A stretch of 64,000 nt of DNA, from positions 1,891-65,890 of IMG/VR virus record IMGVR_UViG_3300046810_000370, one strand, 5' to 3'. Source of the stretch: a virus. Taxonomy: Duplodnaviria; Caudoviricetes. This document shows positions 1 through 64,000 of the stretch, one piece after another; within the stretch, counting starts at the first letter, position 1, and each line of letters starts with the position of its first letter. The translations under genes were made by a program, and so were the position numbers. The notes under the pieces were generated by a model. That model saw only the letters and a program-made list of their open reading frames with translations. It was not told the origin of the DNA and did no database searches.

Positions 1-295
1 GGTAGTAGCGGGTCCAGCGACCGCGCCGGTAGTACTCGGCCTCGCGGGGGTAGACGTCTTCGGCGTTGATCACGTCGATGGCGTCCCTGTTGCACTCGAT
101 TTCCTCAACCAGCTTGGCGCGGGCGGCCGGCGAGTACTCCGGGAGTTTCGACGCGTAGGAGCCGGGCTCGACCTCGTCGATGAGGCGGATGCGCTGGCCG
201 AGTCGGGCCGACTTGGCCTGGATGTCGGCGATGCGGCCGTAGGCGCCGGCGAGGTCGGTGTCGATCTCGACGGGCGTGGCGGTGGTGAGGTTCAT
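1..295 (-). CDS. hypothetical phage protein (3' end runs off window)
   Basis: ATG at 295 after AGGAGG RBS and a TTGACA-18-TAGTCT promoter; open to window edge (MNLTTATPVEIDTDL...). Confidence 0.7.
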   Translation of the reverse strand, partial: MNLTTATPVEIDTDLAGAYGRIADIQAKSARLGQRIRLIDEVEPGSYASKLPEYSPAARAKLVEEIECNRDAIDVINAEDVYPREAEYYRRGRWTRYY

Positions 296-337
296 CGTCT
301 GCCTCCTGGTCTGGGGCGCTTCTTGCTGACAACCAGG

Positions 338-367
338 AGACTACGGCTTCTCGCTATTGCATGTCAA
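338..367 (-). promoter_or_regulatory. sigma70/HrdB-type promoter
   Basis: TTGACA-18 nt-TAGTCT on minus strand, intergenic. Confidence 0.75.
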
Positions 368-381
368 GCGACTTCACGAAA

Positions 382-669
382 CTAGTAGCGCTCGATCGTC
401 TCGCCGGACCGCTCCTCGTAGGCGCGGCGCTTCTTGGCGATGGCCTCGACACGCAGGTCGAGTCGCTTGCTCCAGGCGCGCACCTCGGCGGGGTCGATGG
501 TTCCGACCTCGCAGTCGCGCAGCCACCTGATGGGGTCGAATCGGTTGGATGTGCCGGTGAGCGCGTCGGCGATGTTGAAGGCGACGGCACGGCGGGCCTG
601 GGGGCCCTCGTCATCGGCTTCGGCGATGGCAGCCGACAGGGTTTCGTAGTCTCCACGGTCCATGGGCAT
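382..669 (-). CDS. hypothetical protein
   Basis: 95 aa ORF with AGGAGGAG RBS and GC3-rich codons. Confidence 0.7.
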   Translation of the reverse strand: MPMDRGDYETLSAAIAEADDEGPQARRAVAFNIADALTGTSNRFDPIRWLRDCEVGTIDPAEVRAWSKRLDLRVEAIAKKRRAYEERSGETIERY

Positions 670-769
670 GGCGGGCTCCTCCTGGTCTGGGGGCGTTCGT
701 TGGGGAGCGTAAAGGCCGCCCTACTCGGCTGTCGAGTTGGGCGGCCTGTACGCGATGCGTGCGCAAGGA

Positions 770-1003
770 TCATGCAGCGGGGCGGGTCATCTTGTAGAAG
801 CGGTTGGAGTGGATGCGGATGGTGTACTGGGTGGCGTCGCTGGACTCCACGAGGCGGGCCCTGTCGTGGGTCGCGAGTTCCTTCCAGGCCGTGTCGGCGT
901 CGGCCGGGACCAGCTCGCCGGAGCTGGGGTCGTAGCCGAGGCACTCGGTGAACTCGGCCTTGATCTTCAGCATCTTCTTCGAGCCACGGGCGATGGTGCG
1001 CAT
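770..1003 (-). CDS. hypothetical protein
   Basis: 77 aa ORF, AGGA RBS. Confidence 0.65.
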   Translation of the reverse strand: MRTIARGSKKMLKIKAEFTECLGYDPSSGELVPADADTAWKELATHDRARLVESSDATQYTIRIHSNRFYKMTRPAA

Positions 1004-1018
1004 GGTGTCCTTCCTGGG

Positions 1019-1876
1019 TTAGGCGGCGACGCTCGTGCGCTGGCCGCCGATGGCCTTGGTGGAACTGAGCCGGGCAGAGCGTCCGGCGTCGTCTCCGGCC
1101 CTGCGGGAGCGGGTGCTGGTGGTACCGGCGCTGGCGCCTCCCCAGGTCCCCTTCGCGGTGCTCTTGCGGTCGAAGTACTCGTTGACTTCGTCCGTCTTCT
1201 CCTTGAGGACGAGCGCGGCCGACACCTCGACCTCGTAGGGCACTTCCGGGTCGCCGCTGTCCATGGGGAGGGTGTAGACGTTCTTCTTCAGCGACTCCAT
1301 GGCCTCCTCGCGGGCCTTGACCAGCCGGTAGTAGACGCGCTCGGTGAAGCCCTTGTAGAAGTTCTTCCGGGCGGCCTGGGAGGTGATGGGGGCGTACTTC
1401 TCTTCCTGCCAGCGGTTGCCCCAGCGGTCCTTCTTGGCGACCTTGCGCCAGACCACCTCCAGCTTGTAGTCGCCGGTCTTGATCCAGGCGTTGGCCGACT
1501 CGACCATCTGGAAGATCAGGGAGGCGTACAGGACCTCGACGACCTCGATGTCCGACGGCATCCCGAAGGCGATGACGTACGTGTGGTCGTTGCCGATGTT
1601 CAACTTCACGTCGTTGTTCAGGGCGATGTAGTTGAACAGTTCGATGAAGTGCGTGTTGCCCTGCTTGCGCTTCGTACCGATGGTGATGGCCTTGTGGGTG
1701 GGCTGCTCGCGCAGCTCGCGCTTGGCGGTGTACTGGCGGGCCACGGCGAGGTCGATCGCGGTGACGCTGGCCAGGTGCTGCGCCTTGGCCAGGAAGGCGT
1801 CGGCCTCCTCGGGGCTGCCGGCGTTCTCGGCCTGCTTGAGGATCTTGGCCAGCTTGTCGAGCATGCGGTCGCTCAC
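1019..1876 (-). CDS. DUF2786 domain protein
   Basis: N-terminal MLDKLAKILKQAE...PEEADAFLAKAQ pattern typical of DUF2786. Confidence 0.8.
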   Translation of the reverse strand: MSDRMLDKLAKILKQAENAGSPEEADAFLAKAQHLASVTAIDLAVARQYTAKRELREQPTHKAITIGTKRKQGNTHFIELFNYIALNNDVKLNIGNDHTYVIAFGMPSDIEVVEVLYASLIFQMVESANAWIKTGDYKLEVVWRKVAKKDRWGNRWQEEKYAPITSQAARKNFYKGFTERVYYRLVKAREEAMESLKKNVYTLPMDSGDPEVPYEVEVSAALVLKEKTDEVNEYFDRKSTAKGTWGGASAGTTSTRSRRAGDDAGRSARLSSTKAIGGQRTSVAA

Positions 1877-1918
1877 GGGTGCTCCTCCTGGTGTGGGGGC
1901 GTCTGGTTGATGAGGTAG

Positions 1919-1947
1919 AACCTACGGGTTCACGAACCCATTGTCAA
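1919..1947 (-). promoter_or_regulatory. sigma70/HrdB-type promoter with palindromic spacer
   Basis: TTGACA-17 nt-TAGGTT; spacer contains GGGTTC-nn-GAACCC. Confidence 0.7.
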
Positions 1948-1961
1948 TCGCTTTCGCGAAA

Positions 1962-2303
1962 CTACTTTCGCGCCTGTCCGCCACTGGGGATGCTGACCAC
2001 GCGCTTGCCCTGGCGGTAGTCGAAACGCTGCTCCTGGGCGCGGTCGGCGGCGAACTCGTCGTAGGTCTCCTGCACGGCCTTGACGACGTCCTGGATGGAG
2101 TCATAGGGACCGCCGGAGCGGGTGGTCAGACGGGGGGCGTCGATGTCGAAGTGCCAGCCGACGTCCTCGGCGGAGATGTCGTCCTCGGTACCGTTCTCGA
2201 CCACCGCATCCTCGGTCACACGCCATATGGACCCGAGGCGGCCGAACTGGTCGACGACCCCCAGGAGGTCGGAGTCCCCGGTGGCCTTGAAAGTAAGAGA
2301 CAT
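1962..2303 (-). CDS. hypothetical protein
   Basis: 113 aa ORF in operon context. Confidence 0.65.
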   Translation of the reverse strand: MSLTFKATGDSDLLGVVDQFGRLGSIWRVTEDAVVENGTEDDISAEDVGWHFDIDAPRLTTRSGGPYDSIQDVVKAVQETYDEFAADRAQEQRFDYRQGKRVVSIPSGGQARK

Positions 2304-2314
2304 GAGGGCGCCTT

Positions 2315-2830
2315 TCAGGCTGCGGTGAGAGCGCCGAAGGTGACGCCGTGGCGAGTGTAGGAATCGGTGAGTAGCAGGCCGACCTCGGGACCCATGACCT
2401 CCCGCACCAGGTGCAGGTAGGTGGAGGCGTAGGCAGCGCCGTGGGGCTCGTCGTAGGGCGTGAGGTGGTGGGCCAGTTCGTGGAGGATGACCAGTTCCCG
2501 CAGTGCCCAGCCGTTCCCCGTGGTGCCATCGGGGATGGCGAACGTTCGGGTGGCGGGCTCGTACTCGGCCCAGCGGACTCCCTTGCGCCGGCGAACGCGG
2601 ACCGGCAGGACGGTGCGCTCGGGCCAGATGTCGTGGACCCAGTTCAGGGCCAGGACGGCGTCGATGTAGCGCTGGACGCTGTCCAGGTCTCCGAACTTCC
2701 GCTCCAGCGGGATGAGCAGGCTGGAGCCGTAGAAGTCGAAGGTCGGGACGTCGGTGCTGGCGAGGCTTTCGAGGATGTCCTGGACGAGGTATTCGGCGTC
2801 GTAGACGCGCTTCTTCTGGTTGTCGCGCAT
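2315..2830 (-). CDS. TIGR04338-family metallohydrolase (HExxH)
   Basis: MRDNQKKRVYDAE start, VILHELAHH zinc motif, HGAAY. Confidence 0.8.
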   Translation of the reverse strand: MRDNQKKRVYDAEYLVQDILESLASTDVPTFDFYGSSLLIPLERKFGDLDSVQRYIDAVLALNWVHDIWPERTVLPVRVRRRKGVRWAEYEPATRTFAIPDGTTGNGWALRELVILHELAHHLTPYDEPHGAAYASTYLHLVREVMGPEVGLLLTDSYTRHGVTFGALTAA

Positions 2831-2832
2831 GG

Positions 2833-3021
2833 TCAGGCCTCCTTGCCGGTGAGGGCGTTCAGGACCTTGCGCTTGGCCTCGGCGTAGCCCAGGTCGTAGC
2901 CGTTGCTCTGGATGACTCCGGCGATGCGCTCGGCTTCGATGCGGGCGCTGCGCTCGGGGAGGCCGCCGTCCATCAGCCGTACGGCCAGGTCGTTGATCTC
3001 CATCTGGGTCGTGCGGGCCAT
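2833..3021 (-). CDS. hypothetical protein
   Basis: ATG 3021 after AGGAGGAG RBS (MARTTQMEI...). Confidence 0.65.
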   Translation of the reverse strand: MARTTQMEINDLAVRLMDGGLPERSARIEAERIAGVIQSNGYDLGYAEAKRKVLNALTGKEA

Positions 3022-3064
3022 GTGCTCCTCCTGGTGTGGGGGCGTCTCGTTGTCGGCAGGAGAA

Positions 3065-3092
3065 ACAATACTCATGAATCGATAACCGTCAA
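3065..3092 (-). promoter_or_regulatory. putative sigma70-type promoter
   Basis: TTGACG-16 nt-TATTGT; short spacer. Confidence 0.45.
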
Positions 3093-3110
3093 GCCGTAAT
3101 CGGAAAGCAG

Positions 3111-3146
3111 TAAGCCGTGAGCAGCGTCACATGCTGCTCACGGCTT
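3111..3146. terminator. stem-loop, probable terminator
   Basis: AAGCCGTGAGCAGC...GCTGCTCACGGCTT inverted repeat downstream of 3168 stop. Confidence 0.7.
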
Positions 3147-3167
3147 GGGTGGTTGATCAGGAAGGGA

Positions 3168-3545
3168 TCAGGGGGTAGGACTTGGTGTTTCCGTCACCGT
3201 GACGGTCGGCCCCGGGGTCCTGACGTACTTCGTCTTGGCCGGCCGGGCGACACGAACGTATTCGGTGACCGTGGGCCCAGGTGTGTAATGCGTGACCGTG
3301 GGCCCGGGTACCTCCACAATGCGCGGTGTCGCGCTGTGCGTACTCGTGGGTGCGGAGGCATATCGCGTGACCGTGGCCACGGGCTGCGGGTTGGAATCCC
3401 CTTCGGTTCTGGAAGAATCCGACCGAGGATTCCCGGTATGAAGCCCGGCAGAACTCTGTTCGGGAATCATGGCAATTCCGATCGCCGGAACCGCGAGAAT
3501 TCCGATTGCGATCAGGGCCACCTTGGCCCGGTGAATTCCGGTCAT
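3168..3545 (-). CDS. membrane-anchored/secreted Thr/Pro-rich protein
   Basis: N-terminal hydrophobic helix, PGPTVT repeats; ATGA overlap with upstream gene. Confidence 0.65.
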   Translation of the reverse strand: MTGIHRAKVALIAIGILAVPAIGIAMIPEQSSAGLHTGNPRSDSSRTEGDSNPQPVATVTRYASAPTSTHSATPRIVEVPGPTVTHYTPGPTVTEYVRVARPAKTKYVRTPGPTVTVTETPSPTP

Positions 3546-3691
3546 ACCAGCACCGTGCCGAAGCCCTCGCAGGGGACGCAGTCTGCGCCCTCGCGGTCCT
3601 CCCCAGTGCCGTAGCACCGCTTGCACTCGATCTCCTCGGCCGCCTCTTCGCCGGCTTCGGCGGTAGAGGGCGCTTGCACGTCTACGCTCAT
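3542..3691 (-). CDS. small DnaJ-type zinc-finger protein (49 aa, not in ORF track)
   Basis: Manual translation: CKRCYGTG...CVPCEGFG (two CxxCxGxG motifs). Confidence 0.7.
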   Translation of the reverse strand: MSVDVQAPSTAEAGEEAAEEIECKRCYGTGEDREGADCVPCEGFGTVLV

Positions 3692-3703
3692 GAGAAGTAC
3701 TAA

Positions 3704-5242
3704 CTAACCTTCCTGGTTGATGTAAGTTGGTACATCGACGATTTCGGCATCAATGAAACCGGTGGACGCCTCGATCATCCGGTCCGCCGGAACGGGCCTG
3801 TCGAGTGCCGTCATCTGCTCGCCGGCATCGCGTCCGAAGATACGGCTGATCATACCGGCCCCGCCACCATTCCCCTTAGCCTCCAGTTTCACGGAGAAGG
3901 AATCCTGGGCGAGTTCCGTGCTGACCTTCACCAGTTTCTGGAGACGGTCGATCTCGTTGGACAGGTTCGGATCCGCGTAGCCGCCGGTCATATCCTCGAC
4001 CATCTTCATGAAGAAGACCCGCTGCGACTGCATCTCGATGAGCGAATTCTGGAGCGCCTGCATCTGCGGCTTGGTCTTCACTTCGACCGGGATGTCGTAC
4101 GCGCAGTTGGCATTCTGGTCGAAGGCCGGGCACTTCGAGGACAGGAAGCAGGAGCCACAGGCCCGCATGGACTGACTGCGGACCGTGAGGAGGGGGATGT
4201 CCCGCTCCTTGTTCACACCGTCCTCGGGGTCGGTGTAGACCTCCTTCTCCTGCACCAGGCCGATGACCGGCAAGTTGGTACGCGAGCGGTCCCTCCGGAC
4301 GGCCGGTGTTGATCCGGAGTTGAGCGTTTTTCCGTCCTCCGTATCAACTGGAGTGCCACCCATTTGAGAGAAACTCGAAAGTACTCCCGAACCGGAAGTA
4401 GTAACTTCCTGGGCCTCCTGCGGCCGGTGCTCGTCGATCGAGCCGGCCAGTTGCTGCCACGACCAGATGGTGAAGCGCAGGACCTCGTCGTTCTCCCCGG
4501 CCTCGATACGGTCGGCGTCGAATCCCGCGTCGGTGAATAGCATGCGGTGCCGCTTTCGCGCCTGGTCCTTGTACTTCTTCGGATAGCGCTTCAATTCCCG
4601 GCCGGTCCACACAATGGTGTCACCGTACTGGGAAGGGGAAAGCCAGGAGGTCGACGCGACGCTGTCCCAGTTAACAGCAGCCATTTCCGTCGGCTTAGTC
4701 ATTGCGACGCCGTGGAGCAGAGTGCCGTATTTCCGGGTGATCTCGTTGAGTACCGGCGTGAGATTACGGCCATCGAGATCCGTTTGCGTCACACCGACTC
4801 GCTTATACCTCTGGGCAAGCCTGTCGAGTTCGTCGACTCCCCATTCCGAATGCCATATCGGAAGGAACTTGTCTTCCGGCAGGTCCTCGTAGAAGTCCTC
4901 GCGCCGGGCCTCTATCCATTCCCGTCCGAGAACGACAGCGTCGAACTCGGACACCATATGAAGCGAATCGATGTTCTGCTGGACGAAGGCCTCGTAATGG
5001 GCCGCGATGTCCTTCAGTTCACCGATCGAGTACTTGTCGTCGTCGGCCTTGTTGACCGTGTAGGCGCCGGAGTCCAGGAACACCTTCTGGCTGTCGAGGT
5101 AGTTGTCCTCGATCAGCCAGGGTCGGGTGAACTTGGTGCGCCGGCGCAGGCCCATGTACGAGAGGGAGACGGTCTCGACGCCTTCCTCGGCCAGCATCTT
5201 GCGCCAGCCGGGAATCTCGGATCCGCCGAGGAAGAGGTGCAC
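3704..5242 (-). CDS. TGT/DpdA-like TIM-barrel protein with C-terminal Cys cluster
   Basis: VFLDSGAY, LPIWH, LLHGVA motifs resemble queuine tRNA-ribosyltransferase-like folds; CGSC-x5-C-x8-C. Confidence 0.55.
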   Translation of the reverse strand: MHLFLGGSEIPGWRKMLAEEGVETVSLSYMGLRRRTKFTRPWLIEDNYLDSQKVFLDSGAYTVNKADDDKYSIGELKDIAAHYEAFVQQNIDSLHMVSEFDAVVLGREWIEARREDFYEDLPEDKFLPIWHSEWGVDELDRLAQRYKRVGVTQTDLDGRNLTPVLNEITRKYGTLLHGVAMTKPTEMAAVNWDSVASTSWLSPSQYGDTIVWTGRELKRYPKKYKDQARKRHRMLFTDAGFDADRIEAGENDEVLRFTIWSWQQLAGSIDEHRPQEAQEVTTSGSGVLSSFSQMGGTPVDTEDGKTLNSGSTPAVRRDRSRTNLPVIGLVQEKEVYTDPEDGVNKERDIPLLTVRSQSMRACGSCFLSSKCPAFDQNANCAYDIPVEVKTKPQMQALQNSLIEMQSQRVFFMKMVEDMTGGYADPNLSNEIDRLQKLVKVSTELAQDSFSVKLEAKGNGGGAGMISRIFGRDAGEQMTALDRPVPADRMIEASTGFIDAEIVDVPTYINQEG

Positions 5243-5269
5243 GGTTGGGTACTCCGAATCAGGTTGGGG

Positions 5270-6070
5270 TTACTTGCGGGTGGTCGGCTGATCGGCCACG
5301 TAGCCCGGCGTGTTGGCCCTACGCGTGGCCGCGATCGAGAAGAGTGCCAACTCGGGAGACTTACGCGCGGCGCGAGGGGCGCCGGGAGCGGGCGGGGCGT
5401 TCTTTGTCCTCTGCTTGGGGGCCGGCGTGGCTGCGCGGGCGAACTGCTGCGGGTTGGTGGCCGCACCCGGAACGGCGAACGTCTCCTGGACCGGGGCCTG
5501 CGGCTTCGAAGCGGTCGGCGCAGGGGCGCTCCCTGGCTTGGGCCTGGAGAAGCCCTTCTGCTCATGCTGCGGCCGACCGTCGGTGTAGTTGCCCAGCGGC
5601 TTGAACTGCCATCCGGGGCGGCCTTCATGATCCGTCCAGCCGTCTTCACGGGCGGAGGGGTCGCCGGAGTGCGGCTTCGAGCCGAACGCGGCGTGGAAGT
5701 CGTCCCAGGCCCCGCCGGACGGCTTGCTCTGCGCCTGGATGCCGTTCATCCGGGCGTTGAAGGTATGAAGCAGGTCGGAGGCTGCACCGGAGTGCTGGGC
5801 GTGCCAGTTGTCCAGATCGGACTGATGGTCCTCGCCGACGCGCTTGATCTCTTCGCGGGCGGCCGGGCTGGCCGTCGGCTGGGCGGCCTGCTGGCCCTGT
5901 CCCCGTGTGCGGATCTTGATGCGGGGGTTGGCCGGCTGCTGGCCGTTGCGGGCGTTCTCCAGGTCGCTGACGCGGTCCTCGACGGATCGGTTGGAGCCGG
6001 GGAACTGGAGGGGGTTGAGGTATCGGGCCTTGAACTGGGTTGCTATGGAGTGGAAGACCGTGGCGCTCAT
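5270..6070 (-). CDS. hypothetical low-complexity protein
   Basis: ATG 6070 overlaps upstream stop; Pro/Ala/Gln-rich. Confidence 0.6.
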   Translation of the reverse strand: MSATVFHSIATQFKARYLNPLQFPGSNRSVEDRVSDLENARNGQQPANPRIKIRTRGQGQQAAQPTASPAAREEIKRVGEDHQSDLDNWHAQHSGAASDLLHTFNARMNGIQAQSKPSGGAWDDFHAAFGSKPHSGDPSAREDGWTDHEGRPGWQFKPLGNYTDGRPQHEQKGFSRPKPGSAPAPTASKPQAPVQETFAVPGAATNPQQFARAATPAPKQRTKNAPPAPGAPRAARKSPELALFSIAATRRANTPGYVADQPTTRK

Positions 6071-6366
6071 GGTCGTGGGTCCTTTCGGACGAAGTAGAGG
6101 TAGCGGTGACCGGCCAGGAAACTGGCCAGGAAGCCGACGTTGATCAGCGACCGGGACGACGTGGTCGAGGTCAGGAACACGGCCGTGAAGGCCGTCACGT
6201 TGGCGCTGTAGACGAAGAGAGTTGCTGCGAGCCACCGCTCGCCGGCGCCGAGCTGGCGCCAGGCGGGGAGGGTCGCGCGGAGCAGCAGGCCCGCGAAGGC
6301 CGCTCCGGTGAGGACGGAGAGGGTGCGGGCGATGCCGATGAACAGGCCGTAGCCGTTGCTGATCAC
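6067..6366 (-). CDS. small membrane protein
   Basis: Three hydrophobic segments. Confidence 0.65.
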   Translation of the reverse strand: MISNGYGLFIGIARTLSVLTGAAFAGLLLRATLPAWRQLGAGERWLAATLFVYSANVTAFTAVFLTSTTSSRSLINVGFLASFLAGHRYLYFVRKDPRP

Positions 6367-6857
6367 AGGATCTCCATGTGTGGGCGCGGATCTTCTTCGC
6401 GTAGTGCTCGCTGCCTCTCGACCTCGTCCACCAGGGCTGACCAGGGGGTGACGCTCTCCTGGTAGTCGGGGCGGAAGCGCGGAGAGGAGTAGTTGGGGTG
6501 CAGGTAGTTCAGGACGCCGACACCGTTGGACATGACGTGTGCGGCGATCTCCGGGTCGGGCTCGACGAGCAGCTCGACCGCGCAGCCGGCCTGCCGTAGC
6601 CGGGAGATCTGCCGCATCCGGCGCTCGCGCGGGTCCTCGGGGTCGTGGATGTGCGCGGGGATGAGGTACGGGTGCTTGTTGAAGCCGTTGACGCGTAGCC
6701 AGTGCTTGACCGGCTCGGTGTCGGTGTTGTCGGTGATGAGGGCGACGTTGTAGGTCTCCATCAGGCCCCAGTACAGGCGCTGGCCCTGGTGGATGACGGC
6801 CTCGCCGACCTCCCTGGACAGCACGCCTTCAACGACGATGGCGACGGTTGCGGTCAT
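6363..6857 (-). CDS. HAD-fold-like hypothetical protein
   Basis: AIVVEGVL (degenerate DxDGxL), LITD, WL, LLVEPD layout. Confidence 0.5.
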   Translation of the reverse strand: MTATVAIVVEGVLSREVGEAVIHQGQRLYWGLMETYNVALITDNTDTEPVKHWLRVNGFNKHPYLIPAHIHDPEDPRERRMRQISRLRQAGCAVELLVEPDPEIAAHVMSNGVGVLNYLHPNYSSPRFRPDYQESVTPWSALVDEVERQRALREEDPRPHMEIL

Positions 6858-6863
6858 CGCCGA

Positions 6864-7718
6864 TCACCCGTGCCGGTGGTCGTGCAGGCCGTCCTTGTGC
6901 TCCTGCTCGTGGCGCCTGTAGTCCTGGTTCTGGTCGTGTGCCAGGAAGCGAGGGCTGACCCCGTGGGCTTGCATCAGGTGCTCGTGGATGGCGTCCAGGC
7001 CGGTGTTCTGCTTGATCTTCGGCTGGGCAGGGGTGTTCTTCTCGAACTGGTCGAGGTTCAGGACGTGCGCACCGACGTGGGTGTCTCCCCGGCCGCGCGC
7101 TTCGGCGAGGCGGTGATGTGCGTCGGCGACGTACGGCGTGCCGCCCTGGACGACGACCTTGACGTGCGGGTGGTCGGGGTCGAGCGGGCCGGTGATGTAC
7201 GAGTGGGAGCCGGTCTCGAACGCGGTCTGGCCGGTGTGCAGGACGGCGCTGGTGCTGATGCTCTGGAACTTGGCGTGCTTGTCCCAGAAGGCCTCGTTGC
7301 CGTGGCTCATCTGCGGGCCGTGCTTCTCGTACCACTTGTCGTCGATCTTGGTGTCGACGACGTTGCCGTGCCCGTCGAGGTGCCCGAACTGCTGCGGGTT
7401 GTGCGGCGGGCCCATGACCGTCTGCCCCTCGGACTGGGGGTAGTTGGTGCGCTCCTCGTCATGGATGAGCGTCTCGTCGCGGGCGGCGCCGAGCGAGGTG
7501 ACCTTGGTGAACATCCCGCCGCTGTGAGGCGTGGGATGCCCGATATGAAGCGCGCCGGGCTTGGCCTGGAGGTGCAGCGGCGTGTCCCGGGTCAGGTGGT
7601 ACTTCGCGCGGAGCGCGGTCTGCTTCTGGCCCTGGGCGGACACCTTGCTGCCCAGGGGGACGGGGAGCGCGGTCTGCTCGAACTGCGGGCCGGCCACGGC
7701 TGGCTTGGGTATGGCCAT
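6864..7718 (-). CDS. His-rich protein with ParB/Srx-like domain
   Basis: VKVVVQGGTPYVADAHHRLAEA resembles the ParB-N DGHHR motif. Confidence 0.55.
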   Translation of the reverse strand: MAIPKPAVAGPQFEQTALPVPLGSKVSAQGQKQTALRAKYHLTRDTPLHLQAKPGALHIGHPTPHSGGMFTKVTSLGAARDETLIHDEERTNYPQSEGQTVMGPPHNPQQFGHLDGHGNVVDTKIDDKWYEKHGPQMSHGNEAFWDKHAKFQSISTSAVLHTGQTAFETGSHSYITGPLDPDHPHVKVVVQGGTPYVADAHHRLAEARGRGDTHVGAHVLNLDQFEKNTPAQPKIKQNTGLDAIHEHLMQAHGVSPRFLAHDQNQDYRRHEQEHKDGLHDHRHG

Positions 7719-8710
7719 CACGGTCTCCTGTAGGGGGTGTTCCAAAGGGCTGCCGTGGCCAGTGCCGTGGCAGCGTCATCAAGGGGAGCCCCGTACAGAT
7801 CCGTTTCTTGCGCCTTGCGGGCCTCGGTGGCCGCTGTGGCCAGGGTGCTCAGGGCCTGGACGACCCCGGACTCCTTGTGTGCCTGCCAGCGGTAGTTGTA
7901 GTAGTCGCCGTAGCCCTCGCCGTTGTTGGAGAAGGCCAGGCGCCGGCTGAGGTGGATGTCGTCGAAGAGGGCCTTGGCCTGCTCGACGACGACGGACTGG
8001 GAGTCGATGGCGTTCTTCCAGGCCGGGCTGTTCTCGACGCTCTGGGCGGCCTGGCCGCGCAGCAGGCCGTAGCGGTTGACGAGCAGCTCGGCGTGCTTCT
8101 GCTCGGCGTCCACGGAGGTCTTCCACTCGGCCGGGTAGAGGCTGCGCGGGTCGTCCGGGAGGTTCGGCGGGGTGATATCCCAGCGGTCGGCGGTGAGGTT
8201 GTAGGCCGCATAGGGATGAATTGCCGCGATGCTGTGCGCGCTCGTACCGGGGTTCAGGTAGTAGGTGACCTCGTACGTCTGGCCGTGGAAGTTGGTATTT
8301 GCGGTGGTCGGCCAGACGGTTTGCCGGAGGTCTGAGTTCAGCAGGTCGGCGAATTCCGTCTCGGAGATCCCCTGGAATGTGGGGTTGTCCTCGTAGAACT
8401 TCGGGAAGTCGATTCCGAAGAGCACGTCGAGGTCGCCGTTGCCTCGGTCGCCGGCCCACTGGTAGGAGATGCCGGATCCAGCGAGCCAGGCCGCTGACCA
8501 GGCACGGGAGCCCTTGTAGCGGGCGTCGAGGTACTGGTTCAGGATGCCGAGGATGTGGTCGCGCACGTCAGGCTTGATGTGTCGCCTGTCGAAGATGTGC
8601 GGGTCCAGGGTGCGCTGCGGCGTGCTGAAATACCCGGAGGCCCCCGAATGAATGTCGGGCTGCGCTCCCTGGGTTACCGTGCGATTGAGGTAGAACTCGT
8701 ATCCGGCCAT
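7718..8710 (-). CDS. pol-beta superfamily nucleotidyltransferase
   Basis: LAGSG...GDLDVLF (GS-x-DxD) signature. Confidence 0.7.
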   Translation of the reverse strand: MAGYEFYLNRTVTQGAQPDIHSGASGYFSTPQRTLDPHIFDRRHIKPDVRDHILGILNQYLDARYKGSRAWSAAWLAGSGISYQWAGDRGNGDLDVLFGIDFPKFYEDNPTFQGISETEFADLLNSDLRQTVWPTTANTNFHGQTYEVTYYLNPGTSAHSIAAIHPYAAYNLTADRWDITPPNLPDDPRSLYPAEWKTSVDAEQKHAELLVNRYGLLRGQAAQSVENSPAWKNAIDSQSVVVEQAKALFDDIHLSRRLAFSNNGEGYGDYYNYRWQAHKESGVVQALSTLATAATEARKAQETDLYGAPLDDAATALATAALWNTPYRRP

Positions 8711-8735
8711 GATTTCGATTCTAGCGGGAAAAGGG

Positions 8736-8771
8736 AAAGCCCCCGATTCTGGAATATGAATCGGGGGCTTT
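8736..8771. terminator. intrinsic terminator-like hairpin
   Basis: AAAGCCCCCGATTC...GAATCGGGGGCTTT perfect 14 bp stem. Confidence 0.75.
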
Positions 8772-8788
8772 AGTAGTTGCTATTTCTC

Positions 8789-9178
8789 TCAGAGTTTGAG
8801 AGAAGCACGCAGTTGGGCCTCCTGGGCCTGCCGCTGCATTGCCTGCCCGACCATCATCATCTGCTGCTGGGTGCGCTGGGCCGTCTCCATGACGGTGAGG
8901 TCCTTCTGCACCACCGCGACCGCGCCGTAGATGTCGTCGGTGGTGGCGCCGCGCCGGGGGACGAACTGCTGGGTCAGGTCGGCGGTGGCGACGACTGCAC
9001 CATCGAGGCCGACCGCGACGAGGAACGCCGTGGTGACCGGGGTGCCGACCTCGTCCTCGCCGGGCGGGTGCTCGTCCGCCATCTTGGCGAGGGCCTCACG
9101 CTGCTCGGGCGTGAGGTCGTCGGTATGAAGCGCGTCGGCGGGCTTGGCGGGGGTCTGGCCGAGGATCGGGATGCTCAT
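8789..9178 (-). CDS. hypothetical protein
   Basis: 129 aa ORF with GGAG RBS. Confidence 0.7.
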   Translation of the reverse strand: MSIPILGQTPAKPADALHTDDLTPEQREALAKMADEHPPGEDEVGTPVTTAFLVAVGLDGAVVATADLTQQFVPRRGATTDDIYGAVAVVQKDLTVMETAQRTQQQMMMVGQAMQRQAQEAQLRASLKL

Positions 9179-9208
9179 GTGTGTGCTCCAGGTATGTGTC
9201 GGGTGGGG

Positions 9209-9694
9209 TTACTTGTACTGGCCGGCCTTCTCGCGTGCGGCCTGCACGACGAGAGAGTGGACGGGGCAGAACTCGCAGAGGAAGCGGTCCCTCGCGGAGT
9301 TGTACTTGGGGAGGCCGGCTGCCTTGCGCTCGGCTGCGGTGTCCGGCGTGAGCCGCTTGGAACCGGTCTTGTAGTCGGAGCAGCCGGGGTTGCGGTTGTG
9401 GGCCTTCCAGCAGGAGAACGCGTCTTCCTGGAAGGTGTTCTTCGCCTCGTAGAAGGAGGTGTCGAAGCCGGTGTGGCCCGTCTTGTCGCGGATCTGCGCG
9501 ATGATCGCGTCGCGGGTGGACGGGGAGTCCCAGTGCTTCTTCTCCACGCGGAGCATGGGGTGGGCGACGTGGTTGGGGTGCTTCTGCACGAGGGCTTCGA
9601 GGAGGAAGTCCTGTCTCGGGTCGCCCTCGTAGTCCGGCAGTTCCTCCATCGAGCCGCAGGTCTTGCAGAGGAGGAGCCGTATGTGCTCGGCCAT
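9209..9694 (-). CDS. Cys/His-rich (zinc-binding) hypothetical protein
   Basis: CKTC, CWKAH, CEFC motifs. Confidence 0.7.
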   Translation of the reverse strand: MAEHIRLLLCKTCGSMEELPDYEGDPRQDFLLEALVQKHPNHVAHPMLRVEKKHWDSPSTRDAIIAQIRDKTGHTGFDTSFYEAKNTFQEDAFSCWKAHNRNPGCSDYKTGSKRLTPDTAAERKAAGLPKYNSARDRFLCEFCPVHSLVVQAAREKAGQYK

Positions 9695-9708
9695 GGTGTC
9701 CCTTCGAA

Positions 9709-10293
9709 TCAGTACCAGTTAGTGGCCTGGGAGTGTGCCCAGGCGGCGCAGGGAGTCCCGTATACCGCCTTGATGTATCCGAGTCCCCATCGTATCTGGG
9801 TTATTGCATTGGTTTCCCAATCGGAACCGGCGGAGGCGTATTTCGAAGCGGGGAGGGCTTGGGCAATTCCGTACGCGCCGGAGGTTGGGTTGGTGGCGTT
9901 GACCCGCCAGTTGGATTCCTTCTCCCACAGCGGTTCGAGGCAGCGGAACTGTGTGGCGCCGACCTGGGCGAGGGCGTAGGCCTTGGGGTTGGTCGGTGCG
10001 GCCGTGGTGCGCGCCGGCTGGGGTGTCGGTCGCGGCCGTTTCGTGTGTTTGGGCTGTTGGGACGGGGTGGCCTTCTTCGAGGCCTGGGTATGAAGCGGAC
10101 GGGGTTTCGGTGGCTGGTAGGTGAGCGCTGGACGCGTCTCGGACCGGTTGGCGGTGTCCGGCGTCGTGCGGCTGACCGTGGGGAGGGCCGTGTCCTTGAC
10201 CGTGGCGGCCGGGCCGCTGCCAGCGATGGCAGAGACGGCGGAAGCCGTAACCAGGAGTGTGGCTGCGGCTGTTACGCCGAGGTGGTATCGCAT
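9709..10293 (-). CDS. secreted lytic transglycosylase (SLT/Rpf-like)
   Basis: Signal peptide; CLEPLWEKESNW...SGAYGIAQALP...QIRWGLGYI...YGTPC. Confidence 0.85.
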   Translation of the reverse strand: MRYHLGVTAAATLLVTASAVSAIAGSGPAATVKDTALPTVSRTTPDTANRSETRPALTYQPPKPRPLHTQASKKATPSQQPKHTKRPRPTPQPARTTAAPTNPKAYALAQVGATQFRCLEPLWEKESNWRVNATNPTSGAYGIAQALPASKYASAGSDWETNAITQIRWGLGYIKAVYGTPCAAWAHSQATNWY

Positions 10294-10336
10294 GCAGAAG
10301 CCTTCGCTTGGGGACGCTCGTGCTCTACGAACGTAA

Positions 10337-10373
10337 CATCCCCGCTACGGCATTGGAAGCCGTAACGGGGATG
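10337..10373. terminator. stem-loop
   Basis: CATCCCCG-c-TACGGC...GCCGTA-a-CGGGGATG downstream of endolysin. Confidence 0.6.
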
Positions 10374-10385
10374 CAGTAATTCAGA

Positions 10386-11249
10386 TCACGCCTTGACGGT
10401 GAACAGGCCGCTGTCCTTGGCCAACTTCGTCAGGGACTCCAGGCCCGGCGCACCCTTCGCGGCGTCGCCCTTGTAGCCCTTCTTCGCCCGGTACAGGTCG
10501 TACGCGGTGTCGGTCTTGCTGCCCCACGAGCCGTCGACCCACTTCGCGTCGAGGTAGCCCAGGGCCGACAGTGCGTGCTCGACGAGCAACACGTCCGCCT
10601 TGTGGGTCACATGGCCCGTCGCGGCCGGCAGGTCCTTCTTGCGGGCCTCGACCACGTTGGACAGGTCGACGACCGGATTCGGCTTCGGGGTGGGCTTGGG
10701 CTTGGCCGGCTGCGCCGGCGAGGTATGAAGCGAAGGGTTCTGCGACTTCCACGCCGGGTCGGCCGACTCGATGCCGCCGTCGTAGACCGGGTAGCCGTAG
10801 CCGTACACGTGCGGATCGTTCCGCAGATGGGTCTTCGAATAGGTCCCGTCGCCTTCGGGGGAGCCATTCGCGTTCGTGTTGCCTTCCACCGAGAACACGT
10901 GAGTCGCGTCGAATCCGATGACGACGCCGGTGTGCTCTCCACCGCCCGGACCGTAGAAGATTTGCGCGCCGATGGCGGGATAGGTGGAAAAACGCTTCCG
11001 GGTCTTGTACCAGGTGACGCCGGTCGCGCACGACGCGGTGACCGGGTAGGAGCCCTTCGGCAACTTCGCCGTCTGGAAGGCCCACGCCGCGAACACGGCG
11101 CACCAGGCGCCCTCGACGTTGTCGACCCATTCCAGGCCGGGAACCTGGTCGGCGTACTTCTCGTGGTTGTTCCAGTGGCCGCCGGAATAGCCCTCGTGGT
11201 ATCCGACCTCGGCCTTTACGACCTTGGCGAGGGTATCGGTTATCGACAT
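10386..11249 (-). CDS. endolysin, CHAP-type amidase plus peptidoglycan-binding domain
   Basis: AWCAVF, HTGVV, VEGNT CHAP motifs; C-terminal VDGSWGSKT PG-binding-like. Confidence 0.85.
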   Translation of the reverse strand: MSITDTLAKVVKAEVGYHEGYSGGHWNNHEKYADQVPGLEWVDNVEGAWCAVFAAWAFQTAKLPKGSYPVTASCATGVTWYKTRKRFSTYPAIGAQIFYGPGGGEHTGVVIGFDATHVFSVEGNTNANGSPEGDGTYSKTHLRNDPHVYGYGYPVYDGGIESADPAWKSQNPSLHTSPAQPAKPKPTPKPNPVVDLSNVVEARKKDLPAATGHVTHKADVLLVEHALSALGYLDAKWVDGSWGSKTDTAYDLYRAKKGYKGDAAKGAPGLESLTKLAKDSGLFTVKA

Positions 11250-11251
11250 GC

Positions 11252-11500
11252 TCAGAATCCTGCCTGCGATGGGGGTGTCTGGACGAAATTGGGGGTGTGG
11301 ACGGGCTGGCCGTCGGGGCGGATCTTGACTTCGTCCTCGTGACGGCCGTACCAGACGTCGCTCAGGTCGATGCGGGCTCGGGTGGTCGCCGACTCGGTGA
11401 CTCCGATACCGCCTCGGTCGACGACGATCTTCTTGTACTTGCCGTCCGTCGCGCCTTCGTTGAGTTCGGCGTTCATGGACCGAGACTGGGCGTGTGCCAT
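11252..11500 (-). CDS. hypothetical protein
   Basis: 82 aa ORF tightly packed. Confidence 0.65.
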   Translation of the reverse strand: MAHAQSRSMNAELNEGATDGKYKKIVVDRGGIGVTESATTRARIDLSDVWYGRHEDEVKIRPDGQPVHTPNFVQTPPSQAGF

Positions 11501-11665
11501 TTACTTCGCTCGCTTTCCGTTTCCGTTGGCGCCACGGCGATCGTTGAATATGGCCAGCGGCTTGGCGGAGCCGGTAGCGCCTTCCGACACCGTGCGCTTG
11601 CTGTTGTCAGACATTCCTGGACGCCGCTTGTCGTCAGCGCGGTGCGGCTTTCTGTGCTTGGCCAT
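11501..11665 (-). CDS. small basic protein (54 aa, not in ORF track)
   Basis: MAKHRKPHRADDKRR...; fills gap exactly, TGATG overlap. Confidence 0.55.
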   Translation of the reverse strand: MAKHRKPHRADDKRRPGMSDNSKRTVSEGATGSAKPLAIFNDRRGANGNGKRAK

Positions 11666-11958
11666 CAAAATCCCCCAAGGGTTGGCCTAGAACTTCCAGA
11701 ATAGCCACCGATGCTGCCCACTCCGTTAGTCGGAGAAGCGAAGAGGCTATTCACCTGGAGCACGTCCTGGAGACCCAGGGCAGTGTCTCGATATCCGTAC
11801 TTCGGAGGAAACAAAGGACGGACGACCGGGGGCGGTGGACTCTGAAGTGCGAGCACATCGCCCGGGATATCAGCGACGCCGAGCGCGTCCGTGAGAATCC
11901 GCTCAGGAAGAGAGGCCCACGGACGCGAACGGTCGTAAATGGAATCCGCCTGCTGCAT
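11665..11958 (-). CDS. hypothetical protein
   Basis: 97 aa ORF tightly packed. Confidence 0.6.
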   Translation of the reverse strand: MQQADSIYDRSRPWASLPERILTDALGVADIPGDVLALQSPPPPVVRPLFPPKYGYRDTALGLQDVLQVNSLFASPTNGVGSIGGYSGSSRPTLGGF

Positions 11959-11961
11959 GGC

Positions 11962-13221
11962 TTAGAACAACTTCTGCTGGCCCGTGTGGGGCTCGGTATG
12001 AAGCCCGTTGCCCTTGCCGTAGGTGTTCAGCGAGGAGTCGTGGTTGTCGCCACGCCGCCGCTTCTCCTCCGACCACTGCGCGGACTGCATGTTGGTGAGG
12101 CTGTTGAGGCCCCGCTCGCCCATGACGTTCCGGGCGACGTGGTCATGGAAGGCGTGGATGCCCTTGATTCCCATGTAGGCCTGCTGACTTCCTGGACCCT
12201 TCTTGTCCTCCAGGTGCGGAGCGAACGCGCCACCGCCGGAGTGCGTGTCAGACACCCAGAACTGCGAGGAGCCGTGGGGGTCAACCCACGAGTTGTGGTA
12301 GGCCCCGACCTTCTCGCCGGCCGTCGGCTTCCACGCGTCGGACAACTTCTCCCCACCCATGACCTTGTGGGTCACGTCGATGGCGAGCGAGTGGTTACGC
12401 GGGTAGCCGTTGACGGGGTAGGCGCGGGTGTCGCCCTCCTTCTTCTCCAACTGCGTGAACTGCTTGCCGTTCCTCGCGGTGACCGTCTTCTCGACCTTGT
12501 CCTCGCGCGGGACGTAGTAGTCCGGGTGGTGCTCGTACTGGGTGCCGGTCTTACCGGACTTGGCCCACTGGATCGCGTGGCTCGCGGCCTGGTCGTTGGG
12601 GTAGACCGCCTTGCCCGTCACCTTGTCCGGCCGCACGAAGACGTTCTGCGGGGACGTGATGGCGTTCGCGGCAGCCTGCACGCCGAAGGGGACGCCGTTC
12701 TCCTTCGCCGACGTCTTCAGACGTGCACGCGGGCTCAGGGAGCCGTCACGGGTGTGGTCATCGGCCGGGCTGTAGAACGAGTCGTGGTGCCCGCCCTCGT
12801 GGGCATAGGCACGGTCGACCTGGGCCGCCAGCGCGCGGTGTGCGGAGTCGGGCGTCACACCGAACTTGGCTGCCGAGCGCAGCACACGGGTCTGCTCGGC
12901 CGGAGTGTGGTCCTCCCACCGCCTGTTGACCGGCATCATGTCCCGGGTGGGGTTCATGGTGTGCTGGCCGTGCCAGACGTCAGAACCTTCCGGGCCCGAC
13001 AGTTCCATCTGACCGTGCAGGTTCGGCGCCTTGTCCGTGTTGCCCATCAGCCGGTACGACTGCTTGGCGTTGTGGCCGGCGCCGGGCTGGTCCTGGATGG
13101 TCTTGAACCGCTCGGGGTTGGCCGCCTCGAAGGACTCCCGCTTGCCGGCGGCGTCCTTGACTGTCTTGTTGTAGGCGCGAGTGTCCGCTGCCTTCTGTGC
13201 GGGTGTCTTGCCTGCGGCCAT
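11962..13221 (-). CDS. hypothetical protein, possible HhH-glycosylase-like domain
   Basis: AITSPQN, GEKVGAYHN, WVSDTH, QSAQW spacing resembles phage HhH-GPD-like proteins. Confidence 0.45.
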   Translation of the reverse strand: MAAGKTPAQKAADTRAYNKTVKDAAGKRESFEAANPERFKTIQDQPGAGHNAKQSYRLMGNTDKAPNLHGQMELSGPEGSDVWHGQHTMNPTRDMMPVNRRWEDHTPAEQTRVLRSAAKFGVTPDSAHRALAAQVDRAYAHEGGHHDSFYSPADDHTRDGSLSPRARLKTSAKENGVPFGVQAAANAITSPQNVFVRPDKVTGKAVYPNDQAASHAIQWAKSGKTGTQYEHHPDYYVPREDKVEKTVTARNGKQFTQLEKKEGDTRAYPVNGYPRNHSLAIDVTHKVMGGEKLSDAWKPTAGEKVGAYHNSWVDPHGSSQFWVSDTHSGGGAFAPHLEDKKGPGSQQAYMGIKGIHAFHDHVARNVMGERGLNSLTNMQSAQWSEEKRRRGDNHDSSLNTYGKGNGLHTEPHTGQQKLF

Positions 13222-13333
13222 CAGGAACCTGCTCCCTGGGTCTTGGGCGCGTCCCTGATGGACTGCGCGGGTGTCTTGGGCGAGGCCTTCTTGATCGCGT
13301 CGAGCTGGCCCCGGAACTCCTGGGTGCGCACCG

Positions 13334-13888
13334 TTATCTCCACTGGTCCGGAGAGTTGTGAGGGGAAGCAGAAGGGAGCAGCTTCTTCAGCCGCTCGGAG
13401 CGCACGGGGTCGATGTCGGCCATGACCTCCGCGACGCCGTACTTCTGCTGGAGGGCAGCCATCTCGGACGGGGACAGGGCGTTGACCTTGCCGCCGTGGG
13501 CGAGGCGCTCGGTGACGTCGCCCTTCTGTGTCCACTTCAGGCCTCGGGCCTGGTAGACCAGCCCGGCCTGGGGGTTGACCGACCCGACATCGGGCCACAC
13601 GTAGTCGCCGGGGTCGATCTTGTCGCCCTTGTGGACGCCGCGCTGATAGGACCGGTCAGTCAGGCGCTTCTGCACGCCCTGCATGACCCGGTCCTGGCGG
13701 CGGTCGTTGATGGTGCCGAGGTAGCCGTCGGGGTACTCGGCGGACGGGACACGGCCCCCCATGGCGGCACGCCGGGCGTCCAGGGAGTCGCGGAAGGAGA
13801 GCGCATCTGTGCCTGCTCCACCATTCGCACGAACCGGGGCGCCCGGCTGCCCTATACCCATGGGCGGCAGGTATTGCCAGTTAGACAT
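13334..13888 (-). CDS. hypothetical protein
   Basis: 184 aa ORF, GAGGA RBS. Confidence 0.7.
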   Translation of the reverse strand: MSNWQYLPPMGIGQPGAPVRANGGAGTDALSFRDSLDARRAAMGGRVPSAEYPDGYLGTINDRRQDRVMQGVQKRLTDRSYQRGVHKGDKIDPGDYVWPDVGSVNPQAGLVYQARGLKWTQKGDVTERLAHGGKVNALSPSEMAALQQKYGVAEVMADIDPVRSERLKKLLPSASPHNSPDQWR

Positions 13889-13906
13889 GACGTCCTCTTA
13901 CGGGCC

Positions 13907-14248
13907 TTACGCGCCCTGCCGGTACTGGCGCCGGAGGTAGAAGTCCCGGTTGCCGACAGCGGAAGGGACCACGACCGTGTTGCGCTGGACGAGACCGGCC
14001 TCGGCGGCATTCGCCTGGTAGAGGACAGCGGTAGGTCGCAGCGAGGCGCCGTTGCGCTCCTGGATGTTCGGGCGGTGGGTGGCGGTGGCCGCCTCCAGGA
14101 ATCCGCCCTTCGCCTGGTTCTTCTTCGGCACGGACTTGCCCTTGATGGGCTTGGCCACGTTCCCGAGCCGGGAGGCATCGTTGCCCATGGTCGGCCGCAG
14201 CGACGGGTCGTTCGTCGTCACGGTGTTGTCGCTCTTCTTCTTCGCCAC
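13907..14248 (-). CDS. basic hypothetical protein
   Basis: GTG 14248 after AAGGAG RBS (MAKKKSDN...). Confidence 0.65.
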   Translation of the reverse strand: MAKKKSDNTVTTNDPSLRPTMGNDASRLGNVAKPIKGKSVPKKNQAKGGFLEAATATHRPNIQERNGASLRPTAVLYQANAAEAGLVQRNTVVVPSAVGNRDFYLRRQYRQGA

Positions 14249-14258
14249 TTCAGGCTCC

Positions 14259-14579
14259 TTAGCCGCCGAGGGTCCGGTAGGGGTTCTTGTCGATCCACAG
14301 CCGCTTGTCGTAGGTCTGCGACGAGGCACCGTTTGCCGATGGCGCGTATCCCCCGCCGATCCGCTTGCGGTCGTAGTCCTGCGTTCCCAGGCCGTTGGCG
14401 GAGCCGCGTACCTGGGTTTCGTCGAATACCGACGTGGGCGTGAATCGGGCTAGCGGCTGGTGGCTGACCGTGGGGTAGGTGTGGTTGACCGAGGGGTATC
14501 CGTAATCGATCGACGGATACTTTGTCTCCATCGCACCGGTCGAAAAGGAACCATTTCGCCCTTCCGATACACCGTTCAT
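14259..14579 (-). CDS. hypothetical protein
   Basis: 106 aa ORF, GGAGG RBS. Confidence 0.6.
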   Translation of the reverse strand: MNGVSEGRNGSFSTGAMETKYPSIDYGYPSVNHTYPTVSHQPLARFTPTSVFDETQVRGSANGLGTQDYDRKRIGGGYAPSANGASSQTYDKRLWIDKNPYRTLGG

Positions 14580-14637
14580 TTCGCCTCCATGGGATCCTCC
14601 CCAGTGTAAAGACGGAATGCCGACGGTTTAGAACCGC

Positions 14638-14940
14638 TCAGTGGACGAGGATCCGCAGAAGGATGGCGCTGATTTCACCGGCGTCCGGGGTGTTCACCGT
14701 GGTGAATCCGGGGCGGGTGTCGAGGACAATTCCTCGGGGCGCCACGAAACTGTTGGCGATGGCGATGGCCTTGACGGCCTGGTTTACCGCGCCGGCTCCG
14801 ATGGCTCGGAGGGTGACCCGCTTACCGTCGTAGACGGCGTGGGAAACGGCACTGGCGACGCTGGCTGCTGACGACGAAGACTTGACCCGGAGGATGACCT
14901 CGTTACTGGCACCTTCGTCGTTGTCGAACTGAACTCCCAT
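14638..14940 (-). CDS. spoVS: SpoVS-family protein
   Basis: LRVKSSS..ASVASAV...RAIGAGAVNQAVKAIAIA..F signature. Confidence 0.85.
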   Translation of the reverse strand: MGVQFDNDEGASNEVILRVKSSSSAASVASAVSHAVYDGKRVTLRAIGAGAVNQAVKAIAIANSFVAPRGIVLDTRPGFTTVNTPDAGEISAILLRILVH

Positions 14941-15014
14941 TGGTGTCTCCTGTTGCTCCGATTTGCATCACATTTCGAGAATACGGAGCGGCAGGAATCT
15001 TGTGTTAACGACAA

Positions 15015-15048
15015 CAGGCCCCGGGGCGTCGTCTACACCCGGGGCCTG
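15015..15048. terminator. stem-loop
   Basis: CAGGCCCCGGG...CCCGGGGCCTG. Confidence 0.7.
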
Positions 15049-15063
15049 CTGCGCTATTAGTTG

Positions 15064-15468
15064 TTACTTGGCGTACCAGGTACCGAGGTCCTGAGCGGGT
15101 GGTTTTTCGAGGTAGTTCTTGGCCCGCTCGAAGAATTCGGGATCGTCGCGGGCGTGGCCGAGCATGTCATTGCAGGGGCGGCATAGCAGGCCGCGTACGA
15201 GCAGGTTCTTGTGGTCGTGGTCGACGGACAGCCGGCGGGTCGCACCGGTGGCCCTGGGGCATATCGCACACCGGCCGCCCTGGGCCTCGTAAAGGCGGTC
15301 GTAGTCGCCTTCACCGAGTCCGTACGTCGTCTGGACGCGCTTCTCGTGGGCGGCCTTGCTGCGCCGCTTCTTCTCATCGCGCCAGTGGGTGGCGCAGCGG
15401 GGGCCGGGGTTGGGCGCTGGGCGCTTGCTCCCCGGTTCGCAGTCCTTGCAGACCTTGGGGACGGTCAC
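15064..15468 (-). CDS. recombination endonuclease VII-family nuclease
   Basis: YGL..QGGRCAIC...VDHDH...VRGLLC..CN. Confidence 0.85.
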   Translation of the reverse strand: MTVPKVCKDCEPGSKRPAPNPGPRCATHWRDEKKRRSKAAHEKRVQTTYGLGEGDYDRLYEAQGGRCAICPRATGATRRLSVDHDHKNLLVRGLLCRPCNDMLGHARDDPEFFERAKNYLEKPPAQDLGTWYAK

Positions 15469-16067
15469 GCGAAGGCCAGGATCTCCCTGACCTTGGTATG
15501 AAGGTCTTCGAGGGTGCCGTCGTTGACCAGGCGCGCGTCGAACCACTTGTCCGGCAGGGGCTTCTCCGACTTGTGGCCGTTGACGGCGCCGATGCCGGGC
15601 CGCTCGATCTTGATGAGCAGGCCGAGGCGGGAGTCGATGGCCTGGTGCTCGTTCTCGAACCGCAGGTCGGTGAAGACGTACTTCTTGTCCTTGTCCAGGC
15701 CCTTGAAGGCGGCGTCGACCCACACGTTCTGGTCGATCATCTCGCGGCCGACCTCGGTGCCGATGACCTGGAGCATGCGGCGGATCTCGGGGTACTTCCG
15801 CTTGGCCTCTTCCCAGCCGAGATCATCGACGATGTCCTGGATCCGGATGTAGTCGCCGTCCGCGTCGGTGAGGACGACGGGGTTGAGGACGTACAGGGCC
15901 TCGCGGAGTTTGTCGGCGAAGGCGACGCGGGTGTACCCGTAGTCCCCGAGGATCTTGGCGACGCTGTCCTTGCCGGCGCCGGCGTATCCGTGGAGGCCGA
16001 CGAACTGGGGGAGCCAGGACTCGATGATGTCGTGGCCGTCGATGGTGAGGTCGGTGGTGGTGGTCAC
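15465..16067 (-). CDS. deoxynucleoside monophosphate kinase
   Basis: GYAGAGKD P-loop, FADKLR, RRMLQVIGTEVGR, TDLRFENE. Confidence 0.85.
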   Translation of the reverse strand: MTTTTDLTIDGHDIIESWLPQFVGLHGYAGAGKDSVAKILGDYGYTRVAFADKLREALYVLNPVVLTDADGDYIRIQDIVDDLGWEEAKRKYPEIRRMLQVIGTEVGREMIDQNVWVDAAFKGLDKDKKYVFTDLRFENEHQAIDSRLGLLIKIERPGIGAVNGHKSEKPLPDKWFDARLVNDGTLEDLHTKVREILAFA

Positions 16068-16459
16068 TTGCTCGCTCCGTTGTTCTCGGTGGGCTCGGAG
16101 ACGGTGATGTCCTCTCCGAAGGTCAGGCTCTTGGCGATGTGGTCGCGGACGATGGGGATCTCCCATATCGCCTGGCGGGCGGTGTCCACGGCGGCGTTGC
16201 GCTGGTTCTCCAGGCGGACGAGGGTGGCGAACTGGCCGTTCCAGCGACCGGTCATCCAGTCCGTCTTCTCGATCAGCGGGGTGACCTTGCCGACCAGTTC
16301 GGTGGCCTGCTTCTCGGTCTCCCGAAGGCGCCGGCGCTCCATGGTGAGTTCGTCGATACGGCGGTCGAGTTCGGAGCGGGTCTGTATCAGGCTCCAGGCG
16401 GTGAACAGGACGACCGCGCTGTAGACGGTGACGATGAAGACGAGGACGACGTTGTTCAT
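16064..16459 (-). CDS. membrane-anchored coiled-coil protein
   Basis: N-terminal TM helix MNNVVLVFIV... Confidence 0.65.
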   Translation of the reverse strand: MNNVVLVFIVTVYSAVVLFTAWSLIQTRSELDRRIDELTMERRRLRETEKQATELVGKVTPLIEKTDWMTGRWNGQFATLVRLENQRNAAVDTARQAIWEIPIVRDHIAKSLTFGEDITVSEPTENNGASK

Positions 16460-16620
16460 CGGTGCATCAGGCACCGCGCGGGCGCATCCTTGACGGGCGC
16501 GAGTCCGAACCAGGAGCAGGGCGCCTCGGCCCTGACCCACATGGCACCGAGCACGAACGCGGCGAGTACTACGCCGACGAGCATGCCGGTTATCGAGTCG
16601 GTACGTCTGCTGCTGCTCAC
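16456..16620 (-). CDS. small membrane protein
   Basis: Single TM helix; 4-nt overlaps on both sides. Confidence 0.55.
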   Translation of the reverse strand: MSSSRRTDSITGMLVGVVLAAFVLGAMWVRAEAPCSWFGLAPVKDAPARCLMHR

Positions 16621-17324
16621 GGAGCCACCCTTCCGTTCTTGACGAATGCTTGGTAGGTGAGCGGGAAGTGCTCGGCGAACGCGACCTCCATGTCCACGGC
16701 GACCTGCTCGATCTCCTGCTGCGGGAAGGACCGGAACATGGCGGCGTCGTTCTGTGTCCGCAGGGACAGGAAGTGCATCAGGGAGCGAGGGTTCGCCGTG
16801 GCGTAGAAGGAGGTGTAGGTGCCGACCGGCAGGACGTTGCGGGCGACCTCGCGGGCGACGCCGGCCCCCAGCATCCGCCGGTACGCGGACCAGGCGACGC
16901 GGTAGACCTGCTCGTGCTCCCAGCGGGTGATGCCGTACTGCTCGTCGGTGCCCTGGACGAACTGGTACTCGCCGGGCTTGCCCTCCTGGACCAGCGGCCT
17001 CCACCGGTCGGGGACGAAGAAGGTGGGGTCCAGTTCCTTGTATCTGCCGCTGGTCTCGTTGTAACTCCAGCCGACACGGTGCCTCATGAACTCGCGGGCG
17101 ACGAAGATCGGTGCCTCGACGAGGAAGGACAACTGGCCGTGCTCGAAGGGGCTGCCGTGCCGGTGGCGCATGAGGTAGTTGATGAGACCGGAGGCCTCCC
17201 CCGACTCCGTCGCAGCGGAGCCGAGGGTGGACACACGGGCGGCCTGGCAGATCTTCGCGTCGGACCCGGCGAGGTTGTCGACGTCGAGCGTCGCGGAGAC
17301 GTCAGAGCGCTGATCGATGGTCAC
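16617..17324 (-). CDS. thyX: FAD-dependent thymidylate synthase
   Basis: HGSPFEH and RHR-x7-SGRY ThyX motif. Confidence 0.92.
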   Translation of the reverse strand: MTIDQRSDVSATLDVDNLAGSDAKICQAARVSTLGSAATESGEASGLINYLMRHRHGSPFEHGQLSFLVEAPIFVAREFMRHRVGWSYNETSGRYKELDPTFFVPDRWRPLVQEGKPGEYQFVQGTDEQYGITRWEHEQVYRVAWSAYRRMLGAGVAREVARNVLPVGTYTSFYATANPRSLMHFLSLRTQNDAAMFRSFPQQEIEQVAVDMEVAFAEHFPLTYQAFVKNGRVAP

Positions 17325-18019
17325 TTGGCGGCGGCCTTGCTCTTGGGCTGCTCGTCGTTCTTGATCGTGGCCTTGAAGTAGGTACCGGACGCGTCGTGGT
17401 AGGCGACGACACCCTCGGGGTCCTTGAAGCCGGGAGCGATGAAGGAGCCTTCCGACTCCAAGGTATGAAGCGCAATATTGACGGAGTAGTTCAGGTCCTG
17501 GCCGTTGGAGACGAGGATGACCGGGACCACGGTGACCTCCGGCGGGGCCGGGACGGCCTTGGGGAAGGTCGCCAGGTAGTTGTCGTTGACCTCGGTGTCG
17601 CGGATGTCGTACCAGCGGGACGTGTTGAAGAGCGCGAAGCGCTTCTCGTCGAGCCCGTATCCGGACTGGATGCCCTGGCCGAACCACTCGCCGTAGTGCT
17701 TGCCCTCGCCGAGCGCGGTGAGGGCGTCGGCGTTCTCCGACACCCACTGGGCGAAGCCGAAGTTGTCGTCCTCACGGGTGATCCAGCGGTTGCGGCTACC
17801 GGCGCGGACGATGAACGGGTCGTCGTTGACGTCGAAGGCCACGATGCCGTTCTTCTCGTCGTCGGTCAGGTTCTCGACGGCCTTCGTGTCGGCGACCTTG
17901 ATGATCTCGACCAGGCCGTTGGTGCCGTTCACCTTCTCGGTGAGGACCACCTTGCGGTGCAGTCGCGGGATGGGGCGGAACTTCGGGTAGGTGGGCGTCT
18001 CGGTGACCGTGGCAGTCAT
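17321..18019 (-). CDS. RNA ligase (Rnl2-like nucleotidyltransferase domain)
   Basis: TEKVNGTN motif I, SRNR, YGEWFG, FALFN, EGVV, FK. Confidence 0.8.
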   Translation of the reverse strand: MTATVTETPTYPKFRPIPRLHRKVVLTEKVNGTNGLVEIIKVADTKAVENLTDDEKNGIVAFDVNDDPFIVRAGSRNRWITREDDNFGFAQWVSENADALTALGEGKHYGEWFGQGIQSGYGLDEKRFALFNTSRWYDIRDTEVNDNYLATFPKAVPAPPEVTVVPVILVSNGQDLNYSVNIALHTLESEGSFIAPGFKDPEGVVAYHDASGTYFKATIKNDEQPKSKAAAK

Positions 18020-18025
18020 GTGGTG

Positions 18026-18451
18026 TTAGTCCCCTTCGTGGGCCGTGTAGGTGCTGAGTGGGATTCCGAAGCGGGGGCCGTCGGGGGTCTCGATGACCCG
18101 TCCGGCGCTTATCGCTTCCTTCTTACGGATACGAAACACTACCTCGCGACGCTTGTCAACGTATTCGATCCAATCGATTGACGAGCGGATCAGGGGCATC
18201 TCGTCGTCCAGGTCGTACAGGACGTAGCCCTCCCACAGGACGGCCGAGTCAGAGACCCCTACGTGCTGGTAGAGCCGCAGCAGCCAGTCCTGCTGACCGA
18301 CCTGGTAGACGTGCCCGCCGTAGCGGAGGTAGACCGGGTCGCGGTGGCTGGAGAGGCAGGTGCGCGGCGCTCCCGTACGGAACTGGGGGCGCCACGTCCA
18401 CGGCGGCCGGGGCTGCTCGATCCGGGTCGCCTTCCTCTGCACACGCCTCAT
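18026..18451 (-). CDS. hypothetical protein
   Basis: 141 aa ORF, ATGA overlap. Confidence 0.55.
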   Translation of the reverse strand: MRRVQRKATRIEQPRPPWTWRPQFRTGAPRTCLSSHRDPVYLRYGGHVYQVGQQDWLLRLYQHVGVSDSAVLWEGYVLYDLDDEMPLIRSSIDWIEYVDKRREVVFRIRKKEAISAGRVIETPDGPRFGIPLSTYTAHEGD

Positions 18452-18957
18452 GCGTTCATCCGGCCGGCGCGGCCTTCGCGGTCACCACGGCCGACGCGGC
18501 GGGTCAGTTCGCGGGACAGCAGGGTGTTCTTGCGGTCGGCCGAGTCGTAGACGGCCTGGAGCATCTTCCGGTACGCGTAGGCGGCCGTCTTGGCCTCCTG
18601 GGCCGCCACATACTCCGGGTCCTCGTACGCCATCGCCTTGGCGGCCGTCACTGTCTTCTGGTTGGAGTTGCGGACGGCGGATAGGGCCTTATGTGCTTCG
18701 AGTGTGTCGACGCTGGACTTTTCGTCCACCTCCGCCGCTGCCAGCCGGGCTCCCGTGTACTCCACCCACGACGTCGTCCTGGCGAACAGGCTCATGAGTG
18801 CGCCGTCGCTTAGTTCGGTGGGATCTTCCGGCAGTTCGGGCACGTCGCCCTGCGGCTTCGGAGGCAGGTACAGGTCCTCGCGCTCCAGTCTCCTGGTCGC
18901 CTTCTGGCTGGGCGTCTGCACCGCTTCCCAACCCTTCCTCGCTACCGCTCGTGTCAT
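18448..18957 (-). CDS. helical hypothetical protein (possible recombination mediator)
   Basis: Coiled-coil character, SRELTRR end; next to exonuclease and RecA. Confidence 0.55.
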   Translation of the reverse strand: MTRAVARKGWEAVQTPSQKATRRLEREDLYLPPKPQGDVPELPEDPTELSDGALMSLFARTTSWVEYTGARLAAAEVDEKSSVDTLEAHKALSAVRNSNQKTVTAAKAMAYEDPEYVAAQEAKTAAYAYRKMLQAVYDSADRKNTLLSRELTRRVGRGDREGRAGRMNA

Positions 18958-19909
18958 CGGTGGTGGTCTCCCAGCAGGTGTTGAAGAACGGACAGTCCTT
19001 GCAGGTCTTCTTGTCCTGGCCGCAGAAGTCCGGTCGCGGTGGTGGCTTGCCCTTCTTCAGGGCGTACTTGATGTCCAGGGCCGTCTCGAACAGCGGCTCA
19101 GCGATCTCCGGGTTGTACTTGACGACGAACTCCTTCGTGGCCTGCGTCGCCTTGTACTCGTAGAGGAAGATCACCTTGTCGAAGGGAAGGCCCATCTCCT
19201 GGCACAGCCGGAGGTAGATCTGCGTCTGGCGGATGTGGCTGCCGAAGGGCCGGCGGAGCGACTTCCACAGCCCGTCCAGGTCGACGACGGTCTTGCCGTC
19301 CTCGGCGGTCTTCACCGTGAACTGCCGGAGCAGCTCGGGCTGGTCGAACCGGACGGTGCCGAGGCCGACGGACTTGATCTCGATCAGTGCGTTCAGGTCC
19401 TCGATGGCGCCGTCCTCGTGGCCGGCGATCAGGAACTCGGACTCGGCGTGGACGGGGACCTCGGCGTACTCCAGGTACACGGGCAGGCCCGCGAGGTCGG
19501 TCCTGTTGCGGCAGGACTGGCAGGCGATCCGGCCGCCCGTGCCCATCTCCCAGTAGTCACAGACGGGGCACTTCCACTTCCCCCACAGCCGGCCCATCTG
19601 CTGGAGCCACTGCTGCCACTTCGAGTGGATGCCGTGGCCCTCCATGAAGATGGTTTCCAACTGGTACGAGAAGTTCCGGCTCTTCTCGGGGGAAGCCCCC
19701 GCCAGCCTGTAGTAGGTCTGACGGGGGCACCAGTCGCTCTTGGCCATCTCGGAGGGGTGGATGATGTCCTGCCGGCGGTCGGTCGGCTTGTCGTGCTCCT
19801 CCAGGAGGTGCTTGTGGATGTCTCCGAGCAGGACGGTCTTACTCTTCTTCGTCTCGGCCAGCGAGGCGATCCGGCCAGACGGCTTCAAGGGTTTCCTTGC
19901 TCGGGGCAC
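18689..19909 (-). CDS. Cas4-like/PD-(D/E)xK exonuclease
   Basis: HPSE...WCPR, GHEDG, IEIKS, QTQIY, CKDCPFFNTC. Confidence 0.8.
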   Translation of the reverse strand: MPRARKPLKPSGRIASLAETKKSKTVLLGDIHKHLLEEHDKPTDRRQDIIHPSEMAKSDWCPRQTYYRLAGASPEKSRNFSYQLETIFMEGHGIHSKWQQWLQQMGRLWGKWKCPVCDYWEMGTGGRIACQSCRNRTDLAGLPVYLEYAEVPVHAESEFLIAGHEDGAIEDLNALIEIKSVGLGTVRFDQPELLRQFTVKTAEDGKTVVDLDGLWKSLRRPFGSHIRQTQIYLRLCQEMGLPFDKVIFLYEYKATQATKEFVVKYNPEIAEPLFETALDIKYALKKGKPPPRPDFCGQDKKTCKDCPFFNTCWETTTDDTSGSEEGLGSGADAQPEGDQETGARGPVPASEAAGRRARTAGRSHRTKRRRTHEPVRQDDVVGGVHGSPAGSGGGGRKVQRRHTRST

Positions 19910-20216
19910 TCTCGAAACTCCAGTCTTTCTTTTCTACGAACTTCCTGATGTAAGCCCGTTCCAGGACATCCAGTCCGCCCCAGATTCCGTAGTGCTCGTT
20001 GTTGATGAGCGCGAAGTCGAGGCACTGTTCCCGGAGAGGGCAGACCCTCCCGGTATAGGTGCCGTTACATATGTGCTTGGCCTGGGCCTCGCTGCCGGTA
20101 CCGTCTCCGAAGAAATCGTCGTGATCTCTCGTCGGCCGGAACTTCCGGCAGGAGGCTTCCTTTTCAGGATTCCCTCCGCCGTCCCACTCGGGGGCGTTCT
20201 TCCGGAGGTGCATTAC
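19839..20216 (-). CDS. whiB: WhiB-family transcription factor
   Basis: C...FF...AKHIC...CPLREQCL...YGIWGG. Confidence 0.85.
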   Translation of the reverse strand, partial: VMHLRKNAPEWDGGGNPEKEASCRKFRPTRDHDDFFGDGTGSEAQAKHICNGTYTGRVCPLREQCLDFALINNEHYGIWGGLDVLERAYIRKFVEKKDWSFESAPSKETLEAVWPDRLAGRDEEE

Positions 20217-20554
20217 CACGGCAGTATCTCCTCGGCGTCCATTTCCGGATGCGCCAAGGCATGAAGCGCCAGGAAAGTCTCTTCGGACATCGTGATCCAG
20301 TTTCTTCCACCGGACATCTGAGTCCCGAAGAGCATTTCCCTGCCATCGATCAGGGCCTGCTTCTCTGCGGTAACCAGTTCCTTTTCCTTGAGCGAGTACG
20401 ATCCCTTACTGGTGACCTTGTACTCGATCGAGTAATCCGGAGTGCGTACGTCGTTCTTCCGCACCCAACCGTTGCCGCTACCCGCGTTCACCGTCCCGCC
20501 GAGGAGTTCCGCTCCCCGCCGTTCCTGCTTCTGGCTCTTCTTCAACATGTCCAT
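20213..20554 (-). CDS. Holliday junction resolvase-like PD-(D/E)xK nuclease
   Basis: SQKQERR...GSG...KNDV...IEYK. Confidence 0.65.
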   Translation of the reverse strand: MDMLKKSQKQERRGAELLGGTVNAGSGNGWVRKNDVRTPDYSIEYKVTSKGSYSLKEKELVTAEKQALIDGREMLFGTQMSGGRNWITMSEETFLALHALAHPEMDAEEILPW

Positions 20555-20687
20555 AGGAGGTCTCCAGAAGCGTGGCGAGAAGACCGAACTTCTCGTGGGA
20601 CCGGTCCTGGCGCCGGGAATACCGGACGCCAAGGACCAGGATGTAAACGGCTGCTATTGCCAGCAGCGCGGAAAGCACGGCCACCAT
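20478..20687 (-). CDS. small membrane protein
   Basis: N-terminal TM helix; TGATG overlap with recA stop. Confidence 0.5.
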   Translation of the reverse strand: MVAVLSALLAIAAVYILVLGVRYSRRQDRSHEKFGLLATLLETSYGHVEEEPEAGTAGSGTPRRDGERG

Positions 20688-21871
20688 CAGGCGGCCAAAG
20701 TATGAAGCCCGTCGGCCTCTTCCGGCTTGGGCCGCCGGCTGACCTTCTTGGTGCCCTCGTTCTCGGCGGCCGTAAGGTCGTCCTCGGAAATGGAACGCTC
20801 GTCGGCGTGCTGAGACGCGGCGAGGACCTTCTCGTAGAGGAATTCCTGGAGGTCCAGATCCTCTCGGATGGCAGCGAGGGTGTTCTCCTTGCTGTGCCAG
20901 CGAAGGACAGGCTTTCCCTTGTCGTCGTACTCGCCGTTGTCGACCTCGTAGTAAGCGCCCTTGCGCTTGATGACGTCGAAGAGGATTCCCATGATCATGA
21001 TTTCCTTCGTGGTGTCGAAATCACCACGGGCGAAATTCAGATAGGGGGCCGAGCGGAAGTAGGCGTCGATGGTGGCGACCTGCTGCGGTGCGGCCGACTT
21101 GTTCTTGATGGTCTTCACCTTGATGACCTGGCCGACGTTCACCTTGCCCTTTCCGGGCCGGGCTTCCTGAATCCACTCGTCGCGCCGGACTTCCACCCGG
21201 GTGTAGAACGCGTAGTTCTTTGCATTTCCACCGGGCGTCGTGGTCGGCGTGCCGTGCGGGGAGAACTTGCCGATGGCGTCGCGGTACTGGTTGATGACGA
21301 TGCCGAGCATGGGGCGGTCGTCGGGGTCGGTCATCGAGCGCTTCGTCGCGGCGCCGGACTTGCGGAAGAACTTGCCGGTGAGGCGGGCGCCGAGGGCCAT
21401 GGTGGCCTCGTCCATGTCCTTCTCGGCTTCCTCGTCCGGGATGAGCGCCGGGTAGGAGTCGAGGACGATCATGTCGACCGAGCGGGACGTCGCGAAGTCG
21501 AGCATGGTCTGGTAGGCGAACTCCATGGCCTGGGTGGGGACGACGATGACGCGGTCGTTGTCGACGCCCAGCGCCTCGGCCTGGTCGGTGTCGTAGTGCT
21601 CGGCCGCGACCCACAGGCAGGTGAAGTTCGGGTCCTTCTTCTGGTTGGCGGCCAGCGTCTTGTAGACGATGAAGGTCTTGCCGTGGGACTCGCGGCCGAT
21701 GACCTCGACCCACTGGTTGCCCGGCCAGCCACCGCCGAGGGCGATGTCGAGGGAGAGGGAGCCGGAGGTGAAGCGCTTGGCGACGCGCATCTCGGAGGCG
21801 AAGCAGACGGCGCCGGGGTGCGCCTTGTTGATCTTGGCGAGGAGTGCGAGGGCTTCCTTGTTGACGCTCAA
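20687..21871 (-). CDS. recA: RecA-like recombinase
   Basis: TSGSLSLDIALGGG, GRESHGKT Walker A, IVLDS, INQYR, TTPGGNA. Confidence 0.93.
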   Translation of the reverse strand: MSVNKEALALLAKINKAHPGAVCFASEMRVAKRFTSGSLSLDIALGGGWPGNQWVEVIGRESHGKTFIVYKTLAANQKKDPNFTCLWVAAEHYDTDQAEALGVDNDRVIVVPTQAMEFAYQTMLDFATSRSVDMIVLDSYPALIPDEEAEKDMDEATMALGARLTGKFFRKSGAATKRSMTDPDDRPMLGIVINQYRDAIGKFSPHGTPTTTPGGNAKNYAFYTRVEVRRDEWIQEARPGKGKVNVGQVIKVKTIKNKSAAPQQVATIDAYFRSAPYLNFARGDFDTTKEIMIMGILFDVIKRKGAYYEVDNGEYDDKGKPVLRWHSKENTLAAIREDLDLQEFLYEKVLAASQHADERSISEDDLTAAENEGTKKVSRRPKPEEADGLHTLAA

Positions 21872-21900
21872 CAGGGGCCCCCGTAGGTATGAAGTCGCAT
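21868..21900 (-). CDS. 10-codon leader ORF MRLHTYGGPC coupled to recA
   Basis: AGGAG RBS, ATG, in-frame CTT-CAT-ACC, TGA overlapping recA TTG start. Confidence 0.6.
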   Translation of the reverse strand: MRLHTYGGPC

Positions 21901-22020
21901 GTGTGGTGTTACTCCTGATCCGATAGCGCGGAAGCGATAACGAAGAACCGGTAGTCCCTATACCATAACGGCGAAGGAACTACCGGTCCACTCATGTATC
22001 AACTAGTTGATGAAGATCTT

Positions 22021-22404
22021 TTAGCGGATTTCCCGAGGCCACGGGGGCAGCGGCTTCTTCCCGTTGCCGTCCCAGGGAGCCATCCACTGCTGCTCGATGA
22101 GATGGGTGACGAGGTCCCGGCCGTCAGGCAGGGCCACGGTCGCGAGGTACCGGCCGCCGTACTTGTCGGGGTCGATGTCACGTCCCTGCTTGTGCGAGCG
22201 AAGGACGACACGACTGCCCAGAGGAAGGAGCGCGGACAGGTTGGCCCCCGCTTCCTTGCCGCCCGGGTCTTTCAACTCCCGAGCGTTGCCGCCATGCAGA
22301 CGGACGTGAAAGTCGTGCTTCCAGGTGTCGAGACCCAGGTCCAGGTCGACGGTGATGGTGTCGCCGTCATGGACGCCGGTGACGATGGCGCCGTACTCGT
22401 ACAT
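22021..22404 (-). CDS. thermonuclease (SNase-like)
   Basis: VHDGDTI, VRLHGGNAREL, DKYGGRYLA. Confidence 0.85.
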   Translation of the reverse strand: MYEYGAIVTGVHDGDTITVDLDLGLDTWKHDFHVRLHGGNARELKDPGGKEAGANLSALLPLGSRVVLRSHKQGRDIDPDKYGGRYLATVALPDGRDLVTHLIEQQWMAPWDGNGKKPLPPWPREIR

Positions 22405-24356
22405 CAGTTGCTCACCAGGTCGACTACCTCGCAGCCGCCGGCTGCCGAGCAGGCCAGTTCCTGGGAGCCCACGGTCTGGTCGTAGGTCTCGTAGAAGGCC
22501 AGGTCGGACCACTCGACGCGGTACTCCTTGGCGACCTGGGCCTCGTACTCCTCCTGCGTGATCTCCGTGTACGGCGCCTGCACGTAGGTGTGGTCGCTGT
22601 ACGGGAGGAAGGAGACACCGGAGATCTCGTCCAGGTGCTCCCAGACCCACTCGCCGACCTCGGCCCACTCGTGCTCGCGCACCGAGATGGTCACCGAAGG
22701 CTTGTGCTCGCACCAGAACCGCTGGTACGTCAGCCAGATCTCCAGGTGCTCGATCGCGGAGACGTCCTCACGCACCAGGGCGTTGTCGCCGGCTCGCTGG
22801 GGGAAGGTGAACACCCACGCGGAGGAGTTGTAGGCGTCCTCCTCGTGCGGGATCCCGGCGTCGAGCATCACGAACGCGATGGGGTCCTTCTTGTCCACTC
22901 GCACGCGCCGCTCGTAGAAGCGGGCGTGCTTGGTATGAAGCCCGGACTCGCAGTCGACCAACTGGGAGACGGTGCCGGAGGGCTTCACACAGGTGATCGC
23001 GTCCGAGGACGGGATGCCGATGCGCTGGGCCTCCGTCTCGTTGGCGACGCGTGCCGTCAGGCGAAGGTCGGTCAGCGCGAGGGACGTCAGTCCGTTGCCA
23101 GCACTGCCGTTGGTGTACTGGTTGCCGAAGACGCCGGTGAGGCTGACGCCGAGGAGTCGCTCCTCCTCCGCGTTCTTGCGCCACTCCTCACGCAGGTACG
23201 GGTAGTCCGTCAGCGTGCTCTGCCAGGTGCCGAGGATGGCCGCCAGGCGTACCTTGCGCTCCAGGTCCTCGACGGTGTCCTCCGGCCGGACGACGACCTC
23301 GGACAAGTTACAGAAGGAGAAGGGACGCAAAATGATCTCGCTGCACGGGTTGGTCCCGTAGTCGGTGTCAGCCGACCGGTGCCCGTACTCAGCAGCCTGC
23401 CGCTGGGCTGCACCACGGTGGAAGATGCCACGCTCACCCGAGCCGGACGCGACGATCGAGTCCCACTCCTGGTTGAAGTCCTCGTAGCGCATGCCGTCGT
23501 AGTAGACGGCGGAGTTGTTGGCCAGAGCGCGGTAGCCGTGGTCCTTCCACCACTCCCCCGCCTTCGCCTGCGCCATCTCCTGGTCGTCCAGGTCGGACAG
23601 GCTGATCATCGCCGAGCGCCGGACGCCACCGACCACGACGACGCTGGCTATCTTGCAGGCCAGGTCGTGGACCTCGATCGGGCGGAACTTGCGGCCCTTG
23701 GCGCCCTCGAACAGGTCGACGGTGAACTGGAAGAGGTCTGCGAGCGGACCCGGGCCGGAGGCTCGCCCTCCGAAGGTATGAAGCCGGGCGCCGGCCGGGC
23801 GCACCTTGGACAGGTCCCAGTCGACGCGCTCGCCGTTCCACAAGGAGGTGAGCAGCGCGCGGAAGGCCAGGCCCCAGCCCTCCTTGGAGTCCTCGACGGG
23901 GATGTAGACGGCCTCGTTGTACTCGATGACCTCGGGGACGGCCGGGAGTTGGTCGGTGTAGCGGCGTTCGACCGAGTAACCGACCCCGGTGCCGTTCATG
24001 AGGATGTAGAGGAGTTCGTCCAGGGCGCGCGGATCCTGCAACGGCAGGTAACTGCAATTGAATCCGGCGATGTTCGAGCGGTCCAGCGCGGCGCCAGCAG
24101 TCATCACCGCGCGCATGGACGGCATGACCTCGTGGGTGAGGACGGCCTGACGGATGGCCTCGACGTCCTCCTGCTCGGGGACGTAGTCGTGCTTGTTCTT
24201 CAACTGGCCGAGCATGAAGTCGACGTAGCGGTCGACCGTCTCGGTCCAGGTCTCGCGTCGGTTGCGCTCCTCGTCCCAGCGGGCGTATCGCGACTTGGCG
24301 ATGAAGGAGCGGTAGGGGTCGGCGATGTCGCCGGCAGGGGTGAGCAGGGAGGTCAC
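22404..24356 (-). CDS. nrdJ: class II (B12-dependent) ribonucleotide reductase
   Basis: MPSMR, FNCS, VVVGGVRRSA, TNPCSEI, TCVKPSGT, C-terminal C-x5-C. Confidence 0.92.
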   Translation of the reverse strand: MTSLLTPAGDIADPYRSFIAKSRYARWDEERNRRETWTETVDRYVDFMLGQLKNKHDYVPEQEDVEAIRQAVLTHEVMPSMRAVMTAGAALDRSNIAGFNCSYLPLQDPRALDELLYILMNGTGVGYSVERRYTDQLPAVPEVIEYNEAVYIPVEDSKEGWGLAFRALLTSLWNGERVDWDLSKVRPAGARLHTFGGRASGPGPLADLFQFTVDLFEGAKGRKFRPIEVHDLACKIASVVVVGGVRRSAMISLSDLDDQEMAQAKAGEWWKDHGYRALANNSAVYYDGMRYEDFNQEWDSIVASGSGERGIFHRGAAQRQAAEYGHRSADTDYGTNPCSEIILRPFSFCNLSEVVVRPEDTVEDLERKVRLAAILGTWQSTLTDYPYLREEWRKNAEEERLLGVSLTGVFGNQYTNGSAGNGLTSLALTDLRLTARVANETEAQRIGIPSSDAITCVKPSGTVSQLVDCESGLHTKHARFYERRVRVDKKDPIAFVMLDAGIPHEEDAYNSSAWVFTFPQRAGDNALVREDVSAIEHLEIWLTYQRFWCEHKPSVTISVREHEWAEVGEWVWEHLDEISGVSFLPYSDHTYVQAPYTEITQEEYEAQVAKEYRVEWSDLAFYETYDQTVGSQELACSAAGGCEVVDLVSN

Positions 24357-24393
24357 CAGGAAGTCCGTTCGTCGTAAAAGGAAGAGGGGTGCG

Positions 24394-24843
24394 TCAGACG
24401 GTGCCGTCGGCGCGGATGATCGTGCCGGGCTTGTAGTTGCTCCGGCCTCCCGCTCCCCCACTCGCGGTCTGCTTGGCCGGGGTCGACGGGGTCGACTTGT
24501 CTCCGGACGGCAGTCCTGCGGTGGTCTGGGTGAAGCGGGGGTTGTAGCCGCACGTGTAGCACTGGGCCATGGCGTTGGGATGGCCGTGGGGCTTGAAGTA
24601 CTCGCCGCCCTGGCAGTCAGGGCAGCGGGTGTCCTGCTTGGCCACCATGGCGCGGGCCGGCGCGCGGCCCTCGGTATGAAGTGGCACTGTCTGCTCGGGC
24701 TGCTGCTGGGTGGGGTAGGGCTGCTGCCCGGAGGCCCACCAGGGGGTGTTGGTCTGCTGCTGGGGCGCCGGCGCGGCGGCCGGGGCCGGGGCGGCCGGTC
24801 GAGCGGCCCCGCCTCCCAGTTTGTTGGCCCAGAAGTTACTCAC
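24394..24843 (-). CDS. zinc-ribbon hypothetical protein
   Basis: CPDC...CYTCGY; GTG start 24843. Confidence 0.65.
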   Translation of the reverse strand: MSNFWANKLGGGAARPAAPAPAAAPAPQQQTNTPWWASGQQPYPTQQQPEQTVPLHTEGRAPARAMVAKQDTRCPDCQGGEYFKPHGHPNAMAQCYTCGYNPRFTQTTAGLPSGDKSTPSTPAKQTASGGAGGRSNYKPGTIIRADGTV

Positions 24844-25303
24844 CGAATTGCACTCCGTCCGCGTACGTGATGATTCCCATGTCGAGCAGGTTGGCGAGGA
24901 CTGCCACCATTCCGGCACGCAGTACGGAGGAATGATGCCGTTGGAGAGCGACGGCCGTTTCCTCGTCCGCTGAAATGCCAGAGTTAACCAGCATAGCCGA
25001 AGCAGTAATGCCGGAAACTAGTGGACCGAGGAGGTCCAGCATTTCCTTCAGCGGGAGGACCTGCGCGAGCCTTTCGTGGCTGGCCCGGTGTTCCATTTCG
25101 GCGACGTCGGGGCTGTCCGGGTGCAGTTTCATGAGCGGGATCATCTGCGGGACCTGCGGGCACGGGACGATGTCCCAGAGGAGACGCTTCACGAGCATCT
25201 CCGGGGTGAAGAGGTCCACCTGCGGACCGTCGTCGAGGTCGTCGAGGTCGTCGAATACCCCGGGGTCGTTGTCGTCCTTGTTCTTGCGGTTGAAGATGCC
25301 CAT
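24836..25303 (-). CDS. hypothetical protein
   Basis: 155 aa ORF abutting polymerase. Confidence 0.65.
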   Translation of the reverse strand: MGIFNRKNKDDNDPGVFDDLDDLDDGPQVDLFTPEMLVKRLLWDIVPCPQVPQMIPLMKLHPDSPDVAEMEHRASHERLAQVLPLKEMLDLLGPLVSGITASAMLVNSGISADEETAVALQRHHSSVLRAGMVAVLANLLDMGIITYADGVQFGE

Positions 25304-27283
25304 CTACTTTGCCTCCGACCAGCGGTCCACGATCTTCACGTCGGAAGACAGCGGAACCTTCAGCAGTTTCTGGATGTCCTCGCCGAGCATGGCTTCCTTC
25401 ACCAGGCCGGCTGCTTCCTCGGCCCGGTCCTCCGGGGCCAGGACCACGAGTTCGTCGTGGACCGAGAGGATCAGGCGGATCTCGTCCGGCAGGATGTTGT
25501 TCAGCCGGATCATCGCCAGTTTGATCAGGTCGGCCGCGCTCCCCTGGATCAGGGAGTTCACTGCCTGACGCTCGGCTCCCATTCGCAGGCCATTCGACTG
25601 CGAGAGGATGAGCGGAAGGCGGCGCTTACGGCCGAGGAGCGTGCGGATGTAGGGCGGGCGCCGCGAGCGGCAGACCCGTACGACCTCTTCCTTGAACCGG
25701 TAGATCTCCGGGAACAACTTCTGGTGCATCTCCATGAAGCGCTTGGCGTCCTTGACGGAGATCTTCGCCATGCTGGCGACCTTGTCCGGGCCGGCGCCGT
25801 ACACCACGGCAAAGTTGATTCCCTTGGCGACCTGGCGGAAGTCGATGCACTCCCGGTCGCCTTCCTTGACCCTGCGGATGAATTCCTGGGGGTCCACTCC
25901 CATAAGCGCGGCAGCGGTTGCCGAGTGGGGGTCGACGCCGTTGTGGAATCCCTTGTAGAGGTCGCCTCGGCCAATGAAGTGGGCGAGGACCACGAGTTCG
26001 ATCTGCCCGTAGTCCGCGACGACCAGTTTGTATCCGGCCGGCGCGACGAACAGGCCACGAATCCGCTTACCGAGTTCTGTGTCCGGGCGCGGGATGTTCT
26101 GGAGGTTGGGTTCCCGGCAGGAGAATCGTCCGGTCACCGTGCCGTACTGGACGAAGTCGGCGTGGATGCGGCCGTCGAAGATGCGGGTGGGCTTCTTCGG
26201 GTCGCCTTCGACGCCGAGGTAGGACAGCGGGTAGTCGAGCAGCTTGCTGACTTCGGCGTACTCCAGCAGCTTCTTGACGACCGCGTTGTTCTCGTGCTTC
26301 TCCAGGCTGTCGGCGTCGGTGGAGTAGTCCTTCCACTCCAGCGCCTGGCCGGACTCGCGCTTCTTCTTGCCGCCGTCGGTCGGCTTGGTGGGCTTGAGTC
26401 CCTGACCGCCGTCCTTCTTGGGGGCGTACAGGACCTGGGCCTTCTGGGCCGGGGCGTTGAGGTTGAACTGCTGGCCGGCCGCGCGGTAGATGTCGGCCTC
26501 GATGTCCACGAGGCGGGCGCTCATGTCGCGCACCAACTCCTGCATGGCCATCTGGTCGACGGGCGCGCCGGTGATGCCCATGTCGAGGAGCACGCCGAGG
26601 ACGTCCTCTTCCAGGCGCCGTACGTTGATCAGGCCCTGGTCGTGGATACGCTTCTGGAACTTCTTCCAGAGCAGCCAGGTGTACTTCGCGTCCATGAACG
26701 CGTAGTGCGCGACCTTGGAGAAGGGGTGCGCCTCAACACACTTCCCGACGTTCTCCGTGTCGTAGTCGACCTTGTAGTAGCGCTTGACGAGGTCCTTGAG
26801 ACCCTTCTGCTTCATGTTCTCGTCGAGCAGCCACTGGAGCACGATGGTGTCGCTGTACTGCGGCGGGGCTATCTCTCCCCAGTACTTCGCGGTCGAGATC
26901 AGGTCGAAGGTCGCGTTGTGCGCGATCTTGATCTTGTCCTCGGCGAAGAACAGCGGCTTGAGGATGGAGAACACCTCGGAGGGGAGCATCTGCTCCGGCG
27001 GGGCGTCGTAGACGGCCGGGATGGGGTCGAACTTCCCGGTGGTCCGGTTCTTCTTCTTCGTGCCCTTGCTGATCAGCACGTCGCCGTTGGGGTGACCGAA
27101 CGGGATGGCCACGGCCTCACCGTCGGCGGCCAGGCTCATCCAGTTGGCGACATTCTGGGTCGGGACGTTGCGGTTGGGGCCGAACGTCTCGATGTCGAAG
27201 GAGAAGGCCGGGCGCTCCATGAAGCGCTCGACCACGGTATGAAGTCGGTCAGGGGTGAGGATGACGGAGTGGCGGATGCTCAT
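25304..27283 (-). CDS. polA: family A DNA polymerase with 3'-5' exonuclease
   Basis: FDIET, HNATFD, TGRFS..PNLQN, ADYGQIEL, AKGINFAVVYG, VHDE. Confidence 0.95.
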   Translation of the reverse strand: MSIRHSVILTPDRLHTVVERFMERPAFSFDIETFGPNRNVPTQNVANWMSLAADGEAVAIPFGHPNGDVLISKGTKKKNRTTGKFDPIPAVYDAPPEQMLPSEVFSILKPLFFAEDKIKIAHNATFDLISTAKYWGEIAPPQYSDTIVLQWLLDENMKQKGLKDLVKRYYKVDYDTENVGKCVEAHPFSKVAHYAFMDAKYTWLLWKKFQKRIHDQGLINVRRLEEDVLGVLLDMGITGAPVDQMAMQELVRDMSARLVDIEADIYRAAGQQFNLNAPAQKAQVLYAPKKDGGQGLKPTKPTDGGKKKRESGQALEWKDYSTDADSLEKHENNAVVKKLLEYAEVSKLLDYPLSYLGVEGDPKKPTRIFDGRIHADFVQYGTVTGRFSCREPNLQNIPRPDTELGKRIRGLFVAPAGYKLVVADYGQIELVVLAHFIGRGDLYKGFHNGVDPHSATAAALMGVDPQEFIRRVKEGDRECIDFRQVAKGINFAVVYGAGPDKVASMAKISVKDAKRFMEMHQKLFPEIYRFKEEVVRVCRSRRPPYIRTLLGRKRRLPLILSQSNGLRMGAERQAVNSLIQGSAADLIKLAMIRLNNILPDEIRLILSVHDELVVLAPEDRAEEAAGLVKEAMLGEDIQKLLKVPLSSDVKIVDRWSEAK

Positions 27284-27366
27284 CGGACGACGACCTCCTG
27301 GTGGTGTGGTGGGGAAGCTGAGGGGGAGGCCCCGGCGTGGTGCCAGAACCTCCCCCAGGAGGCCGA

Positions 27367-28173
27367 TCAGTCGTTCAGGATCTCGCGGGCTATCTGCTTG
27401 AGTTCGCTGCGCGAGTTCACCTGGAGCACGTCCTCGTCGTAGGCCTTGGAGTCGAACTCCTCCAGGTCCTGCTCGTCGAGGGGCTCGATGTCCCAGTCGT
27501 CGAGGAGGTCCCGCTCCTTGACCGGGGTGATGTAGTAGTTGGTCTTGTTGTTCTTGCTCTCCTTGCGGACGGAGAAGTACAGGTCGTCCCGGTTGATCGG
27601 GGCGGTCTTCTTGTCCTTGGAGTAGTTCTTGAGGATGTCCGCGACCATCGGGCCGAACTGCCAGATCTTGACCTGCGGGTCCTCGGGGTCGGTGAAGTCG
27701 ACCACGTTGAAGCAGACCTGCTGGGACGGCTTGTCACCCGCGTCGTCGCACAGCGGGCACCGGGCCTCCAGGCACGTCCAGGACCGCTTCCCCTTGCGCT
27801 CGATCCAGTGCTGGAGGAAGACCAGGAACGGCTCCTCGTCGAGGATCTTCACGACGACGGACTCGTTGGTGACCTTGAAGTTCTCCGGGAAGCCGGAGGT
27901 CTGGGACTTGGTCTTCTCGTACGAACCCCAGCCCTTGCCGCCCACCTTCGGGGCAGGCTCATCGTCCTCGTCGTCCGCCTGGGAACGGCGCGAGCGGCGG
28001 GAGGTGTCGGCCTCCTCGGTATGAAGCGCGTCGCGGCGGGAGCCACGTCGGGAGCCACGGGCCGGCCGCTCGGTCTCCTCCTCGGCGTAGCCGTGCTCCT
28101 CCTGCTCCTCGTCGGCGGGGGTGTAGGCCTCGGTGGACGCGGCGGTGCGGCGACGGGTGAGGGTGCGGGCCAT
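27367..28173 (-). CDS. ssDNA-binding protein (gp32-like)
   Basis: QHW...TC...CPLC zinc motif, acidic C-terminus, next to polymerase. Confidence 0.65.
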   Translation of the reverse strand: MARTLTRRRTAASTEAYTPADEEQEEHGYAEEETERPARGSRRGSRRDALHTEEADTSRRSRRSQADDEDDEPAPKVGGKGWGSYEKTKSQTSGFPENFKVTNESVVVKILDEEPFLVFLQHWIERKGKRSWTCLEARCPLCDDAGDKPSQQVCFNVVDFTDPEDPQVKIWQFGPMVADILKNYSKDKKTAPINRDDLYFSVRKESKNNKTNYYITPVKERDLLDDWDIEPLDEQDLEEFDSKAYDEDVLQVNSRSELKQIAREILND

Positions 28174-28412
28174 CAGTTGTTCTCCTGCTGGTAGAGATGG
28201 ATGTACGACTTGTCCTCGGCGGTGTTCAGCCGGGACTCTTCGACGTCGGCCGCCAGCGCGGTGGCCAGGTACTCGGTGGCGAAGTTTTCGAGGGTGTCGG
28301 CGCTCTGGGCACCGGGCAGTTCCTCGGAGTCGACGGTGATCTCGGCACCGAACTCGACCCACTCGAAGTTGCCCATGCTGACGTGGTGCTTGGCACTCCG
28401 GGTGATCTTCAC
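28173..28412 (-). CDS. hypothetical protein
   Basis: GTG start with overlaps on both sides. Confidence 0.6.
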   Translation of the reverse strand: MKITRSAKHHVSMGNFEWVEFGAEITVDSEELPGAQSADTLENFATEYLATALAADVEESRLNTAEDKSYIHLYQQENN

Positions 28413-28870
28413 TGCTCGGCCAGCCTCTTGAAGAGGTCGAGGACGCGGGCGCTGAAGTTGGTGCTCTTGATGGGCTTCTGGTGCGAGACCAGGACGCCTT
28501 CCTCGTGCGCGATGCGGACCACGCCTTCGATCTGCTCGCGGGTGTAGAGGCGGCGCCGGCCGCGTACGTCGTCGTCCCGGCCCGGGGACTGGTAGGTGCT
28601 CTTGGGGATGACTCCCTCGCGCTCCCACTTCCGGATGGTCACCGGCTGCCGGCCGAGGGCCTGGGCGAACTGGCCGACGGTGAAGAACTCGGTCTCCACT
28701 CCGGCCACGACGTACTTACGGGGCTTGGCGTCCCAGTCGGCCGCCGACTTGGCGGCCTTGGTATGAAGCCCGTTGCGACCCTGGTGCCGCACGATCGGCT
28801 TGGTGGATCCGGGGTAGAACTCCTCGCCGAGGTCGGCGAAGTCCTGCTCGATGCTGGCCAGCGTGGTCAT
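28409..28870 (-). CDS. MerR-like HTH DNA-binding protein
   Basis: FTVGQFAQALGRQPVTIRKWEREGVIP...RRLYT. Confidence 0.8.
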   Translation of the reverse strand: MTTLASIEQDFADLGEEFYPGSTKPIVRHQGRNGLHTKAAKSAADWDAKPRKYVVAGVETEFFTVGQFAQALGRQPVTIRKWEREGVIPKSTYQSPGRDDDVRGRRRLYTREQIEGVVRIAHEEGVLVSHQKPIKSTNFSARVLDLFKRLAEQ

Positions 28871-28885
28871 GTGGTGGTGCTCCGA

Positions 28886-29362
28886 TCAGCCGCGAATGGG
28901 CTTGAAGGCGTACGAGACGTTCTCGGTGAACAGGGCGTCGAGTTCCTCGTCGCTGATGACGCCCTCCTGGTTGAGGACGTACAACTCGTCCTGGTCCAGG
29001 ACGGTCGTGGTGACCTCCTTGAAGACGCGGTCGCGGATTCCCTTGGTGTTGACCAGGTTGTCGACGGCGTCCTCGTCCAGGCCGATGGAGACGCGCTTCT
29101 CGCGCTTGACGGACACGAACTTCTGTCCGTTGACCTCGATGGGGGCCGGGAGGTCCCAGAACTTCGAGCCCTTCTCGTCGGTCTCCCCGGAGGCGTCCAC
29201 GTAGGCGCTGATCTCATCGCGCAAGTGGTTCTTGCGGGTCACGACCTGGGTCTCCTGGAACTTCAGGACCAGGAACTGTCGGACCTTCTCGACGGGGGAC
29301 TCGGGGTCGAGGTTGATGGGCTTCTCGACCCGGCGGGTGGTGCGTCTCTGAACGGTAGCCAT
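28886..29362 (-). CDS. hypothetical protein
   Basis: 158 aa ORF downstream of a promoter. Confidence 0.7.
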   Translation of the reverse strand: MATVQRRTTRRVEKPINLDPESPVEKVRQFLVLKFQETQVVTRKNHLRDEISAYVDASGETDEKGSKFWDLPAPIEVNGQKFVSVKREKRVSIGLDEDAVDNLVNTKGIRDRVFKEVTTTVLDQDELYVLNQEGVISDEELDALFTENVSYAFKPIRG

Positions 29363-29410
29363 AGAGCGGAGGCTCTCTTTCTTCCGGAGTAGTTGATCGA
29401 TCGAGTAGTG

Positions 29411-29439
29411 ACTCTACACTACTGATACTTGGTTGTCGA
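29411..29439 (-). promoter_or_regulatory. putative sigma70-type promoter
   Basis: TCGACA-17 nt-TAGAGT. Confidence 0.55.
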
Positions 29440-29457
29440 TTCCCGATTACTGATTCT

Positions 29458-29835
29458 TCAGTACGAGATTCCGTCAACCTGCGAGGGAACCGCCTGACCC
29501 AGGCGAGTGGTGCGACGCTTCGCGTAGCGCTGTGCGTCGGCGTCCGTCTGGTCCTTGCGGACGGACGTCTCGGCGACGTCCTGGTAGACGGTGACCACAC
29601 GGCGCTCGACCGGGTCGATGACGGCTACGAGGTCCCCTCGCACGTGGCGAACCTGTCCAGGAACGCGGCCCGAGGGGTAAGTATGAAGCGGCTTGTTTGC
29701 CGCGAGGAGCACGTCTTCGCTGGTCCAGCCCTTGGCGGTGGCCTGCTGCTGTGCGTGGTAGGTGAGCCGGAACTCCGGCGCGTCAGTCGCGTTGGCAGCC
29801 CAGGCGATGCCCAGGCATTCGGCGATGGTGGCCAT
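29458..29835 (-). CDS. DUF4258-like small protein (RelE/BrnT-type RNase fold candidate)
   Basis: FRLTYHAQQQATAKGWTSEDV...P...GDLVAVID...VVTVY pattern; AGGAGG RBS. Confidence 0.6.
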   Translation of the reverse strand: MATIAECLGIAWAANATDAPEFRLTYHAQQQATAKGWTSEDVLLAANKPLHTYPSGRVPGQVRHVRGDLVAVIDPVERRVVTVYQDVAETSVRKDQTDADAQRYAKRRTTRLGQAVPSQVDGISY

Positions 29836-29882
29836 CTCGGTCCTCCTTCGTTCGAGCCCTTGTTCGAGGGCTTGTGAGGGAG

Positions 29883-29937
29883 ACTCTACGGACCGTGTCG
29901 TTTCATTGTCAACGGATTTCGCCGATCCGTTTGACAA
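29883..29937 (-). promoter_or_regulatory. sigma70-type promoter with inverted repeat over -35
   Basis: TTGACA-18 nt-TAGAGT; TTGTCAACGGAT...ATCCGTTTGACAA dyad at 29906-29937. Confidence 0.7.
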
Positions 29938-30139
29938 CCTCACCAGCGGTCGAGGACGGCACCGCGCAGAGCCAGTCGGACGGGAGTCAAGTCCCAGTCC
30001 TCCCGCTCATCCGGAGGGTTGAGGACGTCCTCCAGCCCCTCGCGGAGCAGGACGTCGAGTGGTTCTTCTCGCATACTTCGATACTGACATGCGATTACTG
30101 GTTTAGAACCACTCGACGTCCGGCGTGCGATCCTGGAAG

Positions 30140-31783
30140 TTACGCCGCTTCCAGGCACTGCGTGAGCGTCATCAGGTCGTTCTCGATGCGCCCCTTGTCG
30201 TCAGCACCACGGCCGTCGGTGATGGCCGAGCCCACCCGCCTCTTGTGCGCGAGCATGGCGTACTTCCTGGGCTCGGTGGTGCCCTGCGTGATCGCGTTCA
30301 GCACATAGATGTTCTTGAACAGGCTGCTCGCGCGGTCGTGCCTCTTGTTGATCTGGTCCTGCTTGCCGCTGCTCCACGCGAGGTCGTAGTTGATCAAGTA
30401 GTTGGCCATCCACAGGTCGGTGCCGAAGGCGCCAGCGTGGCTGGACAGGAACACCCGGCAGCCCTCCTCCGTCTCGAACCGGCTCGCCGCGTACGCCTTG
30501 GCGCCGGCACTCATCCGGCCCGTGTACGTGACGGCCACACCCTCCGGCAGACGGTCGGCGATCAGGTCGAGCATGTCCGGGTTCACCGAGAAGACGATCA
30601 CCTTGTTCTTCGGTGTCGCCAGGATGCGTTCGACCGACTCCACCACGGCGTCCAACTTCGGGGTCGCGATGACGTCATCGAGCACGCCGTCCTGCCACAC
30701 CTCGTACGCGTACTTCGAGCCGGGCCAGGTCTTCTTCTCGGCCCCGCCCTGCCGCGCGGTCTCGCTCTCCTCGTACCGCTGCCCGGACATGACGATCAGG
30801 TCCGGGTGGTTCAGCAGCATGTCGAGCGCCTGCATGCGGCTCATGATCTTTCCCTGCTGGCTGTTCTCGTTCGGGGTGTCCCCTCCGTGGTAGTGGGCGA
30901 ACAGGTCGAAGTCGGCGTTGTTGGGCCCGAGCGCGTGCAGTTCGGCCAGCAGGTCGGAGGAGATCCGCTTGTAGGCCTTCTTCGTCTTCGGGTCCAGCAC
31001 CACCGGGATGACGTCCTCCTGGACCTTCGGCAGGAACGGCTTGACGTCGTCGTCCAGGCGCGTCTTGCGCACCATGGCGTCGGCGAGTTTGGCGTGCAGG
31101 ACAGGCAGGTTCTTGTAGTGCTGCACGCCGCCGAACTTGTTGCGGACGATGTAGGACTTGTCGTAGAGGTCGAACCGTCCGAGGACCTGGTCGTCGACCC
31201 ACTGCATGATGCTGAACAGTTCCTCGGGCCGGCCGTTCTCCACCGGGGTGCCGGTGAGGGCGTAGCGGTAAGGCGCGGTGAGCCGCTTGATCTTCCGGGT
31301 GCGCTGGGCCTTGAACGTCTTGATCGCGGTCGCCTCGTCCAGGACGATGCACTCCGGCTTGATCCGGCGTACGTAGTTCCAGTCGTTGACGACGTTCTCG
31401 TAGCCCATGATCACGAAGTCCGGGCGGTACGTCTTCACCTTGACGTACTGGCCGGCCCGCTTCTTGGTGTCGCCGTCGATGAGGATGCAGTACTCCTCCG
31501 TCGGCACGGTGATCTCCTGCACCTGCCCGTCCTCGCGGACCTTGATGACCCGGGTGGGGACGTCGGTGAGTTTGGCGATCTGCTTGGCCCACTGGTACTT
31601 GAGCGAGGCCGGCACCACGATGACGGTGGTCTCGACCTCGCCCTCGGCCAGCAGCTCCTCGATGGCGGCCAGGGCGATGGGCGTCTTGCCCAGGCCCATC
31701 TCGTAGGCGATAAGGAGGGACCCGCGCTCGACGGCGCGGGCCACGGCATCCTCCTGGTACGGGTGCAGGTCGATGGTCAGCAC
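30140..31783 (-). CDS. SNF2-family helicase
   Basis: EMGLGKT, VLDEAT, LTGTPVEN, GAFGTDL, Q...RHDR. Confidence 0.9.
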   Translation of the reverse strand: MLTIDLHPYQEDAVARAVERGSLLIAYEMGLGKTPIALAAIEELLAEGEVETTVIVVPASLKYQWAKQIAKLTDVPTRVIKVREDGQVQEITVPTEEYCILIDGDTKKRAGQYVKVKTYRPDFVIMGYENVVNDWNYVRRIKPECIVLDEATAIKTFKAQRTRKIKRLTAPYRYALTGTPVENGRPEELFSIMQWVDDQVLGRFDLYDKSYIVRNKFGGVQHYKNLPVLHAKLADAMVRKTRLDDDVKPFLPKVQEDVIPVVLDPKTKKAYKRISSDLLAELHALGPNNADFDLFAHYHGGDTPNENSQQGKIMSRMQALDMLLNHPDLIVMSGQRYEESETARQGGAEKKTWPGSKYAYEVWQDGVLDDVIATPKLDAVVESVERILATPKNKVIVFSVNPDMLDLIADRLPEGVAVTYTGRMSAGAKAYAASRFETEEGCRVFLSSHAGAFGTDLWMANYLINYDLAWSSGKQDQINKRHDRASSLFKNIYVLNAITQGTTEPRKYAMLAHKRRVGSAITDGRGADDKGRIENDLMTLTQCLEAA

Positions 31784-32073
31784 TGGTTGTACTGCCGGTT
31801 GAACTGACGCTGCGAGCGCGGGCGCTTGGGGAACGGATCCTGGTAGGGGTAGGTCCCGTCCTGGATGTGGTCCGGGTTGGCACACATGTGCCGGCGGCAG
31901 GCACGGTGCTTGGTGCGCCGGTCGCCTCCGGTCAGGTACGACAGCAGGCTCTGGCCCTGGTAGTAGGCCCGGGTGGCGTTGCACTGGAAGATCAGGCAGT
32001 CCGTGTCCGGGTCGGGCTCCACGCGGTCCCAGAAGCCCTGCCCGAGGTGCTCGTATCCGTCAGGCGCCTGCAT
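31777..32073 (-). CDS. HNH-like small protein
   Basis: FWDRV...DCLIF...HRAC...CANPDHI. Confidence 0.55.
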   Translation of the reverse strand: MQAPDGYEHLGQGFWDRVEPDPDTDCLIFQCNATRAYYQGQSLLSYLTGGDRRTKHRACRRHMCANPDHIQDGTYPYQDPFPKRPRSQRQFNRQYNQC

Positions 32074-32260
32074 GTTCGGCCTCCGGCTGGGAGGTCATGT
32101 GGAAGCCCTTGCACGTCGGGCACGGGTAGACGCGGCACGGGACCTTCTCGCGGTCGGCGTCGTGCTTGCGCTGGATGCGCTGCATGTCGAGGACGGCAGC
32201 GATCTCGTCTCGGAATCGGCGCTTGCCGCAGGTATGAAGTCGTCGCTTGTTGTAGGGCAT
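32060..32260 (-). CDS. small zinc-binding protein
   Basis: CGKRRF...RVYPCPTCKGFHMT. Confidence 0.7.
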   Translation of the reverse strand: MPYNKRRLHTCGKRRFRDEIAAVLDMQRIQRKHDADREKVPCRVYPCPTCKGFHMTSQPEAEHAGA

Positions 32261-33219
32261 CAGAACCTCGCTATGACGGATGAGTAGGCGTTGCGGACGG
32301 CGTTCTTGAGGGCGTCGGCCCCCATCTCGCCGGGGTCCTTGTAGGGCGCGGTGCCGTAGTCCAGGAACTTCAGAGCCAGGCCTCGGCCGGTCCACTCCTG
32401 GCGCAGGCGCTTGCAGGTCTCGGCGCCCGCGTTGTCGTTGTCGAGCGCGACGATGAGGGTGTCGAAGTGGTCGCGGACCAGGGACATCTGGACGTCGGAG
32501 ACTCCGGCGCCGAACGAGGCGAGGCCGGCGGGGAACCCGGCGGCGCGCAGGCGGGCCACGTCCAGAGGGGACTCGACCAGGATGGCCGTGTCGCCCTCGT
32601 AGGTATGAAGCCCGAAGAGCGTCTTCGACTTGGCCATGCCCGGCGGCCGGTTGCGGAAGTAGCGGGCGTTCTTCTCCTGCCAGCCCCACAGCATCCCGGT
32701 GTCGGGGTCGCGGACGGGGATGATCCACATCTCCCGCTCGGCGTCCCACAGGATTCCGCAGGCCTCCGCGTCCTCCGGCATGAAGAAGCGCTTGGAGCAC
32801 TCCTCCAGCGGCGGGGTGACGTACAGGGCCAGCGACGCCTCGTTGATCTGCTTGGTCGTGTCGACCGTCTTGGGGTCAGCCTTCTTCGCCAGGAACTTCT
32901 TGACCCGCTCGATCCCGCCGCGCTGGCGGACCCAGGCGACCGCGTCGCCGTACGGGAGGTCGAGCATGTCCTTCACGAGGACGACGAACGGGCCCTGGTA
33001 CCGGCAGGAGAAGCAGTTGAAATATCCGGCGTCGTAGTTTATGGAAAAGGATGGGTGCTTGTCTTTCTTTCCGGTCCGCGCCTCGTGCATCGGGCACGGC
33101 ATGTGAATCTCGTCGCCGCTGACCTTGTAGTCCAGGCCAATCTCGTCCAGGCAGGCCGTCACGTTGCCGGGAATCGGCGTTCCGACGGCGTCCCAGCCTT
33201 TCGCTCTCGCGGTCCTCAT
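32260..33219 (-). CDS. DNA primase (CHC2 zinc finger + TOPRIM)
   Basis: CPMH...FNCFSC; LVESPLD; LDNDNAG. Confidence 0.9.
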   Translation of the reverse strand: MRTARAKGWDAVGTPIPGNVTACLDEIGLDYKVSGDEIHMPCPMHEARTGKKDKHPSFSINYDAGYFNCFSCRYQGPFVVLVKDMLDLPYGDAVAWVRQRGGIERVKKFLAKKADPKTVDTTKQINEASLALYVTPPLEECSKRFFMPEDAEACGILWDAEREMWIIPVRDPDTGMLWGWQEKNARYFRNRPPGMAKSKTLFGLHTYEGDTAILVESPLDVARLRAAGFPAGLASFGAGVSDVQMSLVRDHFDTLIVALDNDNAGAETCKRLRQEWTGRGLALKFLDYGTAPYKDPGEMGADALKNAVRNAYSSVIARF

Positions 33220-33461
33220 CGCTCCCTCTCCTCCAGGTATTTCAAGTAGTCGGCCATTTCGTATGCGTCACGGCGCATGTACCAGGTGCCGTATGTGATG
33301 TAGCGGACCGGCCCGAGTCCCCGGAGCCGGTACATTTCGCTGGCGTAGATCAGATTCCGGTCACGGGGATTGCGCTCGTTCTCGTAGCACCAGTGGATGA
33401 ACTCGCGGTAGTTCCCTGCGAGGACCACCAGCCGACGATCAGAAGGCACCGACGTATCCAT
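33216..33461 (-). CDS. hypothetical protein
   Basis: 81 aa ORF between helicase and primase. Confidence 0.6.
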   Translation of the reverse strand: MDTSVPSDRRLVVLAGNYREFIHWCYENERNPRDRNLIYASEMYRLRGLGPVRYITYGTWYMRRDAYEMADYLKYLEERER

Positions 33462-34704
33462 CGGTGTTCGCCTCGTCCATGGCGAAGGGGTCCTCGTTCA
33501 GTTCCTCGAACTTGCCGGTCTCCCAGTCCCACTGGCAGTACGTCTCCAGGGGCGGGCAGTTACGGGCCAGGACGACCTTGATCTTGTTGATGTTCGCGTC
33601 GTCCGTGGATTCGACACCGAGGATGACGTCGGAGTCCTGGGCGAAGGAGGACGAATATCCGATCGAGTCGGAAGTGATGCCCTTCTTCTTGTTCATCTTC
33701 CATTCCAGGACCTGCGTGGAAATGACGATCGGTATCTGAAGGTTCTTCGCCATGCGCTTGAACCCTCGGGTGAGATTGGTGAGCGCCTGACTGGATCCCT
33801 GAGCCTCGCCGAGTTCGTCCTGCATCATGTAGATGCCGTCCACGAATACGATCGTCGGCCGAATGGCGTCGATCTTCGACTGCACGCCGGTGAGCGTCGT
33901 CGCATTCATGGAGTCCGAGGAGAGGAAGAACGAGGGCATTGCCTCAAGTTCCCGGAGGGCCCTTTCGAGTTTGTCCCACTCGACCTTCTTCAGGGTTCCG
34001 TTCCTCAGCCGGGCGTGGGAAATCCCCGCGCGGATGGCATCGAAACGTTCCTCCTGCTCCTCATTCGACATTTCGAAGCCGATGAAAAGCGGGCGTTCGC
34101 CGTACAGGTGCGCAGCCATGGCGGCCAACAACAGCAGCGTGGACTTGCCGGCCTTCGGCGGGCCGACGAAGGTGACCAACTGCTCCTTCTGGAGGCCCTG
34201 GGTGGCCCTGTCGATCGTGTTGAAGCCGGTGGGTACACCGCGCAGCCCGTCGGGCAGGTCCTTGAGCGTGAGGTACCGGGCGAGGCGTTCCTGGCCGGTC
34301 TCCGTCAGGTCGGTGTCGCGGGCGTTGGGTACGGCCGAGGCGATGGAGGCCAGGGTGCGCGCGAGCGCCTCCATGGCGGCGTTGGCGTTGCCCTCTTCGT
34401 GTGCGTCGACCGAGTCGGCCAGGCCCTGCTCCAGCAGGGCCAAAGTATGAAGTTCCCGCAGCCGGTCGGTCAGCACGTTCATGCTGTCCTCGACGCGGAC
34501 GAACTTGTAGGTGGGGAAGTCGGTCTTGATGGTGGCGAGGGACGGCACCTCGCCGTAGTTGCCCTTGTGCCGCAAGATCGCCTTGAAGACGGCCCGGTTG
34601 TCCGGGTCGCCGAAGAAGTCGGGGGTGATGCCCGCGTCCGCGACAGGTGCCAGGTCCTTGTCCTGGATGACGCGGGAGACGAGCAACCGCTCGAAGTCCG
34701 CCAC
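33439..34704 (-). CDS. dnaB: DnaB-like replicative helicase
   Basis: GVPTGF, GPPKAGKS, FEMS, FVDGI, QDSD. Confidence 0.92.
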   Translation of the reverse strand: MADFERLLVSRVIQDKDLAPVADAGITPDFFGDPDNRAVFKAILRHKGNYGEVPSLATIKTDFPTYKFVRVEDSMNVLTDRLRELHTLALLEQGLADSVDAHEEGNANAAMEALARTLASIASAVPNARDTDLTETGQERLARYLTLKDLPDGLRGVPTGFNTIDRATQGLQKEQLVTFVGPPKAGKSTLLLLAAMAAHLYGERPLFIGFEMSNEEQEERFDAIRAGISHARLRNGTLKKVEWDKLERALRELEAMPSFFLSSDSMNATTLTGVQSKIDAIRPTIVFVDGIYMMQDELGEAQGSSQALTNLTRGFKRMAKNLQIPIVISTQVLEWKMNKKKGITSDSIGYSSSFAQDSDVILGVESTDDANINKIKVVLARNCPPLETYCQWDWETGKFEELNEDPFAMDEANTDGYVGAF

Positions 34705-35147
34705 TACATAGCCCCTATAAGAGTCGTGGGTACGGCCGGGAGCATGCGTCCCTTGCTGCCGTAGATCAGGTGGTTGGTGTTGTCGAAGACGGCCGCGACG
34801 TCAGGCATGTGGGCCAGGCGGCGGGCCAGCTTCCTCGGGTCGTCGGACCAGACGCGGCCGATGGGCAGGCCCTCGATGTCCAGGCGCCACTCGACGGCTT
34901 CGGCGAACTCGTCGCCCAGGTAGGTGATGACGTCCACCGAGTACCGGAAGCGCCAGACCGTGTCCCAGATGACGTGGGCCAGCGGCTCGTTGATCTCGTA
35001 GGCCTTCACCGCGCGCTTCCACTGGTGCGCCCGGCGGGCCACTGATTCGCCGGCGCGGGCGCGGGTGGTGGGCAGGTTGCCCAGCAGGCCTTCGAAGACC
35101 AGGACCATGCGGGGGCTGACCTCGTTGGAGATGTCGCCGCCCTGCAT
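34704..35147 (-). CDS. hypothetical protein (HAD-like)
   Basis: MQGGDISNE...VLVFEGLL; overlaps neighbours by 1 nt. Confidence 0.6.
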   Translation of the reverse strand: MQGGDISNEVSPRMVLVFEGLLGNLPTTRARAGESVARRAHQWKRAVKAYEINEPLAHVIWDTVWRFRYSVDVITYLGDEFAEAVEWRLDIEGLPIGRVWSDDPRKLARRLAHMPDVAAVFDNTNHLIYGSKGRMLPAVPTTLIGAM

Positions 35148-35389
35148 CAGGTTCGCTCCGCCTCGGCGCGGAGCTGGATATGAAGCCAGTTGCCGCGACG
35201 TTCGCGGTGGGTGTCCCAAGTCCGGACGGTGAACCCGAGGACCCGCGCGGTGTGCATGGCGCGCCAGATCAGGCGCTGGGTTTCGGAGTGGATGGCGCCC
35301 CGGCCGGCCACGGCCTGGTGGAGTTCCCCTTTGTGGAGAATCACCAAAACCTCGTCCTTGAAGGGGAGGACCAGTTGCTCATGCGGCAC
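35147..35389 (-). CDS. hypothetical protein
   Basis: 80 aa ORF filling gap, carries in-frame motif. Confidence 0.55.
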   Translation of the reverse strand: MPHEQLVLPFKDEVLVILHKGELHQAVAGRGAIHSETQRLIWRAMHTARVLGFTVRTWDTHRERRGNWLHIQLRAEAERT

Positions 35390-36038
35390 GGCGGTCTGCT
35401 CCTACCAGGGTGAGGTGGGTGAAGGCCTCCTGGATGAAGGAGCCCATCGTGGGGTTGTAGATGGCGCCCCACTCCCGGGGCGGGACGTTCGAGGTGACCA
35501 GGGTGGGCAAAGCCTCGCGGTGCCGCTGGCGCAGGAGGGTGTCGAGCAGGCCCTCGGCGTAGCCGGTCTTGGTGCGGTGCTCCTTGCCGACGTCGTCCAG
35601 GAGGAGGACGGGGGCCTTCTCGGCCGCCACGATCTTGTCCTGGATCTCCCACCAGCGGGCGACGGCTTCGGGCTCGTGCCGGTCCTGGAGGCCCATCTTC
35701 TCGATGGAGTCCTTCACGAAGTCGGCGTAGGCCAGCCAGTGGACCGGCAGGCGCTTCTCGAAGTAGACGTCCAGGAGCGTGGCGGTGGCCAGTGAGGTCT
35801 TGCCGGTGCCGGGCGGGCCGACGAACAGCAGCCCCTTGCCGATCTGGGACCAGTCCTTGGGGTACTGGTCCAGCGGGCGCTTGTCGGTGACGTAGTGGTC
35901 GCGCAGTTCGTCGAGCCAGGTCTGGCAGGCGGCGCGCTGGGCAGCGTCCGCCACGGTATGAAGTCGCAGGTGGCGGTAGTGCGCCGGGACGCCGTACTCC
36001 TTCAGGCGCAGGGCGTGGACCCGGGGGTCGGTCGCCAT
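35379..36038 (-). CDS. DnaC/IstB-like AAA+ helicase loader
   Basis: GPPGTGKT, LLLDDVGKE, TLVTSN. Confidence 0.85.
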   Translation of the reverse strand: MATDPRVHALRLKEYGVPAHYRHLRLHTVADAAQRAACQTWLDELRDHYVTDKRPLDQYPKDWSQIGKGLLFVGPPGTGKTSLATATLLDVYFEKRLPVHWLAYADFVKDSIEKMGLQDRHEPEAVARWWEIQDKIVAAEKAPVLLLDDVGKEHRTKTGYAEGLLDTLLRQRHREALPTLVTSNVPPREWGAIYNPTMGSFIQEAFTHLTLVGADRRAA

Positions 36039-36121
36039 GGTGGGTACCTCCTGTGGTGGTGGATCAACGTTCAGGAGGCTACCACAGTTATTGCTTTTGA
36101 ATCGATAGTTGGGAATGAGTA

Positions 36122-36151
36122 AGGGGCGGACCGCCGAAGCAGCCCGCCCCT
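36122..36151. terminator. stem-loop
   Basis: AGGGGCGG...CCGCCCCT. Confidence 0.55.
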
Positions 36152-36160
36152 GTGGGTCGG

Positions 36161-37141
36161 TCAGGACCAGTAGTCCTCATTGAACCGGTTGTCCTCCATC
36201 ACGCTGGCGGCCTTGCCCAGTCGCTGGGCCAGCAGGCCACGGGCTGCGAGGAAGTCCTTCCAGGCGACCACGTTGTCCGAGCGCTGCCAGGAGACCGACC
36301 AGTACGTGATGATCATCTGGCGGATCTCGTCGCGCCCGGTGCCCTGTGCCATCCACCGGCCGAAGTTGCCGGTGAGCGCAGAGAGGTTGGCGGCTCCCGG
36401 CACCGGATGGCCGACGTCCTTGGCCCGCTGGTCGAAGAACAAGGCCAGCGTCTCTGAAGGCCGCACGGAGCGTGCCTTACGACTTCGCTGGACCGGAGGG
36501 GCCAGGTCATCATCCGAGGCCGGCACGCGGGCAGCCAGGGACTCTCCCGGATCTTCCGCGTCGAGAGCCTGGGACACCACGTACGCCGGGTCGAGTTCCC
36601 GTTCCGCCTGTTCCCTCTCCAGGGCTTCCTGCTTCCGGGACTTCTTACGGCCGCCACGCTTGGGGGCTGCAACCGCTCCCCAGCCCTTGGAACCCGGCTT
36701 GGGAGGGTCTTCCCCCAGGGCGTCGCCCTGGAGATACGAAGTATCTCTATTACTTCTAGGTTGGTTATTGGGGTTGGGTGAAAACTTCGACACAGGGGGT
36801 GCAGAATCTGCACTGCTGAGGGGTGCAGATTCTGCACTCGCCGGGGCGGAAGGCCACTCCACGACCGGCTTGATGCGCCGGACCACGGACTTGTAGCGCA
36901 GGGCCTCCACGGGGGCCTCGTCGTCCGGTACGTGCTCGACGATCCCCTGCTCCTCCAGGGCCGCCAGCGACGAGTACGCCTGGCGCTTGGAGACACGGGC
37001 CTTGCCCGCGATGGTGTCGGCCGACTCCCAGCACATGCGGTGGGTGTCGTTGGCCGCGTCCGCCAGCGCGAGCAGTACGAGCCTTGTAGCCAGTCGGGTA
37101 TCCGAGTGCGTGAACACCTCGGACATGATCAGGATGCTCAC
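36161..37141 (-). CDS. replication initiator-like protein with N-terminal winged HTH
   Basis: RLVLLALADAAND...CWES..TIA.KARVSKR..Y..L..LEE.G; upstream of loader and helicase. Confidence 0.7.
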   Translation of the reverse strand: MSILIMSEVFTHSDTRLATRLVLLALADAANDTHRMCWESADTIAGKARVSKRQAYSSLAALEEQGIVEHVPDDEAPVEALRYKSVVRRIKPVVEWPSAPASAESAPLSSADSAPPVSKFSPNPNNQPRSNRDTSYLQGDALGEDPPKPGSKGWGAVAAPKRGGRKKSRKQEALEREQAERELDPAYVVSQALDAEDPGESLAARVPASDDDLAPPVQRSRKARSVRPSETLALFFDQRAKDVGHPVPGAANLSALTGNFGRWMAQGTGRDEIRQMIITYWSVSWQRSDNVVAWKDFLAARGLLAQRLGKAASVMEDNRFNEDYWS

Positions 37142-37185
37142 TCGGCGACTCCGAGGAAGCGATAAGTATGAAGCGATATCGCCAT
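37138..37185 (-). CDS. 15-codon leader ORF MAISLHTYRFLGVAE coupled to initiator gene
   Basis: AGGAG RBS, ATG, in-frame CTT-CAT-ACT, TGA overlapping GTG start. Confidence 0.6.
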   Translation of the reverse strand: MAISLHTYRFLGVAE

Positions 37186-37236
37186 GGTAGGTTGACTCCT
37201 ATCTCGGGGTTTGTGGTGGGCCTCGGGGTGTGGTGG

Positions 37237-37295
37237 GCAAAGGCCCCCGGCAGTGGCTTGAGGTCTTGAACCTCGCCAGCGCCGGGGGCCTTTGC
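37237..37295. terminator. long stem-loop
   Basis: GCAAAGGCCCCCGGC...GCCGGGGGCCTTTGC with further internal pairing. Confidence 0.7.
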
Positions 37296-37300
37296 GTTAC

Positions 37301-38512
37301 TCACTCCGAGTCGAGTTCGAGGCCCTTCTCCTCGATCTCCGCACGGGTCAGGTGAACCACCTTCGAACCGGCCGGGATCCGGCCACGGCCGCGACGGGCG
37401 TAGTTGCCCTCGTCGTCGACCAGGAACGCGAACGTCTTGGACTCGTCACGCGGACGGCCACGACGCCGGCGCGTGGAGGACTGCTCCTCCTGCTCACCCT
37501 CGGACTGCTCGGCGGCCTCCGGGGCTTCCTGCTTCTGTTCGCCGGTCTGCGGCAGGGTATGAAGCGCCTTGGCCAGCAGTTCCGTCAGCGGTCGCTCGCG
37601 TACGTCGGCCTGGTTGATGACCGCGTTGCGCTCGTCCTCCAGACGGAGCACCTTGTAGGCACCCTCCAAAGCGGCGCGTATCAGGAGCAGGTCGATCTCG
37701 GCGTCCGGGACCGGCTTGGCGGTCTCCTTCTGCTGCGCCTTGTGCTGCGCGCGGGCGATCGTCTCCTGCAAGGACTCCTGCTCGCTGATGTCCTCCTCGA
37801 CCGGGGACTCCTCCGGCTCCGGCTCGGCCTTGCGGCGGGAGCGGCGGGGCTCCGGCTTCGGCTCCTCCTCCTTCGGCTCGTCCTCGGTCAGCGGCTCCTC
37901 CTGCGGCTCGGCAGCCTCGGGCTCGGCACGACGACCGCGACGGCGGCCACGCTTCGGCGCCTCCGCCTCCGCCTCGGGCTCCGGCTCGGGCTCCGGCTCG
38001 GGGGCGGGGGCGGCTTCCGGCTGCTCGGCGAAGGAGATGTCGTCGAGGCCGGCCGTCAGGTCCTTGGCCTTGATGCCGGCCTGCTCGGCGGCGTCCAGGA
38101 GGAGTTCGGCCTCCTCGCTGCCCTCGTCGCCCCACAGGAGGATGACGTGGGCGTCGCCCTGGCTGTCGGCGTTCTTCAGGAGGTCGACGATCCCGGCGGT
38201 GACGTTGGCCGTACGGACGACCTCTTCGGCGTCCGTGAGGATCTTGTCGACCGCGCGGCTCTTCTCGCCGTCGGTGACCGCGATGAACGGGATGTCGGCG
38301 TACTCGGACCACTCCAGGACGGCCTCCAGGCCGTCGGAGAGGTGCTTCTTGGTGATGGGGAGGATGAGCGTGATCTCGCGCTCGGACGGCTCGGGGTAGC
38401 CGTCCGCGTCGTCGTCGCCGAGACCCACGAAGTCGTTCAGCAGAGCCTTGACGTTCTCGACGTCCGTATCGGCGGAGCCGGCGAACGCGAGGGCGATGGG
38501 CTGAGTGCTCAA
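37301..38512 (-). CDS. acidic/Pro-Glu-rich hypothetical protein with AT-hook-like RRGR motifs
   Basis: Long ORF; start uncertain; EPEPEP and RRRGRP repeats. Confidence 0.6.
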   Translation of the reverse strand: MSTQPIALAFAGSADTDVENVKALLNDFVGLGDDDADGYPEPSEREITLILPITKKHLSDGLEAVLEWSEYADIPFIAVTDGEKSRAVDKILTDAEEVVRTANVTAGIVDLLKNADSQGDAHVILLWGDEGSEEAELLLDAAEQAGIKAKDLTAGLDDISFAEQPEAAPAPEPEPEPEPEAEAEAPKRGRRRGRRAEPEAAEPQEEPLTEDEPKEEEPKPEPRRSRRKAEPEPEESPVEEDISEQESLQETIARAQHKAQQKETAKPVPDAEIDLLLIRAALEGAYKVLRLEDERNAVINQADVRERPLTELLAKALHTLPQTGEQKQEAPEAAEQSEGEQEEQSSTRRRRGRPRDESKTFAFLVDDEGNYARRGRGRIPAGSKVVHLTRAEIEEKGLELDSE

Positions 38513-38632
38513 GTCTGCTCCAGGTGTGTGGTGTGTGCCGCCCTGATCGGCGACGAGTGAGACGTTACCGGTTATCGCTTCTAAATGCAAGAAATCCCCG
38601 CTTGTATAGCGGGGATCTCAATTCGCTTGACA

Positions 38633-38917
38633 TCAGGGCAGGTCGGGGACCCTCCGCCCGGTGGACGGATGTCTGCGGGGGATCCGCAGCGGCGGGGCCT
38701 CCACTCCGCCCCGGACCGGGATGTGCAGCAGGGCCACCACACCGGCCGCAGCCGCAGCGAGCAGCCACGGGCCGGGCACGAACTGCGCGCCGTAGGCCAG
38801 GGCGACGACCGCGACCGGCTGGAGCCAGGCGGGGAGGGAGAAGGGGAGCGCTACGGCCAGCCACTCCCACGCGGTGAAGGTGGCGAAGCAGATCAGCAGG
38901 AACCGGAACCAGTCCAT
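38633..38917 (-). CDS. small membrane protein
   Basis: MDWFRFLL..., multiple TM helices. Confidence 0.65.
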   Translation of the reverse strand: MDWFRFLLICFATFTAWEWLAVALPFSLPAWLQPVAVVALAYGAQFVPGPWLLAAAAAGVVALLHIPVRGGVEAPPLRIPRRHPSTGRRVPDLP

Positions 38918-38918
38918 G

Positions 38919-39458
38919 TCAGATCGACCTCGTACCGAGCCCGTTGACCTTCGGCAGCACGATCGTGGAGGCCGCAGGCGGGCTGACGCGGTTCTCGACG
39001 ACACGCTTCTCCATGACCCGCCGCACGGCGTCCTCCACACTCCGGGAGATCTGCTCGACGACCTCCTCGCCCAGCAGCGTGCCGCCCGCCGGGGTCTCGG
39101 TGACCTGCGTCTCCTCTACGTACCGGGCGATGGTGCCCGGCGAGATATGAAGCCGGCTCTCCGTCTCGGTTACGAGGGTGTTCTGGAGCGTGGCGAACCA
39201 CGCGTACTTCTTGAGCAGCGAGTGGTAGAAGGTCGTGCCGGTCACCCATGCCAGGAAGGCGGCCACGACAGCCGGCGCCCAGTAGAAGTGCTGCGGCTCG
39301 GCCTGGTGGACCGCCCAGAAGCCTGTGGCGACCGAGAGGGCGGCGTGCGCGATCCCCTTGACCGTGGGGTTGGTGGACGGCCGGGTGAACAGGGCGACGA
39401 TGGCGGGCAGGACCAGGCCGACGACGAGGGATGCCGCGCCGGCGTAGTTGCTGAACAT
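38919..39458 (-). CDS. holin-like membrane protein
   Basis: Three N-terminal TM helices; follows tail genes. Confidence 0.55.
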   Translation of the reverse strand: MFSNYAGAASLVVGLVLPAIVALFTRPSTNPTVKGIAHAALSVATGFWAVHQAEPQHFYWAPAVVAAFLAWVTGTTFYHSLLKKYAWFATLQNTLVTETESRLHISPGTIARYVEETQVTETPAGGTLLGEEVVEQISRSVEDAVRRVMEKRVVENRVSPPAASTIVLPKVNGLGTRSI

Positions 39459-39480
39459 GCTTGTCCTTACGGGTTCGTGG

Positions 39481-40698
39481 TTACTGGGTCGGGAGTACTG
39501 CATATTGGGGCACCGCTGAAGTGATTCCCAAAGGCGTATTCTCGTCGAGTAGCGTGCGGATGAGGTAACTCCGCTCGACCCGGTTCTCGTAGAAGTACGA
39601 GCGCGTGAGGTTCGCGGTCCCGGCGGTTTCCCAGAGGTAATCCGCGCCCATCGAACCGTCGAAGTAATCCCGTACCGAGGTGCCTTCCTCGACCAGGATC
39701 CCGTCGGCCCAGAAGATGCTGGGCTGGCCCGCAGTCATCGTCGACCGGGAAACGTTGAACCCCATCCACACCGAGGAGACCTTGGCGTCGAACGTCACCC
39801 AGACAGTGCGCCACTGAGGGTTCTTCGGATCCGGCTGGGAGGTACGGAAGGTGGTGCGATCGACCATCGTGGAGTAGCTGGCGCCGGTCCACGCGTATAC
39901 GTCACCGCAAGACTGAGCGATGGCCAGCCGTGCGCTCATGGTGTACCGGCGCCCCGGGATGAGTCCCGTGATCTGGAAGTTGAACCCTCCGTCGGTGGAC
40001 CCGGCGGCCGGTGAGGTGACCTTGCAGGAGCCGGTCCCGGTCCAGCAGAAGGGGTCGGCGGCCACGGTCGCGCTGTTGATGGCAACGGCTCCCGTGATAC
40101 CGCTCTCGAAGTTCGGGTTCGTCGCGTAGTTGAGCCGGGTCGGCTTGATGAGGACCTGGATCTCCCGCGCGTTCTGGTACAGGCTCGGGCCGGCCGCTAC
40201 CAGTGGCAGCGGTTCGAACTGCACCGCATCCAAAATCTGGTGTTTGGTCGCCGACATGCTCGCGAACTTGAACCCGACGGCCGCGTACGCAGCGCGCTTC
40301 CAGGCGTAGCCACCCCCGGACACCGGATAGTCCACCGGCCCGGTGAACGCGGCGTACGGACGGCTGTAGGAGCCGGCGACAGCGGACTTGAGCGCGCCGG
40401 ATGTGGCGCCGATCCACGCCATGGCCGGGTCGGTGCCGCCGACCGGGTAGTGGGAGAAGTCCTTGAACGCGGAGGCCGGCGCCCGGACTCCGGCTGACAG
40501 CAGACCCTGGATGGTGAACTGGCCGGCCAGTGGAGACAGCGGCTTGGGGCGCGGGATCTTCGCGAGGATGACGCCGTCGAAGGAGACCGTGCCGCCGAGC
40601 TGCGGCGTGTAGGTCCGGTACTTGCCCATGACGATGGTGCCGGTGACCGCAACGGACGGGGTGTACTCGTAGTCGTTGCGGATGATGATGTCCGTCAT
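39481..40698 (-). CDS. tail protein with carbohydrate-binding-like domain
   Basis: NYATNPNFE, YFDGS; position in baseplate cluster. Confidence 0.65.
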   Translation of the reverse strand: MTDIIIRNDYEYTPSVAVTGTIVMGKYRTYTPQLGGTVSFDGVILAKIPRPKPLSPLAGQFTIQGLLSAGVRAPASAFKDFSHYPVGGTDPAMAWIGATSGALKSAVAGSYSRPYAAFTGPVDYPVSGGGYAWKRAAYAAVGFKFASMSATKHQILDAVQFEPLPLVAAGPSLYQNAREIQVLIKPTRLNYATNPNFESGITGAVAINSATVAADPFCWTGTGSCKVTSPAAGSTDGGFNFQITGLIPGRRYTMSARLAIAQSCGDVYAWTGASYSTMVDRTTFRTSQPDPKNPQWRTVWVTFDAKVSSVWMGFNVSRSTMTAGQPSIFWADGILVEEGTSVRDYFDGSMGADYLWETAGTANLTRSYFYENRVERSYLIRTLLDENTPLGITSAVPQYAVLPTQ

Positions 40699-42680
40699 CA
40701 GGTGACCGCCATTCCGACCTTGGTGGCTGTGCTGAACGTCGAGTTAGTAAGGGTGAGCACCTGAGTTCCGTTCCTCTGCACGGTGATGTTGCTTCCGACG
40801 AACGTGACCGTGAGCCGGTCCCCGTCCTGGCAGGTCTGGGAGTAGGCGTAGGTGGCGACCCAGGCTCCGGCCTCGATGCGGTGCAGACCGCTCCGCCCCG
40901 CGCGCCAGTAGTTGGAGGCGTCCTGGAGCCGGAAGACGGCGCCCTGCTTGAGGGTGTTGCCGGGGTTGGTCAGGAACGTCACGGCGACTGTGCCGTCCGC
41001 GTGGCCGGGCATGGTGGCGACGGATGCCGTGGCTCCTACGGGGTAGGCCGCCCCGCCCGCGTAGCCGCTGGAGGTCCACTGGCCGGTCGTTTCCGTCCAG
41101 GAGGCAGCGCCGATGTCCGAGGTGCGGGTCGTCCAGTCGCTCCAGCCCTGCGTGAAGGAGTCCAGCACGTTGTACGCCGGAACCTGGTCGCTGTAGAGCG
41201 TGGTCACCAGGGCGCCGTGCTCGTCGTAGTACTCGACGAACGGGGACACCACGACCTGCTCGCCGGAGTAGGCCTGCGCGTAGCCGGACAGGCACATCTG
41301 CACGCGATCGTCGTACCCGAGCGGAGTCCACTGGGTGTTCGCGGTCGGTGTGGTCGGCGGTGCGACGTTGAGGCTGGCGGTGAGCGCCTGGTAGACGCGG
41401 CCGTGGTAGATGATGACGTCGCCCGGCTGGTAGTAGGCGCCGTCGTCCCAGTTCTGCCAGGTGTACGGGACCGGGATGCCATAGAGCACAGGCTGCTGCG
41501 GGTCCATGGTCGCCTGGCCGGCGACACGACCGACGGAGCGCACACCCATGGTGGCCACGGACCCACCGGAGTTGGTGTTGCGCACCCACAGCGCGTTGCC
41601 GGCCTTGTCGTTGGGGTCGGTCGGGTTCTGCACGCCGATGCCCACCAGGACGCCGCCCGTGCCCGGGGAGACGCCGGCGGTGAAGGAGATCTCCTCCCAC
41701 CCGGCGACGCGGCCGTTGGCGTCGACCAGCGTGGAGTCCGTGCCGTACTGCACGGCCGTCCAGTACGCGTTGGACGCCGTGGTGCCCGTCGGGGCCTGCG
41801 AGGATCCGTAGGCGCCGCTGCTGCCTGCCTGGTAGAGGTAAGCACCGAACTCGATCTTGTCCCCGGCCGCGTAGTTCACGCCCGCGTCCCACTGCGGGTA
41901 GCTGGGGTGGTCGAAGTCGGCCTGGTCGTCGGAGAGCATGAGGTTGCGGCCGATGGCGAGGTCGGCGTCGTACCCGGTCGTCTCGGAGATGACGGAGCGG
42001 ATCTGCTCCAGGGTGCCCTTCTGCCGCCCGAGCGTCGCGGCGTCGCGCACGCGCTGCCGGAAGAGGTAGGCGGGCGTGGACGCCTCGAAGTCGATACCGA
42101 ACTGCGTGGCCAACTGGGCGATGTTGTCGTAGCGGGTACGCATCGCGTCGTTGGTGTAGCGGTTGGAGTCGTAGTACGACTTGACCATGTCGAAGCCGAA
42201 CCCGAAGACCGACAGGAACGGCGCCAGGTACGGGTTGATGGTGTTGGAGTCGTCGGTGGCGTTGTTGCCCGGGGCGACGTCGACCTTGTAGTGCTCGGGG
42301 ACGAGGGAGTACAGCAGGTCGGTGTACCCGCTGTCCTTGGGCATGAGGCAGGCGACGGTGCCGGCCCGAGACCACTGGCCGGAGGCGGAGATGAAGATCG
42401 TGTAGTACAGCCAGTGCCCGCCGGCGACACCTGTGTCCGCGTAGTTGGTCGCGGTGTGCGTCTGGTCGAGGAGGATCTCCCCGTCGGTCTCGTTGACGGC
42501 CCAGCCGTACCGGTTGCGCAGCAGGCGCAGGGTGTCCCACGAGCCGGCGGGGGCGGTCCAGTCCAGGAGCACGGTCGAGTAGTCCACGGGCGTGGCTGTG
42601 AACGGGCTGACGTCGAAGTCCGGGTGGACATCGGTCCCGTACTTCGTCAGCCCGTAGAGGGAAGCGCCGTAAGTGCCCAT
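40698..42680 (-). CDS. baseplate wedge/tail protein with CBM-like repeats
   Basis: RQKGTLEQI wedge motif; W...Y..GD repeats. Confidence 0.7.
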   Translation of the reverse strand: MGTYGASLYGLTKYGTDVHPDFDVSPFTATPVDYSTVLLDWTAPAGSWDTLRLLRNRYGWAVNETDGEILLDQTHTATNYADTGVAGGHWLYYTIFISASGQWSRAGTVACLMPKDSGYTDLLYSLVPEHYKVDVAPGNNATDDSNTINPYLAPFLSVFGFGFDMVKSYYDSNRYTNDAMRTRYDNIAQLATQFGIDFEASTPAYLFRQRVRDAATLGRQKGTLEQIRSVISETTGYDADLAIGRNLMLSDDQADFDHPSYPQWDAGVNYAAGDKIEFGAYLYQAGSSGAYGSSQAPTGTTASNAYWTAVQYGTDSTLVDANGRVAGWEEISFTAGVSPGTGGVLVGIGVQNPTDPNDKAGNALWVRNTNSGGSVATMGVRSVGRVAGQATMDPQQPVLYGIPVPYTWQNWDDGAYYQPGDVIIYHGRVYQALTASLNVAPPTTPTANTQWTPLGYDDRVQMCLSGYAQAYSGEQVVVSPFVEYYDEHGALVTTLYSDQVPAYNVLDSFTQGWSDWTTRTSDIGAASWTETTGQWTSSGYAGGAAYPVGATASVATMPGHADGTVAVTFLTNPGNTLKQGAVFRLQDASNYWRAGRSGLHRIEAGAWVATYAYSQTCQDGDRLTVTFVGSNITVQRNGTQVLTLTNSTFSTATKVGMAVT

Positions 42681-42687
42681 GGGTGGC

Positions 42688-43335
42688 TCACATCTCCCGG
42701 AGCATGGACACGGAGAAGTTGATCTCGTCCAGGGTGTAGGTCTTGCCGCCGTTGGCGTTGCGCTCGATCATCTCGATCTTCTTGCCGGCCGCGACCGGGC
42801 CCTGCCAGAAGGCCGTGGTGTGGCTGTAGCCGTTGAAGTTGTGCGTCACCGTGTGACACACGACGCGGTTGCCGCCCACGGAGAGGCCGAGCCAGCGCTC
42901 CGGGTCTTCCAGGAGGATCGACCCTCGGCAGTACGCGGATGCGATCCACCAGCCGGAGCGGTTGGTCGTGACTGCCGACCCGTCGAAGATGCCTTCGGGG
43001 TCGTTGGCGGCCGACGGCCTGGGGAACGGAATCGGGATCCGCTCGGCGGCGCCGGTCACCGGGTGCGTCGGAGGCTTGAGCGTGTGCGAGGTCTTGGTCA
43101 TGTAGCAGACCGGAATGCCCTTGCCGCGCTGGATGGCGTCCAGGCGCGCGGCCACCGACGCCCACGTGTTCGTCTTCATCTTCAGCGCGGTGCCCTGGTG
43201 AGGGTTGAGTCCCAGGGTCTGCTGGATGGCCAGGACCTCGTCCTGGAGGTTGTTCACGTGACTGGCGTCGATGTCCTCGACGAGGTTCTTGTGGATGGTG
43301 AAACTCTTGTACTGCTTCGGGTAGACAGCGGCCAT
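42688..43335 (-). CDS. tail/baseplate-associated protein
   Basis: ASHVNNLQDEVLAIQQTLG; ATG 43335. Confidence 0.6.
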   Translation of the reverse strand: MAAVYPKQYKSFTIHKNLVEDIDASHVNNLQDEVLAIQQTLGLNPHQGTALKMKTNTWASVAARLDAIQRGKGIPVCYMTKTSHTLKPPTHPVTGAAERIPIPFPRPSAANDPEGIFDGSAVTTNRSGWWIASAYCRGSILLEDPERWLGLSVGGNRVVCHTVTHNFNGYSHTTAFWQGPVAAGKKIEMIERNANGGKTYTLDEINFSVSMLREM

Positions 43336-44807
43336 CAGCCGATTCCTCCGGTCATGACGATGTTGGCGATGTTGCCGACCTTGGGGATCTCCCAGGCACG
43401 CATGACGATGTCGGCGGTACCGGTCTGGGCGGCGTCGGAACGGGCGATCATGGGGATGTCGACGTAGCGGACTCCGTCCACCGCGAGGATGGTCTTGTAG
43501 AAGTCGCTGAGGGTCAGACGCTGGCCGAAGTCGACCTGGGCGAAGGACAGCATGTTCTTGATCGCCTGCTGCACGTCGTAGAGGACGGAGGCCCTGGAGT
43601 AGCGGGGCCAGCACTCGACGGTGATCGGCTTGGATGCCGTGCCCACGTTGACGGCGACGGTGGCGGGACCGGACACGGAGACCGTGGTGCCTGCCAGGGC
43701 CTTGGCCTGGAGAGCGGTCTGGACCCTCTGGACGGTTGCCGTGCTGGGGGTTCCTCCGTCGGATCCGATGACGAACACGGAGATCGAGGTGTACGTCGAG
43801 GCCACGGCGTTCGCCCGGACGATGCCGGGCAGGGTCAGGGCGAGGTCGGAGAAGTCGCCGAGGGTGACGCAGCGGTCCTGGGTGCGGAAGATCCTGGGGG
43901 CGTTCGCACGGATCTGGTCGTTGCTCTCCGCGTCGGCCCCGCCGGTCATGGCCGAGGAGATCGCGCTGCCGTCGGAGTTCTGGGCGATGGTGACACCGGG
44001 CAGGTTCGAGGCCGCGATGGCGTTGACGACGCCCGGGTTCACGTTGCCGACCGCTCCGCCACCCACGCGGTAGGTCGCGTACAGGGTCAACTGGGTCGTG
44101 GGGATCGCGCCGTTGATGTTGTCGCCGAAGCGGATCCAGGTGGCGCCGGAGTCGTCGAGGAACGTGGCGAACACGCGGTCGTTGGGGTCGGCGTCCACGA
44201 GGTAGTCGACGTGCGTCCACTCGATGACGTTGTCGACGTCGTCCACGAAGGCCTGCACGGTGCCGTTGATGACGGGCACGTCGGGCAGCCGGAACTCCTG
44301 CACGGGCAGGCCCGAGCTGGTGCCGACGTTGACCTGGGTGCGGGTGACTCCCTGGGTGACGCTGACCGTGGCCGTGCCGCCGTTGACGGGCACGAGGATG
44401 TCGGTGTTGGTCTCGTACGTGATCGGTCCGTCGATGGACTCGATGTAGTCGGTGACGACCTGAGTGCCTGCGGGCACGAGGACGGCCGGCCCCGGGTTGG
44501 AGGTCTGGAAGGTGACGGTGCCGTTGGCCGGGACGCCGTTGCTCGGGCTGTAGCCGAGCAGGTCGGCTATCTGGAGCAGGGACAGTCGCTGGGTCGCGGT
44601 CGGCAGGAACGCCTCCTGCTGGAGACGGTCGCCGTAGTAGGAGAGGCTGTCCCCGAGGTAGGAGAACAGCTCGACCAGGAGCACGCCGAAGTCGCCCTCG
44701 GAGCCGGGGATCCACTGCGGGAACTTGCGGGCGGCGTAGTCCAGCAGGGAGGCCTTGAAGCCCTCGTAATCCCTGCTGGTGTAGTCGATGGCAGGTACGT
44801 CAGCCAT
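43335..44807 (-). CDS. baseplate J/gp6-like wedge protein
   Basis: IDYTSRDY, FGD...GAIP, YRVGGG..GN, GGADAES, RCVTLGDF. Confidence 0.9.
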   Translation of the reverse strand: MADVPAIDYTSRDYEGFKASLLDYAARKFPQWIPGSEGDFGVLLVELFSYLGDSLSYYGDRLQQEAFLPTATQRLSLLQIADLLGYSPSNGVPANGTVTFQTSNPGPAVLVPAGTQVVTDYIESIDGPITYETNTDILVPVNGGTATVSVTQGVTRTQVNVGTSSGLPVQEFRLPDVPVINGTVQAFVDDVDNVIEWTHVDYLVDADPNDRVFATFLDDSGATWIRFGDNINGAIPTTQLTLYATYRVGGGAVGNVNPGVVNAIAASNLPGVTIAQNSDGSAISSAMTGGADAESNDQIRANAPRIFRTQDRCVTLGDFSDLALTLPGIVRANAVASTYTSISVFVIGSDGGTPSTATVQRVQTALQAKALAGTTVSVSGPATVAVNVGTASKPITVECWPRYSRASVLYDVQQAIKNMLSFAQVDFGQRLTLSDFYKTILAVDGVRYVDIPMIARSDAAQTGTADIVMRAWEIPKVGNIANIVMTGGIG

Positions 44808-45219
44808 TGATGACCTCGCTTACGGTGCCGCCCACACGGACCACGGCGGTATTGGTCTGGAGCGACAGGCTGGATGGGGACGTACCGGCCTCGCGGCGCA
44901 TGTAGTCGACCTCGATCCGGGCGAGGGACAACTGGGAGGCGTCCGGGATCGGGACGGCCTTCCGCAGCACCACACCGGGCTCGTACGTATTGAACGCGGC
45001 CGTCACGGCGCGGCTAATTTCCTGCGCGACAAAGGACGCGTCAGGATCGAACAGCAGATCAGCCACGGGAACCCCGTAATCCGGGAGCATGACCCGCTCC
45101 CCCGGCTGCGTGCCGACGAGTGCGTGGACGTGCTGAGCGATCTGCCTGTCCGGATTCGTCTCGACGGCGATAGTCCCGTCGGACGCAAGGCGAAATGGAA
45201 CTGCAATCTCGGTAGGCAT
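44800..45219 (-). CDS. GPW/gp25-family baseplate protein
   Basis: TQPGERVMLPDYG...YEP. Confidence 0.9.
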   Translation of the reverse strand: MPTEIAVPFRLASDGTIAVETNPDRQIAQHVHALVGTQPGERVMLPDYGVPVADLLFDPDASFVAQEISRAVTAAFNTYEPGVVLRKAVPIPDASQLSLARIEVDYMRREAGTSPSSLSLQTNTAVVRVGGTVSEVING

Positions 45220-45269
45220 GCTTGCATTCTCCCAGGAATGCCTACCCAGATTGCAGTTCCAGTTTTAGG

Positions 45270-45569
45270 TCAGAAGCCGGGGAATGCCACAGCAGCGTCG
45301 TCGATCACGACCGCGTTCTCTGCTGCGATATCAGCGTCGACCTGCTGCCGGGCAGCGTTGTACGCCTGCGCGGCCTCGTTGTAGCGGGGGGCGCCGGCGT
45401 TCTGGTTGACGTTCTGCTCCCAGGAGACCCAGTTGTCCTTGACGTACGCCTTGAACGCGTACTCCAGGAGTTCCTGGTCGCCCAACTGGCTGTCGGAGTA
45501 GACGCCGTGGAAGGAGGCAGCCACTCGCGGCCAGTACTCGTCGGGGATGGAGATGGTGATGTCGGCCAT
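45270..45569 (-). CDS. hypothetical protein
   Basis: MADITISIPD...; TAATG context. Confidence 0.6.
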   Translation of the reverse strand: MADITISIPDEYWPRVAASFHGVYSDSQLGDQELLEYAFKAYVKDNWVSWEQNVNQNAGAPRYNEAAQAYNAARQQVDADIAAENAVVIDDAAVAFPGF

Positions 45570-45585
45570 TAAAGGGTCGTCCTCA

Positions 45586-48500
45586 CTACTTCGTGTACGT
45601 GATTTTGAGTTGCGGCGGGTGGGAATCTCCGAAGCCATCGAAGGCGCCGTAATAGGTCTTGTTGGTACTTGAACCCAAGTCGCCACCCAGCGTGATTCCA
45701 CGATAGGGGGTAGCGGCGTTCCAAGTGGAATTCCAGGACGAGGGCAGGGTGACCCATTTACCGGCGCCGACAGGCCAGTTGGCCACGGTCAGGTTGTTCG
45801 TGGACGCGGACGACGTCGGAGCACTGACCTGGGTATGCACTCCGATATGTGCGGTACCGCCGGCGTTGTAGTACCAGTGGTTGGCGTACAGGTAGACCTC
45901 GACCTTGGAGACCTTCGCCGTGGATCCCATGTCGGTGAACGGCTGGGTGCCGAATCCGACCATGGACTTGTTCGTGCCCCAGGTCCCGGAGTAGTAGCCC
46001 TGGTACATCGTGCCGTCGCTGTAGCCGGCGTTGCCGAACCGTCGGGACCAGGTGGCCTTGTACGTCTTGGTGTACGTCTTCGTCGCCGTGACCGCCGCGC
46101 CGCCCGTGTTGTAGACGCCGTTTTCGGGGAGGGCCGGGCCCACGTCTTCGACGTAGAAGTCAGAGGACTGCGCCGGGATGTAGTTCCGCAGGCCCCAGCC
46201 GGTGGCGTTGCCCGAGTGCTGCGTGGCGGCCCACAGAATCCGGTGGTCTCCCGGCGCCAGGGCCGTGGTGCTGCTGTACAGACCGCCCGCGTCGGCGGAG
46301 CAGGTAATGATGCCCTCGACGACAGTGGTGCCGTCGGTGCCACCGCCGTCGTAGTACATGCCGAAGTTGCGGGCGATGGTCGTGTCCGTGACCCTCGGGC
46401 TGGCACCGTTCGGATTGACGAGCGTGCATCCGTTGAGCGAGGTCGTCGTGCCGGCGACGTTGATGCGGCACTCCAGCACCTGGTTGCCCGTGCCTCCGTT
46501 GAAGTCGAACTGCGACCGGGCGATGATGCGGTACATACGGCCCTCGACGGCTGTGAAGGCCAGCTCGATGAGGCCGGTGTCGGTCGTGTAGTAGGTCGTC
46601 GAGGTCGGCTTGTTCGTCCAGCCGCGCTCGTACGTGACGATGCCCCACGGCATGTTCCACAGCAGGTCGGAGAGTTCTTTGCCCTGGTACCAGATCTGGC
46701 CCGTCGGGTCGTCGCTCGTCGCGGTGTCCGGCCGGATCGGGGTGAAGATCGAGTTGAAGGTGCCGACACCGTTGGGGTCGATGGACGCCGCTCCGGCCGC
46801 GAAAGTCGCGTGCGCGTTGGTCGAGGTCAGTTCGGTTTGCAGCATGCCGTCTGGGCCGTACAGGCGCACACCGCCGGCGGAGATGTCCGTGGCGCCGTAG
46901 CCCTCGCGCATGACCAGGACGTCGTCCACGCAGATGTAGGAGAACGACGTCGTGGACAGGCCGTACGAGCCGGGGTTCAACTGCTGGAAGGTCACCCGGC
47001 CGTACAGGGCACCGGTCGGGATGATGCCCTCGAAGATGTCCTCGGTGTAGGAGGCGGAGTTGTAGGTGACGTCGTTGGCACTGGCCAGCATGTCGGTCCA
47101 GGTGACCTTGTCCGGGCTGGTCTCGAAGGTGACGTGCAGGTGGCCGATGCCGTAGTACCAGTACCGCAGCATGTAGACGTCGCCCGCGACGACCGTGAAG
47201 GGGTCGCTGGTCGCGGTCGCGGTGCCGGTGTTGTTCACGCCGAGGGCGAGCTTGCCCTGGCCGGAGCGTGCCGGGTAGCCGCCCTGACCGATCTCGATCT
47301 TGGCGGCTGTGGTGACCAGCGTGTTGTCGCTCTGGGTCAGGGTCCAGCCGGGCCGGGCTACGTCCTCGAAGCCGCCGTTGGTCACCAGGTTGCCGGTGAC
47401 CGAGCCGAGGGAGAGGTGCTGGGCGTTGACGTTGCCGAGGTTGATGTTGGTCGAGTTGACCTGCCCGGTCTCGACGACCTCGATGGTGAACATGTCCATC
47501 TCGGCCGCGCCCGATCCGCCGCTGTAGTTCAGGTACAGGCAGGGGCTGATGTACTTCACGTTCTGGTGCAGCGTGGCCGGCGCGGTCGGGTTGTTGGCCG
47601 TGCTGCTTCCCGTGGGGGTGGCGGCGACGCCCTTGATGTAGCCGGTGTAGGTCACCCATGGGCCGCCCGTGGTGAGAGGCACTCCCTTGGCCGCGACGTA
47701 GTGCTGGCTGGAGACGGAGTTAGCCCCGGTTATGTTGACCAGGGTCACGCCGTCGGACGCGATGCCGGTGACGCCCGCGTAGAAGTTCTGGTTGGTGCCC
47801 GGGGTGGAGTTGTCAGACACCTGACGGACCCGGCAGGTCACGCGGTAGGTCACGGTCGGGTCGAAGGGGATGAGCAGGTCCGGGCGGTAAGCACCCTGGA
47901 CGTAGCCGGCGCAGCGCATGACGAAGCCGCCGGAGGCCGCGTCGGTCTTGGATACCGAAGATATGGTGCCGCCCGCACCCGCGTTGTTCCTCCACTTCGA
48001 GGCGTTGGTGCCGAAGTCGTAGAACTTCTGGCCCACCAGACCCTGAAGACCTGCGCTGAACTTGTCGACGGTCAGCGTTCCGGCCGTGATGCTGCTCGCG
48101 TCCAGGTTGGTGATGCTGGCCAGGCTCGCGTCGATGGTGCCCGTCTTGATCGAGCCGCCGTTGATCGTGGTCGTGGTCGGGATGGTGCCGTTACTCAACT
48201 GCCCGGCCGGGACGCTGACGCCTGCGCCGATGGAGCCGGTGACTGTGCCTGCGGAAGTGGCGCTGGTCGCGGACGTAGCCGACGTGGCGGTCGTTGCCGA
48301 GGTAGCGCTGGCCACCGTGCCGTTCACGTTCCCGCCGGTCACCACCAGGTTCGTCGCGTCGATCTGGGATGCGGACAACTTACCGACGGTGATCTTGCTG
48401 GCGTCGATGCTGGCGATGACACCGCTCTGGGCCGTGATCGTTCCGGCCGCCATCTGGTTCGCTGTGATCGTGTTCGCCGCGATCTGGTTGGCGGTGATGG

Positions 48501-56752: not shown

Positions 56753-58297
56753 TCAGGAAGTGGTCGTGGAGTCGGTGGCGGAGGAACCGCCGGAGAACTG
56801 GCCGATCTCGATGACGATGAACTCCGCCGGCGTCTGGAGGGCGACACCCACGGAGATGTTCACGACGCCATTCGCCACGGACGCGGGGGTGTTGTTCGTC
56901 GAGTCACAGACCACGAAGAACGCCTGGTCCGGGGTGGACCCGGCCAGCACACCCGTCTGCATCAGGGTGAGCAGGTACTGGGAGATAACGGCGTTGACCT
57001 GGTCCCACAGGATCTGGTCGTTGGGCTCGAACACCGCGAACCGGGTGCCATCCAGGAGGCCCTTCTTGATCAGCATCAGGGACCGTCGGACCGACACGTA
57101 CCGGTCCGGCATGCCGACGCTCAGGGTGCGGGCGCCGTAGATGACGAAGCCGGAGCCGGGCAGGGACTTGATGACGTTGATGCCCGCGACGTTCAGGGCG
57201 TCCTGGTCCGCGTTGGCGAACCGGAACTGCACGTCCAGGACACCGCGCAGGATGGTGTCGATACCGGCCGGTGGCTTCTGCACACCACGCGAGGCGTCCA
57301 TGCGGCTGTACTGACCGAGCACCGCGCCACCCGGAGGCAGCAGGCGGGCCGAGCCGGAGGCCGAGGTCGCCGGGTCGCTGACGATCAGCCAGGGGCCGTA
57401 GATCGCCGCGTGCGAGGACGCGCGTATCGCGGAGCCGCCCGTGGACATGCCCTGGAGGCTCAGCGCGTAGGAGTGCGCGGTGTCGGCGTTGGTCGCCTTC
57501 TGGCCGTCCACCACGACGAAGACCGTTCCTCGGTCCTCCGCCCACTGGATGATCGGGTTGATCACCGTGGCGTCCGTGATGCCTGGGACGTTGAGAACGA
57601 GGTTGTCCTCGACGATCTCCAGCCGCTGGGCCGCAGCGCTCAGGTCGATCTGGCCGACACCGTCCGCGCCACCGATCAGCGGCACACCCGTCTGCACGGC
57701 CGGAGCATGATTGGCAGCCCACGCGGTGAGCAGGAGGCTCTCGACCTGGACGAACGACGAACCGGTCACCGGGGAGTTGATGATCGCCGTCGCGTTGCGG
57801 GAGTCAGCCGGGTCCAGGGAGACGTCCGGGAAGCGCTCCTTGAGGAAGGCCGCCGTGGAGCCGCCGACGTACACGAACAGGTCGAAGCGGCCGGCGCCGG
57901 AGGTGCCTGCGACGATGTCGACGAAGACCGTGTTCCCCCACCCGCCCGGGGAGATGGCCTTGATCTTGAGGGTGTCCTTCGCGGTCGCCTCGGTGTCCTT
58001 CAGGGTGACGGAAGCCGCCACCGCGTCCGACGCCGCAGCGCGCACGATGTAGGCCGAGTTGCCGCCGTTGTTGAAGAACTCGTAGACGGCGAACGGGAGC
58101 AGGTCCGAGGTGTCGCCGAAGTCGCCGTAGGTGGCGACGTACTGCGAGTACGACGAGACCAGCGTGGGAGCGAGCGGGCCGCCCTGCTTGCAGGTGCCGA
58201 CGAACGCCGCGACGGACTCGCCGGGAGTCGTCGCCGTCTGCGCGAGCGGGGTGAGCGTCTCCCCGATGTAGACACCGGGCCGCTTGTAGACAGTCAT
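56753..58297 (-). CDS. tail sheath protein
   Basis: RPGVY, FFNNGG, YGARTL, YVSVRR, FEPN, PAEFI. Confidence 0.95.
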   Translation of the reverse strand: MTVYKRPGVYIGETLTPLAQTATTPGESVAAFVGTCKQGGPLAPTLVSSYSQYVATYGDFGDTSDLLPFAVYEFFNNGGNSAYIVRAAASDAVAASVTLKDTEATAKDTLKIKAISPGGWGNTVFVDIVAGTSGAGRFDLFVYVGGSTAAFLKERFPDVSLDPADSRNATAIINSPVTGSSFVQVESLLLTAWAANHAPAVQTGVPLIGGADGVGQIDLSAAAQRLEIVEDNLVLNVPGITDATVINPIIQWAEDRGTVFVVVDGQKATNADTAHSYALSLQGMSTGGSAIRASSHAAIYGPWLIVSDPATSASGSARLLPPGGAVLGQYSRMDASRGVQKPPAGIDTILRGVLDVQFRFANADQDALNVAGINVIKSLPGSGFVIYGARTLSVGMPDRYVSVRRSLMLIKKGLLDGTRFAVFEPNDQILWDQVNAVISQYLLTLMQTGVLAGSTPDQAFFVVCDSTNNTPASVANGVVNISVGVALQTPAEFIVIEIGQFSGGSSATDSTTTS

Positions 58298-58337
58298 CTG
58301 GGTATCTCCTGATTGGGTGATTTCCTGGGGCTACGAA

Positions 58338-58988
58338 TTAGTTTTCCGGTGTCTGTGGTGCAGTTACGTCTTCCATGTAGTACTCGAAGTCCAGCGCCAC
58401 GGTCTGAGCCTGCACGTAGCGTGCGACCGTCGCCGGGAGCATTTCGCTGGAGACAGAGATCAGGTATTCGCGGCGGAACAGCCGCTTTCCATCCGAGTCG
58501 CGGGTGTCGACCATCTCGGGACCACCGAGAAGGTCCAGGCGCCGCACAGTTCCGTCTTCGGGAATTTCCAGAAAGCCGAACCGGGCCGGCAGCCGGTCGC
58601 GCTGCGCGATCAGCGAAGCCAGCACGATGTCGTGCTCCGCGAGGCGAGTGAAGACGATGACCCGGTAGCGCAGGTCGTAAGGGATCGGGTACTCGACCAC
58701 GTACGGCGACTTGGTGACGTCGTAGGACGGGGAGTCCGGGTTCCACCACGGCTCGGTGCCTTCGGGAGCGTAGGGAAGCCGCACGTAGCCACGGTGTTCG
58801 CGCTCGTCGGCCTTCTCCATGCCCGCGTGCTCGATGACGATCAGCGGGAAGGTCTGCTGCGCCAGCTCGCTTTCCGGCACGCGGTAACGCACCGGGACAG
58901 GACGTCCAGCCGGTGCGTTCGCGTCAGTGACGGAGAGGCCCTGGAGTTTCGCCTTTACGGCGCGGTCCTCATTGATGAGCCATGGCAT
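58338..58988 (-). CDS. tail terminator/neck-like structural protein
   Basis: Position upstream of sheath. Confidence 0.55.
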   Translation of the reverse strand: MPWLINEDRAVKAKLQGLSVTDANAPAGRPVPVRYRVPESELAQQTFPLIVIEHAGMEKADEREHRGYVRLPYAPEGTEPWWNPDSPSYDVTKSPYVVEYPIPYDLRYRVIVFTRLAEHDIVLASLIAQRDRLPARFGFLEIPEDGTVRRLDLLGGPEMVDTRDSDGKRLFRREYLISVSSEMLPATVARYVQAQTVALDFEYYMEDVTAPQTPEN

Positions 58989-59067
58989 GCAGCGGGCCTC
59001 GCGGGATCTCAGAAATGCGGAAGTCTTCCGCCATTCAGGATCCCAAGAAAGCCGATGAAGTTTGTAG

Positions 59068-59586
59068 TCAGGACTTCTGGGACCAGCGCGCGAACTGCGC
59101 GTCGTTGACCAGCTCGTCCGGTTTCATCTGTACGCATTCCATGCCGACGATGATGTCCCTGTTCTGGATCTGCCCGAGGACAGAAATGGAGGACACCCGA
59201 AATACCGAGTCGTCGTAGACGATCCGGTCGGTCAGGTAGCGCTGATGGTCGATGTCCTGGTCGGAGAAACCCATCTTCCGCAGCGCATCGAACGACGCGG
59301 TGACGGAGAGGTTGTCGACCGAGTAGAGACCCTGGGTCGTGTCCTGCGCGGGGCCCTGGTTGTGTACGACGTGCAGGGCCGGGATCCGGTAGGGACCGAC
59401 GAAGATCCTCCCCTGGCCCGTGCCCTCGTCGTACAGATCGTCGCCGGCCGGGTCGGCGTGGGAGAAGCGGTAGTACTCCACCCGCTCGCCGACCTCCGTC
59501 TGACGCCCGCGCAGGGTCGCCATAATGTCCGTGGTCTCGTAGTTGGCGTTGAACCGGCCCTGGGTCTTCCAGTCGAGCCGGCCCAT
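59068..59586 (-). CDS. head-tail joining protein
   Basis: Position; DRIVY...FRV pattern. Confidence 0.55.
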   Translation of the reverse strand: MGRLDWKTQGRFNANYETTDIMATLRGRQTEVGERVEYYRFSHADPAGDDLYDEGTGQGRIFVGPYRIPALHVVHNQGPAQDTTQGLYSVDNLSVTASFDALRKMGFSDQDIDHQRYLTDRIVYDDSVFRVSSISVLGQIQNRDIIVGMECVQMKPDELVNDAQFARWSQKS

Positions 59587-60401
59587 CAGAAGCCCCATCC
59601 GCCGTAGATGGGCGAGGGCACCCCGGACTCGTCGTCGTTCTGGTGGCCGGGGCCGATGGGCGGGAGCACCCGCTGCGGCAGGGAGTGGTCGTCGTACTCG
59701 CGCTCGCGGAAGATGGGCACGAGCCGGCCGGTCGTACGCGAGACACGGCGGAGGTTGGTGACCTCGATCGAGTACAGGCCGACGCCCAACTTCTCGCACA
59801 GCGTCTTGTACCGCTCGGTGAGCATGCCGATCTGAGTCTGGATCTGAGCGAAGCGCTGGCCCCGGTCGACGGACGTGCCGTCGGAGGTCTGCACGTTGAT
59901 GTCGGTCGCCGCGTCCGTGGACAGTGCCCACATGGCTTCGGTCGTGGCCAGCAGGACGACCAGCGCGTCCTCCTCCGGCGGCAGGTTGTCGACGCCGACC
60001 GGTGCCTCGTCGTACCTGATGAAGCCGTTGCTGTCCTTGTACCGGGTGGAGATGGTCCGGCCCCGGTTGTGCTGGGCGACGGCGTCGTTGATGTAGATGT
60101 CCAACTCATCGTCGGAGAACAGGCCGTAGGACGCGCCGGACACCAGCAGCAGCGCATCGAGCGCCAGCGGCTGGGTCAGGTCGAGGATCCCGTTCAGTTC
60201 GTCCAGGACGAAGTCGGTGGGGGTGCTCAGCGTGGTCTGCGAGCCCCCCGAGATATGAAGCACTTCCACGCCGGTCACGTTGTTCGCGCTCAGTTCGTAC
60301 TGAACGACGTCCCCTGTGCCCCGGATGGTGTCGCGGAACGGCTGGAGCCGGTCGCCCAGCTCGCTGCGTACCCGCGTCCGCAGGTCTTCGAGAGTAGCCA
60401 T
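59586..60401 (-). CDS. head-tail adaptor-like protein
   Basis: LRTRVRSELGD...FSDDEL..Y pattern. Confidence 0.6.
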   Translation of the reverse strand: MATLEDLRTRVRSELGDRLQPFRDTIRGTGDVVQYELSANNVTGVEVLHISGGSQTTLSTPTDFVLDELNGILDLTQPLALDALLLVSGASYGLFSDDELDIYINDAVAQHNRGRTISTRYKDSNGFIRYDEAPVGVDNLPPEEDALVVLLATTEAMWALSTDAATDINVQTSDGTSVDRGQRFAQIQTQIGMLTERYKTLCEKLGVGLYSIEVTNLRRVSRTTGRLVPIFREREYDDHSLPQRVLPPIGPGHQNDDESGVPSPIYGGWGF

Positions 60402-60415
60402 GCCGCGACTTCCAA

Positions 60416-60838
60416 TCAGGCGTTCAGGGTGAGGGCGCCGGCCGCTATCTGAAGCGACTCGTTCGTGGCGGCCTGCAACGGGCCGTCGATGGGCCACGTG
60501 TAGATGATCTGGCCGGCCGTGCCGGAGACCGTGGTGACCAACGCGGCGAAGGACGCGGCGTCCGTCATGTCGACGGTGAACGGCCCGTAGAACAGCAGGG
60601 CGTTGTTGGCTGTGACCTTCGTGACGCCGGCCGGAGCCGTCCAGGTCACCTGCTGGCGCGCGTAACCGGCGGTCGTGATCTCCGACATCGTGGTCATGCT
60701 GGCCGCGCTGCCGTCCTCCGGCGTCGGGTCAGCAGTCAGCAGCGCCAGGTAGGAGGAACGCGGCGCGGTGTAGGCGACGGCCCGGCCGGTGAGGAAGTCC
60801 AGGGCATTCGCTGCCCAGACAGGGTTCGTACCGGCCAT
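60416..60838 (-). CDS. structural protein
   Basis: YLALLTADP...GYARQ motif common in virion proteins. Confidence 0.6.
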   Translation of the reverse strand: MAGTNPVWAANALDFLTGRAVAYTAPRSSYLALLTADPTPEDGSAASMTTMSEITTAGYARQQVTWTAPAGVTKVTANNALLFYGPFTVDMTDAASFAALVTTVSGTAGQIIYTWPIDGPLQAATNESLQIAAGALTLNA

Positions 60839-61143
60839 CAGGCATCAACCTTCTTGAACATGCGCAGGAAGTCGGAAAGGTGGAGCGAGAGGTGCCGTAC
60901 GGCCTTGCCGGGAGCGTGCGCACCCTCGTCGGTGATGACGTGGGTGTCGTGCTCGTGGGCCAGGAGCACCGAGTCTTCGCCTGCGTGGCCGATGCCAGCG
61001 GTGCCGACCGGGTGGACCTCGACGACGGACACCACGGAGCCGGTGGGAAGGTGACCCAGTCCGGCTCCGTGGCCCTCGGCGTTCTCCAGCACGTACGACT
61101 CACCCGGTGCGGGCGTGGTCTTCACGAGTGAAGTGGTCTTCAT
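60838..61143 (-). CDS. hypothetical protein
   Basis: 101 aa, AAGGAG RBS. Confidence 0.6.
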   Translation of the reverse strand: MKTTSLVKTTPAPGESYVLENAEGHGAGLGHLPTGSVVSVVEVHPVGTAGIGHAGEDSVLLAHEHDTHVITDEGAHAPGKAVRHLSLHLSDFLRMFKKVDA

Positions 61144-61164
61144 GAGTTAGGTCTCCTTGGACCG

Positions 61165-61542
61165 TCAGTGCCAGATGTAGCCGAGAGAGTCGAGGTGGTC
61201 GTACAGGGCCTTCGGGGCCCGGTAGCGCACGCCCTCCTCGAAGTCGAAGTGGTTGCCGTGGCCGTAGGTCATGTTCTCCAGCGAGGTGTTGACCCTGAAC
61301 TCGCGCATCGGGGTCTCGACCTCGACGGCGTCAGCGACCTCGACCGGGGCCGGGGCCGGCGCGGGAGCGGTGTCCCGGGGGACCACGTCGTGGACGGTCT
61401 CGTCACGGTCGGCCGCAGCGGCTGCGTTGATGAGCGAGATCTCGTTCTCCCGCTGCTTCAGTTCCTCGGCGTGCTCCTTGGCGAGGGCGGCCTTGTTGCG
61501 GCCGGTCAGATCACCGGGACGGGCGACGTTACGTGCAGGCAT
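61165..61542 (-). CDS. hypothetical protein
   Basis: 125 aa ORF after capsid. Confidence 0.65.
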   Translation of the reverse strand: MPARNVARPGDLTGRNKAALAKEHAEELKQRENEISLINAAAAADRDETVHDVVPRDTAPAPAPAPVEVADAVEVETPMREFRVNTSLENMTYGHGNHFDFEEGVRYRAPKALYDHLDSLGYIWH

Positions 61543-61597
61543 TTGTTTCTCCGGGTTCGGGACTCATGTATGTGAGGCGGTACTACTTTAACGAGGA

Positions 61598-61634
61598 AGG
61601 GGAGCGGTCCTGGTAATCCAGAAACCGCTCCCCT
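61598..61634. terminator. stem-loop downstream of capsid gene
   Basis: AGGGGAGCGGT...ACCGCTCCCCT. Confidence 0.7.
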
Positions 61635-61691
61635 AACCTTCAGGATCGCGTGACCGCGAATACCAACTAAGCCATCAGACAGGCTGAGAGA

Positions 61692-62678
61692 TTAGTTGGT
61701 CTCCGCGATCAAAACGGCCTGGTCCGTGATCAGGCCGAGGCCCCAGATCGCGTACCACGCGAGCGCGTGCTCTCGTCCGAAGTCGAGGATGCCGCCGTCC
61801 CGCAATTCCACCGGGAGGGAGATCGCGTGGCCGAACGCATTGTCGCCCAGGAAGATCGACTGGTACACCGTCTTGCTGGTGGCGTTGGTGACCTGCTTGA
61901 CCTGCGTGGTCTCGATGAAAACCACGTCGTTGAGGCGGCCGATTTCGCCGAGCATGAAATTGCCGGGGGCCGCGTACTTGGTGACCTCAATGAATTCGGG
62001 ATCATCGCGCAACTTGCGGCTCTGGTGCGGGTGAACGAAGCAGACATAGGTCTCGCCCAATCGCGGGACATTCTTCGTCGCCAACGTCTCGACCGCGTCC
62101 TTGACGAGCGCGGAAGTGAAGTGGAACGTGCCGTCCAGGGAATCCGTGGACGTGCCCGCAGTGCCCGAAGAGTAGACACCCATGCCGGTCTGCGCGCCGA
62201 CGGTGGCGTACTTGTTGTAACCCCAGATCTTCGAGGAGGCCTGGAGCAGGGTGTCCCTCGCGGACTGATCCAAGTAGAGAGCCATGTTGCGTCCGAGCAG
62301 GCGCGATGCGCTCGCCATGACGTCGTCGAAGGACGCGTTCAGGAGCAACTCGGAGACGGCGACGGCGTAGCCGTGCTCGGCCACGGTGATGGAGAACTGC
62401 GAGGCCGACAGAGCGTTGGTCTGCATCCGGACGCCTTCGACCAACTGCGAGGCGGCACCCAGGTTGTTGTAACGCATGAAGTTGATCGTCAGACCAGGCT
62501 GAACGCCCAACTCCGTCTTCTTCACAGCGAACTGTTCGAAGCGAAGAATCGGCATGGACTGGAACAAGATTTCCTTGCTCCAAATGGTCTGGATGGCCGC
62601 ACCGAGGGTGCTGTTGGCGCCCGAGTAGTTCGTCGGAGAAGCCGACAGGTTCGGGGTACCAGTGATCGCGCTTGGCAT
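61692..62678 (-). CDS. major capsid protein (N4-gp56-like family)
   Basis: LRFEQFA, TINFMRY, LVEG, HPHQ, GEIGRL..V.FIET. Confidence 0.9.
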   Translation of the reverse strand: MPSAITGTPNLSASPTNYSGANSTLGAAIQTIWSKEILFQSMPILRFEQFAVKKTELGVQPGLTINFMRYNNLGAASQLVEGVRMQTNALSASQFSITVAEHGYAVAVSELLLNASFDDVMASASRLLGRNMALYLDQSARDTLLQASSKIWGYNKYATVGAQTGMGVYSSGTAGTSTDSLDGTFHFTSALVKDAVETLATKNVPRLGETYVCFVHPHQSRKLRDDPEFIEVTKYAAPGNFMLGEIGRLNDVVFIETTQVKQVTNATSKTVYQSIFLGDNAFGHAISLPVELRDGGILDFGREHALAWYAIWGLGLITDQAVLIAETN

Positions 62679-62713
62679 ACTTGGATTTCCTTAGTTACGG
62701 GTACTCGACCGAA

Positions 62714-63577
62714 TTACGAGTACAGACCACGCTGGTTCTGGGCTGCCTGACCGACGCCCAACTGGCCCCGAATCTTGGCGTACTCCGACATCGGCATGTC
62801 GCGGAGGTCAGTAAGGGAGTACGACTTGTGTCCCGGATCAGAGTCCATAGGTCCGGTGGTGGAATAGCCGGTGGGGCTCACACCACGCATGGAGGCACGC
62901 TGCTGAATAGCGGCCTGCTGGACCGATTCCAGAATAGCGGCTGTCTTCGCCTTGGCTGTAGCGATGGAGTGCTCGACCTCGTCCGGCGTATTACCGGAAA
63001 CGTAGTCGAGAAGTTCGGGAGCGATATTCTCGTTCTCCTCGCCGACGCGCTTCTGGATGTACGTCTGGAGGTTGTTGAACTCCTGCTCCTTGGCGAACAG
63101 GGTGCGCTCCTGCTCCCGCTCGCGCTCGAACTGCTCGAAGCGGGAGGTCCACTCCTGCTCCTTCTGCGCGAGAAGGTCCTTCGCGGACATGTCCTGCTCG
63201 GCCAGCGAACGGGCCTGAGCCTCCACGTCCTTGAGGCGCTGCTCCTCGACGGCCTGCGCGGCCTCGCGGGCCTTGCGCTGCTCTTCGATCTCGGCGAGGA
63301 AGCGGTGGTTCTGCTCCTCGATCTTCGAGATCTTGCCGTACAACTTGTCCTTCTCTTCCTGCCGAGCGCGCGCGATGTCCTCGGCGGAGAACCGGGGTTC
63401 GGCAGGGGCCTGCGTGGCGGGCGGCTCGACGACAGCGGCCGGCACAACGATGACGGGATCGCCACCTTCACCGGGCTGCGGAGCACCACCTGCGATGGGG
63501 AAGATCGGACGGCCATCCTTGCGGTGGCCAAGTACGGTCTGAGCGGGCAGCGATATGCCCTGGGTATGAAGCGACAT
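62714..63577 (-). CDS. capsid scaffolding protein
   Basis: Coiled-coil, RQEEKDKLY; directly upstream of capsid; start MSLHT. Confidence 0.75.
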   Translation of the reverse strand: MSLHTQGISLPAQTVLGHRKDGRPIFPIAGGAPQPGEGGDPVIVVPAAVVEPPATQAPAEPRFSAEDIARARQEEKDKLYGKISKIEEQNHRFLAEIEEQRKAREAAQAVEEQRLKDVEAQARSLAEQDMSAKDLLAQKEQEWTSRFEQFEREREQERTLFAKEQEFNNLQTYIQKRVGEENENIAPELLDYVSGNTPDEVEHSIATAKAKTAAILESVQQAAIQQRASMRGVSPTGYSTTGPMDSDPGHKSYSLTDLRDMPMSEYAKIRGQLGVGQAAQNQRGLYS

Positions 63578-63590
63578 GCGCTTTCGACTC

Positions 63591-64000
63591 CTAGTCGGTC
63601 TGGGTGTCCGGGTCTCGGCGTAGTCCGGCCCGTGGGCCATACGCCTGTGTCACGATTTCGTTAGTCATTTTCTGAATCTCGGACGCGGAGACGGTGCCGA
63701 GGTCGACACCACCGGGAAGCGTCACCGGATTCGGACCCGCAGGCTGATTGACGGGGTTGCCATCCGCATCAGTTTGCGGTGCAGGCGCCTCCGCCCCTTC
63801 AGGCGGCATTCCCGTCAGTTGCAGAATAGTCGAATCGATCTGCGCCTTTAGCATTCGCAGTGCGCCCTGCTGCTTGGCGTCCTCGATCTGCTCCTCGAAG
63901 ATCTCGCGGACCTTCTCGTCCGGGAACTCCTCGCCCAAGTCGTGGAGGGCTCCGCGCATGGACTCAAGGCCCATGGACATCTTCGCCTGGATCTCGTTCA
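63591..64000 (-). CDS. portal protein C-terminus (partial)
   Basis: MGLESMRGAL..LGE; position upstream of scaffold; 5' end beyond window. Confidence 0.6.
   Translation of the reverse strand, partial: NEIQAKMSMGLESMRGALHDLGEEFPDEKVREIFEEQIEDAKQQGALRMLKAQIDSTILQLTGMPPEGAEAPAPQTDADGNPVNQPAGPNPVTLPGGVDLGTVSASEIQKMTNEIVTQAYGPRAGLRRDPDTQTD

Follow-up and report, generated by a model that had tools for sequence, protein, structure and literature searches.

The word CTTCATAYY, or a one-letter variant of it in sister phages, was found to be private to a temperate myovirus of Streptomyces (~105 kb) and its relatives, with an orientation that follows the genes and a reading frame that is always Leu-His/Asn-Thr/Ile. 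Tentatively, and with confidence just short of even, it is interpreted as an RNA-level signal that depends on the phase of translation and is read by a lineage-specific factor. The pattern points to a control signal not previously described; no description of such a frame-locked word was found in the literature searched.

Occurrence and orientation of the word

The window, i.e., the whole stretch of DNA analysed, comprised 64,000 bases of a 65,890-base record (CheckV completeness of the record, 66%). A temperate lifestyle was indicated by encoded serine and tyrosine recombinases and by a related prophage in Streptomyces. CTTCATAYY had 32 exact matches in the window, ending in ACC (23), ACT (5), or ATC (4), whereas 100 dinucleotide-preserving shuffles of the window gave a mean of 0.34 and a maximum of 2. 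All 32 were confined to the minus strand (plus strand, 0), which is the coding strand for all likely genes (GC3 and Pfam matches), and the strand lock claimed in the first-pass annotation was thus borne out. Of the 34 copies counted there, the 32 exact ones with their endings and a GCC variant were recovered, but no ATG variant within one mismatch was present in the window. Its term “genome-wide” has to be qualified for a record of this completeness; complete relatives had 35–42 sense copies and one copy on the other strand each. That most genes carry one copy was only roughly true, with a spread of 6 copies over the structural part (~25 kb) and 26 over the replication part (~39 kb). The copies were:

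63563..63571, minus: CTTCATACC, codons 3-5 (M-S-L-H-T) after RBS-led ATG 63577; ORF end 62714
60252..60260, minus: CTTCATATC (L-H-I), within ORF ending 59586, no Pfam match
56129..56137, minus: CTTCATACC, codons 5-7 (V-A-N-D-L-H-T) of T4_baseplate-family gene 55286-56149
52242..52250, minus: CTTCATACC, NlpC/P60 + SLT tail protein gene 52086-55148, 54 codons before stop
52069..52077, minus: CTTCATACT, 10-codon ORF MNRLHTWAAE (52054-52086), TAATG overlaps with both neighbouring genes
49339..49347, minus: CTTCATACC, 1421-aa gene 45586-49851
39144..39152, minus: CTTCATATC (L-H-I), ORF frame 38919-39734
37556..37564, minus: CTTCATACC, 429-aa ORF 37301-38590
37165..37173, minus: CTTCATACT, 15-codon ORF MAISLHTYRFLGVAE (37138-37185), TGA overlaps GTG start (37141) of HTH_36 gene
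35955..35963, minus: CTTCATACC, ORF 35379-36038
35177..35185, minus: CTTCATATC (L-H-I), ORF 35147-35389, starts 12 codons before stop
34444..34452, minus: CTTCATACT, DnaB-like helicase gene 33439-34704
32602..32610, minus: CTTCATACC, DnaG-type primase gene 32260-33219
32231..32239, minus: CTTCATACC, codons 8-10 (M-P-Y-N-K-R-R-L-H-T) of small ORF from ATG 32260
29680..29688, minus: CTTCATACT, ORF 29458-29943, no Pfam match
28760..28768, minus: CTTCATACC, ORF 28409-28870
28018..28026, minus: CTTCATACC, ORF 27367-28362
27236..27244, minus: CTTCATACC, codons 14-16 of family-A DNA polymerase gene 25304-27283; A-type orthologous copy reads L-N-T
24673..24681, minus: CTTCATACC, ORF frame 24394-24918, upstream of reductase gene
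23775..23783, minus: CTTCATACC, B12-type ribonucleotide reductase gene 22404-24461
22932..22940, minus: CTTCATACC, second copy in the same reductase gene
21886..21894, minus: CTTCATACC, 10-codon ORF MRLHTYGGPC (21868-21900), TGA overlaps recA TTG start (21871)
20699..20707, minus: CTTCATACT, recA (20687-21871), starts 6 codons before stop
20258..20266, minus: CTTCATGCC, one-mismatch copy, probably decayed, frame 0 of ORF 20213-20632; full in relatives
17462..17470, minus: CTTCATACC, ORF 17321-18019
15495..15503, minus: CTTCATACC, ORF 15465-16166, starts 12 codons before stop; orthologue matches dNMP kinase family
11995..12003, minus: CTTCATACC, ORF 11962-13221, starts 13 codons before stop
10722..10730, minus: CTTCATACC, ORF 10386-11249
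10087..10095, minus: CTTCATACC, ORF 9709-10293
9122..9130, minus: CTTCATACC, codons 17-19 of ORF 8789-9178
7542..7550, minus: CTTCATATC (L-H-I), ORF 6864-7745
5762..5770, minus: CTTCATACC, ORF 5270-6235
3435..3443, minus: CTTCATACC, ORF 3168-3626

A second CTTCATGCC starts at 32785, where GC3 puts it in another frame than the word. In 7/7 genomes that include the region, the other-strand copy of the relatives precedes the tyrosine-recombinase gene by 134–160 nt. G2 and G5, the two genomes inspected closely, have this copy in frame, close to the N-terminus of a small ORF in the sole divergently transcribed unit, before the serine integrase. The word follows gene orientation.

Reading frame and codon controls

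All 32 copies were open in the frame CTT-CAT-AYY (Leu-His-Thr/Ile), GC3 clearly favouring that frame at 25; the remaining 7 lie in tiny ORFs or a few codons from an RBS-led start, and are in frame there. Among 348 sense copies in 10 genomes, 269 had a clear GC3 call for frame 0, and the distinct contexts of the other 79, inspected singly, were consistent with frame 0, lying at ORF ends or in tiny ORFs; the sole exception was one off-type CTTCATATT in an A-type genome (see below). Synonymous-codon shuffles of 63 called genes predicted 0.33 copies in frame 0, 0.02 and 0 in the other frames, and 0.12 in antisense, compared with 24 observed in frame 0. One apparent frame-1 copy in these genes arose from an overlong gene call spanning a leader mini-ORF.

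Codons were counted in 19 sure genes (10,309 codons). CTT (35, of which 11 in the word) and CAT (25, 11 in the word) were rare next to CTG (373) and CAC (149), while TCA (12) and ATA (18) were as common as CAT (14) and CTT (24) outside the word; by this arithmetic, the frame xxC-TTC-ATA would outnumber the observed one about 20-fold. Where a native L-H-[TI] was available, the word was present in 104/121 distinct contexts, compared with 0/14 for frame-1-compatible and 0/10 for frame-2-compatible peptides (three leader-ORF loci set aside). The frame lock is therefore not a by-product of codon usage or peptide tolerance. The word arises by synonymous change of native Leu-His-Thr and also by amino-acid replacement, and where no gene is available, it is borne by tiny ORFs with their own ribosome-binding site. 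Constraint reaches beyond any single codon (-1 R, AYY, +10 K, +12 G), giving a span of about 13 nt. Of 40 copies examined in the host genome, none was sense CTT-CAT-AYY; 7 were sense xxC-TTC-ATA, 12 were antisense, and 21 were unclear. The first-pass annotation had described a single reading frame, disfavoured CTT and CAT codons, and a coexisting normally coded CTG-CAC-ACC (seen unconverted in the window); all three descriptions agreed with these data.

Joint exchange of the word between two lineages

Close relatives carried either CTTCATAYY (C-type) or CTTAATAYY (A-type, Leu-Asn-Thr/Ile), with no real mixture in any genome, and about 30 orthologous copies switch jointly between the two forms. 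From one lineage to the other, His and Asn replace each other, but CTT, xAT, and AYY stay fixed, which confirms the earlier proposal that the constraint is on nucleotides. Since L-H-[TI] tripeptides numbered 25–39 in C-type but 2–4 in A-type genomes (the reverse for L-N-[TI]), the sites were made at a cost to the proteins. The frame was tested independently by the C-type lineage only, as CTTAATAYY gives a TAA when read in frame 1 and TTA-ATA when read in frame 2.

A co-varying RNA leader hairpin

Ahead of an HTH/RNA-repair operon, the word was followed directly by a stop codon in 8/8 genomes, and so supplied the final three sense codons of an ORF. It ends differing long ORFs in five of them and, in the other three, tiny RBS-led ORFs whose preceding codons are unrelated (MKTIRLHT*, VRRLNT*, VVRLNT*). 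The conserved leader consists of three hairpins, in the first of which MAUACC(U) is paired with the anti-word (R)GGUAUK over a 6–8-nt loop, the variable pair being C-G in 5 C-type and A-U in 3 A-type genomes; two more helices follow 3′ of it, one covering GAGAGG and AUG, so that the ribosome-binding site and start codon of the next gene are hidden. In the leader alignment, 93.9% of cells were paired versus 31–51% with partners slid, and 7 two-sided pair changes were observed versus 2.6 in shuffles (0/500 shuffles reached the observed value). Whole-collection scans returned the cognate pair in 10 known C-type and at least 4 known A-type contigs, and neither of the two mixed pairs among clade contigs recognisable by name. 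A hairpin that contains the word and co-varies with it argues for the RNA level. Its anti-word spans 6–7 nt only and does not account for CUU; the hairpin occurs at this one locus, no general cis anti-word having been found beyond it, and the gene strand has no full anti-word except opposite the single reversed copy.

Search for a reader

No reader of the word was identified among the genes scanned for co-variation, nor was a repressor co-varying with it. The best co-varier among metagenome contigs, a 64-aa protein, failed in the Streptomyces prophage, which combines C-type words with an A-like allele; second in line was the primase, which is a DNA enzyme. In most gene trees, all A-type genomes fall into a single clade; hence there was one switch event only, and co-variation cannot single out a gene. 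The suggested RelE/BrnT-like effector (29458-29943) and the TGT/DpdA-like gene (3704-5242) were both without a Pfam match.

Interpretation

In the tentatively preferred interpretation, R-CUU-MAU-AYY (M being C in this phage and A in the sister lineage) would be a cis-acting signal on the phage’s own mRNAs that works only when the ribosome reads it in phase. A lineage-specific trans-acting factor that matches the variable base, most probably one encoded by the phage, would arrest or cut the ribosome–mRNA complex once CUU occupies the P site and MAU the A site. A cut-and-repair scheme is conceivable, since the RNA heal-and-seal enzymes PNKP, Rnl1-type ligase, and RlaP are encoded behind the word-bearing leader. 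About forty cistrons, mostly early and replication genes, would then be tied to one lineage-specific key, a device suited to prophage silencing, superinfection immunity, or timed shut-off. Nucleotide constraint, orientation, frame lock, and RNA hairpin partly support the translation-level reading given in the first-pass annotation; cleavage, stalling, and a codon gate would be steps beyond them. A gate of the bldA/TTA kind consists of a single codon and is unsuitable, because the constrained positions fall outside any one codon. To our knowledge, a ribosome-dependent reader with 10–13-nt specificity has no precedent; the constrained flanks and AYY degeneracy look like plain nucleic-acid recognition rather than decoding, and copies near ORF ends (about one third, at both termini) would be expected of any imposed nucleotide site.

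Recognition of the single-stranded, AU-rich word by a lineage-specific RNA-binding protein, small RNA, or endoribonuclease, with frame secondary, is considered unlikely, although the sense-strand lock, the orientation that goes with the genes, the co-varying hairpin, the predicted unpaired state of the word in RNA (0.69 vs 0.39 at control positions), and its enrichment near starts (5/32 copies vs 2.5% background) are in its favour, and -1 R and the final Y-Y are the degeneracies that G-U wobble permits with a guide GGUAUKAAGU. Frame could then follow, for example, from quick ribosome clearance, as only frame 0 consists of three NNY codons, for which G34 tRNAs are abundant; at TCA or ATA, as in the other frames, ribosomes would linger on the site. 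Clearance predicts a bias, however, not 0/24 versus 104/121, and frame is kept even by tiny ORFs rebuilt from unrelated sequence; the missing full anti-word and the partial cover of the word by the cis anti-word also count against it.

It is also doubtful that a monomeric immunity repressor binds the word as an asymmetric double-stranded site and blocks elongation in an orientation-dependent manner, as at stoperators, with C and A as two immunity specificities and frame due to some coding constraint. The temperate lifestyle, the 35–42 asymmetric sites in a single orientation relative to transcription, the ~13-nt span, and the lineage-specific variants would fit, and Cluster A stoperators have the same traits (PMC9283540, PMC6550527); a 17-kb accessory block without copies in relatives would fit as well. 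According to the former publication, stoperators sit in promoters and short intergenic spaces, whereas 29/32 copies of the word are within ORFs of more than 60 codons. The frame lock is left unexplained by codon use or peptide tolerance, and no word-co-varying repressor emerged from the scan. At the leader, the inverted partner covers only part of the site at variable spacing; an RNA hairpin therefore suits better than a DNA operator.

That the DnaG-type primase starts lagging-strand primers at the word on the displaced sense strand, its zinc-binding domain reading the variable base, is very unlikely. For forks travelling in the direction of transcription (as in rolling-circle replication, for example), all copies would be on the template of the lagging strand, median spacing in the replication part is ~1.2 kb, and the primase has the most C/A-separating positions (27/318, 17 of them in residues 1-133 around the zinc ribbon), its A-type forms grouping as a clade (100/100) with a long branch (0.23). 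Many other genes, however, likewise distinguish the two types by a single change on the tree; known DnaG and T7 priming sites are 3–5 nt long, copies are absent over 10 kb of the window and over 17 kb in relatives, the reversed copy goes with a reversed gene, and frame, tiny ORFs, and the RBS-hiding leader are left without reason.

A short linear peptide motif (degron, docking, or processing site) in many phage proteins is scarcely credible, for although every copy is translated as L-[HN]-[TI], often at termini or in linkers, codons are fixed as CTT and xAT where CTG/CTC and CAC/AAC dominate elsewhere, unconverted CTG-CAC-ACC tripeptides stand alongside, flanking wobble bases are constrained, His and Asn swap at once in all orthologous copies, and copies occur in ORFs of 8–15 codons.

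Word counts, strand, and reading frame in the window

The word CTTCATAYY, which encodes Leu-His-Thr or Leu-His-Ile when read as CTT-CAT-AYY (henceforth frame 0; frames 1 and 2 are the other two phases, frame 2 being xxC-TTC-ATA), occurred 32 times in the 64-kb window (23 copies ending in ACC, five in ACT, and four in ATC), always on the minus strand, compared to a mean of 0.34 and a maximum of 2 copies in dinucleotide-preserving shuffles of the window. No further copies were found on either strand of the entire record (65,890 bases, rated 66% complete). The minus strand was also the strand of every likely gene in the window, as determined by GC3 periodicity and Pfam hits, and no tRNA genes were found in the window. 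The Pfam-matched genes were:

Minus strand: tail sheath, baseplate J, T4-type baseplate protein, and capsid
Minus strand: family-A polymerase, B12-type ribonucleotide reductase, RecA, DnaB, DnaG-type primase, and SNF2 helicase

The frame CTT-CAT-AYY was open at 32 of 32 copies. GC3 was unambiguous for this frame at 25 of them, and the other seven were likewise in frame 0, being located either a few codons after a start led by a ribosome-binding site (RBS) or in tiny open reading frames (ORFs). The first-pass annotation, which had described the motif as locked to one strand and one frame, was thus correct in its word counts and coordinates (32 exact copies, all sense and all in frame 0), and the codon-shuffled control that it had proposed predicted 0.33 frame-0 copies, whereas the called genes contained 24. 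ORFs of more than 60 codons contained 29 of the 32 copies, and the three intergenic copies were within tiny ORFs of 10–15 codons:

MNRLHTWAAE
MAISLHTYRFLGVAE
MRLHTYGGPC

The stops of all three tiny ORFs overlapped the start of the next gene, whose first possible start was 3′ of the word. Copies were enriched near starts (5/32 at most 16 codons after a start, background 2.5%) as well as near stops (7/32 with a stop at most 14 codons away, background 3.5%), and were positioned 3′ of starts or deep in genes. Their density differed along the window, with 26 copies in the replication part (~39 kb) and 6 in the structural part (~25 kb), and neighbouring copies were 173 to 10,195 nt apart. An extended RBS word, (C)TAGGAG(T), was present 8–10 nt before several starts (window positions 63592–63598, 56165–56171, 37203–37209, and 21916–21922, minus strand, approximate).

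Related phages and host background

No close relative was found among GenBank phages at the DNA level. The nearest isolates (BRock, LuckySocke, Alone3, GiJojo, and pSt2308; 47% sheath identity) are without the word (50 kb of BRock contained a single copy and no 8-mer of comparable strand asymmetry), and more distant metagenome relatives (PolA 67%, sheath 40–50%) had 0–1 copies and no obvious replacement word. Related contigs in IMG/VR numbered about 100, four of which were complete (105–110 kb with terminal repeats), and a prophage relative (G011) was present in Streptomyces sp. NPDC002088. Beyond the span of the window, the relatives encode a large serine recombinase that constitutes the sole divergently transcribed unit, a tyrosine recombinase, an RlaP nucleotidyltransferase, an Rnl1-type RNA ligase, PNKP, an Lsr2-like protein, MazG, a helix-turn-helix (HTH) protein, and tRNA genes. 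The phage is a temperate Streptomyces myovirus.

The 10.7-Mb host genome of Streptomyces sp. NPDC002088 contained 89 copies of the word, 47 of which were in the prophage-bearing stretch of one contig. The remaining 42 copies (~10.6 Mb) were scattered over both strands, and the reversed-word control yielded 21. The word is private to the phage. It resembles Chi in being short, orientation-dependent, and over-represented, but Chi is enriched in the host chromosome, and the host counts rule out a Chi-like host word. Within the relatives, the word was absent from a 17-kb block (related genome G2, oriented 68408–85480; locus L109 and the end of locus L108), whose ORFs are without Pfam hits and patchy among relatives. 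This block looks accessory; it may be a recent acquisition or be expressed from the prophage.

Two forms of the word

Across 99 related loci, CTTCATAYY (C form) was found 254 times on the gene strand and six times on the other strand. Many close relatives (polymerase 89–92% identical) had no C-form copies and carried CTTAATAC(C) instead, i.e., the A form CTTAATAYY (Leu-Asn-Thr/Ile), at equal density and with an equal strand lock. Sense/antisense counts were 42/1, 39/1, 41/1, and 35/1 in C-type genomes and 39/1, 28/1, 33/1, 31/0, and 28/0 in A-type genomes, and whole records were essentially pure in word form, with one or two off-type copies.

The orthology table grouped 348 copies from 10 genomes into 72 site groups. 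In about 30 groups, CTTCATAYY in C-type genomes corresponded to CTTAATAYY at the same position in A-type genomes, with interchange of His and Asn. Opposite C-only sites, the A type has CTG-CAC-ACC or CAG-CAC-ACC, and opposite A-only sites, the C type has CTG-AAC-ACC or CTG-AAC-GCC. Since type-specific copies face ordinary coding sequence, copies were made in place, by synonymous T changes or by amino-acid replacement, instead of being inserted. Leu-His-Thr/Ile tripeptides numbered 25–39 per C-type genome versus 2–4 per A-type genome, and the reverse was true for Leu-Asn-Thr/Ile; hence, most copies came at the price of protein changes. The A type formed one clade (100/100) nested among C types in the primase tree, and a single change was also needed in most other gene trees. 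We read the trees as indicating one switch, from C to A.

Two minor observations concern individual sites. At window positions 11995–12033 (minus strand) and in the orthologues, two word positions are 24 nt apart; the A type has the word at both, the C type only at the second, with native CTG-AAC-ACC at the first, and in prophage G011, which is C-type, the first position is occupied by an A-form copy and the second by a C-form one. One C-form copy (...PLLHTAPTDE...), located 5′ of a KTSC-domain gene, was kept in nearly every A-type locus at the same place as in C-type genomes (related genomes G6, oriented 57753, and G2, 104839; loci L167–L175).

Origin of the frame lock

Codon usage was taken from 19 sure genes (10,309 codons). 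Outside the word, TCA (12) and ATA (18), on which the other two frames depend, were as common as CAT (14) and CTT (24), and only TTA was near-absent (2 codons). Multiplying codon frequencies by hand resulted in about 0.003 expected chance copies in frame 0, 0.002 in frame 1, and 0.06 in frame 2, i.e., frame 2 should dominate by chance. The host background confirmed this expectation: among 40 copies examined, 7 were sense xxC-TTC-ATA, 12 antisense, 21 unclear or non-coding, and none sense CTT-CAT-AYY. Peptide tolerance was assessed over distinct contexts in six C-type genomes. Native Leu-His-Thr/Ile was encoded by the word in 104 of 121 contexts, and the word was borne by 0/14 frame-1-compatible peptides ([ASPT]-S-Y-x) and 0/10 frame-2-compatible peptides (x-F-I-[FLSP]), after setting aside three apparent hits in each of these two frames, which represent three leader-ORF loci where the next gene can first start 3′ of the word. 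Opportunities to place the word in the other frames without protein change are left unused, whereas frame-0 copies arise at protein cost. The frame lock of the C form is forced neither by codon use nor by peptide tolerance.

In the A form, the frame would be forced anyway, owing to TAA in frame 1 and TTA-ATA in frame 2. About 20 C-type-specific site groups were also in frame 0 throughout, which means that the lock is not explained by descent from an A-form ancestor. Many out-of-frame or antisense copies, or a lack of enrichment over codon shuffles, either of which would speak against a frame-locked word, were looked for and not found.

Extent of the word and the reversed copy

Flank constraints were measured over 104 representative copies and gave a constrained span from −1 to +12. 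Purines occupied position −1 in 85% of C-form and 80% of A-form copies, though C is the commonest third base; the first base 3′ of the word was T or G, and the third was G in 59–67%. The third codon was ACC, ACT, or ATC, and the few orthologous copies with ACG, ATA, or GCC look like decay or tolerated variants. Pair frequencies around the word equalled shuffled ones, i.e., no helix closing directly around it was detected. There was also no general anti-word in cis (nine cognate 6-mers 3′ of 393 copies, eight of them at a single leader locus) and no guide in trans (RRTATKAAG was on the gene strand only opposite the single reversed copy).

Exactly one other-strand copy was present per genome that includes the integrase region, 134–160 nt 5′ of the tyrosine-recombinase gene in 7/7 genomes. 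Detailed reading of two genomes placed it in frame, 7–12 codons from the start of the small ORF at the head of the reversed integrase unit; the N-terminal sequence of this ORF differs between the two. As the reversed copy belongs to a reversed unit, the word follows gene direction and not one DNA strand. A further reversed copy in prophage G011, CTTCATATT, may have arisen by chance.

A structured RNA leader containing the word

In the relatives, one copy of the word is part of a structured leader just 5′ of the operon for the HTH protein and the RNA-repair enzymes, the latter adjoining the tRNA cluster 3′ of this word-bearing leader:

L108:18671–18782 (locus of related genome G002, outside the window), minus strand: structured leader, ~100 nt, with orthologues in seven other genomes
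L108:13038–17184, minus strand: RNA heal-and-seal set of RlaP-family nucleotidyltransferase, Rnl1-type RNA ligase, and PNKP (kinase and HAD phosphatase)

At this locus, the word constituted the last three sense codons before a stop in 8/8 genomes. It ended different long ORFs in five genomes and tiny RBS-led ORFs in three (MKTIRLHT, VRRLNT, and VVRLNT, each directly followed by the stop), the upstream codons of which are unrelated. The reverse complement of word positions 4–9 (anti-word) followed 3–5 bases past the stop and was GGTATG in five C-type genomes and GGTATT in three A-type genomes. Folding of a 117-column alignment with RNAalifold predicted three elements: a word:anti-word helix of seven pairs with a loop of 6–8 nt containing the stop codon; a GC-rich helix with five compensatory pairs; and an element that pairs GAGAGG and the next gene's AUG, covering the ribosome-binding site. 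Paired cells on this structure amounted to 93.9% versus 31–51% with partners slid, and seven pairs were changed on both sides versus 2.6 in shuffles (0/500 shuffles reached seven). Rfam contained no family for the leader, the only match being a chance miRNA (E 0.74).

Scans of the whole viral collection recovered cognate word/anti-word pairs in 10 known C-type and at least four known A-type contigs. Mixed pairs occurred in none of the contigs recognisable as clade members, which were judged by known contig names and two spot checks, as most of the scan hits were unrelated AT-rich phages. With a loop of varying length and an anti-word that covers only part of the word, this arrangement suits an RNA hairpin better than a DNA operator. 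The word:anti-word helix would be melted by a ribosome terminating at the stop codon within its loop.

Interpretation and comparison with known systems

Only a ribosome-dependent factor recognising the word (its reader) directly explains the frame, and a translation-phase-dependent RNA signal is therefore ranked first among the readings considered, albeit tentatively. The first-pass annotation had placed the word on translated mRNA, which agrees with the frame, the tiny ORFs, and the RNA leader; regarding the cleavage or stalling that it proposed, we only infer which event takes place at the word, be it arrest, masking, or cutting with subsequent repair. A specific version, which we consider possible but doubtful, is a translational barcode, in which the ribosome and a lineage-specific phage factor jointly read a three-codon RNA word in phase. 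Some forty phage messages would then need one matching key to be translated or to survive, and the one-base C/A switch would set two mutually blind specificities, moving immunity or timing control to translation instead of transcription. PNKP, the ligase, and RlaP might re-seal messages cut at the word.

Reading of the word in phase on translated mRNA, if true, would constitute a new layer of phage gene control, in which a genome-wide cis code with exchangeable specificity is superimposed on protein-coding sequence at measurable protein cost. It would also represent a new way of silencing prophages, establishing heteroimmunity, or shutting off early genes in Streptomyces, and could be developed into an orthogonal, portable expression switch for high-GC bacteria. 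The system is testable because lysogens are available in culture collections, e.g., the C-type prophage in Streptomyces sp. NPDC002088. Even if a rival reading applies, two features are undescribed in the literature searched, namely the strictness of the frame lock and the joint change of one base at about 30 orthologous sites; that literature contained neither the word (literal matches were primers and the like) nor any frame-locked dispersed word in phages.

Among systems that act during translation, bldA in Streptomyces ties a set of genes to one factor through one TTA codon and one dedicated tRNA. The word shares the host genus and the principle that rare in-frame codons would tie genes to one factor, but has three codons and flanks fixed, with CAT or AAT as the middle codon depending on lineage, and CTT, CAT/AAT, and AYY codons are read by ordinary G34 tRNAs. 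The analogy to a bldA/TTA-type codon gate, drawn in the first-pass annotation, does not hold for 9–13 fixed bases that span more than three codons and a lineage-dependent middle codon. RelE, YafQ, and HigB are ribosome-dependent nucleases, and RelE-type enzymes cut only in-frame A-site codons with a specificity of about one codon. Their targets are comparable to the word in its frame lock (348 copies, 10 genomes), and the phage lineage encodes PNKP and an RNA ligase, which can repair RelE- as well as MazF-type ends; the word, however, spans 10–13 nt. Programmed frameshifting was rejected, as R-CTT-CAT-A does not match the slippery heptamer X XXY YYZ (−1), and a +1 shift, with re-pairing of CUU, would be possible only on the UUC of the C form, the A form having UUA instead. 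Identity with the start-associated sequences of Cluster K mycobacteriophages, which are directly 5′ of start codons and overlap the ribosome-binding site, was ruled out by the location of the word copies 3′ of starts or deep inside genes.

An RNA site read independently of the ribosome would account for the orientation and the hairpin, but does not directly explain the frame, and we regard it as unlikely. MazF-type interferases recognise RNA words of 3–7 nt whose distribution defines the regulon, and cut independently of frame, whereas the word is tied to frame. No gene for a RelE-superfamily or MazF-type nuclease was recognised among 70 ORFs scanned.

A DNA-level site (for a repressor, priming, or nicking) would cover the strand and orientation lock, the lineage switch, and the temperate context, but leaves the frame, the rebuilt tiny ORFs, and the RNA leader unexplained. 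The stoperators of Cluster A mycobacteriophages are described as more than 20 asymmetric 13-mers, oriented with transcription and bound by a monomeric repressor, whose consensus tracks repressor divergence and differs between related phages along with immune specificity (PMC9283540, PMC6550527), and which are located in promoters and short intergenic spaces (PMC9283540). This network (L5 gp71-type repressor sites) is the nearest described system in the literature searched, as both involve a temperate actinophage and more than 20 asymmetric words of ~13 nt with one orientation to transcription and a lineage-specific form. The phage has 32 copies in the window and 35–42 in complete relatives, together with integrases and a prophage, and all copies are sense, the single reversed one being in a reversed transcription unit. 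Unlike stoperators, the word lies almost entirely inside ORFs and in one reading frame, the between-gene copies are translated by tiny ORFs, and one copy belongs to a co-varying RNA hairpin. No repressor matching the word was found among the genes scanned. A stoperator-like DNA site is given a low probability.

A priming signal is improbable, although the single-strand lock would fit and the primase best separates both word types. T7 GTC-type primase sites and RSF1010 ssiA/ssiB are likewise strand-specific dispersed words with kilobase spacing (DnaG-type sites typically have 3–5 nt), but have no link to reading frame or translation. The fixed rare codons and the His/Asn swap leave practically no room for a peptide motif.

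Candidate readers

Every ORF of one complete genome was compared across C-type versus A-type genomes, and then across many more loci. Pfam searches on 70 ORFs yielded no RelE, MazF, sigma, or repressor candidate except one HTH_17 protein, which failed to separate the word types. Two ORFs named in the first-pass annotation, a RelE/BrnT-like effector (29458–29943) and a TGT/DpdA-like ORF (window 3704–5242, minus strand), matched no Pfam family at E-values up to 0.05 and 0.01, respectively. The 139-aa protein after recA (20213–20632) retained two fixed positions, one of which was the word itself; the dNMP kinase likewise fell away; and the 10 fixed differences of a 96-aa protein fell to three separating positions. 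The co-variation scans returned no repressor-like gene, the best being the primase and a small protein that was later rejected:

L108:7296–7490, minus strand: 64-aa protein (family P0001–P0032), found only in these phages and Streptomyces prophages

The two allele groups of this protein differ sharply and track word type in metagenome loci (11 of C type and 9 of A type, 20 in total). Its AlphaFold model (pLDDT 83.6) shows a helix between the third and the last of four strands. It was rejected as the reader since the C-type Streptomyces prophage G011 has the A-like allele.

A tRNA gene was also associated with word type:

G2 oriented 95196–95281 (within L108; also in L156–L166 and the G011 prophage): 86-nt tRNA(GTG)

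It follows tRNA-Asn and has an encoded G-1 opposite C73, a long variable arm, and a body resembling tRNA-Leu. It was present in 10/12 C-type records (two C-type phages are without the gene) and 0/9 A-type records, and every record with the tRNA cluster has Pro(TGG), Phe(GAA), Leu(CAA), and Asn(GTT). The association of tRNA(GTG) with the CAT form, which rests on two loss events at most, is suggestive of a decoding link.

The top remaining candidate was the DnaG-type primase, whose residues did not overlap between types at 27 of 318 positions, 17 of these being in the first 133 residues around the zinc ribbon, followed by the HTH_36 replication protein (21/335 type-separating positions). Since most genes place the A type in a single clade, the co-variation of both proteins with word type points only weakly to either as a possible reader. 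The A-type primase (gene at window 32260–33219, minus strand) is on a long branch (0.23 changes per site), and the adjacent DnaB gene is 94–95% identical between some C-type and A-type genomes, which points to a recombination break between both genes.

What the first reader, a model, noticed from the sequence alone, without database searches (positions are those of the whole stretch)
21868..21916. Leader mini-ORF MRLHTYGGPC places the motif in frame upstream of recA
Seen: AGGAG RBS, then ATG CGA CTT CAT ACC TAC GGG GGC CCC TGT TGA, with the TGA overlapping the weak TTG start of recA (TTGA). The best RBS belongs to the mini-ORF. recA has a second copy in its last six codons. Inference: recA translation is coupled to a ribosome passing the motif, so even an 'intergenic' copy is translated in the same frame.
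Basis: partly seen in the sequence, partly recalled or inferred. Interest (0 to 1): 0.8.

Follow-up and report, generated by a model that had tools for sequence, protein, structure and literature searches.

The report
Motif-carrying leader mini-gene before phage recA
A ten-codon mini-gene in front of a soil phage's recA gene is real and conserved, ends on the recA start, and carries one copy of a puzzling nine-letter word plus hairpin that this phage group writes in one reading frame into dozens of genes.

Summary
AGGAG is at 21916-21912. ATG (21900) CGA CTT CAT ACC TAC GGG GGC CCC TGT TGA ends at 21868, and the TGA overlaps the only possible recA start, TTG at 21871.

The ORF is conserved. 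15 of 51 related viral loci keep it in 7 sequence versions, always 10 codons and always ending NTGA on a TTG or GTG recA start. 18 of 51 loci of a sister lineage use CTTAATAC instead of CTTCATAC, and there the same ATG is fused in frame to recA. That ATG is therefore a working start.

The word is followed, two bases on, by a hairpin. In this copy the hairpin buries recA's G-run and TTG, so coupling to leader translation is the best reading.

The word is strand- and frame-locked: 33 of 33 copies lie on the gene strand. It flips strand with the one reverse gene in 4 of 4 genomes examined.

What reads the word is unknown. There are no expression data. The claim "best RBS" is not borne out.

The scan found this same leader and motif earlier on related DNA. 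I found no paper on it.

The parts
21912..21916 (-). AGGAG Shine-Dalgarno of the leader ORF
   Evidence: Read. Conserved as AGGAG in the A-type relatives, and as GGAAG, GGAAC or AGGAG in the B-type. Duplex energy with an anti-SD tail is -8.1 kcal/mol.
21901..21911 (-). CA-rich spacer between the SD and the leader ATG (11 nt here)
   Evidence: The spacer is 8-12 nt in A-type relatives. A 2-nt deletion variant appears in contigs of 4 DNA runs.
21868..21900 (-). Leader mini-ORF: ATG, 9 further sense codons, then TGA (MRLHTYGGPC*)
   Evidence: Seven sequence versions in 15 of 51 related loci are all 10 codons long. Contigs of 4 runs show no change in 21866-21899.
21886..21894 (-). The word CTT CAT ACC, codons 3-5 of the leader
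   Evidence: One of 28 exact CTTCATAC copies, all on the minus strand, against 0.49 expected. The orthologous position reads CTTAATACC in 18 B-type loci.
21877..21883 (-). 5' arm of the predicted stem (CGGGGGC). It starts 2 nt after the word and contains recA's only SD-like run
   Evidence: Folding. 84% of cells pair across 18 aligned sequences, against 40-62% when the partner is slid; there are no compensatory changes.
21847..21853 (-). 3' arm of the predicted stem (GCCCTCG), inside recA codons 7-9
21868..21871 (-). TTGA junction: the recA TTG start overlaps the leader TGA stop
   Evidence: TTGA or GTGA in all 7 A-type versions.
20687..21871 (-). recA (394 aa)
   Evidence: Pfam PF00154, E = 5.8e-42. 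51 related loci found.
20699..20707 (-). Second word copy (CTT CAT ACT), six codons before the recA stop. Its predicted hairpin spans recA's TGA and the next gene's ATG
   Evidence: The segment after it folds to -19.6 kcal/mol. The position is shared by A-type and B-type relatives.
21945..21989 (-). Strong upstream stem-loop followed by a T-rich run, between the upstream gene and the leader (terminator-like or processing or stability element)
   Evidence: Fold of 21830-22030: -69.9 kcal/mol, z = -4.56. The 3' arm ..CTACCGGTT.. is kept in A-type and B-type relatives. The simple terminator scan does not call it on this strand.

Best explanation
The 33-nt ORF is a genuine translated leader cistron that gates recA.

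Proposed sequence of events:
1. A ribosome starts at the leader ATG, using the leader's own AGGAG.
2. It reads one copy of the phage-wide element, R-CTT-CAT-ACY + 2 nt + hairpin.
3. In this copy the hairpin pairs leader codons 6-8 with recA codons 7-9. Leader codons 6-8 are also recA's only SD-like G-run. The leader stop, the recA TTG and its G-run therefore all lie inside the structure.
4. The ribosome melts the stem and terminates at the TGA that overlaps TTG.
5. This opens the recA start, or hands a ribosome to it. RecA synthesis is thus coupled to leader translation.

What is shown and what is inferred:
- Shown: the sequence, its conservation, the in-frame fusion in the sister lineage, and the genome-wide statistics for the word and the hairpin.
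- Inferred: that the ORF is translated, that the stem forms, and that coupling occurs.
- Further inference: the hairpin foot lies 11 nt from the C of CTT. From recalled work on the ribosomal mRNA helicase, that is where it acts when CUU is in the P site and CAU in the A site. The word plus hairpin would then be an in-frame elongation checkpoint read by the ribosome.
- Unknown: the factor that tells C from A at the fourth letter.
For: 1. Conservation of the leader.
- 15 of 51 RecA-linked viral loci carry it in 7 sequence versions. All are 10 codons long with an ATG start (GTG once), and all end NTGA on a TTG or GTG recA start.
- A 6-nt deletion in L020 keeps the relative frame.

2. A natural experiment.
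- 18 of 51 loci (B-type, CTTAATAC) have 8 nt fewer, which fuses the same ATG in frame to recA (MALNTCAGGPDKEAL). No other start codon lies in between.
- The 18 motif-less outgroup loci start RecA at the position of the A-type TTG.

3. The other leaders.
- The window's two other intergenic copies (37173 and 52077) lie in ATG-started ORFs.
- These are kept across 15 versions in 25 loci (15 codons, once 13) and 10 versions in 12 loci (9, 10 or 28 codons). All end on the next start.

4. Frame lock.
- 33 of 33 CTTCATAY copies are on the gene strand.
- 28 lie in frame in 27 of my 75 ORF candidates. 3 lie in leaders. One more (32239) is in frame by GC3, and one (3443) is unresolved.
- 21 of 22 Leu-His-Thr tripeptides are written with the word, against 2 Leu-Asn-Thr. 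7 and 3 cheap candidate sites for the other two frames are unused.
- Lineage-specific gains arose at existing L-H or L-N-T codons.

5. Hairpin.
- The +9..+39 segment folds to a mean of -11.8 kcal/mol, against -6.2 at random positions (resample p < 0.0002). The upstream flank shows no such excess.
- The first paired base is at offset 2 in 18 of 33 sites, against 11.5% of controls.
- The same holds in a B-type genome: -10.7 against -6.3, and offset 2 in 11 of 32.

6. Orientation follows expression. Each of 8 genomes has exactly one opposite-strand copy. In 4 of 4 examined it lies in frame near the start of a small reverse-oriented gene.

7. The sequence is not an assembly error.
Against: - No RNA run holds the stretch, so nothing shows expression, ribosome occupancy or coupling.
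- The recA stem has 0 compensatory pairs. Its 3' arm is conserved coding sequence, so conservation alone could explain the pairing.
- recA's own G-run pairs with the anti-SD as well as the leader's AGGAG does (-8.6 against -8.1 kcal/mol) and is better spaced. RecA could therefore start independently.
- The B-type fusion shows that a separate leader is dispensable for RecA.
- Hairpins are as stable on the antisense strand (-13.0 against -12.8), so RNA cannot be told from DNA.
- At three recently gained sites no hairpin accompanies the word.
- For the B-type word, frame lock is trivial, because the other frames give TAA or TTA-ATA. The argument therefore rests on the A-type being ancestral, which one polA tree supports and the RecA tree leaves open.
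- The phage primase carries the most fixed A/B differences. That hints at a DNA-level reader.
Confidence: 0.6

Rival explanations
1. The word is a DNA-level, transcription-polar binding site for a phage repressor, like the stoperators of Cluster A mycobacteriophages. On this view the leader ORFs are secondary. They would be relay cistrons that carry ribosomes across an element inserted between coupled genes.
For: - There are 32-40 copies per complete genome, oriented with transcription. This includes the single reverse gene.
- Related lineages differ by one letter at all sites, as heteroimmune phages differ in stoperator consensus (PMC6550527 passages; PMC9283540 abstract).
- One relative is classed as a provirus.
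Against: - 33 of 33 copies are on the gene strand, and all but one (3443, unresolved by GC3) read in one frame. Cheap sites in the other two frames are unused.
- Stems of unrelated sequence sit at a fixed 2-nt offset. A DNA-binding repressor does not need them.
- ATG-started ORFs are kept around every intergenic copy.
- No repressor with A/B-specific changes was found among the 71 window ORFs compared. The MerR-type protein differs only by I26L and its own motif His.
Confidence: 0.17
2. The word plus hairpin is a priming signal on single-stranded DNA, read by the phage's own DnaG-type primase. Frame and leaders would then be side effects.
For: - Of 71 window ORFs compared between A-type and B-type loci, the primase (32263-33219) has the most fixed differences: 9, none of them the motif His-to-Asn. 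Six lie in or just after the zinc-ribbon domain.
- B-type primases form one clade with 100% support on a stem of 0.24, the longest I saw.
- From recall, phage G4 priming uses a trinucleotide beside a hairpin, and some DnaG primases prefer TTA or CTA.
Against: - The copy in the reverse-oriented gene flips strand in 4 of 4 genomes. A lagging-strand signal should not flip.
- Density follows genes, not distance: there is a 10-kb gap from 39152 to 49347.
- Frame lock and the leaders remain unexplained.
- Several other genes also split A from B on one branch, so the primase signal may be simple ancestry.
Confidence: 0.07
3. The mini-ORF is a relic. recA once began at the ATG, as in the B-type, and was split by an 8-nt indel. 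RecA is now made by -1 frameshifting in the GGGGGCCCC run, or the split is a sequencing error.
For: - The B-type is fused in frame.
- G GGC CCC in the window fits the X XXY YYZ pattern.
Against: - The heptamer is not kept. Four other A-type versions read G GGC CGC, TGC, AAC or ACC.
- Every A-type version keeps a TTG or GTG exactly where the outgroups start RecA.
- Contigs of four runs show no indel in the run.
- Fifteen independent viral contigs agree.
Confidence: 0.04
4. The ORF is a chance open frame in an untranslated leader. The word acts only as RNA, for example as a nuclease or RNA-binding-protein site next to a stabilising hairpin.
For: - The word is an AU-rich single-stranded island before a hairpin in G+C-rich RNA (65% G+C).
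- No expression data exist.
Against: - Start, length, frame and stop/start overlap are kept in 7, 15 and 10 versions of three different leaders.
- The copies are frame-locked.
- No Rfam family matches 21650-22150 at E <= 1.
Confidence: 0.05

Closest known systems
Translational coupling through overlapping stop and start codons (termination-reinitiation, e.g. ATGA/TGATG junctions of bacterial operons; recalled)
   Same: The 4-nt TTGA overlap, a weak downstream start codon, and an upstream cistron with its own SD.
   Different: The upstream cistron is only 10 codons and has no plausible protein function. It carries a genome-wide conserved word. In the sister lineage it is fused to the downstream gene.
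Leader ORFs whose translating or stalled ribosome unmasks a downstream start (secM-secA, ermC and cat leaders; recalled)
   Same: A short ORF upstream. A predicted stem hides the downstream SD-like run and start. Melting needs a ribosome in the leader.
   Different: No known arrest peptide or inducer is involved. The same word plus hairpin also sits deep inside about 28 ordinary genes, where there is no start to unmask.
Stoperators of Cluster A mycobacteriophages (PMC6550527 passages; PMC9283540 abstract)
   Same: Dozens of asymmetric sites per genome, oriented with transcription, with lineage-specific consensus.
   Different: Stoperators are 13-bp DNA sites bound by the immunity repressor. 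Here the word is 8-9 nt and frame-locked, is followed by a hairpin at a fixed offset, and is wrapped in ORFs when intergenic.
In-frame codon plus spaced hairpin signals: bacterial SECIS, and frameshift cassettes such as prfB CUU-UGA-C and dnaX (recalled)
   Same: A specific codon string in frame, followed at a fixed short distance by a stem-loop inside coding sequence. CUU would sit in the P site.
   Different: There is no stop codon and no X XXY YYZ heptamer. Stops in the +1 and -1 frames are no nearer than at control positions. Site gains by synonymous change argue for ordinary decoding.
bldA/TTA rare-codon gating in Streptomyces (recalled)
   Same: Rare codons could make translation of many genes depend on one decoding component. 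CTT is used at 4.2 and CAT at 3.3 per 1000 codons, over half of them within the word.
   Different: This is a three-codon word with a hairpin, not a single codon. It occurs in the phage, and its letter differs between sister lineages.

Membership tests
Translationally coupled upstream cistron (termination-reinitiation) | The upstream ORF has its own start codon and ribosome-binding site | tested here: met
   ATG with AGGAG 11 nt upstream. Duplex energy -8.1 kcal/mol. Both are kept in relatives.
Translationally coupled upstream cistron (termination-reinitiation) | The stop of the upstream ORF overlaps or abuts the downstream start | tested here: met
   TTGA here. TTGA or GTGA in all 7 A-type versions.
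Translationally coupled upstream cistron (termination-reinitiation) | Downstream expression depends on upstream translation | not testable with these tools
   No RNA or ribosome data are available. Only a predicted stem over the TTG and G-run.
Leader ORF that unmasks a sequestered start (secM/ermC type) | A structure that hides the downstream RBS and is supported by covariation | tested here: inconclusive
   84% of cells pair, against 40-62% when the partner is slid, but 0 pairs change on both sides.
Stoperator-type repressor site | Many asymmetric sites oriented with transcription | tested here: met
   31-39 copies on the gene strand and 1 on the other strand in each of the 5 A-type genomes (32-40 in all); the B-type genome has 37 and 1. 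The single odd copy lies in a reverse gene.
Stoperator-type repressor site | Bound as double-stranded DNA by the immunity repressor | not testable with these tools
   No repressor was identified. Frame lock and the hairpin are not features of stoperators as the papers read describe them.
Programmed -1 ribosomal frameshift cassette | A conserved slippery heptamer X XXY YYZ ahead of the structure | tested here: not met
   The word is not slippery. G GGC CCC is present in the WIN-like and L028 versions (and as G GGC CCC CGT in L006), but not in the four others.
SECIS-like recoding (special tRNA reads a codon next to a hairpin) | A dedicated tRNA always accompanies the signal | tested here: not met
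   A long-arm tRNA with a GTG anticodon exists in 3 A-type genomes. It is absent from 2 complete or near-complete A-type genomes and from the B-type genome.
RecA | Match to the RecA family profile above the curated cut-off | tested here: met
   PF00154: 144.4 bits against a cut-off of 27, E = 5.8e-42.

The most novel reading that the evidence does not exclude
The phage group uses an undescribed control code that works at the level of translation.

- Each genome carries about 32-40 'word plus hairpin' checkpoints (CUU-CAU-ACY, or CUU-AAU-ACY in the sister lineage).
- They are read in frame by the elongating ribosome, with CUU in the P site when the hairpin reaches the ribosomal helicase.
- A trans-acting reader defines the one-letter difference between lineages. 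It may be phage-encoded and linked to decoding of His or Asn codons. The phages carry tRNA-Asn(GUU), and the window's sub-lineage carries an odd long-arm tRNA with a GUG anticodon.
- Leader mini-genes such as the one before recA would exist only to put intergenic copies under a ribosome. They would thereby bring recA, the replication initiator and the tail genes under this control.
Probability: 0.4. Interest if true: 0.9.

Novelty: new variant of a known kind. Interest (0 to 1): 0.7.

Why it matters
A short coupled leader ORF is ordinary in itself. This one is not ordinary, because it is a clear "carrier" of a signal that is written in one reading frame across a whole phage genome, and that a sister lineage has changed by a single letter at every site.

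- The recA leader gives a compact test bed of about 90 nt, holding the SD, ATG, word, hairpin and TTGA junction. With it one can ask whether the word is read by the ribosome, by a DNA-binding protein or by an RNA-binding protein.
- If the ribosome reads it, this would be a new kind of gene control in phages of G+C-rich soil bacteria.
- It would also be a natural example of a specificity switch across dozens of sites.

Tried and rejected
**Literature.** Full-text searches for the two words alone or together with 'phage' returned only primer lists and unrelated papers. A concept search also gave nothing on this motif (listing and abstract starts seen only).

**Annotated phages.** A distant blastn search of the region gave only four short hits of 72-74% identity, in 3 Streptomyces phages, inside recA. 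No annotated near relative was available.

**Expression.** No RNA holder was listed among 24 runs. The contigs laid cannot show RNA ends.

**Guide RNA.** The complement of the word occurs 0 times on gene-strand transcripts. The one 7-mer match, at 56563, is an ordinary gene start.

**Frameshift with early stop.** Distances to the next stop in the +1 and -1 frames after the word (medians 55 and 75 codons) resemble the controls (35 and 94).

**Strand of the hairpin.** Sense and antisense folds are equally stable.

**Small inner hairpin over the TTG (TGTTGA/TCAACA).** It is not kept in 97%-identical relatives.

**Promoter scan of 21700-22200.** It found none.

**Repeat CTACCGGTT.** Not enriched: 17 matches against 9.9 expected, and 5 of 100 shuffles reach 17.

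No Pfam match at E <= 0.01.

**The 'TGT/DpdA-like' cluster (3707-8710).** No Pfam match at E <= 0.001 for its 6 ORFs.

**Reader hunt by fixed A/B differences.**
- 71 ORFs were compared.
- Rows were dropped when the match covered less than 70% of the ORF.
- An ORF was scored only if at least 3 loci of each type were available.
- The hunt gave the primase as a lead, but no proof.

**Polarity of the A/B switch.** The RecA tree is unresolved. The polA tree puts A-type branches at the base, but needs 2 changes (20 of 44 rows used, near-duplicates and short rows left out).

**First submission.** One search was turned back for a schema slip (one field was not read as an object). I corrected the format and sent the same report again.
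Full report
**1. What is there**

The finding lies on the minus strand.
- AGGAG is at 21916-21912, followed by an 11-nt CA-rich spacer.
- The ORF ATG CGA CTT CAT ACC TAC GGG GGC CCC TGT TGA runs 21900-21868.
- recA (21871-20687, 394 aa) matches Pfam RecA at E = 5.8e-42. It starts at TTG 21871, so the leader's TGA and the TTG share three bases (TTGA).
- TTG is the first ATG/GTG/TTG after the upstream stop in the recA frame. It lies before the conserved N-terminal helix, so it is the only possible start.
- The second copy of the word begins six codons before the recA stop, at 20707.
- The window is 65% G+C. It belongs to a single 65,890-bp viral contig and holds no tRNA gene.

**2. The word is not chance**

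- CTTCATAC occurs 28 times, all on the minus strand, against 0.49 expected. Five more copies read CTTCATAT.
- By third-position G+C the word sits in the coding frame as Leu-His-Thr/Ile wherever the frame can be told.
- 28 copies fall in frame in 27 of my 75 ORF candidates. Three are intergenic (21894, 37173, 52077). One (32239) is in frame by GC3. One (3443) is unresolved.
- In a stricter set of 66 ORFs, 21 of 22 Leu-His-Thr tripeptides are written CTTCATAC[CT], while only 2 Leu-Asn-Thr exist. Selection has therefore created the tripeptide.
- Seven [SPTA]-Ser-Tyr and three Phe-Ile-C sites could carry the word in the other two frames through mostly synonymous change. None does.
- Codons TCA and ATA are used about as often as CTT and CAT. 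Codon rarity therefore does not explain the lock.
- The base before the word is a purine in 93% of copies. Positions +11 and +12 are G in 68% and 71%.

**3. Relatives**

RecA found 51 viral loci.
- 15 are A-type and carry CTTCATAC with the leader ORF. They give 7 sequence versions: MRLHTYGGPC, ..PR, MTLHTCGGRL, MTLHTCGGCP, MRLHTYGGNL, MTLHTYGGPC with a GTG start, and MRLHTCGGTL.
- All 7 versions are 10 codons long. All end in TGA on a TTG or GTG recA start.
- 18 are B-type and carry CTTAATAC instead. They have 5-15 copies per locus and no CTTCATAC. The region is 8 nt shorter, so the same ATG is in frame with recA and is its only start.
- 18 outgroup loci have neither word enriched nor any other enriched 8-mer. 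They start RecA at the A-type TTG position.
- The simplest history is a separate leader that was later fused in the B-type. That fusion could only work if the leader ATG was already in use.
- Of 179 recA- and anchor-centred loci, 48 are purely A-type and 81 purely B-type. Only 3 hold one copy of the other word. In L020 and L021 that copy lies in a recA 3' end identical to a B-type one, which suggests recombination.

**4. Sites turn over in a type-specific, in-frame way**

- Among the 32 orthologous site groups with relatives (of 41; the other 9 are window-only), 21 are shared by A and B.
- Where B-type genomes read CTG CAC ACC or CTG CAC CAG, A-type genomes read the A word.
- Where A-type genomes read CTG AAC ACC, B-type genomes read the B word.
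- For the B word the frame lock is trivial, because the other frames give TAA or TTA-ATA.
- For the A word it is not trivial. On the outgroup-rooted polA tree the basal branches are A-type. The RecA tree leaves this open.

**5. A hairpin belongs to the element**

- The 30 nt after the word fold to a mean of -11.8 kcal/mol, against -6.2 at random positions (p < 0.0002). The upstream side shows no excess.
- The first paired base is two bases after the word in 18 of 33 copies, against 11.5% of controls.
- A B-type genome shows the same: -10.7 against -6.3, and offset 2 in 11 of 32.
- The stems have unrelated sequences.
- At the ribonucleotide reductase site the stem strengthens together with the word (-16.3 against -8.1). 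Three young sites lack a stem.
- The foot of the stem lies 11 nt from the C of CTT. From recall, that is the place of the ribosomal helicase when CUU is in the P site.

**6. The recA copy**

- The stem pairs CGGGGGC (21883-21877; leader codons 6-8 and recA's only SD-like run) with GCCCTCG (21853-21847; recA codons 7-9). It encloses the leader stop and the TTG.
- It is predicted in every A-type and B-type version.
- The pairs do not co-vary: 84% of cells pair, with 0 compensatory changes. The structure therefore rests on the genome-wide statistic, not on this alignment.
- SD energies are -8.1 kcal/mol for the leader and -8.6 for recA. The leader's advantage would be accessibility and ATG, not a better SD.
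- Contigs of four DNA runs agree with the sequence and show no indel in the G/C run.
- No Rfam family matches.

**7. The other leaders and the reverse gene**

- The copy at 37173 lies in a 15-codon ORF before the HTH_36 replication protein. The copy at 52077 lies in a 10-codon ORF after the tape-measure-like gene.
- Across relatives these ORFs keep ATG, frame and a stop on the next start. This holds through 15 versions (one with an in-frame 6-nt deletion) and 10 versions (9, 10 or 28 codons).
- Each of 8 genomes has exactly one copy on the other strand.
- In 4 of 4 genomes examined, that copy is in frame, 6-13 codons into a small reverse-oriented gene.
- Orientation therefore follows expression, not a fixed DNA strand. 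This weighs against replication, packaging or Chi-like readings.

**8. Who reads it**

I found no answer.
- Complete relatives carry tRNA-Pro(TGG), Phe(GAA), Leu(CAA) and Asn(GTT).
- Three A-type genomes close to the window add an 86-nt tRNA with a long variable arm, a GTG anticodon and an encoded G-1 opposite C73. Two other A-type genomes and the B-type genome lack it. It cannot be required.
- Among 71 window ORFs, fixed A/B amino-acid differences are few, and many are the motif's own His-to-Asn.
- The primase stands out with 9 fixed differences. Its B-type clade sits on the longest stem. Several other genes also split A from B, so this may be ancestry.

**9. Verdict**

The leader ORF is real and conserved, and is very probably translated. 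Its geometry fits coupling of recA to a ribosome that has read the word.

I found no paper on the motif. The stoperator papers were checked through passages and an abstract.

The scan had noted the same leader and motif on related genomes. My results agree with those notes and add three things: the strand flip in the reverse gene, the conservation of the other leaders' frames, and the primase and tRNA leads.

Noticed in passing
L052:331-416 (minus strand); also in L053, L054, L061, L069, L072: An 86-nt tRNA with a GTG (His) anticodon but a long variable arm and a 3-bp D stem, like the neighbouring tRNA-Leu(CAA). It has an encoded G-1 opposite C73. It is present in 3 A-type genomes close to the window, and absent from 2 other A-type genomes and from the B-type genome.
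   Followed up: partly
L204:~1544, L205 (reverse complement):~1588, L206:~1475, L207:~1481: Each complete genome has exactly one copy of the word on the opposite strand. In 4 of 4 examined it lies in frame, 6-13 codons into a small (about 45-60 aa) reverse-oriented gene of unknown function.
   Followed up: partly
window 32263-33219 (minus strand): The DnaG-type primase carries 9 amino-acid differences fixed between CTTCATAC-type and CTTAATAC-type phages, the most of 71 ORFs compared. Six lie in or just after the zinc-ribbon domain. B-type primases form one clade on a long branch.
   Followed up: partly
window 21945-21989 (minus strand): A strong 14-15-bp stem-loop followed by a T-rich run lies between the upstream gene and the recA leader. 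Its 3' arm is conserved in A-type and B-type relatives. Between it and the SD lie two short direct repeats (TTAYCG-like) that vary among relatives.
   Followed up: partly
window 20252-20266 (minus strand): A decayed copy of the word (CTTCATGCC). Most A-type relatives keep CTTCATACC here and B-type relatives keep CTTAATACC. A second decayed form (CTTCGTACC) is seen in L005, inside the reductase gene.
   Followed up: no
L020 and L021 (recA 3' end), L142: A-type genomes that hold a single B-type word. In L020 and L021 it lies in a recA 3' end identical to that of a B-type phage. This suggests recent recombination between the two types without conversion of the imported site.
   Followed up: no
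window 14641-14940 (minus strand): A 100-aa SpoVS-family protein (Pfam PF04232, E = 1.4e-21) is encoded in the phage. It shows no A/B-fixed differences.
   Followed up: no
window 17324-18019 and 28412-28870 (minus strand): An RNA ligase-family gene (PF09414) and a MerR-type HTH gene (PF13411), each carrying one in-frame copy of the word.
   Followed up: no
window 37138-37200 and 52052-52088 (minus strand): In these two leaders the predicted hairpin after the word likewise contains the SD-like run and the start of the next gene. The next start lies 32 and 23 nt from the C of CTT; for recA it is 23 nt.
   Followed up: partly

Follow-up and report, generated by a model that had tools for sequence, protein, structure and literature searches.

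A conserved leader mini-ORF ahead of a likely phage replication initiator gene carries one copy of a genome-wide, codon-phased word-plus-hairpin unit

Results

Leader mini-ORF and initiator gene

We analysed a 64,000-nt stretch of the genome of a tailed soil phage (Caudoviricetes; positions 1,891–65,890 of IMG/VR record IMGVR_UViG_3300046810_000370), hereafter the window. The locus comprises a gene for a 326-aa protein, likely the replication initiator, whose N-terminus is an HTH_36 domain (PF13730, E 3e-8), and a mini-ORF directly ahead of it (Table 1). The genes directly downstream encode a DnaC/IstB-like ATPase and DnaB. The mini-ORF reads ATG GCG ATA TCG CTT CAT ACT TAT CGC TTC CTC GGA GTC GCC GAG TGA, and its TGA (37140–37138) shares bases with the initiator GTG (37141–37139) in the overlap GTGA. 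This arrangement of an AGGAG, a 15-codon ORF with in-frame CTT CAT ACT and a TGA/GTG overlap had been described in the original prediction and was confirmed on the minus strand at 37200–37138; the motif positions also bore out that no copy of the motif lies within the initiator ORF itself. An ATG five codons inside the initiator ORF (37126–37124) could act as an independent start, from which the initiator could be translated independently.

The same prediction had called ATA, CTT, CAT, ACT and TAT rare, and the genome codon counts agree (ATA 38/833 Ile, CTT 81/1458 Leu, CAT 62/424 His, ACT 81/1438 Thr and TAT 28/648 Tyr).

The surroundings of the leader are rich in repeats. Each of two 19-nt direct repeats inside the initiator gene includes a palindrome, making the pair candidate origin iterons. 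The tandem direct repeat ahead of the mini-ORF is unique in the window and nearly invariant in 16 of 16 leader versions from both variant groups defined below. The long inverted repeat further upstream has 36-nt arms that are 78% complementary and is terminator-like, without a T-tract. No sigma-70 promoter or canonical terminator was called in a scan of 36900–37500, and no antisense promoter was detected in the window.

Table 1 Features of the leader locus and related elements, in window coordinates.
Feature	Position	Strand	Remarks
Mini-ORF MAISLHTYRFLGVAE plus stop, 15 codons	37138..37185	-	Carries one motif-plus-hairpin unit
AGGAG, Shine–Dalgarno-like	37196..37200	-	10-nt spacer to mini-ORF ATG (37185-37183)
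Motif copy CTT CAT ACT (Leu-His-Thr)	37165..37173	-	Mini-ORF phase 0
Predicted unit hairpin, 9 pairs, loop AGUCG	37136..37160	-	MFE -12.9 kcal/mol
326-aa HTH_36 protein, likely replication initiator	36161..37141	-	GTG start
Two 19-nt direct repeats, GGGGTGCAGA(A/T)TCTGCACT	36796..36838		24 nt apart; inside initiator gene
Tandem direct repeat, CCCACCACA(C/AA)CCCCGAG x2	37203..37237	-	Between upstream hairpin and mini-ORF
Long GC-rich inverted repeat	37222..37310		Directly after stop of upstream 429-aa gene
DnaC/IstB-like ATPase	35379..36038		Directly downstream of initiator
DnaB	33439..34704		Directly downstream of initiator
Second carrier mini-ORF, MNRLHTWAAE	52054..52086	-	ATG overlaps stop of upstream 1020-aa gene (TAATG); TAA overlaps tail-tube ATG (TAATG)
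Third carrier mini-ORF, MRLHTYGGPC	21868..21900	-	TGA overlaps TTG start of RecA-like gene (TTGA)
512-aa protein	3704..5242		Match to PHROG 887
321-aa protein	5270..6235		Weak candidate from comparison with unit-poor relative
Other 30 motif-plus-hairpin units (first base of 9-mer)	3435..63571	-	63571, 60260, 56137, 52250, 49347, 39152, 37564, 35963, 35185, 34452, 32610, 32239, 29688, 28768, 28026, 27244, 24681, 23783, 22940, 20707, 17470, 15503, 12003, 10730, 10095, 9130, 7550, 5770, 4963, 3443

Conservation of the leader

Related phages carry either CTT-CAT-AY (C-variant, as here) or CTT-AAT-AY (A-variant), almost never both and mostly at homologous positions. The mini-ORF ATG is present in all 16 distinct leader versions, and in 15 of them the start codon, the register between ORF and motif, and the stop/start overlap (GTGA or ATGA) are all kept; the sixteenth (L018) has the same start and motif opening a 133-codon frame. 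The peptide itself varies (MAISLHTYRFLGVAE, MSSRLNINGGFGAAE, MLSRLNINGEAAR, MALPLHTYRIRL, MASLHTYCSLGAAE), so the proposed check, that relatives should conserve the frame and not the peptide, came out as predicted. The conserved leaders precede three different initiator N-terminal types. At the homologous position of the mini-ORF motif, A-variant relatives have CTTAATATC; the motif in the leader switches variant together with all other copies of the genome. The AGGAG is replaced in relatives by GAGAGAG or GGGAAG, where the Shine–Dalgarno sequence is weaker.

In this phage the predicted leader stem pairs the GG of the initiator's GGAG and its GUG start. In the consensus structure of seven leader versions, two of the nine pairs showed compensatory changes and one cell was broken; A-variant leaders are predicted to fold in another register, with GGAG in the loop. 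The whole-leader fold was not more stable than shuffles (z -0.7). Since the predicted hairpin pairs part of GGAG together with GUG, it is plausible that the initiator depends on translation of the mini-ORF.

A genome-wide word in one codon phase

CTTCATAY occurs 33 times on the minus strand of the 65.9-kb record and never on the plus strand, and all 33 copies lie on the coding strand in phase 0. A search for the 9-mer with at most one mismatch gave 29 matches against 3.1 expected, again all on the minus strand. Genes contain 28 of the 33 copies, the rest lying in carrier or small ORFs; phase 0 was found for 23 of 23 copies inside called genes and was assigned to the others by local GC3 or by their mini- or small ORFs. 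Non-coding gaps total roughly 7 kb. Neither CTTGATAY nor CTTTATAY formed an enriched set in this genome or in 51 loci around distant TGT-like homologues.

When this genome and 64 related loci were combined, none of 283 distinct copies lacked an in-frame start in phase 0, and 213 of the same copies lacked one when read in phase +1. A complete 107-kb relative has 46 copies on its main strand and a single opposite-strand copy; this copy is in phase 0 of an ORF that runs in the opposite direction, lies five codons past its ATG and is followed by a hairpin of -13.9 kcal/mol. Another opposite-strand gene holds chance copies, which are in phase +1, lack a hairpin and do not differ between the two phage types.

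Constraint on the third codon of the word acts at the nucleotide level, as A-Y-N (Thr, Ile or Met), and position -1 is a purine, so the word cannot be read simply as three codons. The C-variant permits phase +2 (nCT-TCA-TAY), yet eight [A/P/S/T]-Ser-Tyr pre-sites are essentially unused, and 27 of the 29 Leu(CTN)-His-[Thr/Ile/Met] tripeptides of the proteome are units. Variant-specific sites arise at pre-existing Leu/Gln-His-x or Leu-Asn-x; codon phase matters, since it is Leu-His or Leu-Asn dipeptides already present that become new sites, and other-phase sites are ignored. In the A-variant phase 0 is forced, the other phases giving a TAA stop or TTA-ATA, and inheritance from an A-variant ancestor could explain part of the phase lock.

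An origin of the units by insertion was rejected, because the DnaB and DnaC-like units align gap-free to unit-free homologues; in DnaB, point substitutions turned an existing Q-H-T into the unit and left the length unchanged.

By our own reading of the positions, units are about threefold enriched near gene boundaries, and they are denser in the replication region. Roughly half lie well inside genes or a few codons past the start, several of them 2–10 codons past a start codon having its own AGGAG, and in three carrier-ORF and four gene-end cases a gene start lies 11–40 nt downstream of the unit. Promoter sets of the T7/T3 type likewise consist of many copies of a type-uniform motif in one orientation, and the word could be a promoter element of a phage-specific sigma factor or RNA polymerase, with the hairpin as the stabilising 5' end of the transcript. 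The orientation, copy number and uniform motif resemble such sets, and the gene starts 11–40 nt downstream also speak for this reading. We nevertheless give this reading only a slight chance: transcripts from units 2–10 codons past a start with AGGAG would lose that start, a promoter has no phase requirement, no single -10 register accommodates both variants, and no RNA polymerase or sigma factor was found among the proteins scanned.

Carrier mini-ORFs at other positions

The leader mini-ORF is one of a set. We found 22 distinct carrier mini-ORF peptides at about five genomic positions, of which 21 end at a stop codon sharing bases with the start of a following ORF that is 60 codons or longer (GTGA, ATGA, TTGA, TAATG or TGATG). 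Two further carriers of this genome are given in Table 1; the third is conserved in relatives as MRLHTYGGPR, ...MRLHTCGGTL and ...MTLHTCGGCP.

That the leader mini-ORF might be a functionless open frame arising by chance in an untranslated leader would suit its shortness and the failure of relatives to keep the Shine–Dalgarno sequence as AGGAG. This is extremely improbable given the conservation in 15 of 16 leaders, the same architecture at about five positions and the absence of any copy untranslatable in phase 0 among 283.

The hairpin beside the word

A GC-rich hairpin lies within about 2 nt after all 33 CTTCATAY copies. The mean MFE of units was -13.7 versus -8.6 for controls (p 1.5e-9), solely at the offset directly after the motif, and the enrichment was replicated in 413 contexts of both variants (p about 1e-50), the first pair falling 0–2 nt past the 9-mer in 326 of them. 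Compensatory changes were seen in 22 of 353 pairs, and cells were paired in 84.6% versus 43.7% with shifted partners; changes at paired positions broke the pair in 383 cells and kept it in 196, and the stem register may shift between relatives. The hairpins fold about equally on both strands, with a sense-strand shift versus controls that is significant but only about 1 kcal/mol.

The stems are all different in sequence, the shared part being the 8–9-nt word. The units resemble Rickettsia RPE-type repeats in that a hairpin-forming sequence is translated in frame inside ordinary genes. RPE-type repeats, however, are inserted mobile copies of one sequence, whereas the units share the word only, with differing stems and no insertion.

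CUU is also found at programmed +1 frameshift sites (prfB CUU-UGA-C; Ty1 CUU-AGG-C). The units are like these in having a P-site CUU, a slow A-site codon and a nearby stimulatory element, and can be read as CUU + N + AUA. The geometry is present (CUU-NAU, then 3 + (0–2) nt, then the stem) and is insufficient alone for a frameshift site. The coding signal, however, is in frame 0 on both sides of every unit. Stop distances show no design (+1 median 55 versus 36 codons, p 0.014; -1 no different), and AUA, the +1-frame codon of the units, is very rare in the genome. Frameshifting at site 24681, where a long overlap offers two open frames, was rejected, GC3 staying in frame 0 to the gene's own stop.

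Endonuclease sites and 5' stabilisers classically combine an AU-rich single-stranded word with a stable GC hairpin next to it. The unit could likewise be an RNA processing or stability element, in which an endoribonuclease would cut the AU-rich word and the stem-loop would protect the new 5' end or the upstream RNA; ribosomes would then not be the reader, and mini-ORFs would merely melt hairpins that block the next start codon. Besides the layout, the enrichment near gene boundaries, the higher density in the replication region and the pairing of the initiator's GGAG and GUG by the focal stem are in keeping with this. T4 RegB provides a precedent, being a phage nuclease with a long word, GG*AGRAYARAA, in many early phage mRNAs, mostly near translation starts (PMC3014915). 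Its structure relates it to RelE and YoeB, ribosome-dependent toxins that read A-site codons; its words are intergenic Shine–Dalgarno sequences, secondary structure protects them from cleavage, and the sections of that paper cited here describe no phase lock (PMC3014915). Both are recurring words specified by the phage, whereas the units come with accompanying structure and a phase lock. No RegB- or RelE-like protein was found among the proteins scanned. We regard RNA processing as an unlikely explanation: cleavage at about half of the units would destroy their own gene's message, and a ribosome-independent nuclease gives no cause for the phase lock of the C-variant. Were the nuclease to act within the A site of the ribosome, this explanation would become part of the main one, reading by ribosomes.

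Two variants in a temperate phage group

The loci divide into 56 with only the C-variant, 76 with only the A-variant and three mixed by a single site. Where A-variant loci cover sites of this genome, 14 of 18 have the A-variant at the homologous position. A PolA tree of 33 rows, built from this genome and 32 of the 42 PolA loci after removal of partial and some duplicate ones, requires three changes of variant label, its starred branches being compatible with a single origin; row L056, evidently mistranslated, sits on a long branch. GenBank phage records yielded no close relatives by megablast, nor by tblastn with the initiator, and matches there were limited to DnaB at 41% identity in BRock-group phages. 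Parts of the window are matched by 24 public runs, all as metagenome contigs; one is an RNA run, with a 0.05 share of words.

No reader of the word emerged from allele or type association, the identity ranges of C- and A-variant homologues overlapping for nearly every gene, nor from about 65 proteins scanned in the record, which covers about 62% of the full genome. Comparison with a unit-poor relative (about 37 kb) gave weak candidates only, such as the 321-aa protein of Table 1.

One candidate is suggested by annotation. The 512-aa protein matches PHROG 887, 'queuine tRNA-ribosyltransferase' (E 9e-73), and curated records name its homologues TGT or dpdA-like. Its top Foldseek hits are tRNA-guanine transglycosylase and Cap10 (E 6e-5; TM 0.43–0.49 to target), with TM as low as 0.33 (range 0.33–0.49) and other TIM barrels scoring too, and searches of Pfam, NCBIfam and PDB sequences gave no match. 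CAU and AAU are read by G34-U35 tRNAs, and the central NAU codon might sense the state of the G34 (queuosine-family) His or Asn tRNA, set by a phage TGT/DpdA-like enzyme, with ribosomes pausing until the tRNA pool changes. Such a sensor would account for the NAU codon in both variants and for the phase lock, and the phage encodes a candidate enzyme. We consider it quite improbable all the same: 31 of the 51 loci with a homologue have at most two motif copies, so that the gene does not share the distribution of the units; a TGT that acts on all four GUN tRNAs offers no means of holding a genome to a single variant; members of the phage TGT/DpdA family are generally DNA-modifying enzymes; no queC/D/E or folE was found among the proteins scanned; and the window contains no tRNA genes.

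Stoperators are double-stranded DNA repressor sites of about 13 bp, mostly in short intergenic spaces, for which no adjacent hairpin or codon phase is reported. In Cluster A mycobacteriophages they number in the tens, are asymmetric and mostly lie in one orientation relative to transcription, and their motif tracks the cognate trans factor, according to the portion of the study cited here (PMC6550527). The units are similar in being tens of oriented asymmetric sites whose motif differs between related phages, in a group that likewise consists of temperate actinophages (tyrosine integrase and serine recombinase in the complete relative). They differ in their length of 8–9 nt, their translated phase-0 frames, the hairpin 0–2 nt downstream and the carrier ORFs between genes.

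The word could therefore be the double-stranded DNA site of an immunity-type repressor that silences prophage transcription, with phase lock and mini-ORFs as by-products. The roughly 33–47 asymmetric sites per genome along the direction of transcription, uniform in type, speak for it, their uniformity and orientation matching the Cluster A properties reported in that portion of the study (PMC6550527); so do the temperate habit and the exclusion of other A-variant phases by TAA or TTA-ATA. We judge a repressor site unlikely, however. It leaves unexplained the adjacent variable-sequence hairpin, the avoidance by the C-variant of the permitted phase +2 despite free pre-sites, and the own start codon and stop/start overlap of every intergenic copy. 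Sites were put into proteins at amino-acid cost and not into the roughly 7 kb of non-coding gaps, and no repressor or other co-varying gene was singled out. Nor do the copies behave as frame-independent intergenic sites: 33/33 are in phase 0, 0/283 are untranslatable and 28/33 lie inside genes.

Discussion

In plasmid R1 (tap-repA) and in IncB/IncI plasmids (repY-repZ), a leader ORF with its own RBS has a stop that overlaps or abuts the start of the initiator gene, and a stem hides the initiator RBS, which makes translation of the initiator dependent on that of the leader. The leader described here is alike in being a short RBS-bearing ORF whose stop overlaps the initiator start; the predicted stem over that start may be a further parallel. 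The plasmid leaders are single loci under antisense-RNA control, whereas the leader word here recurs 33–47 times in genes for structure, replication and recombination. The mini-ORF makes most sense as an adaptor putting the initiator behind a genome-wide signal.

The original prediction took the mini-ORF for a dedicated regulatory uORF. Its structural part stood up well, with conserved start, frame and overlap and a motif that switches in concert with the rest of the genome. Its emphasis on rare codons did not: rarity as such is probably not the point, because the third codon is constrained just as A-Y-N and what is conserved is the whole 8–9-nt word plus hairpin.

Our main reading, to which we assign a probability of about 0.5, is that the mini-ORF is a real, translated carrier ORF in which ribosomes read the genome-wide cis element before the initiator is translated. 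The analysis shows directly the anatomy, the locking of the units to one strand and one codon phase, the hairpin, the concerted switch of variant, and the carrier ORFs with their stop/start overlaps; from these we infer that the mini-ORF is translated, that coupling and pausing take place, and that a reader exists and of what kind it would be, and likewise that the mini-ORF would gate initiator expression. The signal, for which codon phase matters, is most likely read on the mRNA during translation by a type-specific factor.

The proposed element is R-CUU-NAU-AY-N, where N of NAU is C in this phage and A in the sister group; a GC-rich stem-loop, which varies in sequence, comes 0–2 nt after it. 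The element would act on the mRNA and be read in codon phase. With the stem beginning about 11 nt past the first base of CUU, the hairpin would stand at the ribosome entrance when CUU occupies the P site and NAU, a wobble-read codon, the A site. Each unit may then be a programmed elongation checkpoint, a pause or arrest site, acted on by a phage-type-specific factor that must tell C from A at position 4. Since the mini-ORF stop overlaps GUG and the predicted stem pairs GGAG and GUG, initiator synthesis would depend on ribosomes passing the unit and then reinitiating.

A further step, which we offer tentatively and hold to be clearly less probable than reading by ribosomes as such, is to see the units as 'translational stoperators': they would form a system, specific to the phage type, for silencing or timing genes through elongating ribosomes and not through RNA polymerase. 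A phage or prophage factor would arrest or cut translation at ribosomes that the hairpin holds while CUU fills the P site and NAU the A site; such a factor might, for instance, be a RelE/RegB-like endoribonuclease working in the A site, or an enzyme with tRNA-His or tRNA-Asn as its substrate. Carrier mini-ORFs would bring under the system those genes without a tolerant position, such as the initiator, the RecA-like gene, the tail tube and a serine recombinase operon. The C-to-A switch at position 4 of about 30 sites would mark the birth of a new immunity or compatibility specificity, analogous to repressor/stoperator co-evolution but written in the reading frame.

Our literature searches returned no published description of this element and no multi-copy phage word locked to codon phase. 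To our knowledge, reading takes place on DNA or free RNA for all multi-copy regulatory words of phages (promoters, operators, stoperators and nuclease sites), and none of these is phase-locked. Here a word plus hairpin is present 33–47 times per genome in one frame, with proteins altered to fit it and carrier genes built between genes. If the ribosome is the reading platform, this would be a new genome-wide layer controlling phage gene expression, possibly with a new immunity specificity, and a tractable case of cis/trans specificity changing at dozens of sites at once. If this holds for the mini-ORF, replication initiation would lie behind a translational checkpoint and not solely under transcriptional control.

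Mini-ORF preceding the replication initiator gene

The original prediction described an AGGAG, a 15-codon ORF with in-frame CTT CAT ACT and a TGA/GTG overlap with the initiator gene, and reading the sequence located all of these elements. The codons are ATG GCG ATA TCG CTT CAT ACT TAT CGC TTC CTC GGA GTC GCC GAG TGA, which translate as MAISLHTYRFLGVAE*. The mini-ORF carries one unit, that is, the 9-mer with its adjoining GC-rich hairpin. In the predicted structure, the consensus stem (37136–37160, minus strand) pairs both the GG of GGAG and the GUG start, and two of its nine pairs show compensatory change among seven leader versions of the C-variant (genomes with CTTCATAY; A-variant genomes have CTTAATAY). 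The sequence GCGATA...TATCGC around the leader motif (37161–37182, minus strand) could form an alternative hairpin holding the word in its loop; locus L005 retains it via G-U pairs; the counterpart in A-variant leaders is GCCG...CGGC. A motif-in-loop hairpin is not general among units.

Four features recur in all 16 distinct leader versions: the GC hairpin upstream, the CCCACCACA...CCCCGAG tandem repeat, the ATG, and a phase-0 motif. Fifteen versions also retain an overlapping GTGA or ATGA; in the exception, the related IMG/VR locus L018, the same start and motif lead into a 133-codon frame. This conservation spans three different initiator N-terminal types, and the proposed check on relatives turned out as anticipated, with the frame of the mini-ORF conserved and its peptide varying. 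The stem is part of the unit, because in A-variant leaders its register follows the motif rather than the start codon. The tandem repeat may be a promoter or protein-binding site of the replication operon.

The initiator gene lies directly upstream of genes for a DnaC/IstB-like ATPase and the DnaB helicase. The 19-nt repeats within it resemble origin iterons placed inside the initiator's own coding sequence, an arrangement also seen in lambda O. The HTH_36 domain, the DnaC/DnaB neighbours and these iteron-like repeats make "replication initiator" a reasonable name for the protein.

Coordinates of the features discussed (window positions unless a locus is named)
Feature	Position	Strand	Basis or remark
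TGT/DpdA-like protein, 512 aa	3704-5242	minus	PHROG 887 "queuine tRNA-ribosyltransferase" match
Transglycosylase-like protein	9709-10293	minus	full-length homologues in 5 C-variant vs 0 A-variant loci
Endolysin	10386-11249	minus	full-length homologues in 6 C-variant vs 0 A-variant loci
SpoVS-like protein	14638-14940	minus	
RNA-ligase-family protein	17321-18019	minus	full-length homologues in 18 C-variant vs only 4 A-variant loci
WhiB-like transcription factor	19839-20219	minus	
Initiator ORF, 326 aa, GTG start	36161-37141	minus	N-terminal HTH_36 domain, E 3e-8
Two 19-nt direct repeats GGGGTGCAGA(A/T)TCTGCACT, 24 nt apart	36796-36838		inside initiator gene; internal palindrome in each
Mini-ORF stop TGA	37140-37138	minus	overlaps initiator GTG 37141-37139
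Mini-ORF start ATG	37185-37183	minus	sequence reading
Shine-Dalgarno-like AGGAG	37200-37196	minus	sequence reading
Tandem repeat CCCACCACA(C/AA)CCCCGAG x2	37203-37237	minus	only occurrence in window; nearly invariant in 16 leader versions, both variants
GA(C/T)(T)AGGAGT starts	63590-63610, 56150-56170, 37190-37205, 21905-21920	minus	
Units of unit-poor relative	L058 11168 and 14114		both phase 0 with hairpins

Placement and reading frame of the units

With at most one mismatch, the 9-mer occurs 29 times (3.1 expected), on the minus strand only. The full pattern CTTCATAY has 33 coding-strand copies and none on the opposite strand, with a purine at −1 in 31 (background 40%). With 83 ORFs called, all 23 copies within them were in phase 0 (CTT-CAT-AYN), as were five additional CTTCATAT copies judged by local GC3; of the remaining copies, mini-ORFs contain three and small uncalled ORFs two. 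At copy 63571 (first base of the 9-mer, minus strand) local GC3 is ambiguous, and the copy lies two codons past an ATG with its own AGGAG. Two units fall within the ribonucleotide reductase gene, so a limit of one per gene does not hold. Leu-His-Thr occurs 24 times (2.3 expected) and, in this proteome, 27 of the 29 Leu(CTN)-His-[Thr/Ile/Met] tripeptides are units, while the eight [A/P/S/T]-Ser-Tyr pre-sites are essentially unused. Phase 0 is forced in the A-variant because reading it in either other phase yields TAA or TTA-ATA; in the C-variant, phase +2 is permitted as nCT-TCA-TAY.

An in-frame start was present for all 283 distinct copies read in phase 0, and was absent for 213 of them in phase +1. 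Intergenic units have their own start codon 2–4 codons upstream. The carrier mini-ORFs occur at about five positions, ahead of the initiator, RecA-like, tail tube, 98-codon and DnaB genes, and encode 22 distinct peptides; for 21 of these the stop codon shares bases with the start codon of a following ORF that is 60 codons or longer. R1 tap-repA, prfB/Ty1 frameshifting and RPE elements are known systems for comparison. Further points of comparison are stoperators (PMC6550527) and RegB, treated together with RegA in PMC3014915. A repressor site on DNA, an RNA processing site or a promoter would each explain some features of the unit, but these readings leave the phase lock and the carrier ORFs together unexplained.

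Hairpin of the unit

The 36 nt 3' of the 9-mer had a mean folding energy of −13.7 kcal/mol, compared with −8.6 in 3000 random windows (p 1.5e-9); windows upstream or further downstream of the motif were ordinary. In relatives (413 distinct contexts), the values were −13.6 and −13.2 for the two variants against −8.5, and the first paired base lay 0–2 nt past the 9-mer in 326 contexts. Stem sequences differ in every unit. Across relatives, 84.6% of cells were paired versus 43.7% with shifted partners, compensatory double changes occurred at 22 of 353 pairs, and changed cells were pair-breaking in 383 cases versus pair-keeping in 196. The sense-strand bias of the hairpin was only mild.

Relatives and the two variants

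Many relatives are present in IMG/VR, each with one of the two words (C-variant only in 56/132, A-variant only in 76/132; three mixed by a single site), totalling 943 coding-strand copies versus nine opposite over 1.99 Mb. Relatives covered 19 sites of the record, 18 of them by A-variant loci, and at 14 of these 18 the A-variant word stands at the homologous position. At six of eight C-only sites the A-variant has ordinary codons for Leu/Gln-His-x (e.g., CTG CAC ACC or CAG CAC ACC), and many A-only sites are located at Leu-Asn-x (CTG AAC ACC and similar). Substitutions, with no insertion, gave rise to the DnaB unit; they include Gln to Leu and Asp to Ala, the second of which makes the stem longer. 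Three C-variant loci (L048, L049 and L084/L159) have exactly one A-variant unit each and are either recombinant or incompletely switched; CTTAATACC, for instance, stands in 2 of 12 C-variant loci at the position homologous to 20707 (first base of the 9-mer, minus strand). Phages with 40–67% marker-protein identity have few or no units. The nearest unit-poor relative (L058, L158; PolA 67% identical) has only two in about 37 kb and may represent the system at an early stage or in decay.

The record (65,890 bp, 65% GC) has genes for a contractile tail and its own replisome. Because a relative (G001, the record behind L025) is complete at 107 kb with direct terminal repeats, the record is a genome fragment of about 62% of full length. 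Genes of the complete relative include a tyrosine integrase and, in divergent orientation, a large serine recombinase with a small ORF (L194 1003-4500), so the group is probably temperate. The endolysin and transglycosylase-like genes have full-length homologues in the C-variant only and neighbours common to both variants; the lysis cassette therefore differs between the groups. The WhiB-like and SpoVS-like genes are typical actinophage genes related to host development. An extended ribosome-binding word, GA(C/T)(T)AGGAGT, recurs 9–10 nt upstream of the start codon at several strong gene starts and is reminiscent of start-associated sequences in Cluster K mycobacteriophages.

Orientation and proposed mechanism

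The complete 107-kb relative has 46 main-strand copies and one opposite-strand copy. The latter is in a 52-codon ORF of opposite orientation that heads a serine-recombinase operon; it lies five codons past the ORF's ATG, in phase 0 (GC3 0.97) and with a hairpin of −13.9. In another opposite-strand gene, chance copies occur in phase +1, lack a hairpin and are identical in both phage types. Unit orientation follows the gene, and genome-polarity functions (packaging, Chi-like sites, lagging-strand priming) are therefore excluded. Frameshifting at units is unlikely given the frame 0 coding signal and the stop distances.

A literature search at the level of search results found no published description of the element. 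Comparing C- and A-variant homologues, or comparing against the unit-poor relative (about 37 kb), singled out no reader, the proposed type-specific factor recognising the unit. The TGT/DpdA-like protein has best fold matches to tRNA-guanine transglycosylase and Cap10, and carries an invariant C-x2-C-x5-C-x8-C cluster towards its C terminus. The record showed no queC/D/E or folE genes. The protein would be an attractive link to the NAU codon, but its distribution does not follow that of the units, and homologues occur widely in actinophages, those of the BRock group among them.

The geometry of the unit suggests that the stem would stand at the ribosome entrance when the P site holds CUU and the A site NAU. 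On this reading, the unit would act as a checkpoint on elongation that a type-specific factor recognises, with the mini-ORF as an adaptor placing the initiator behind it.
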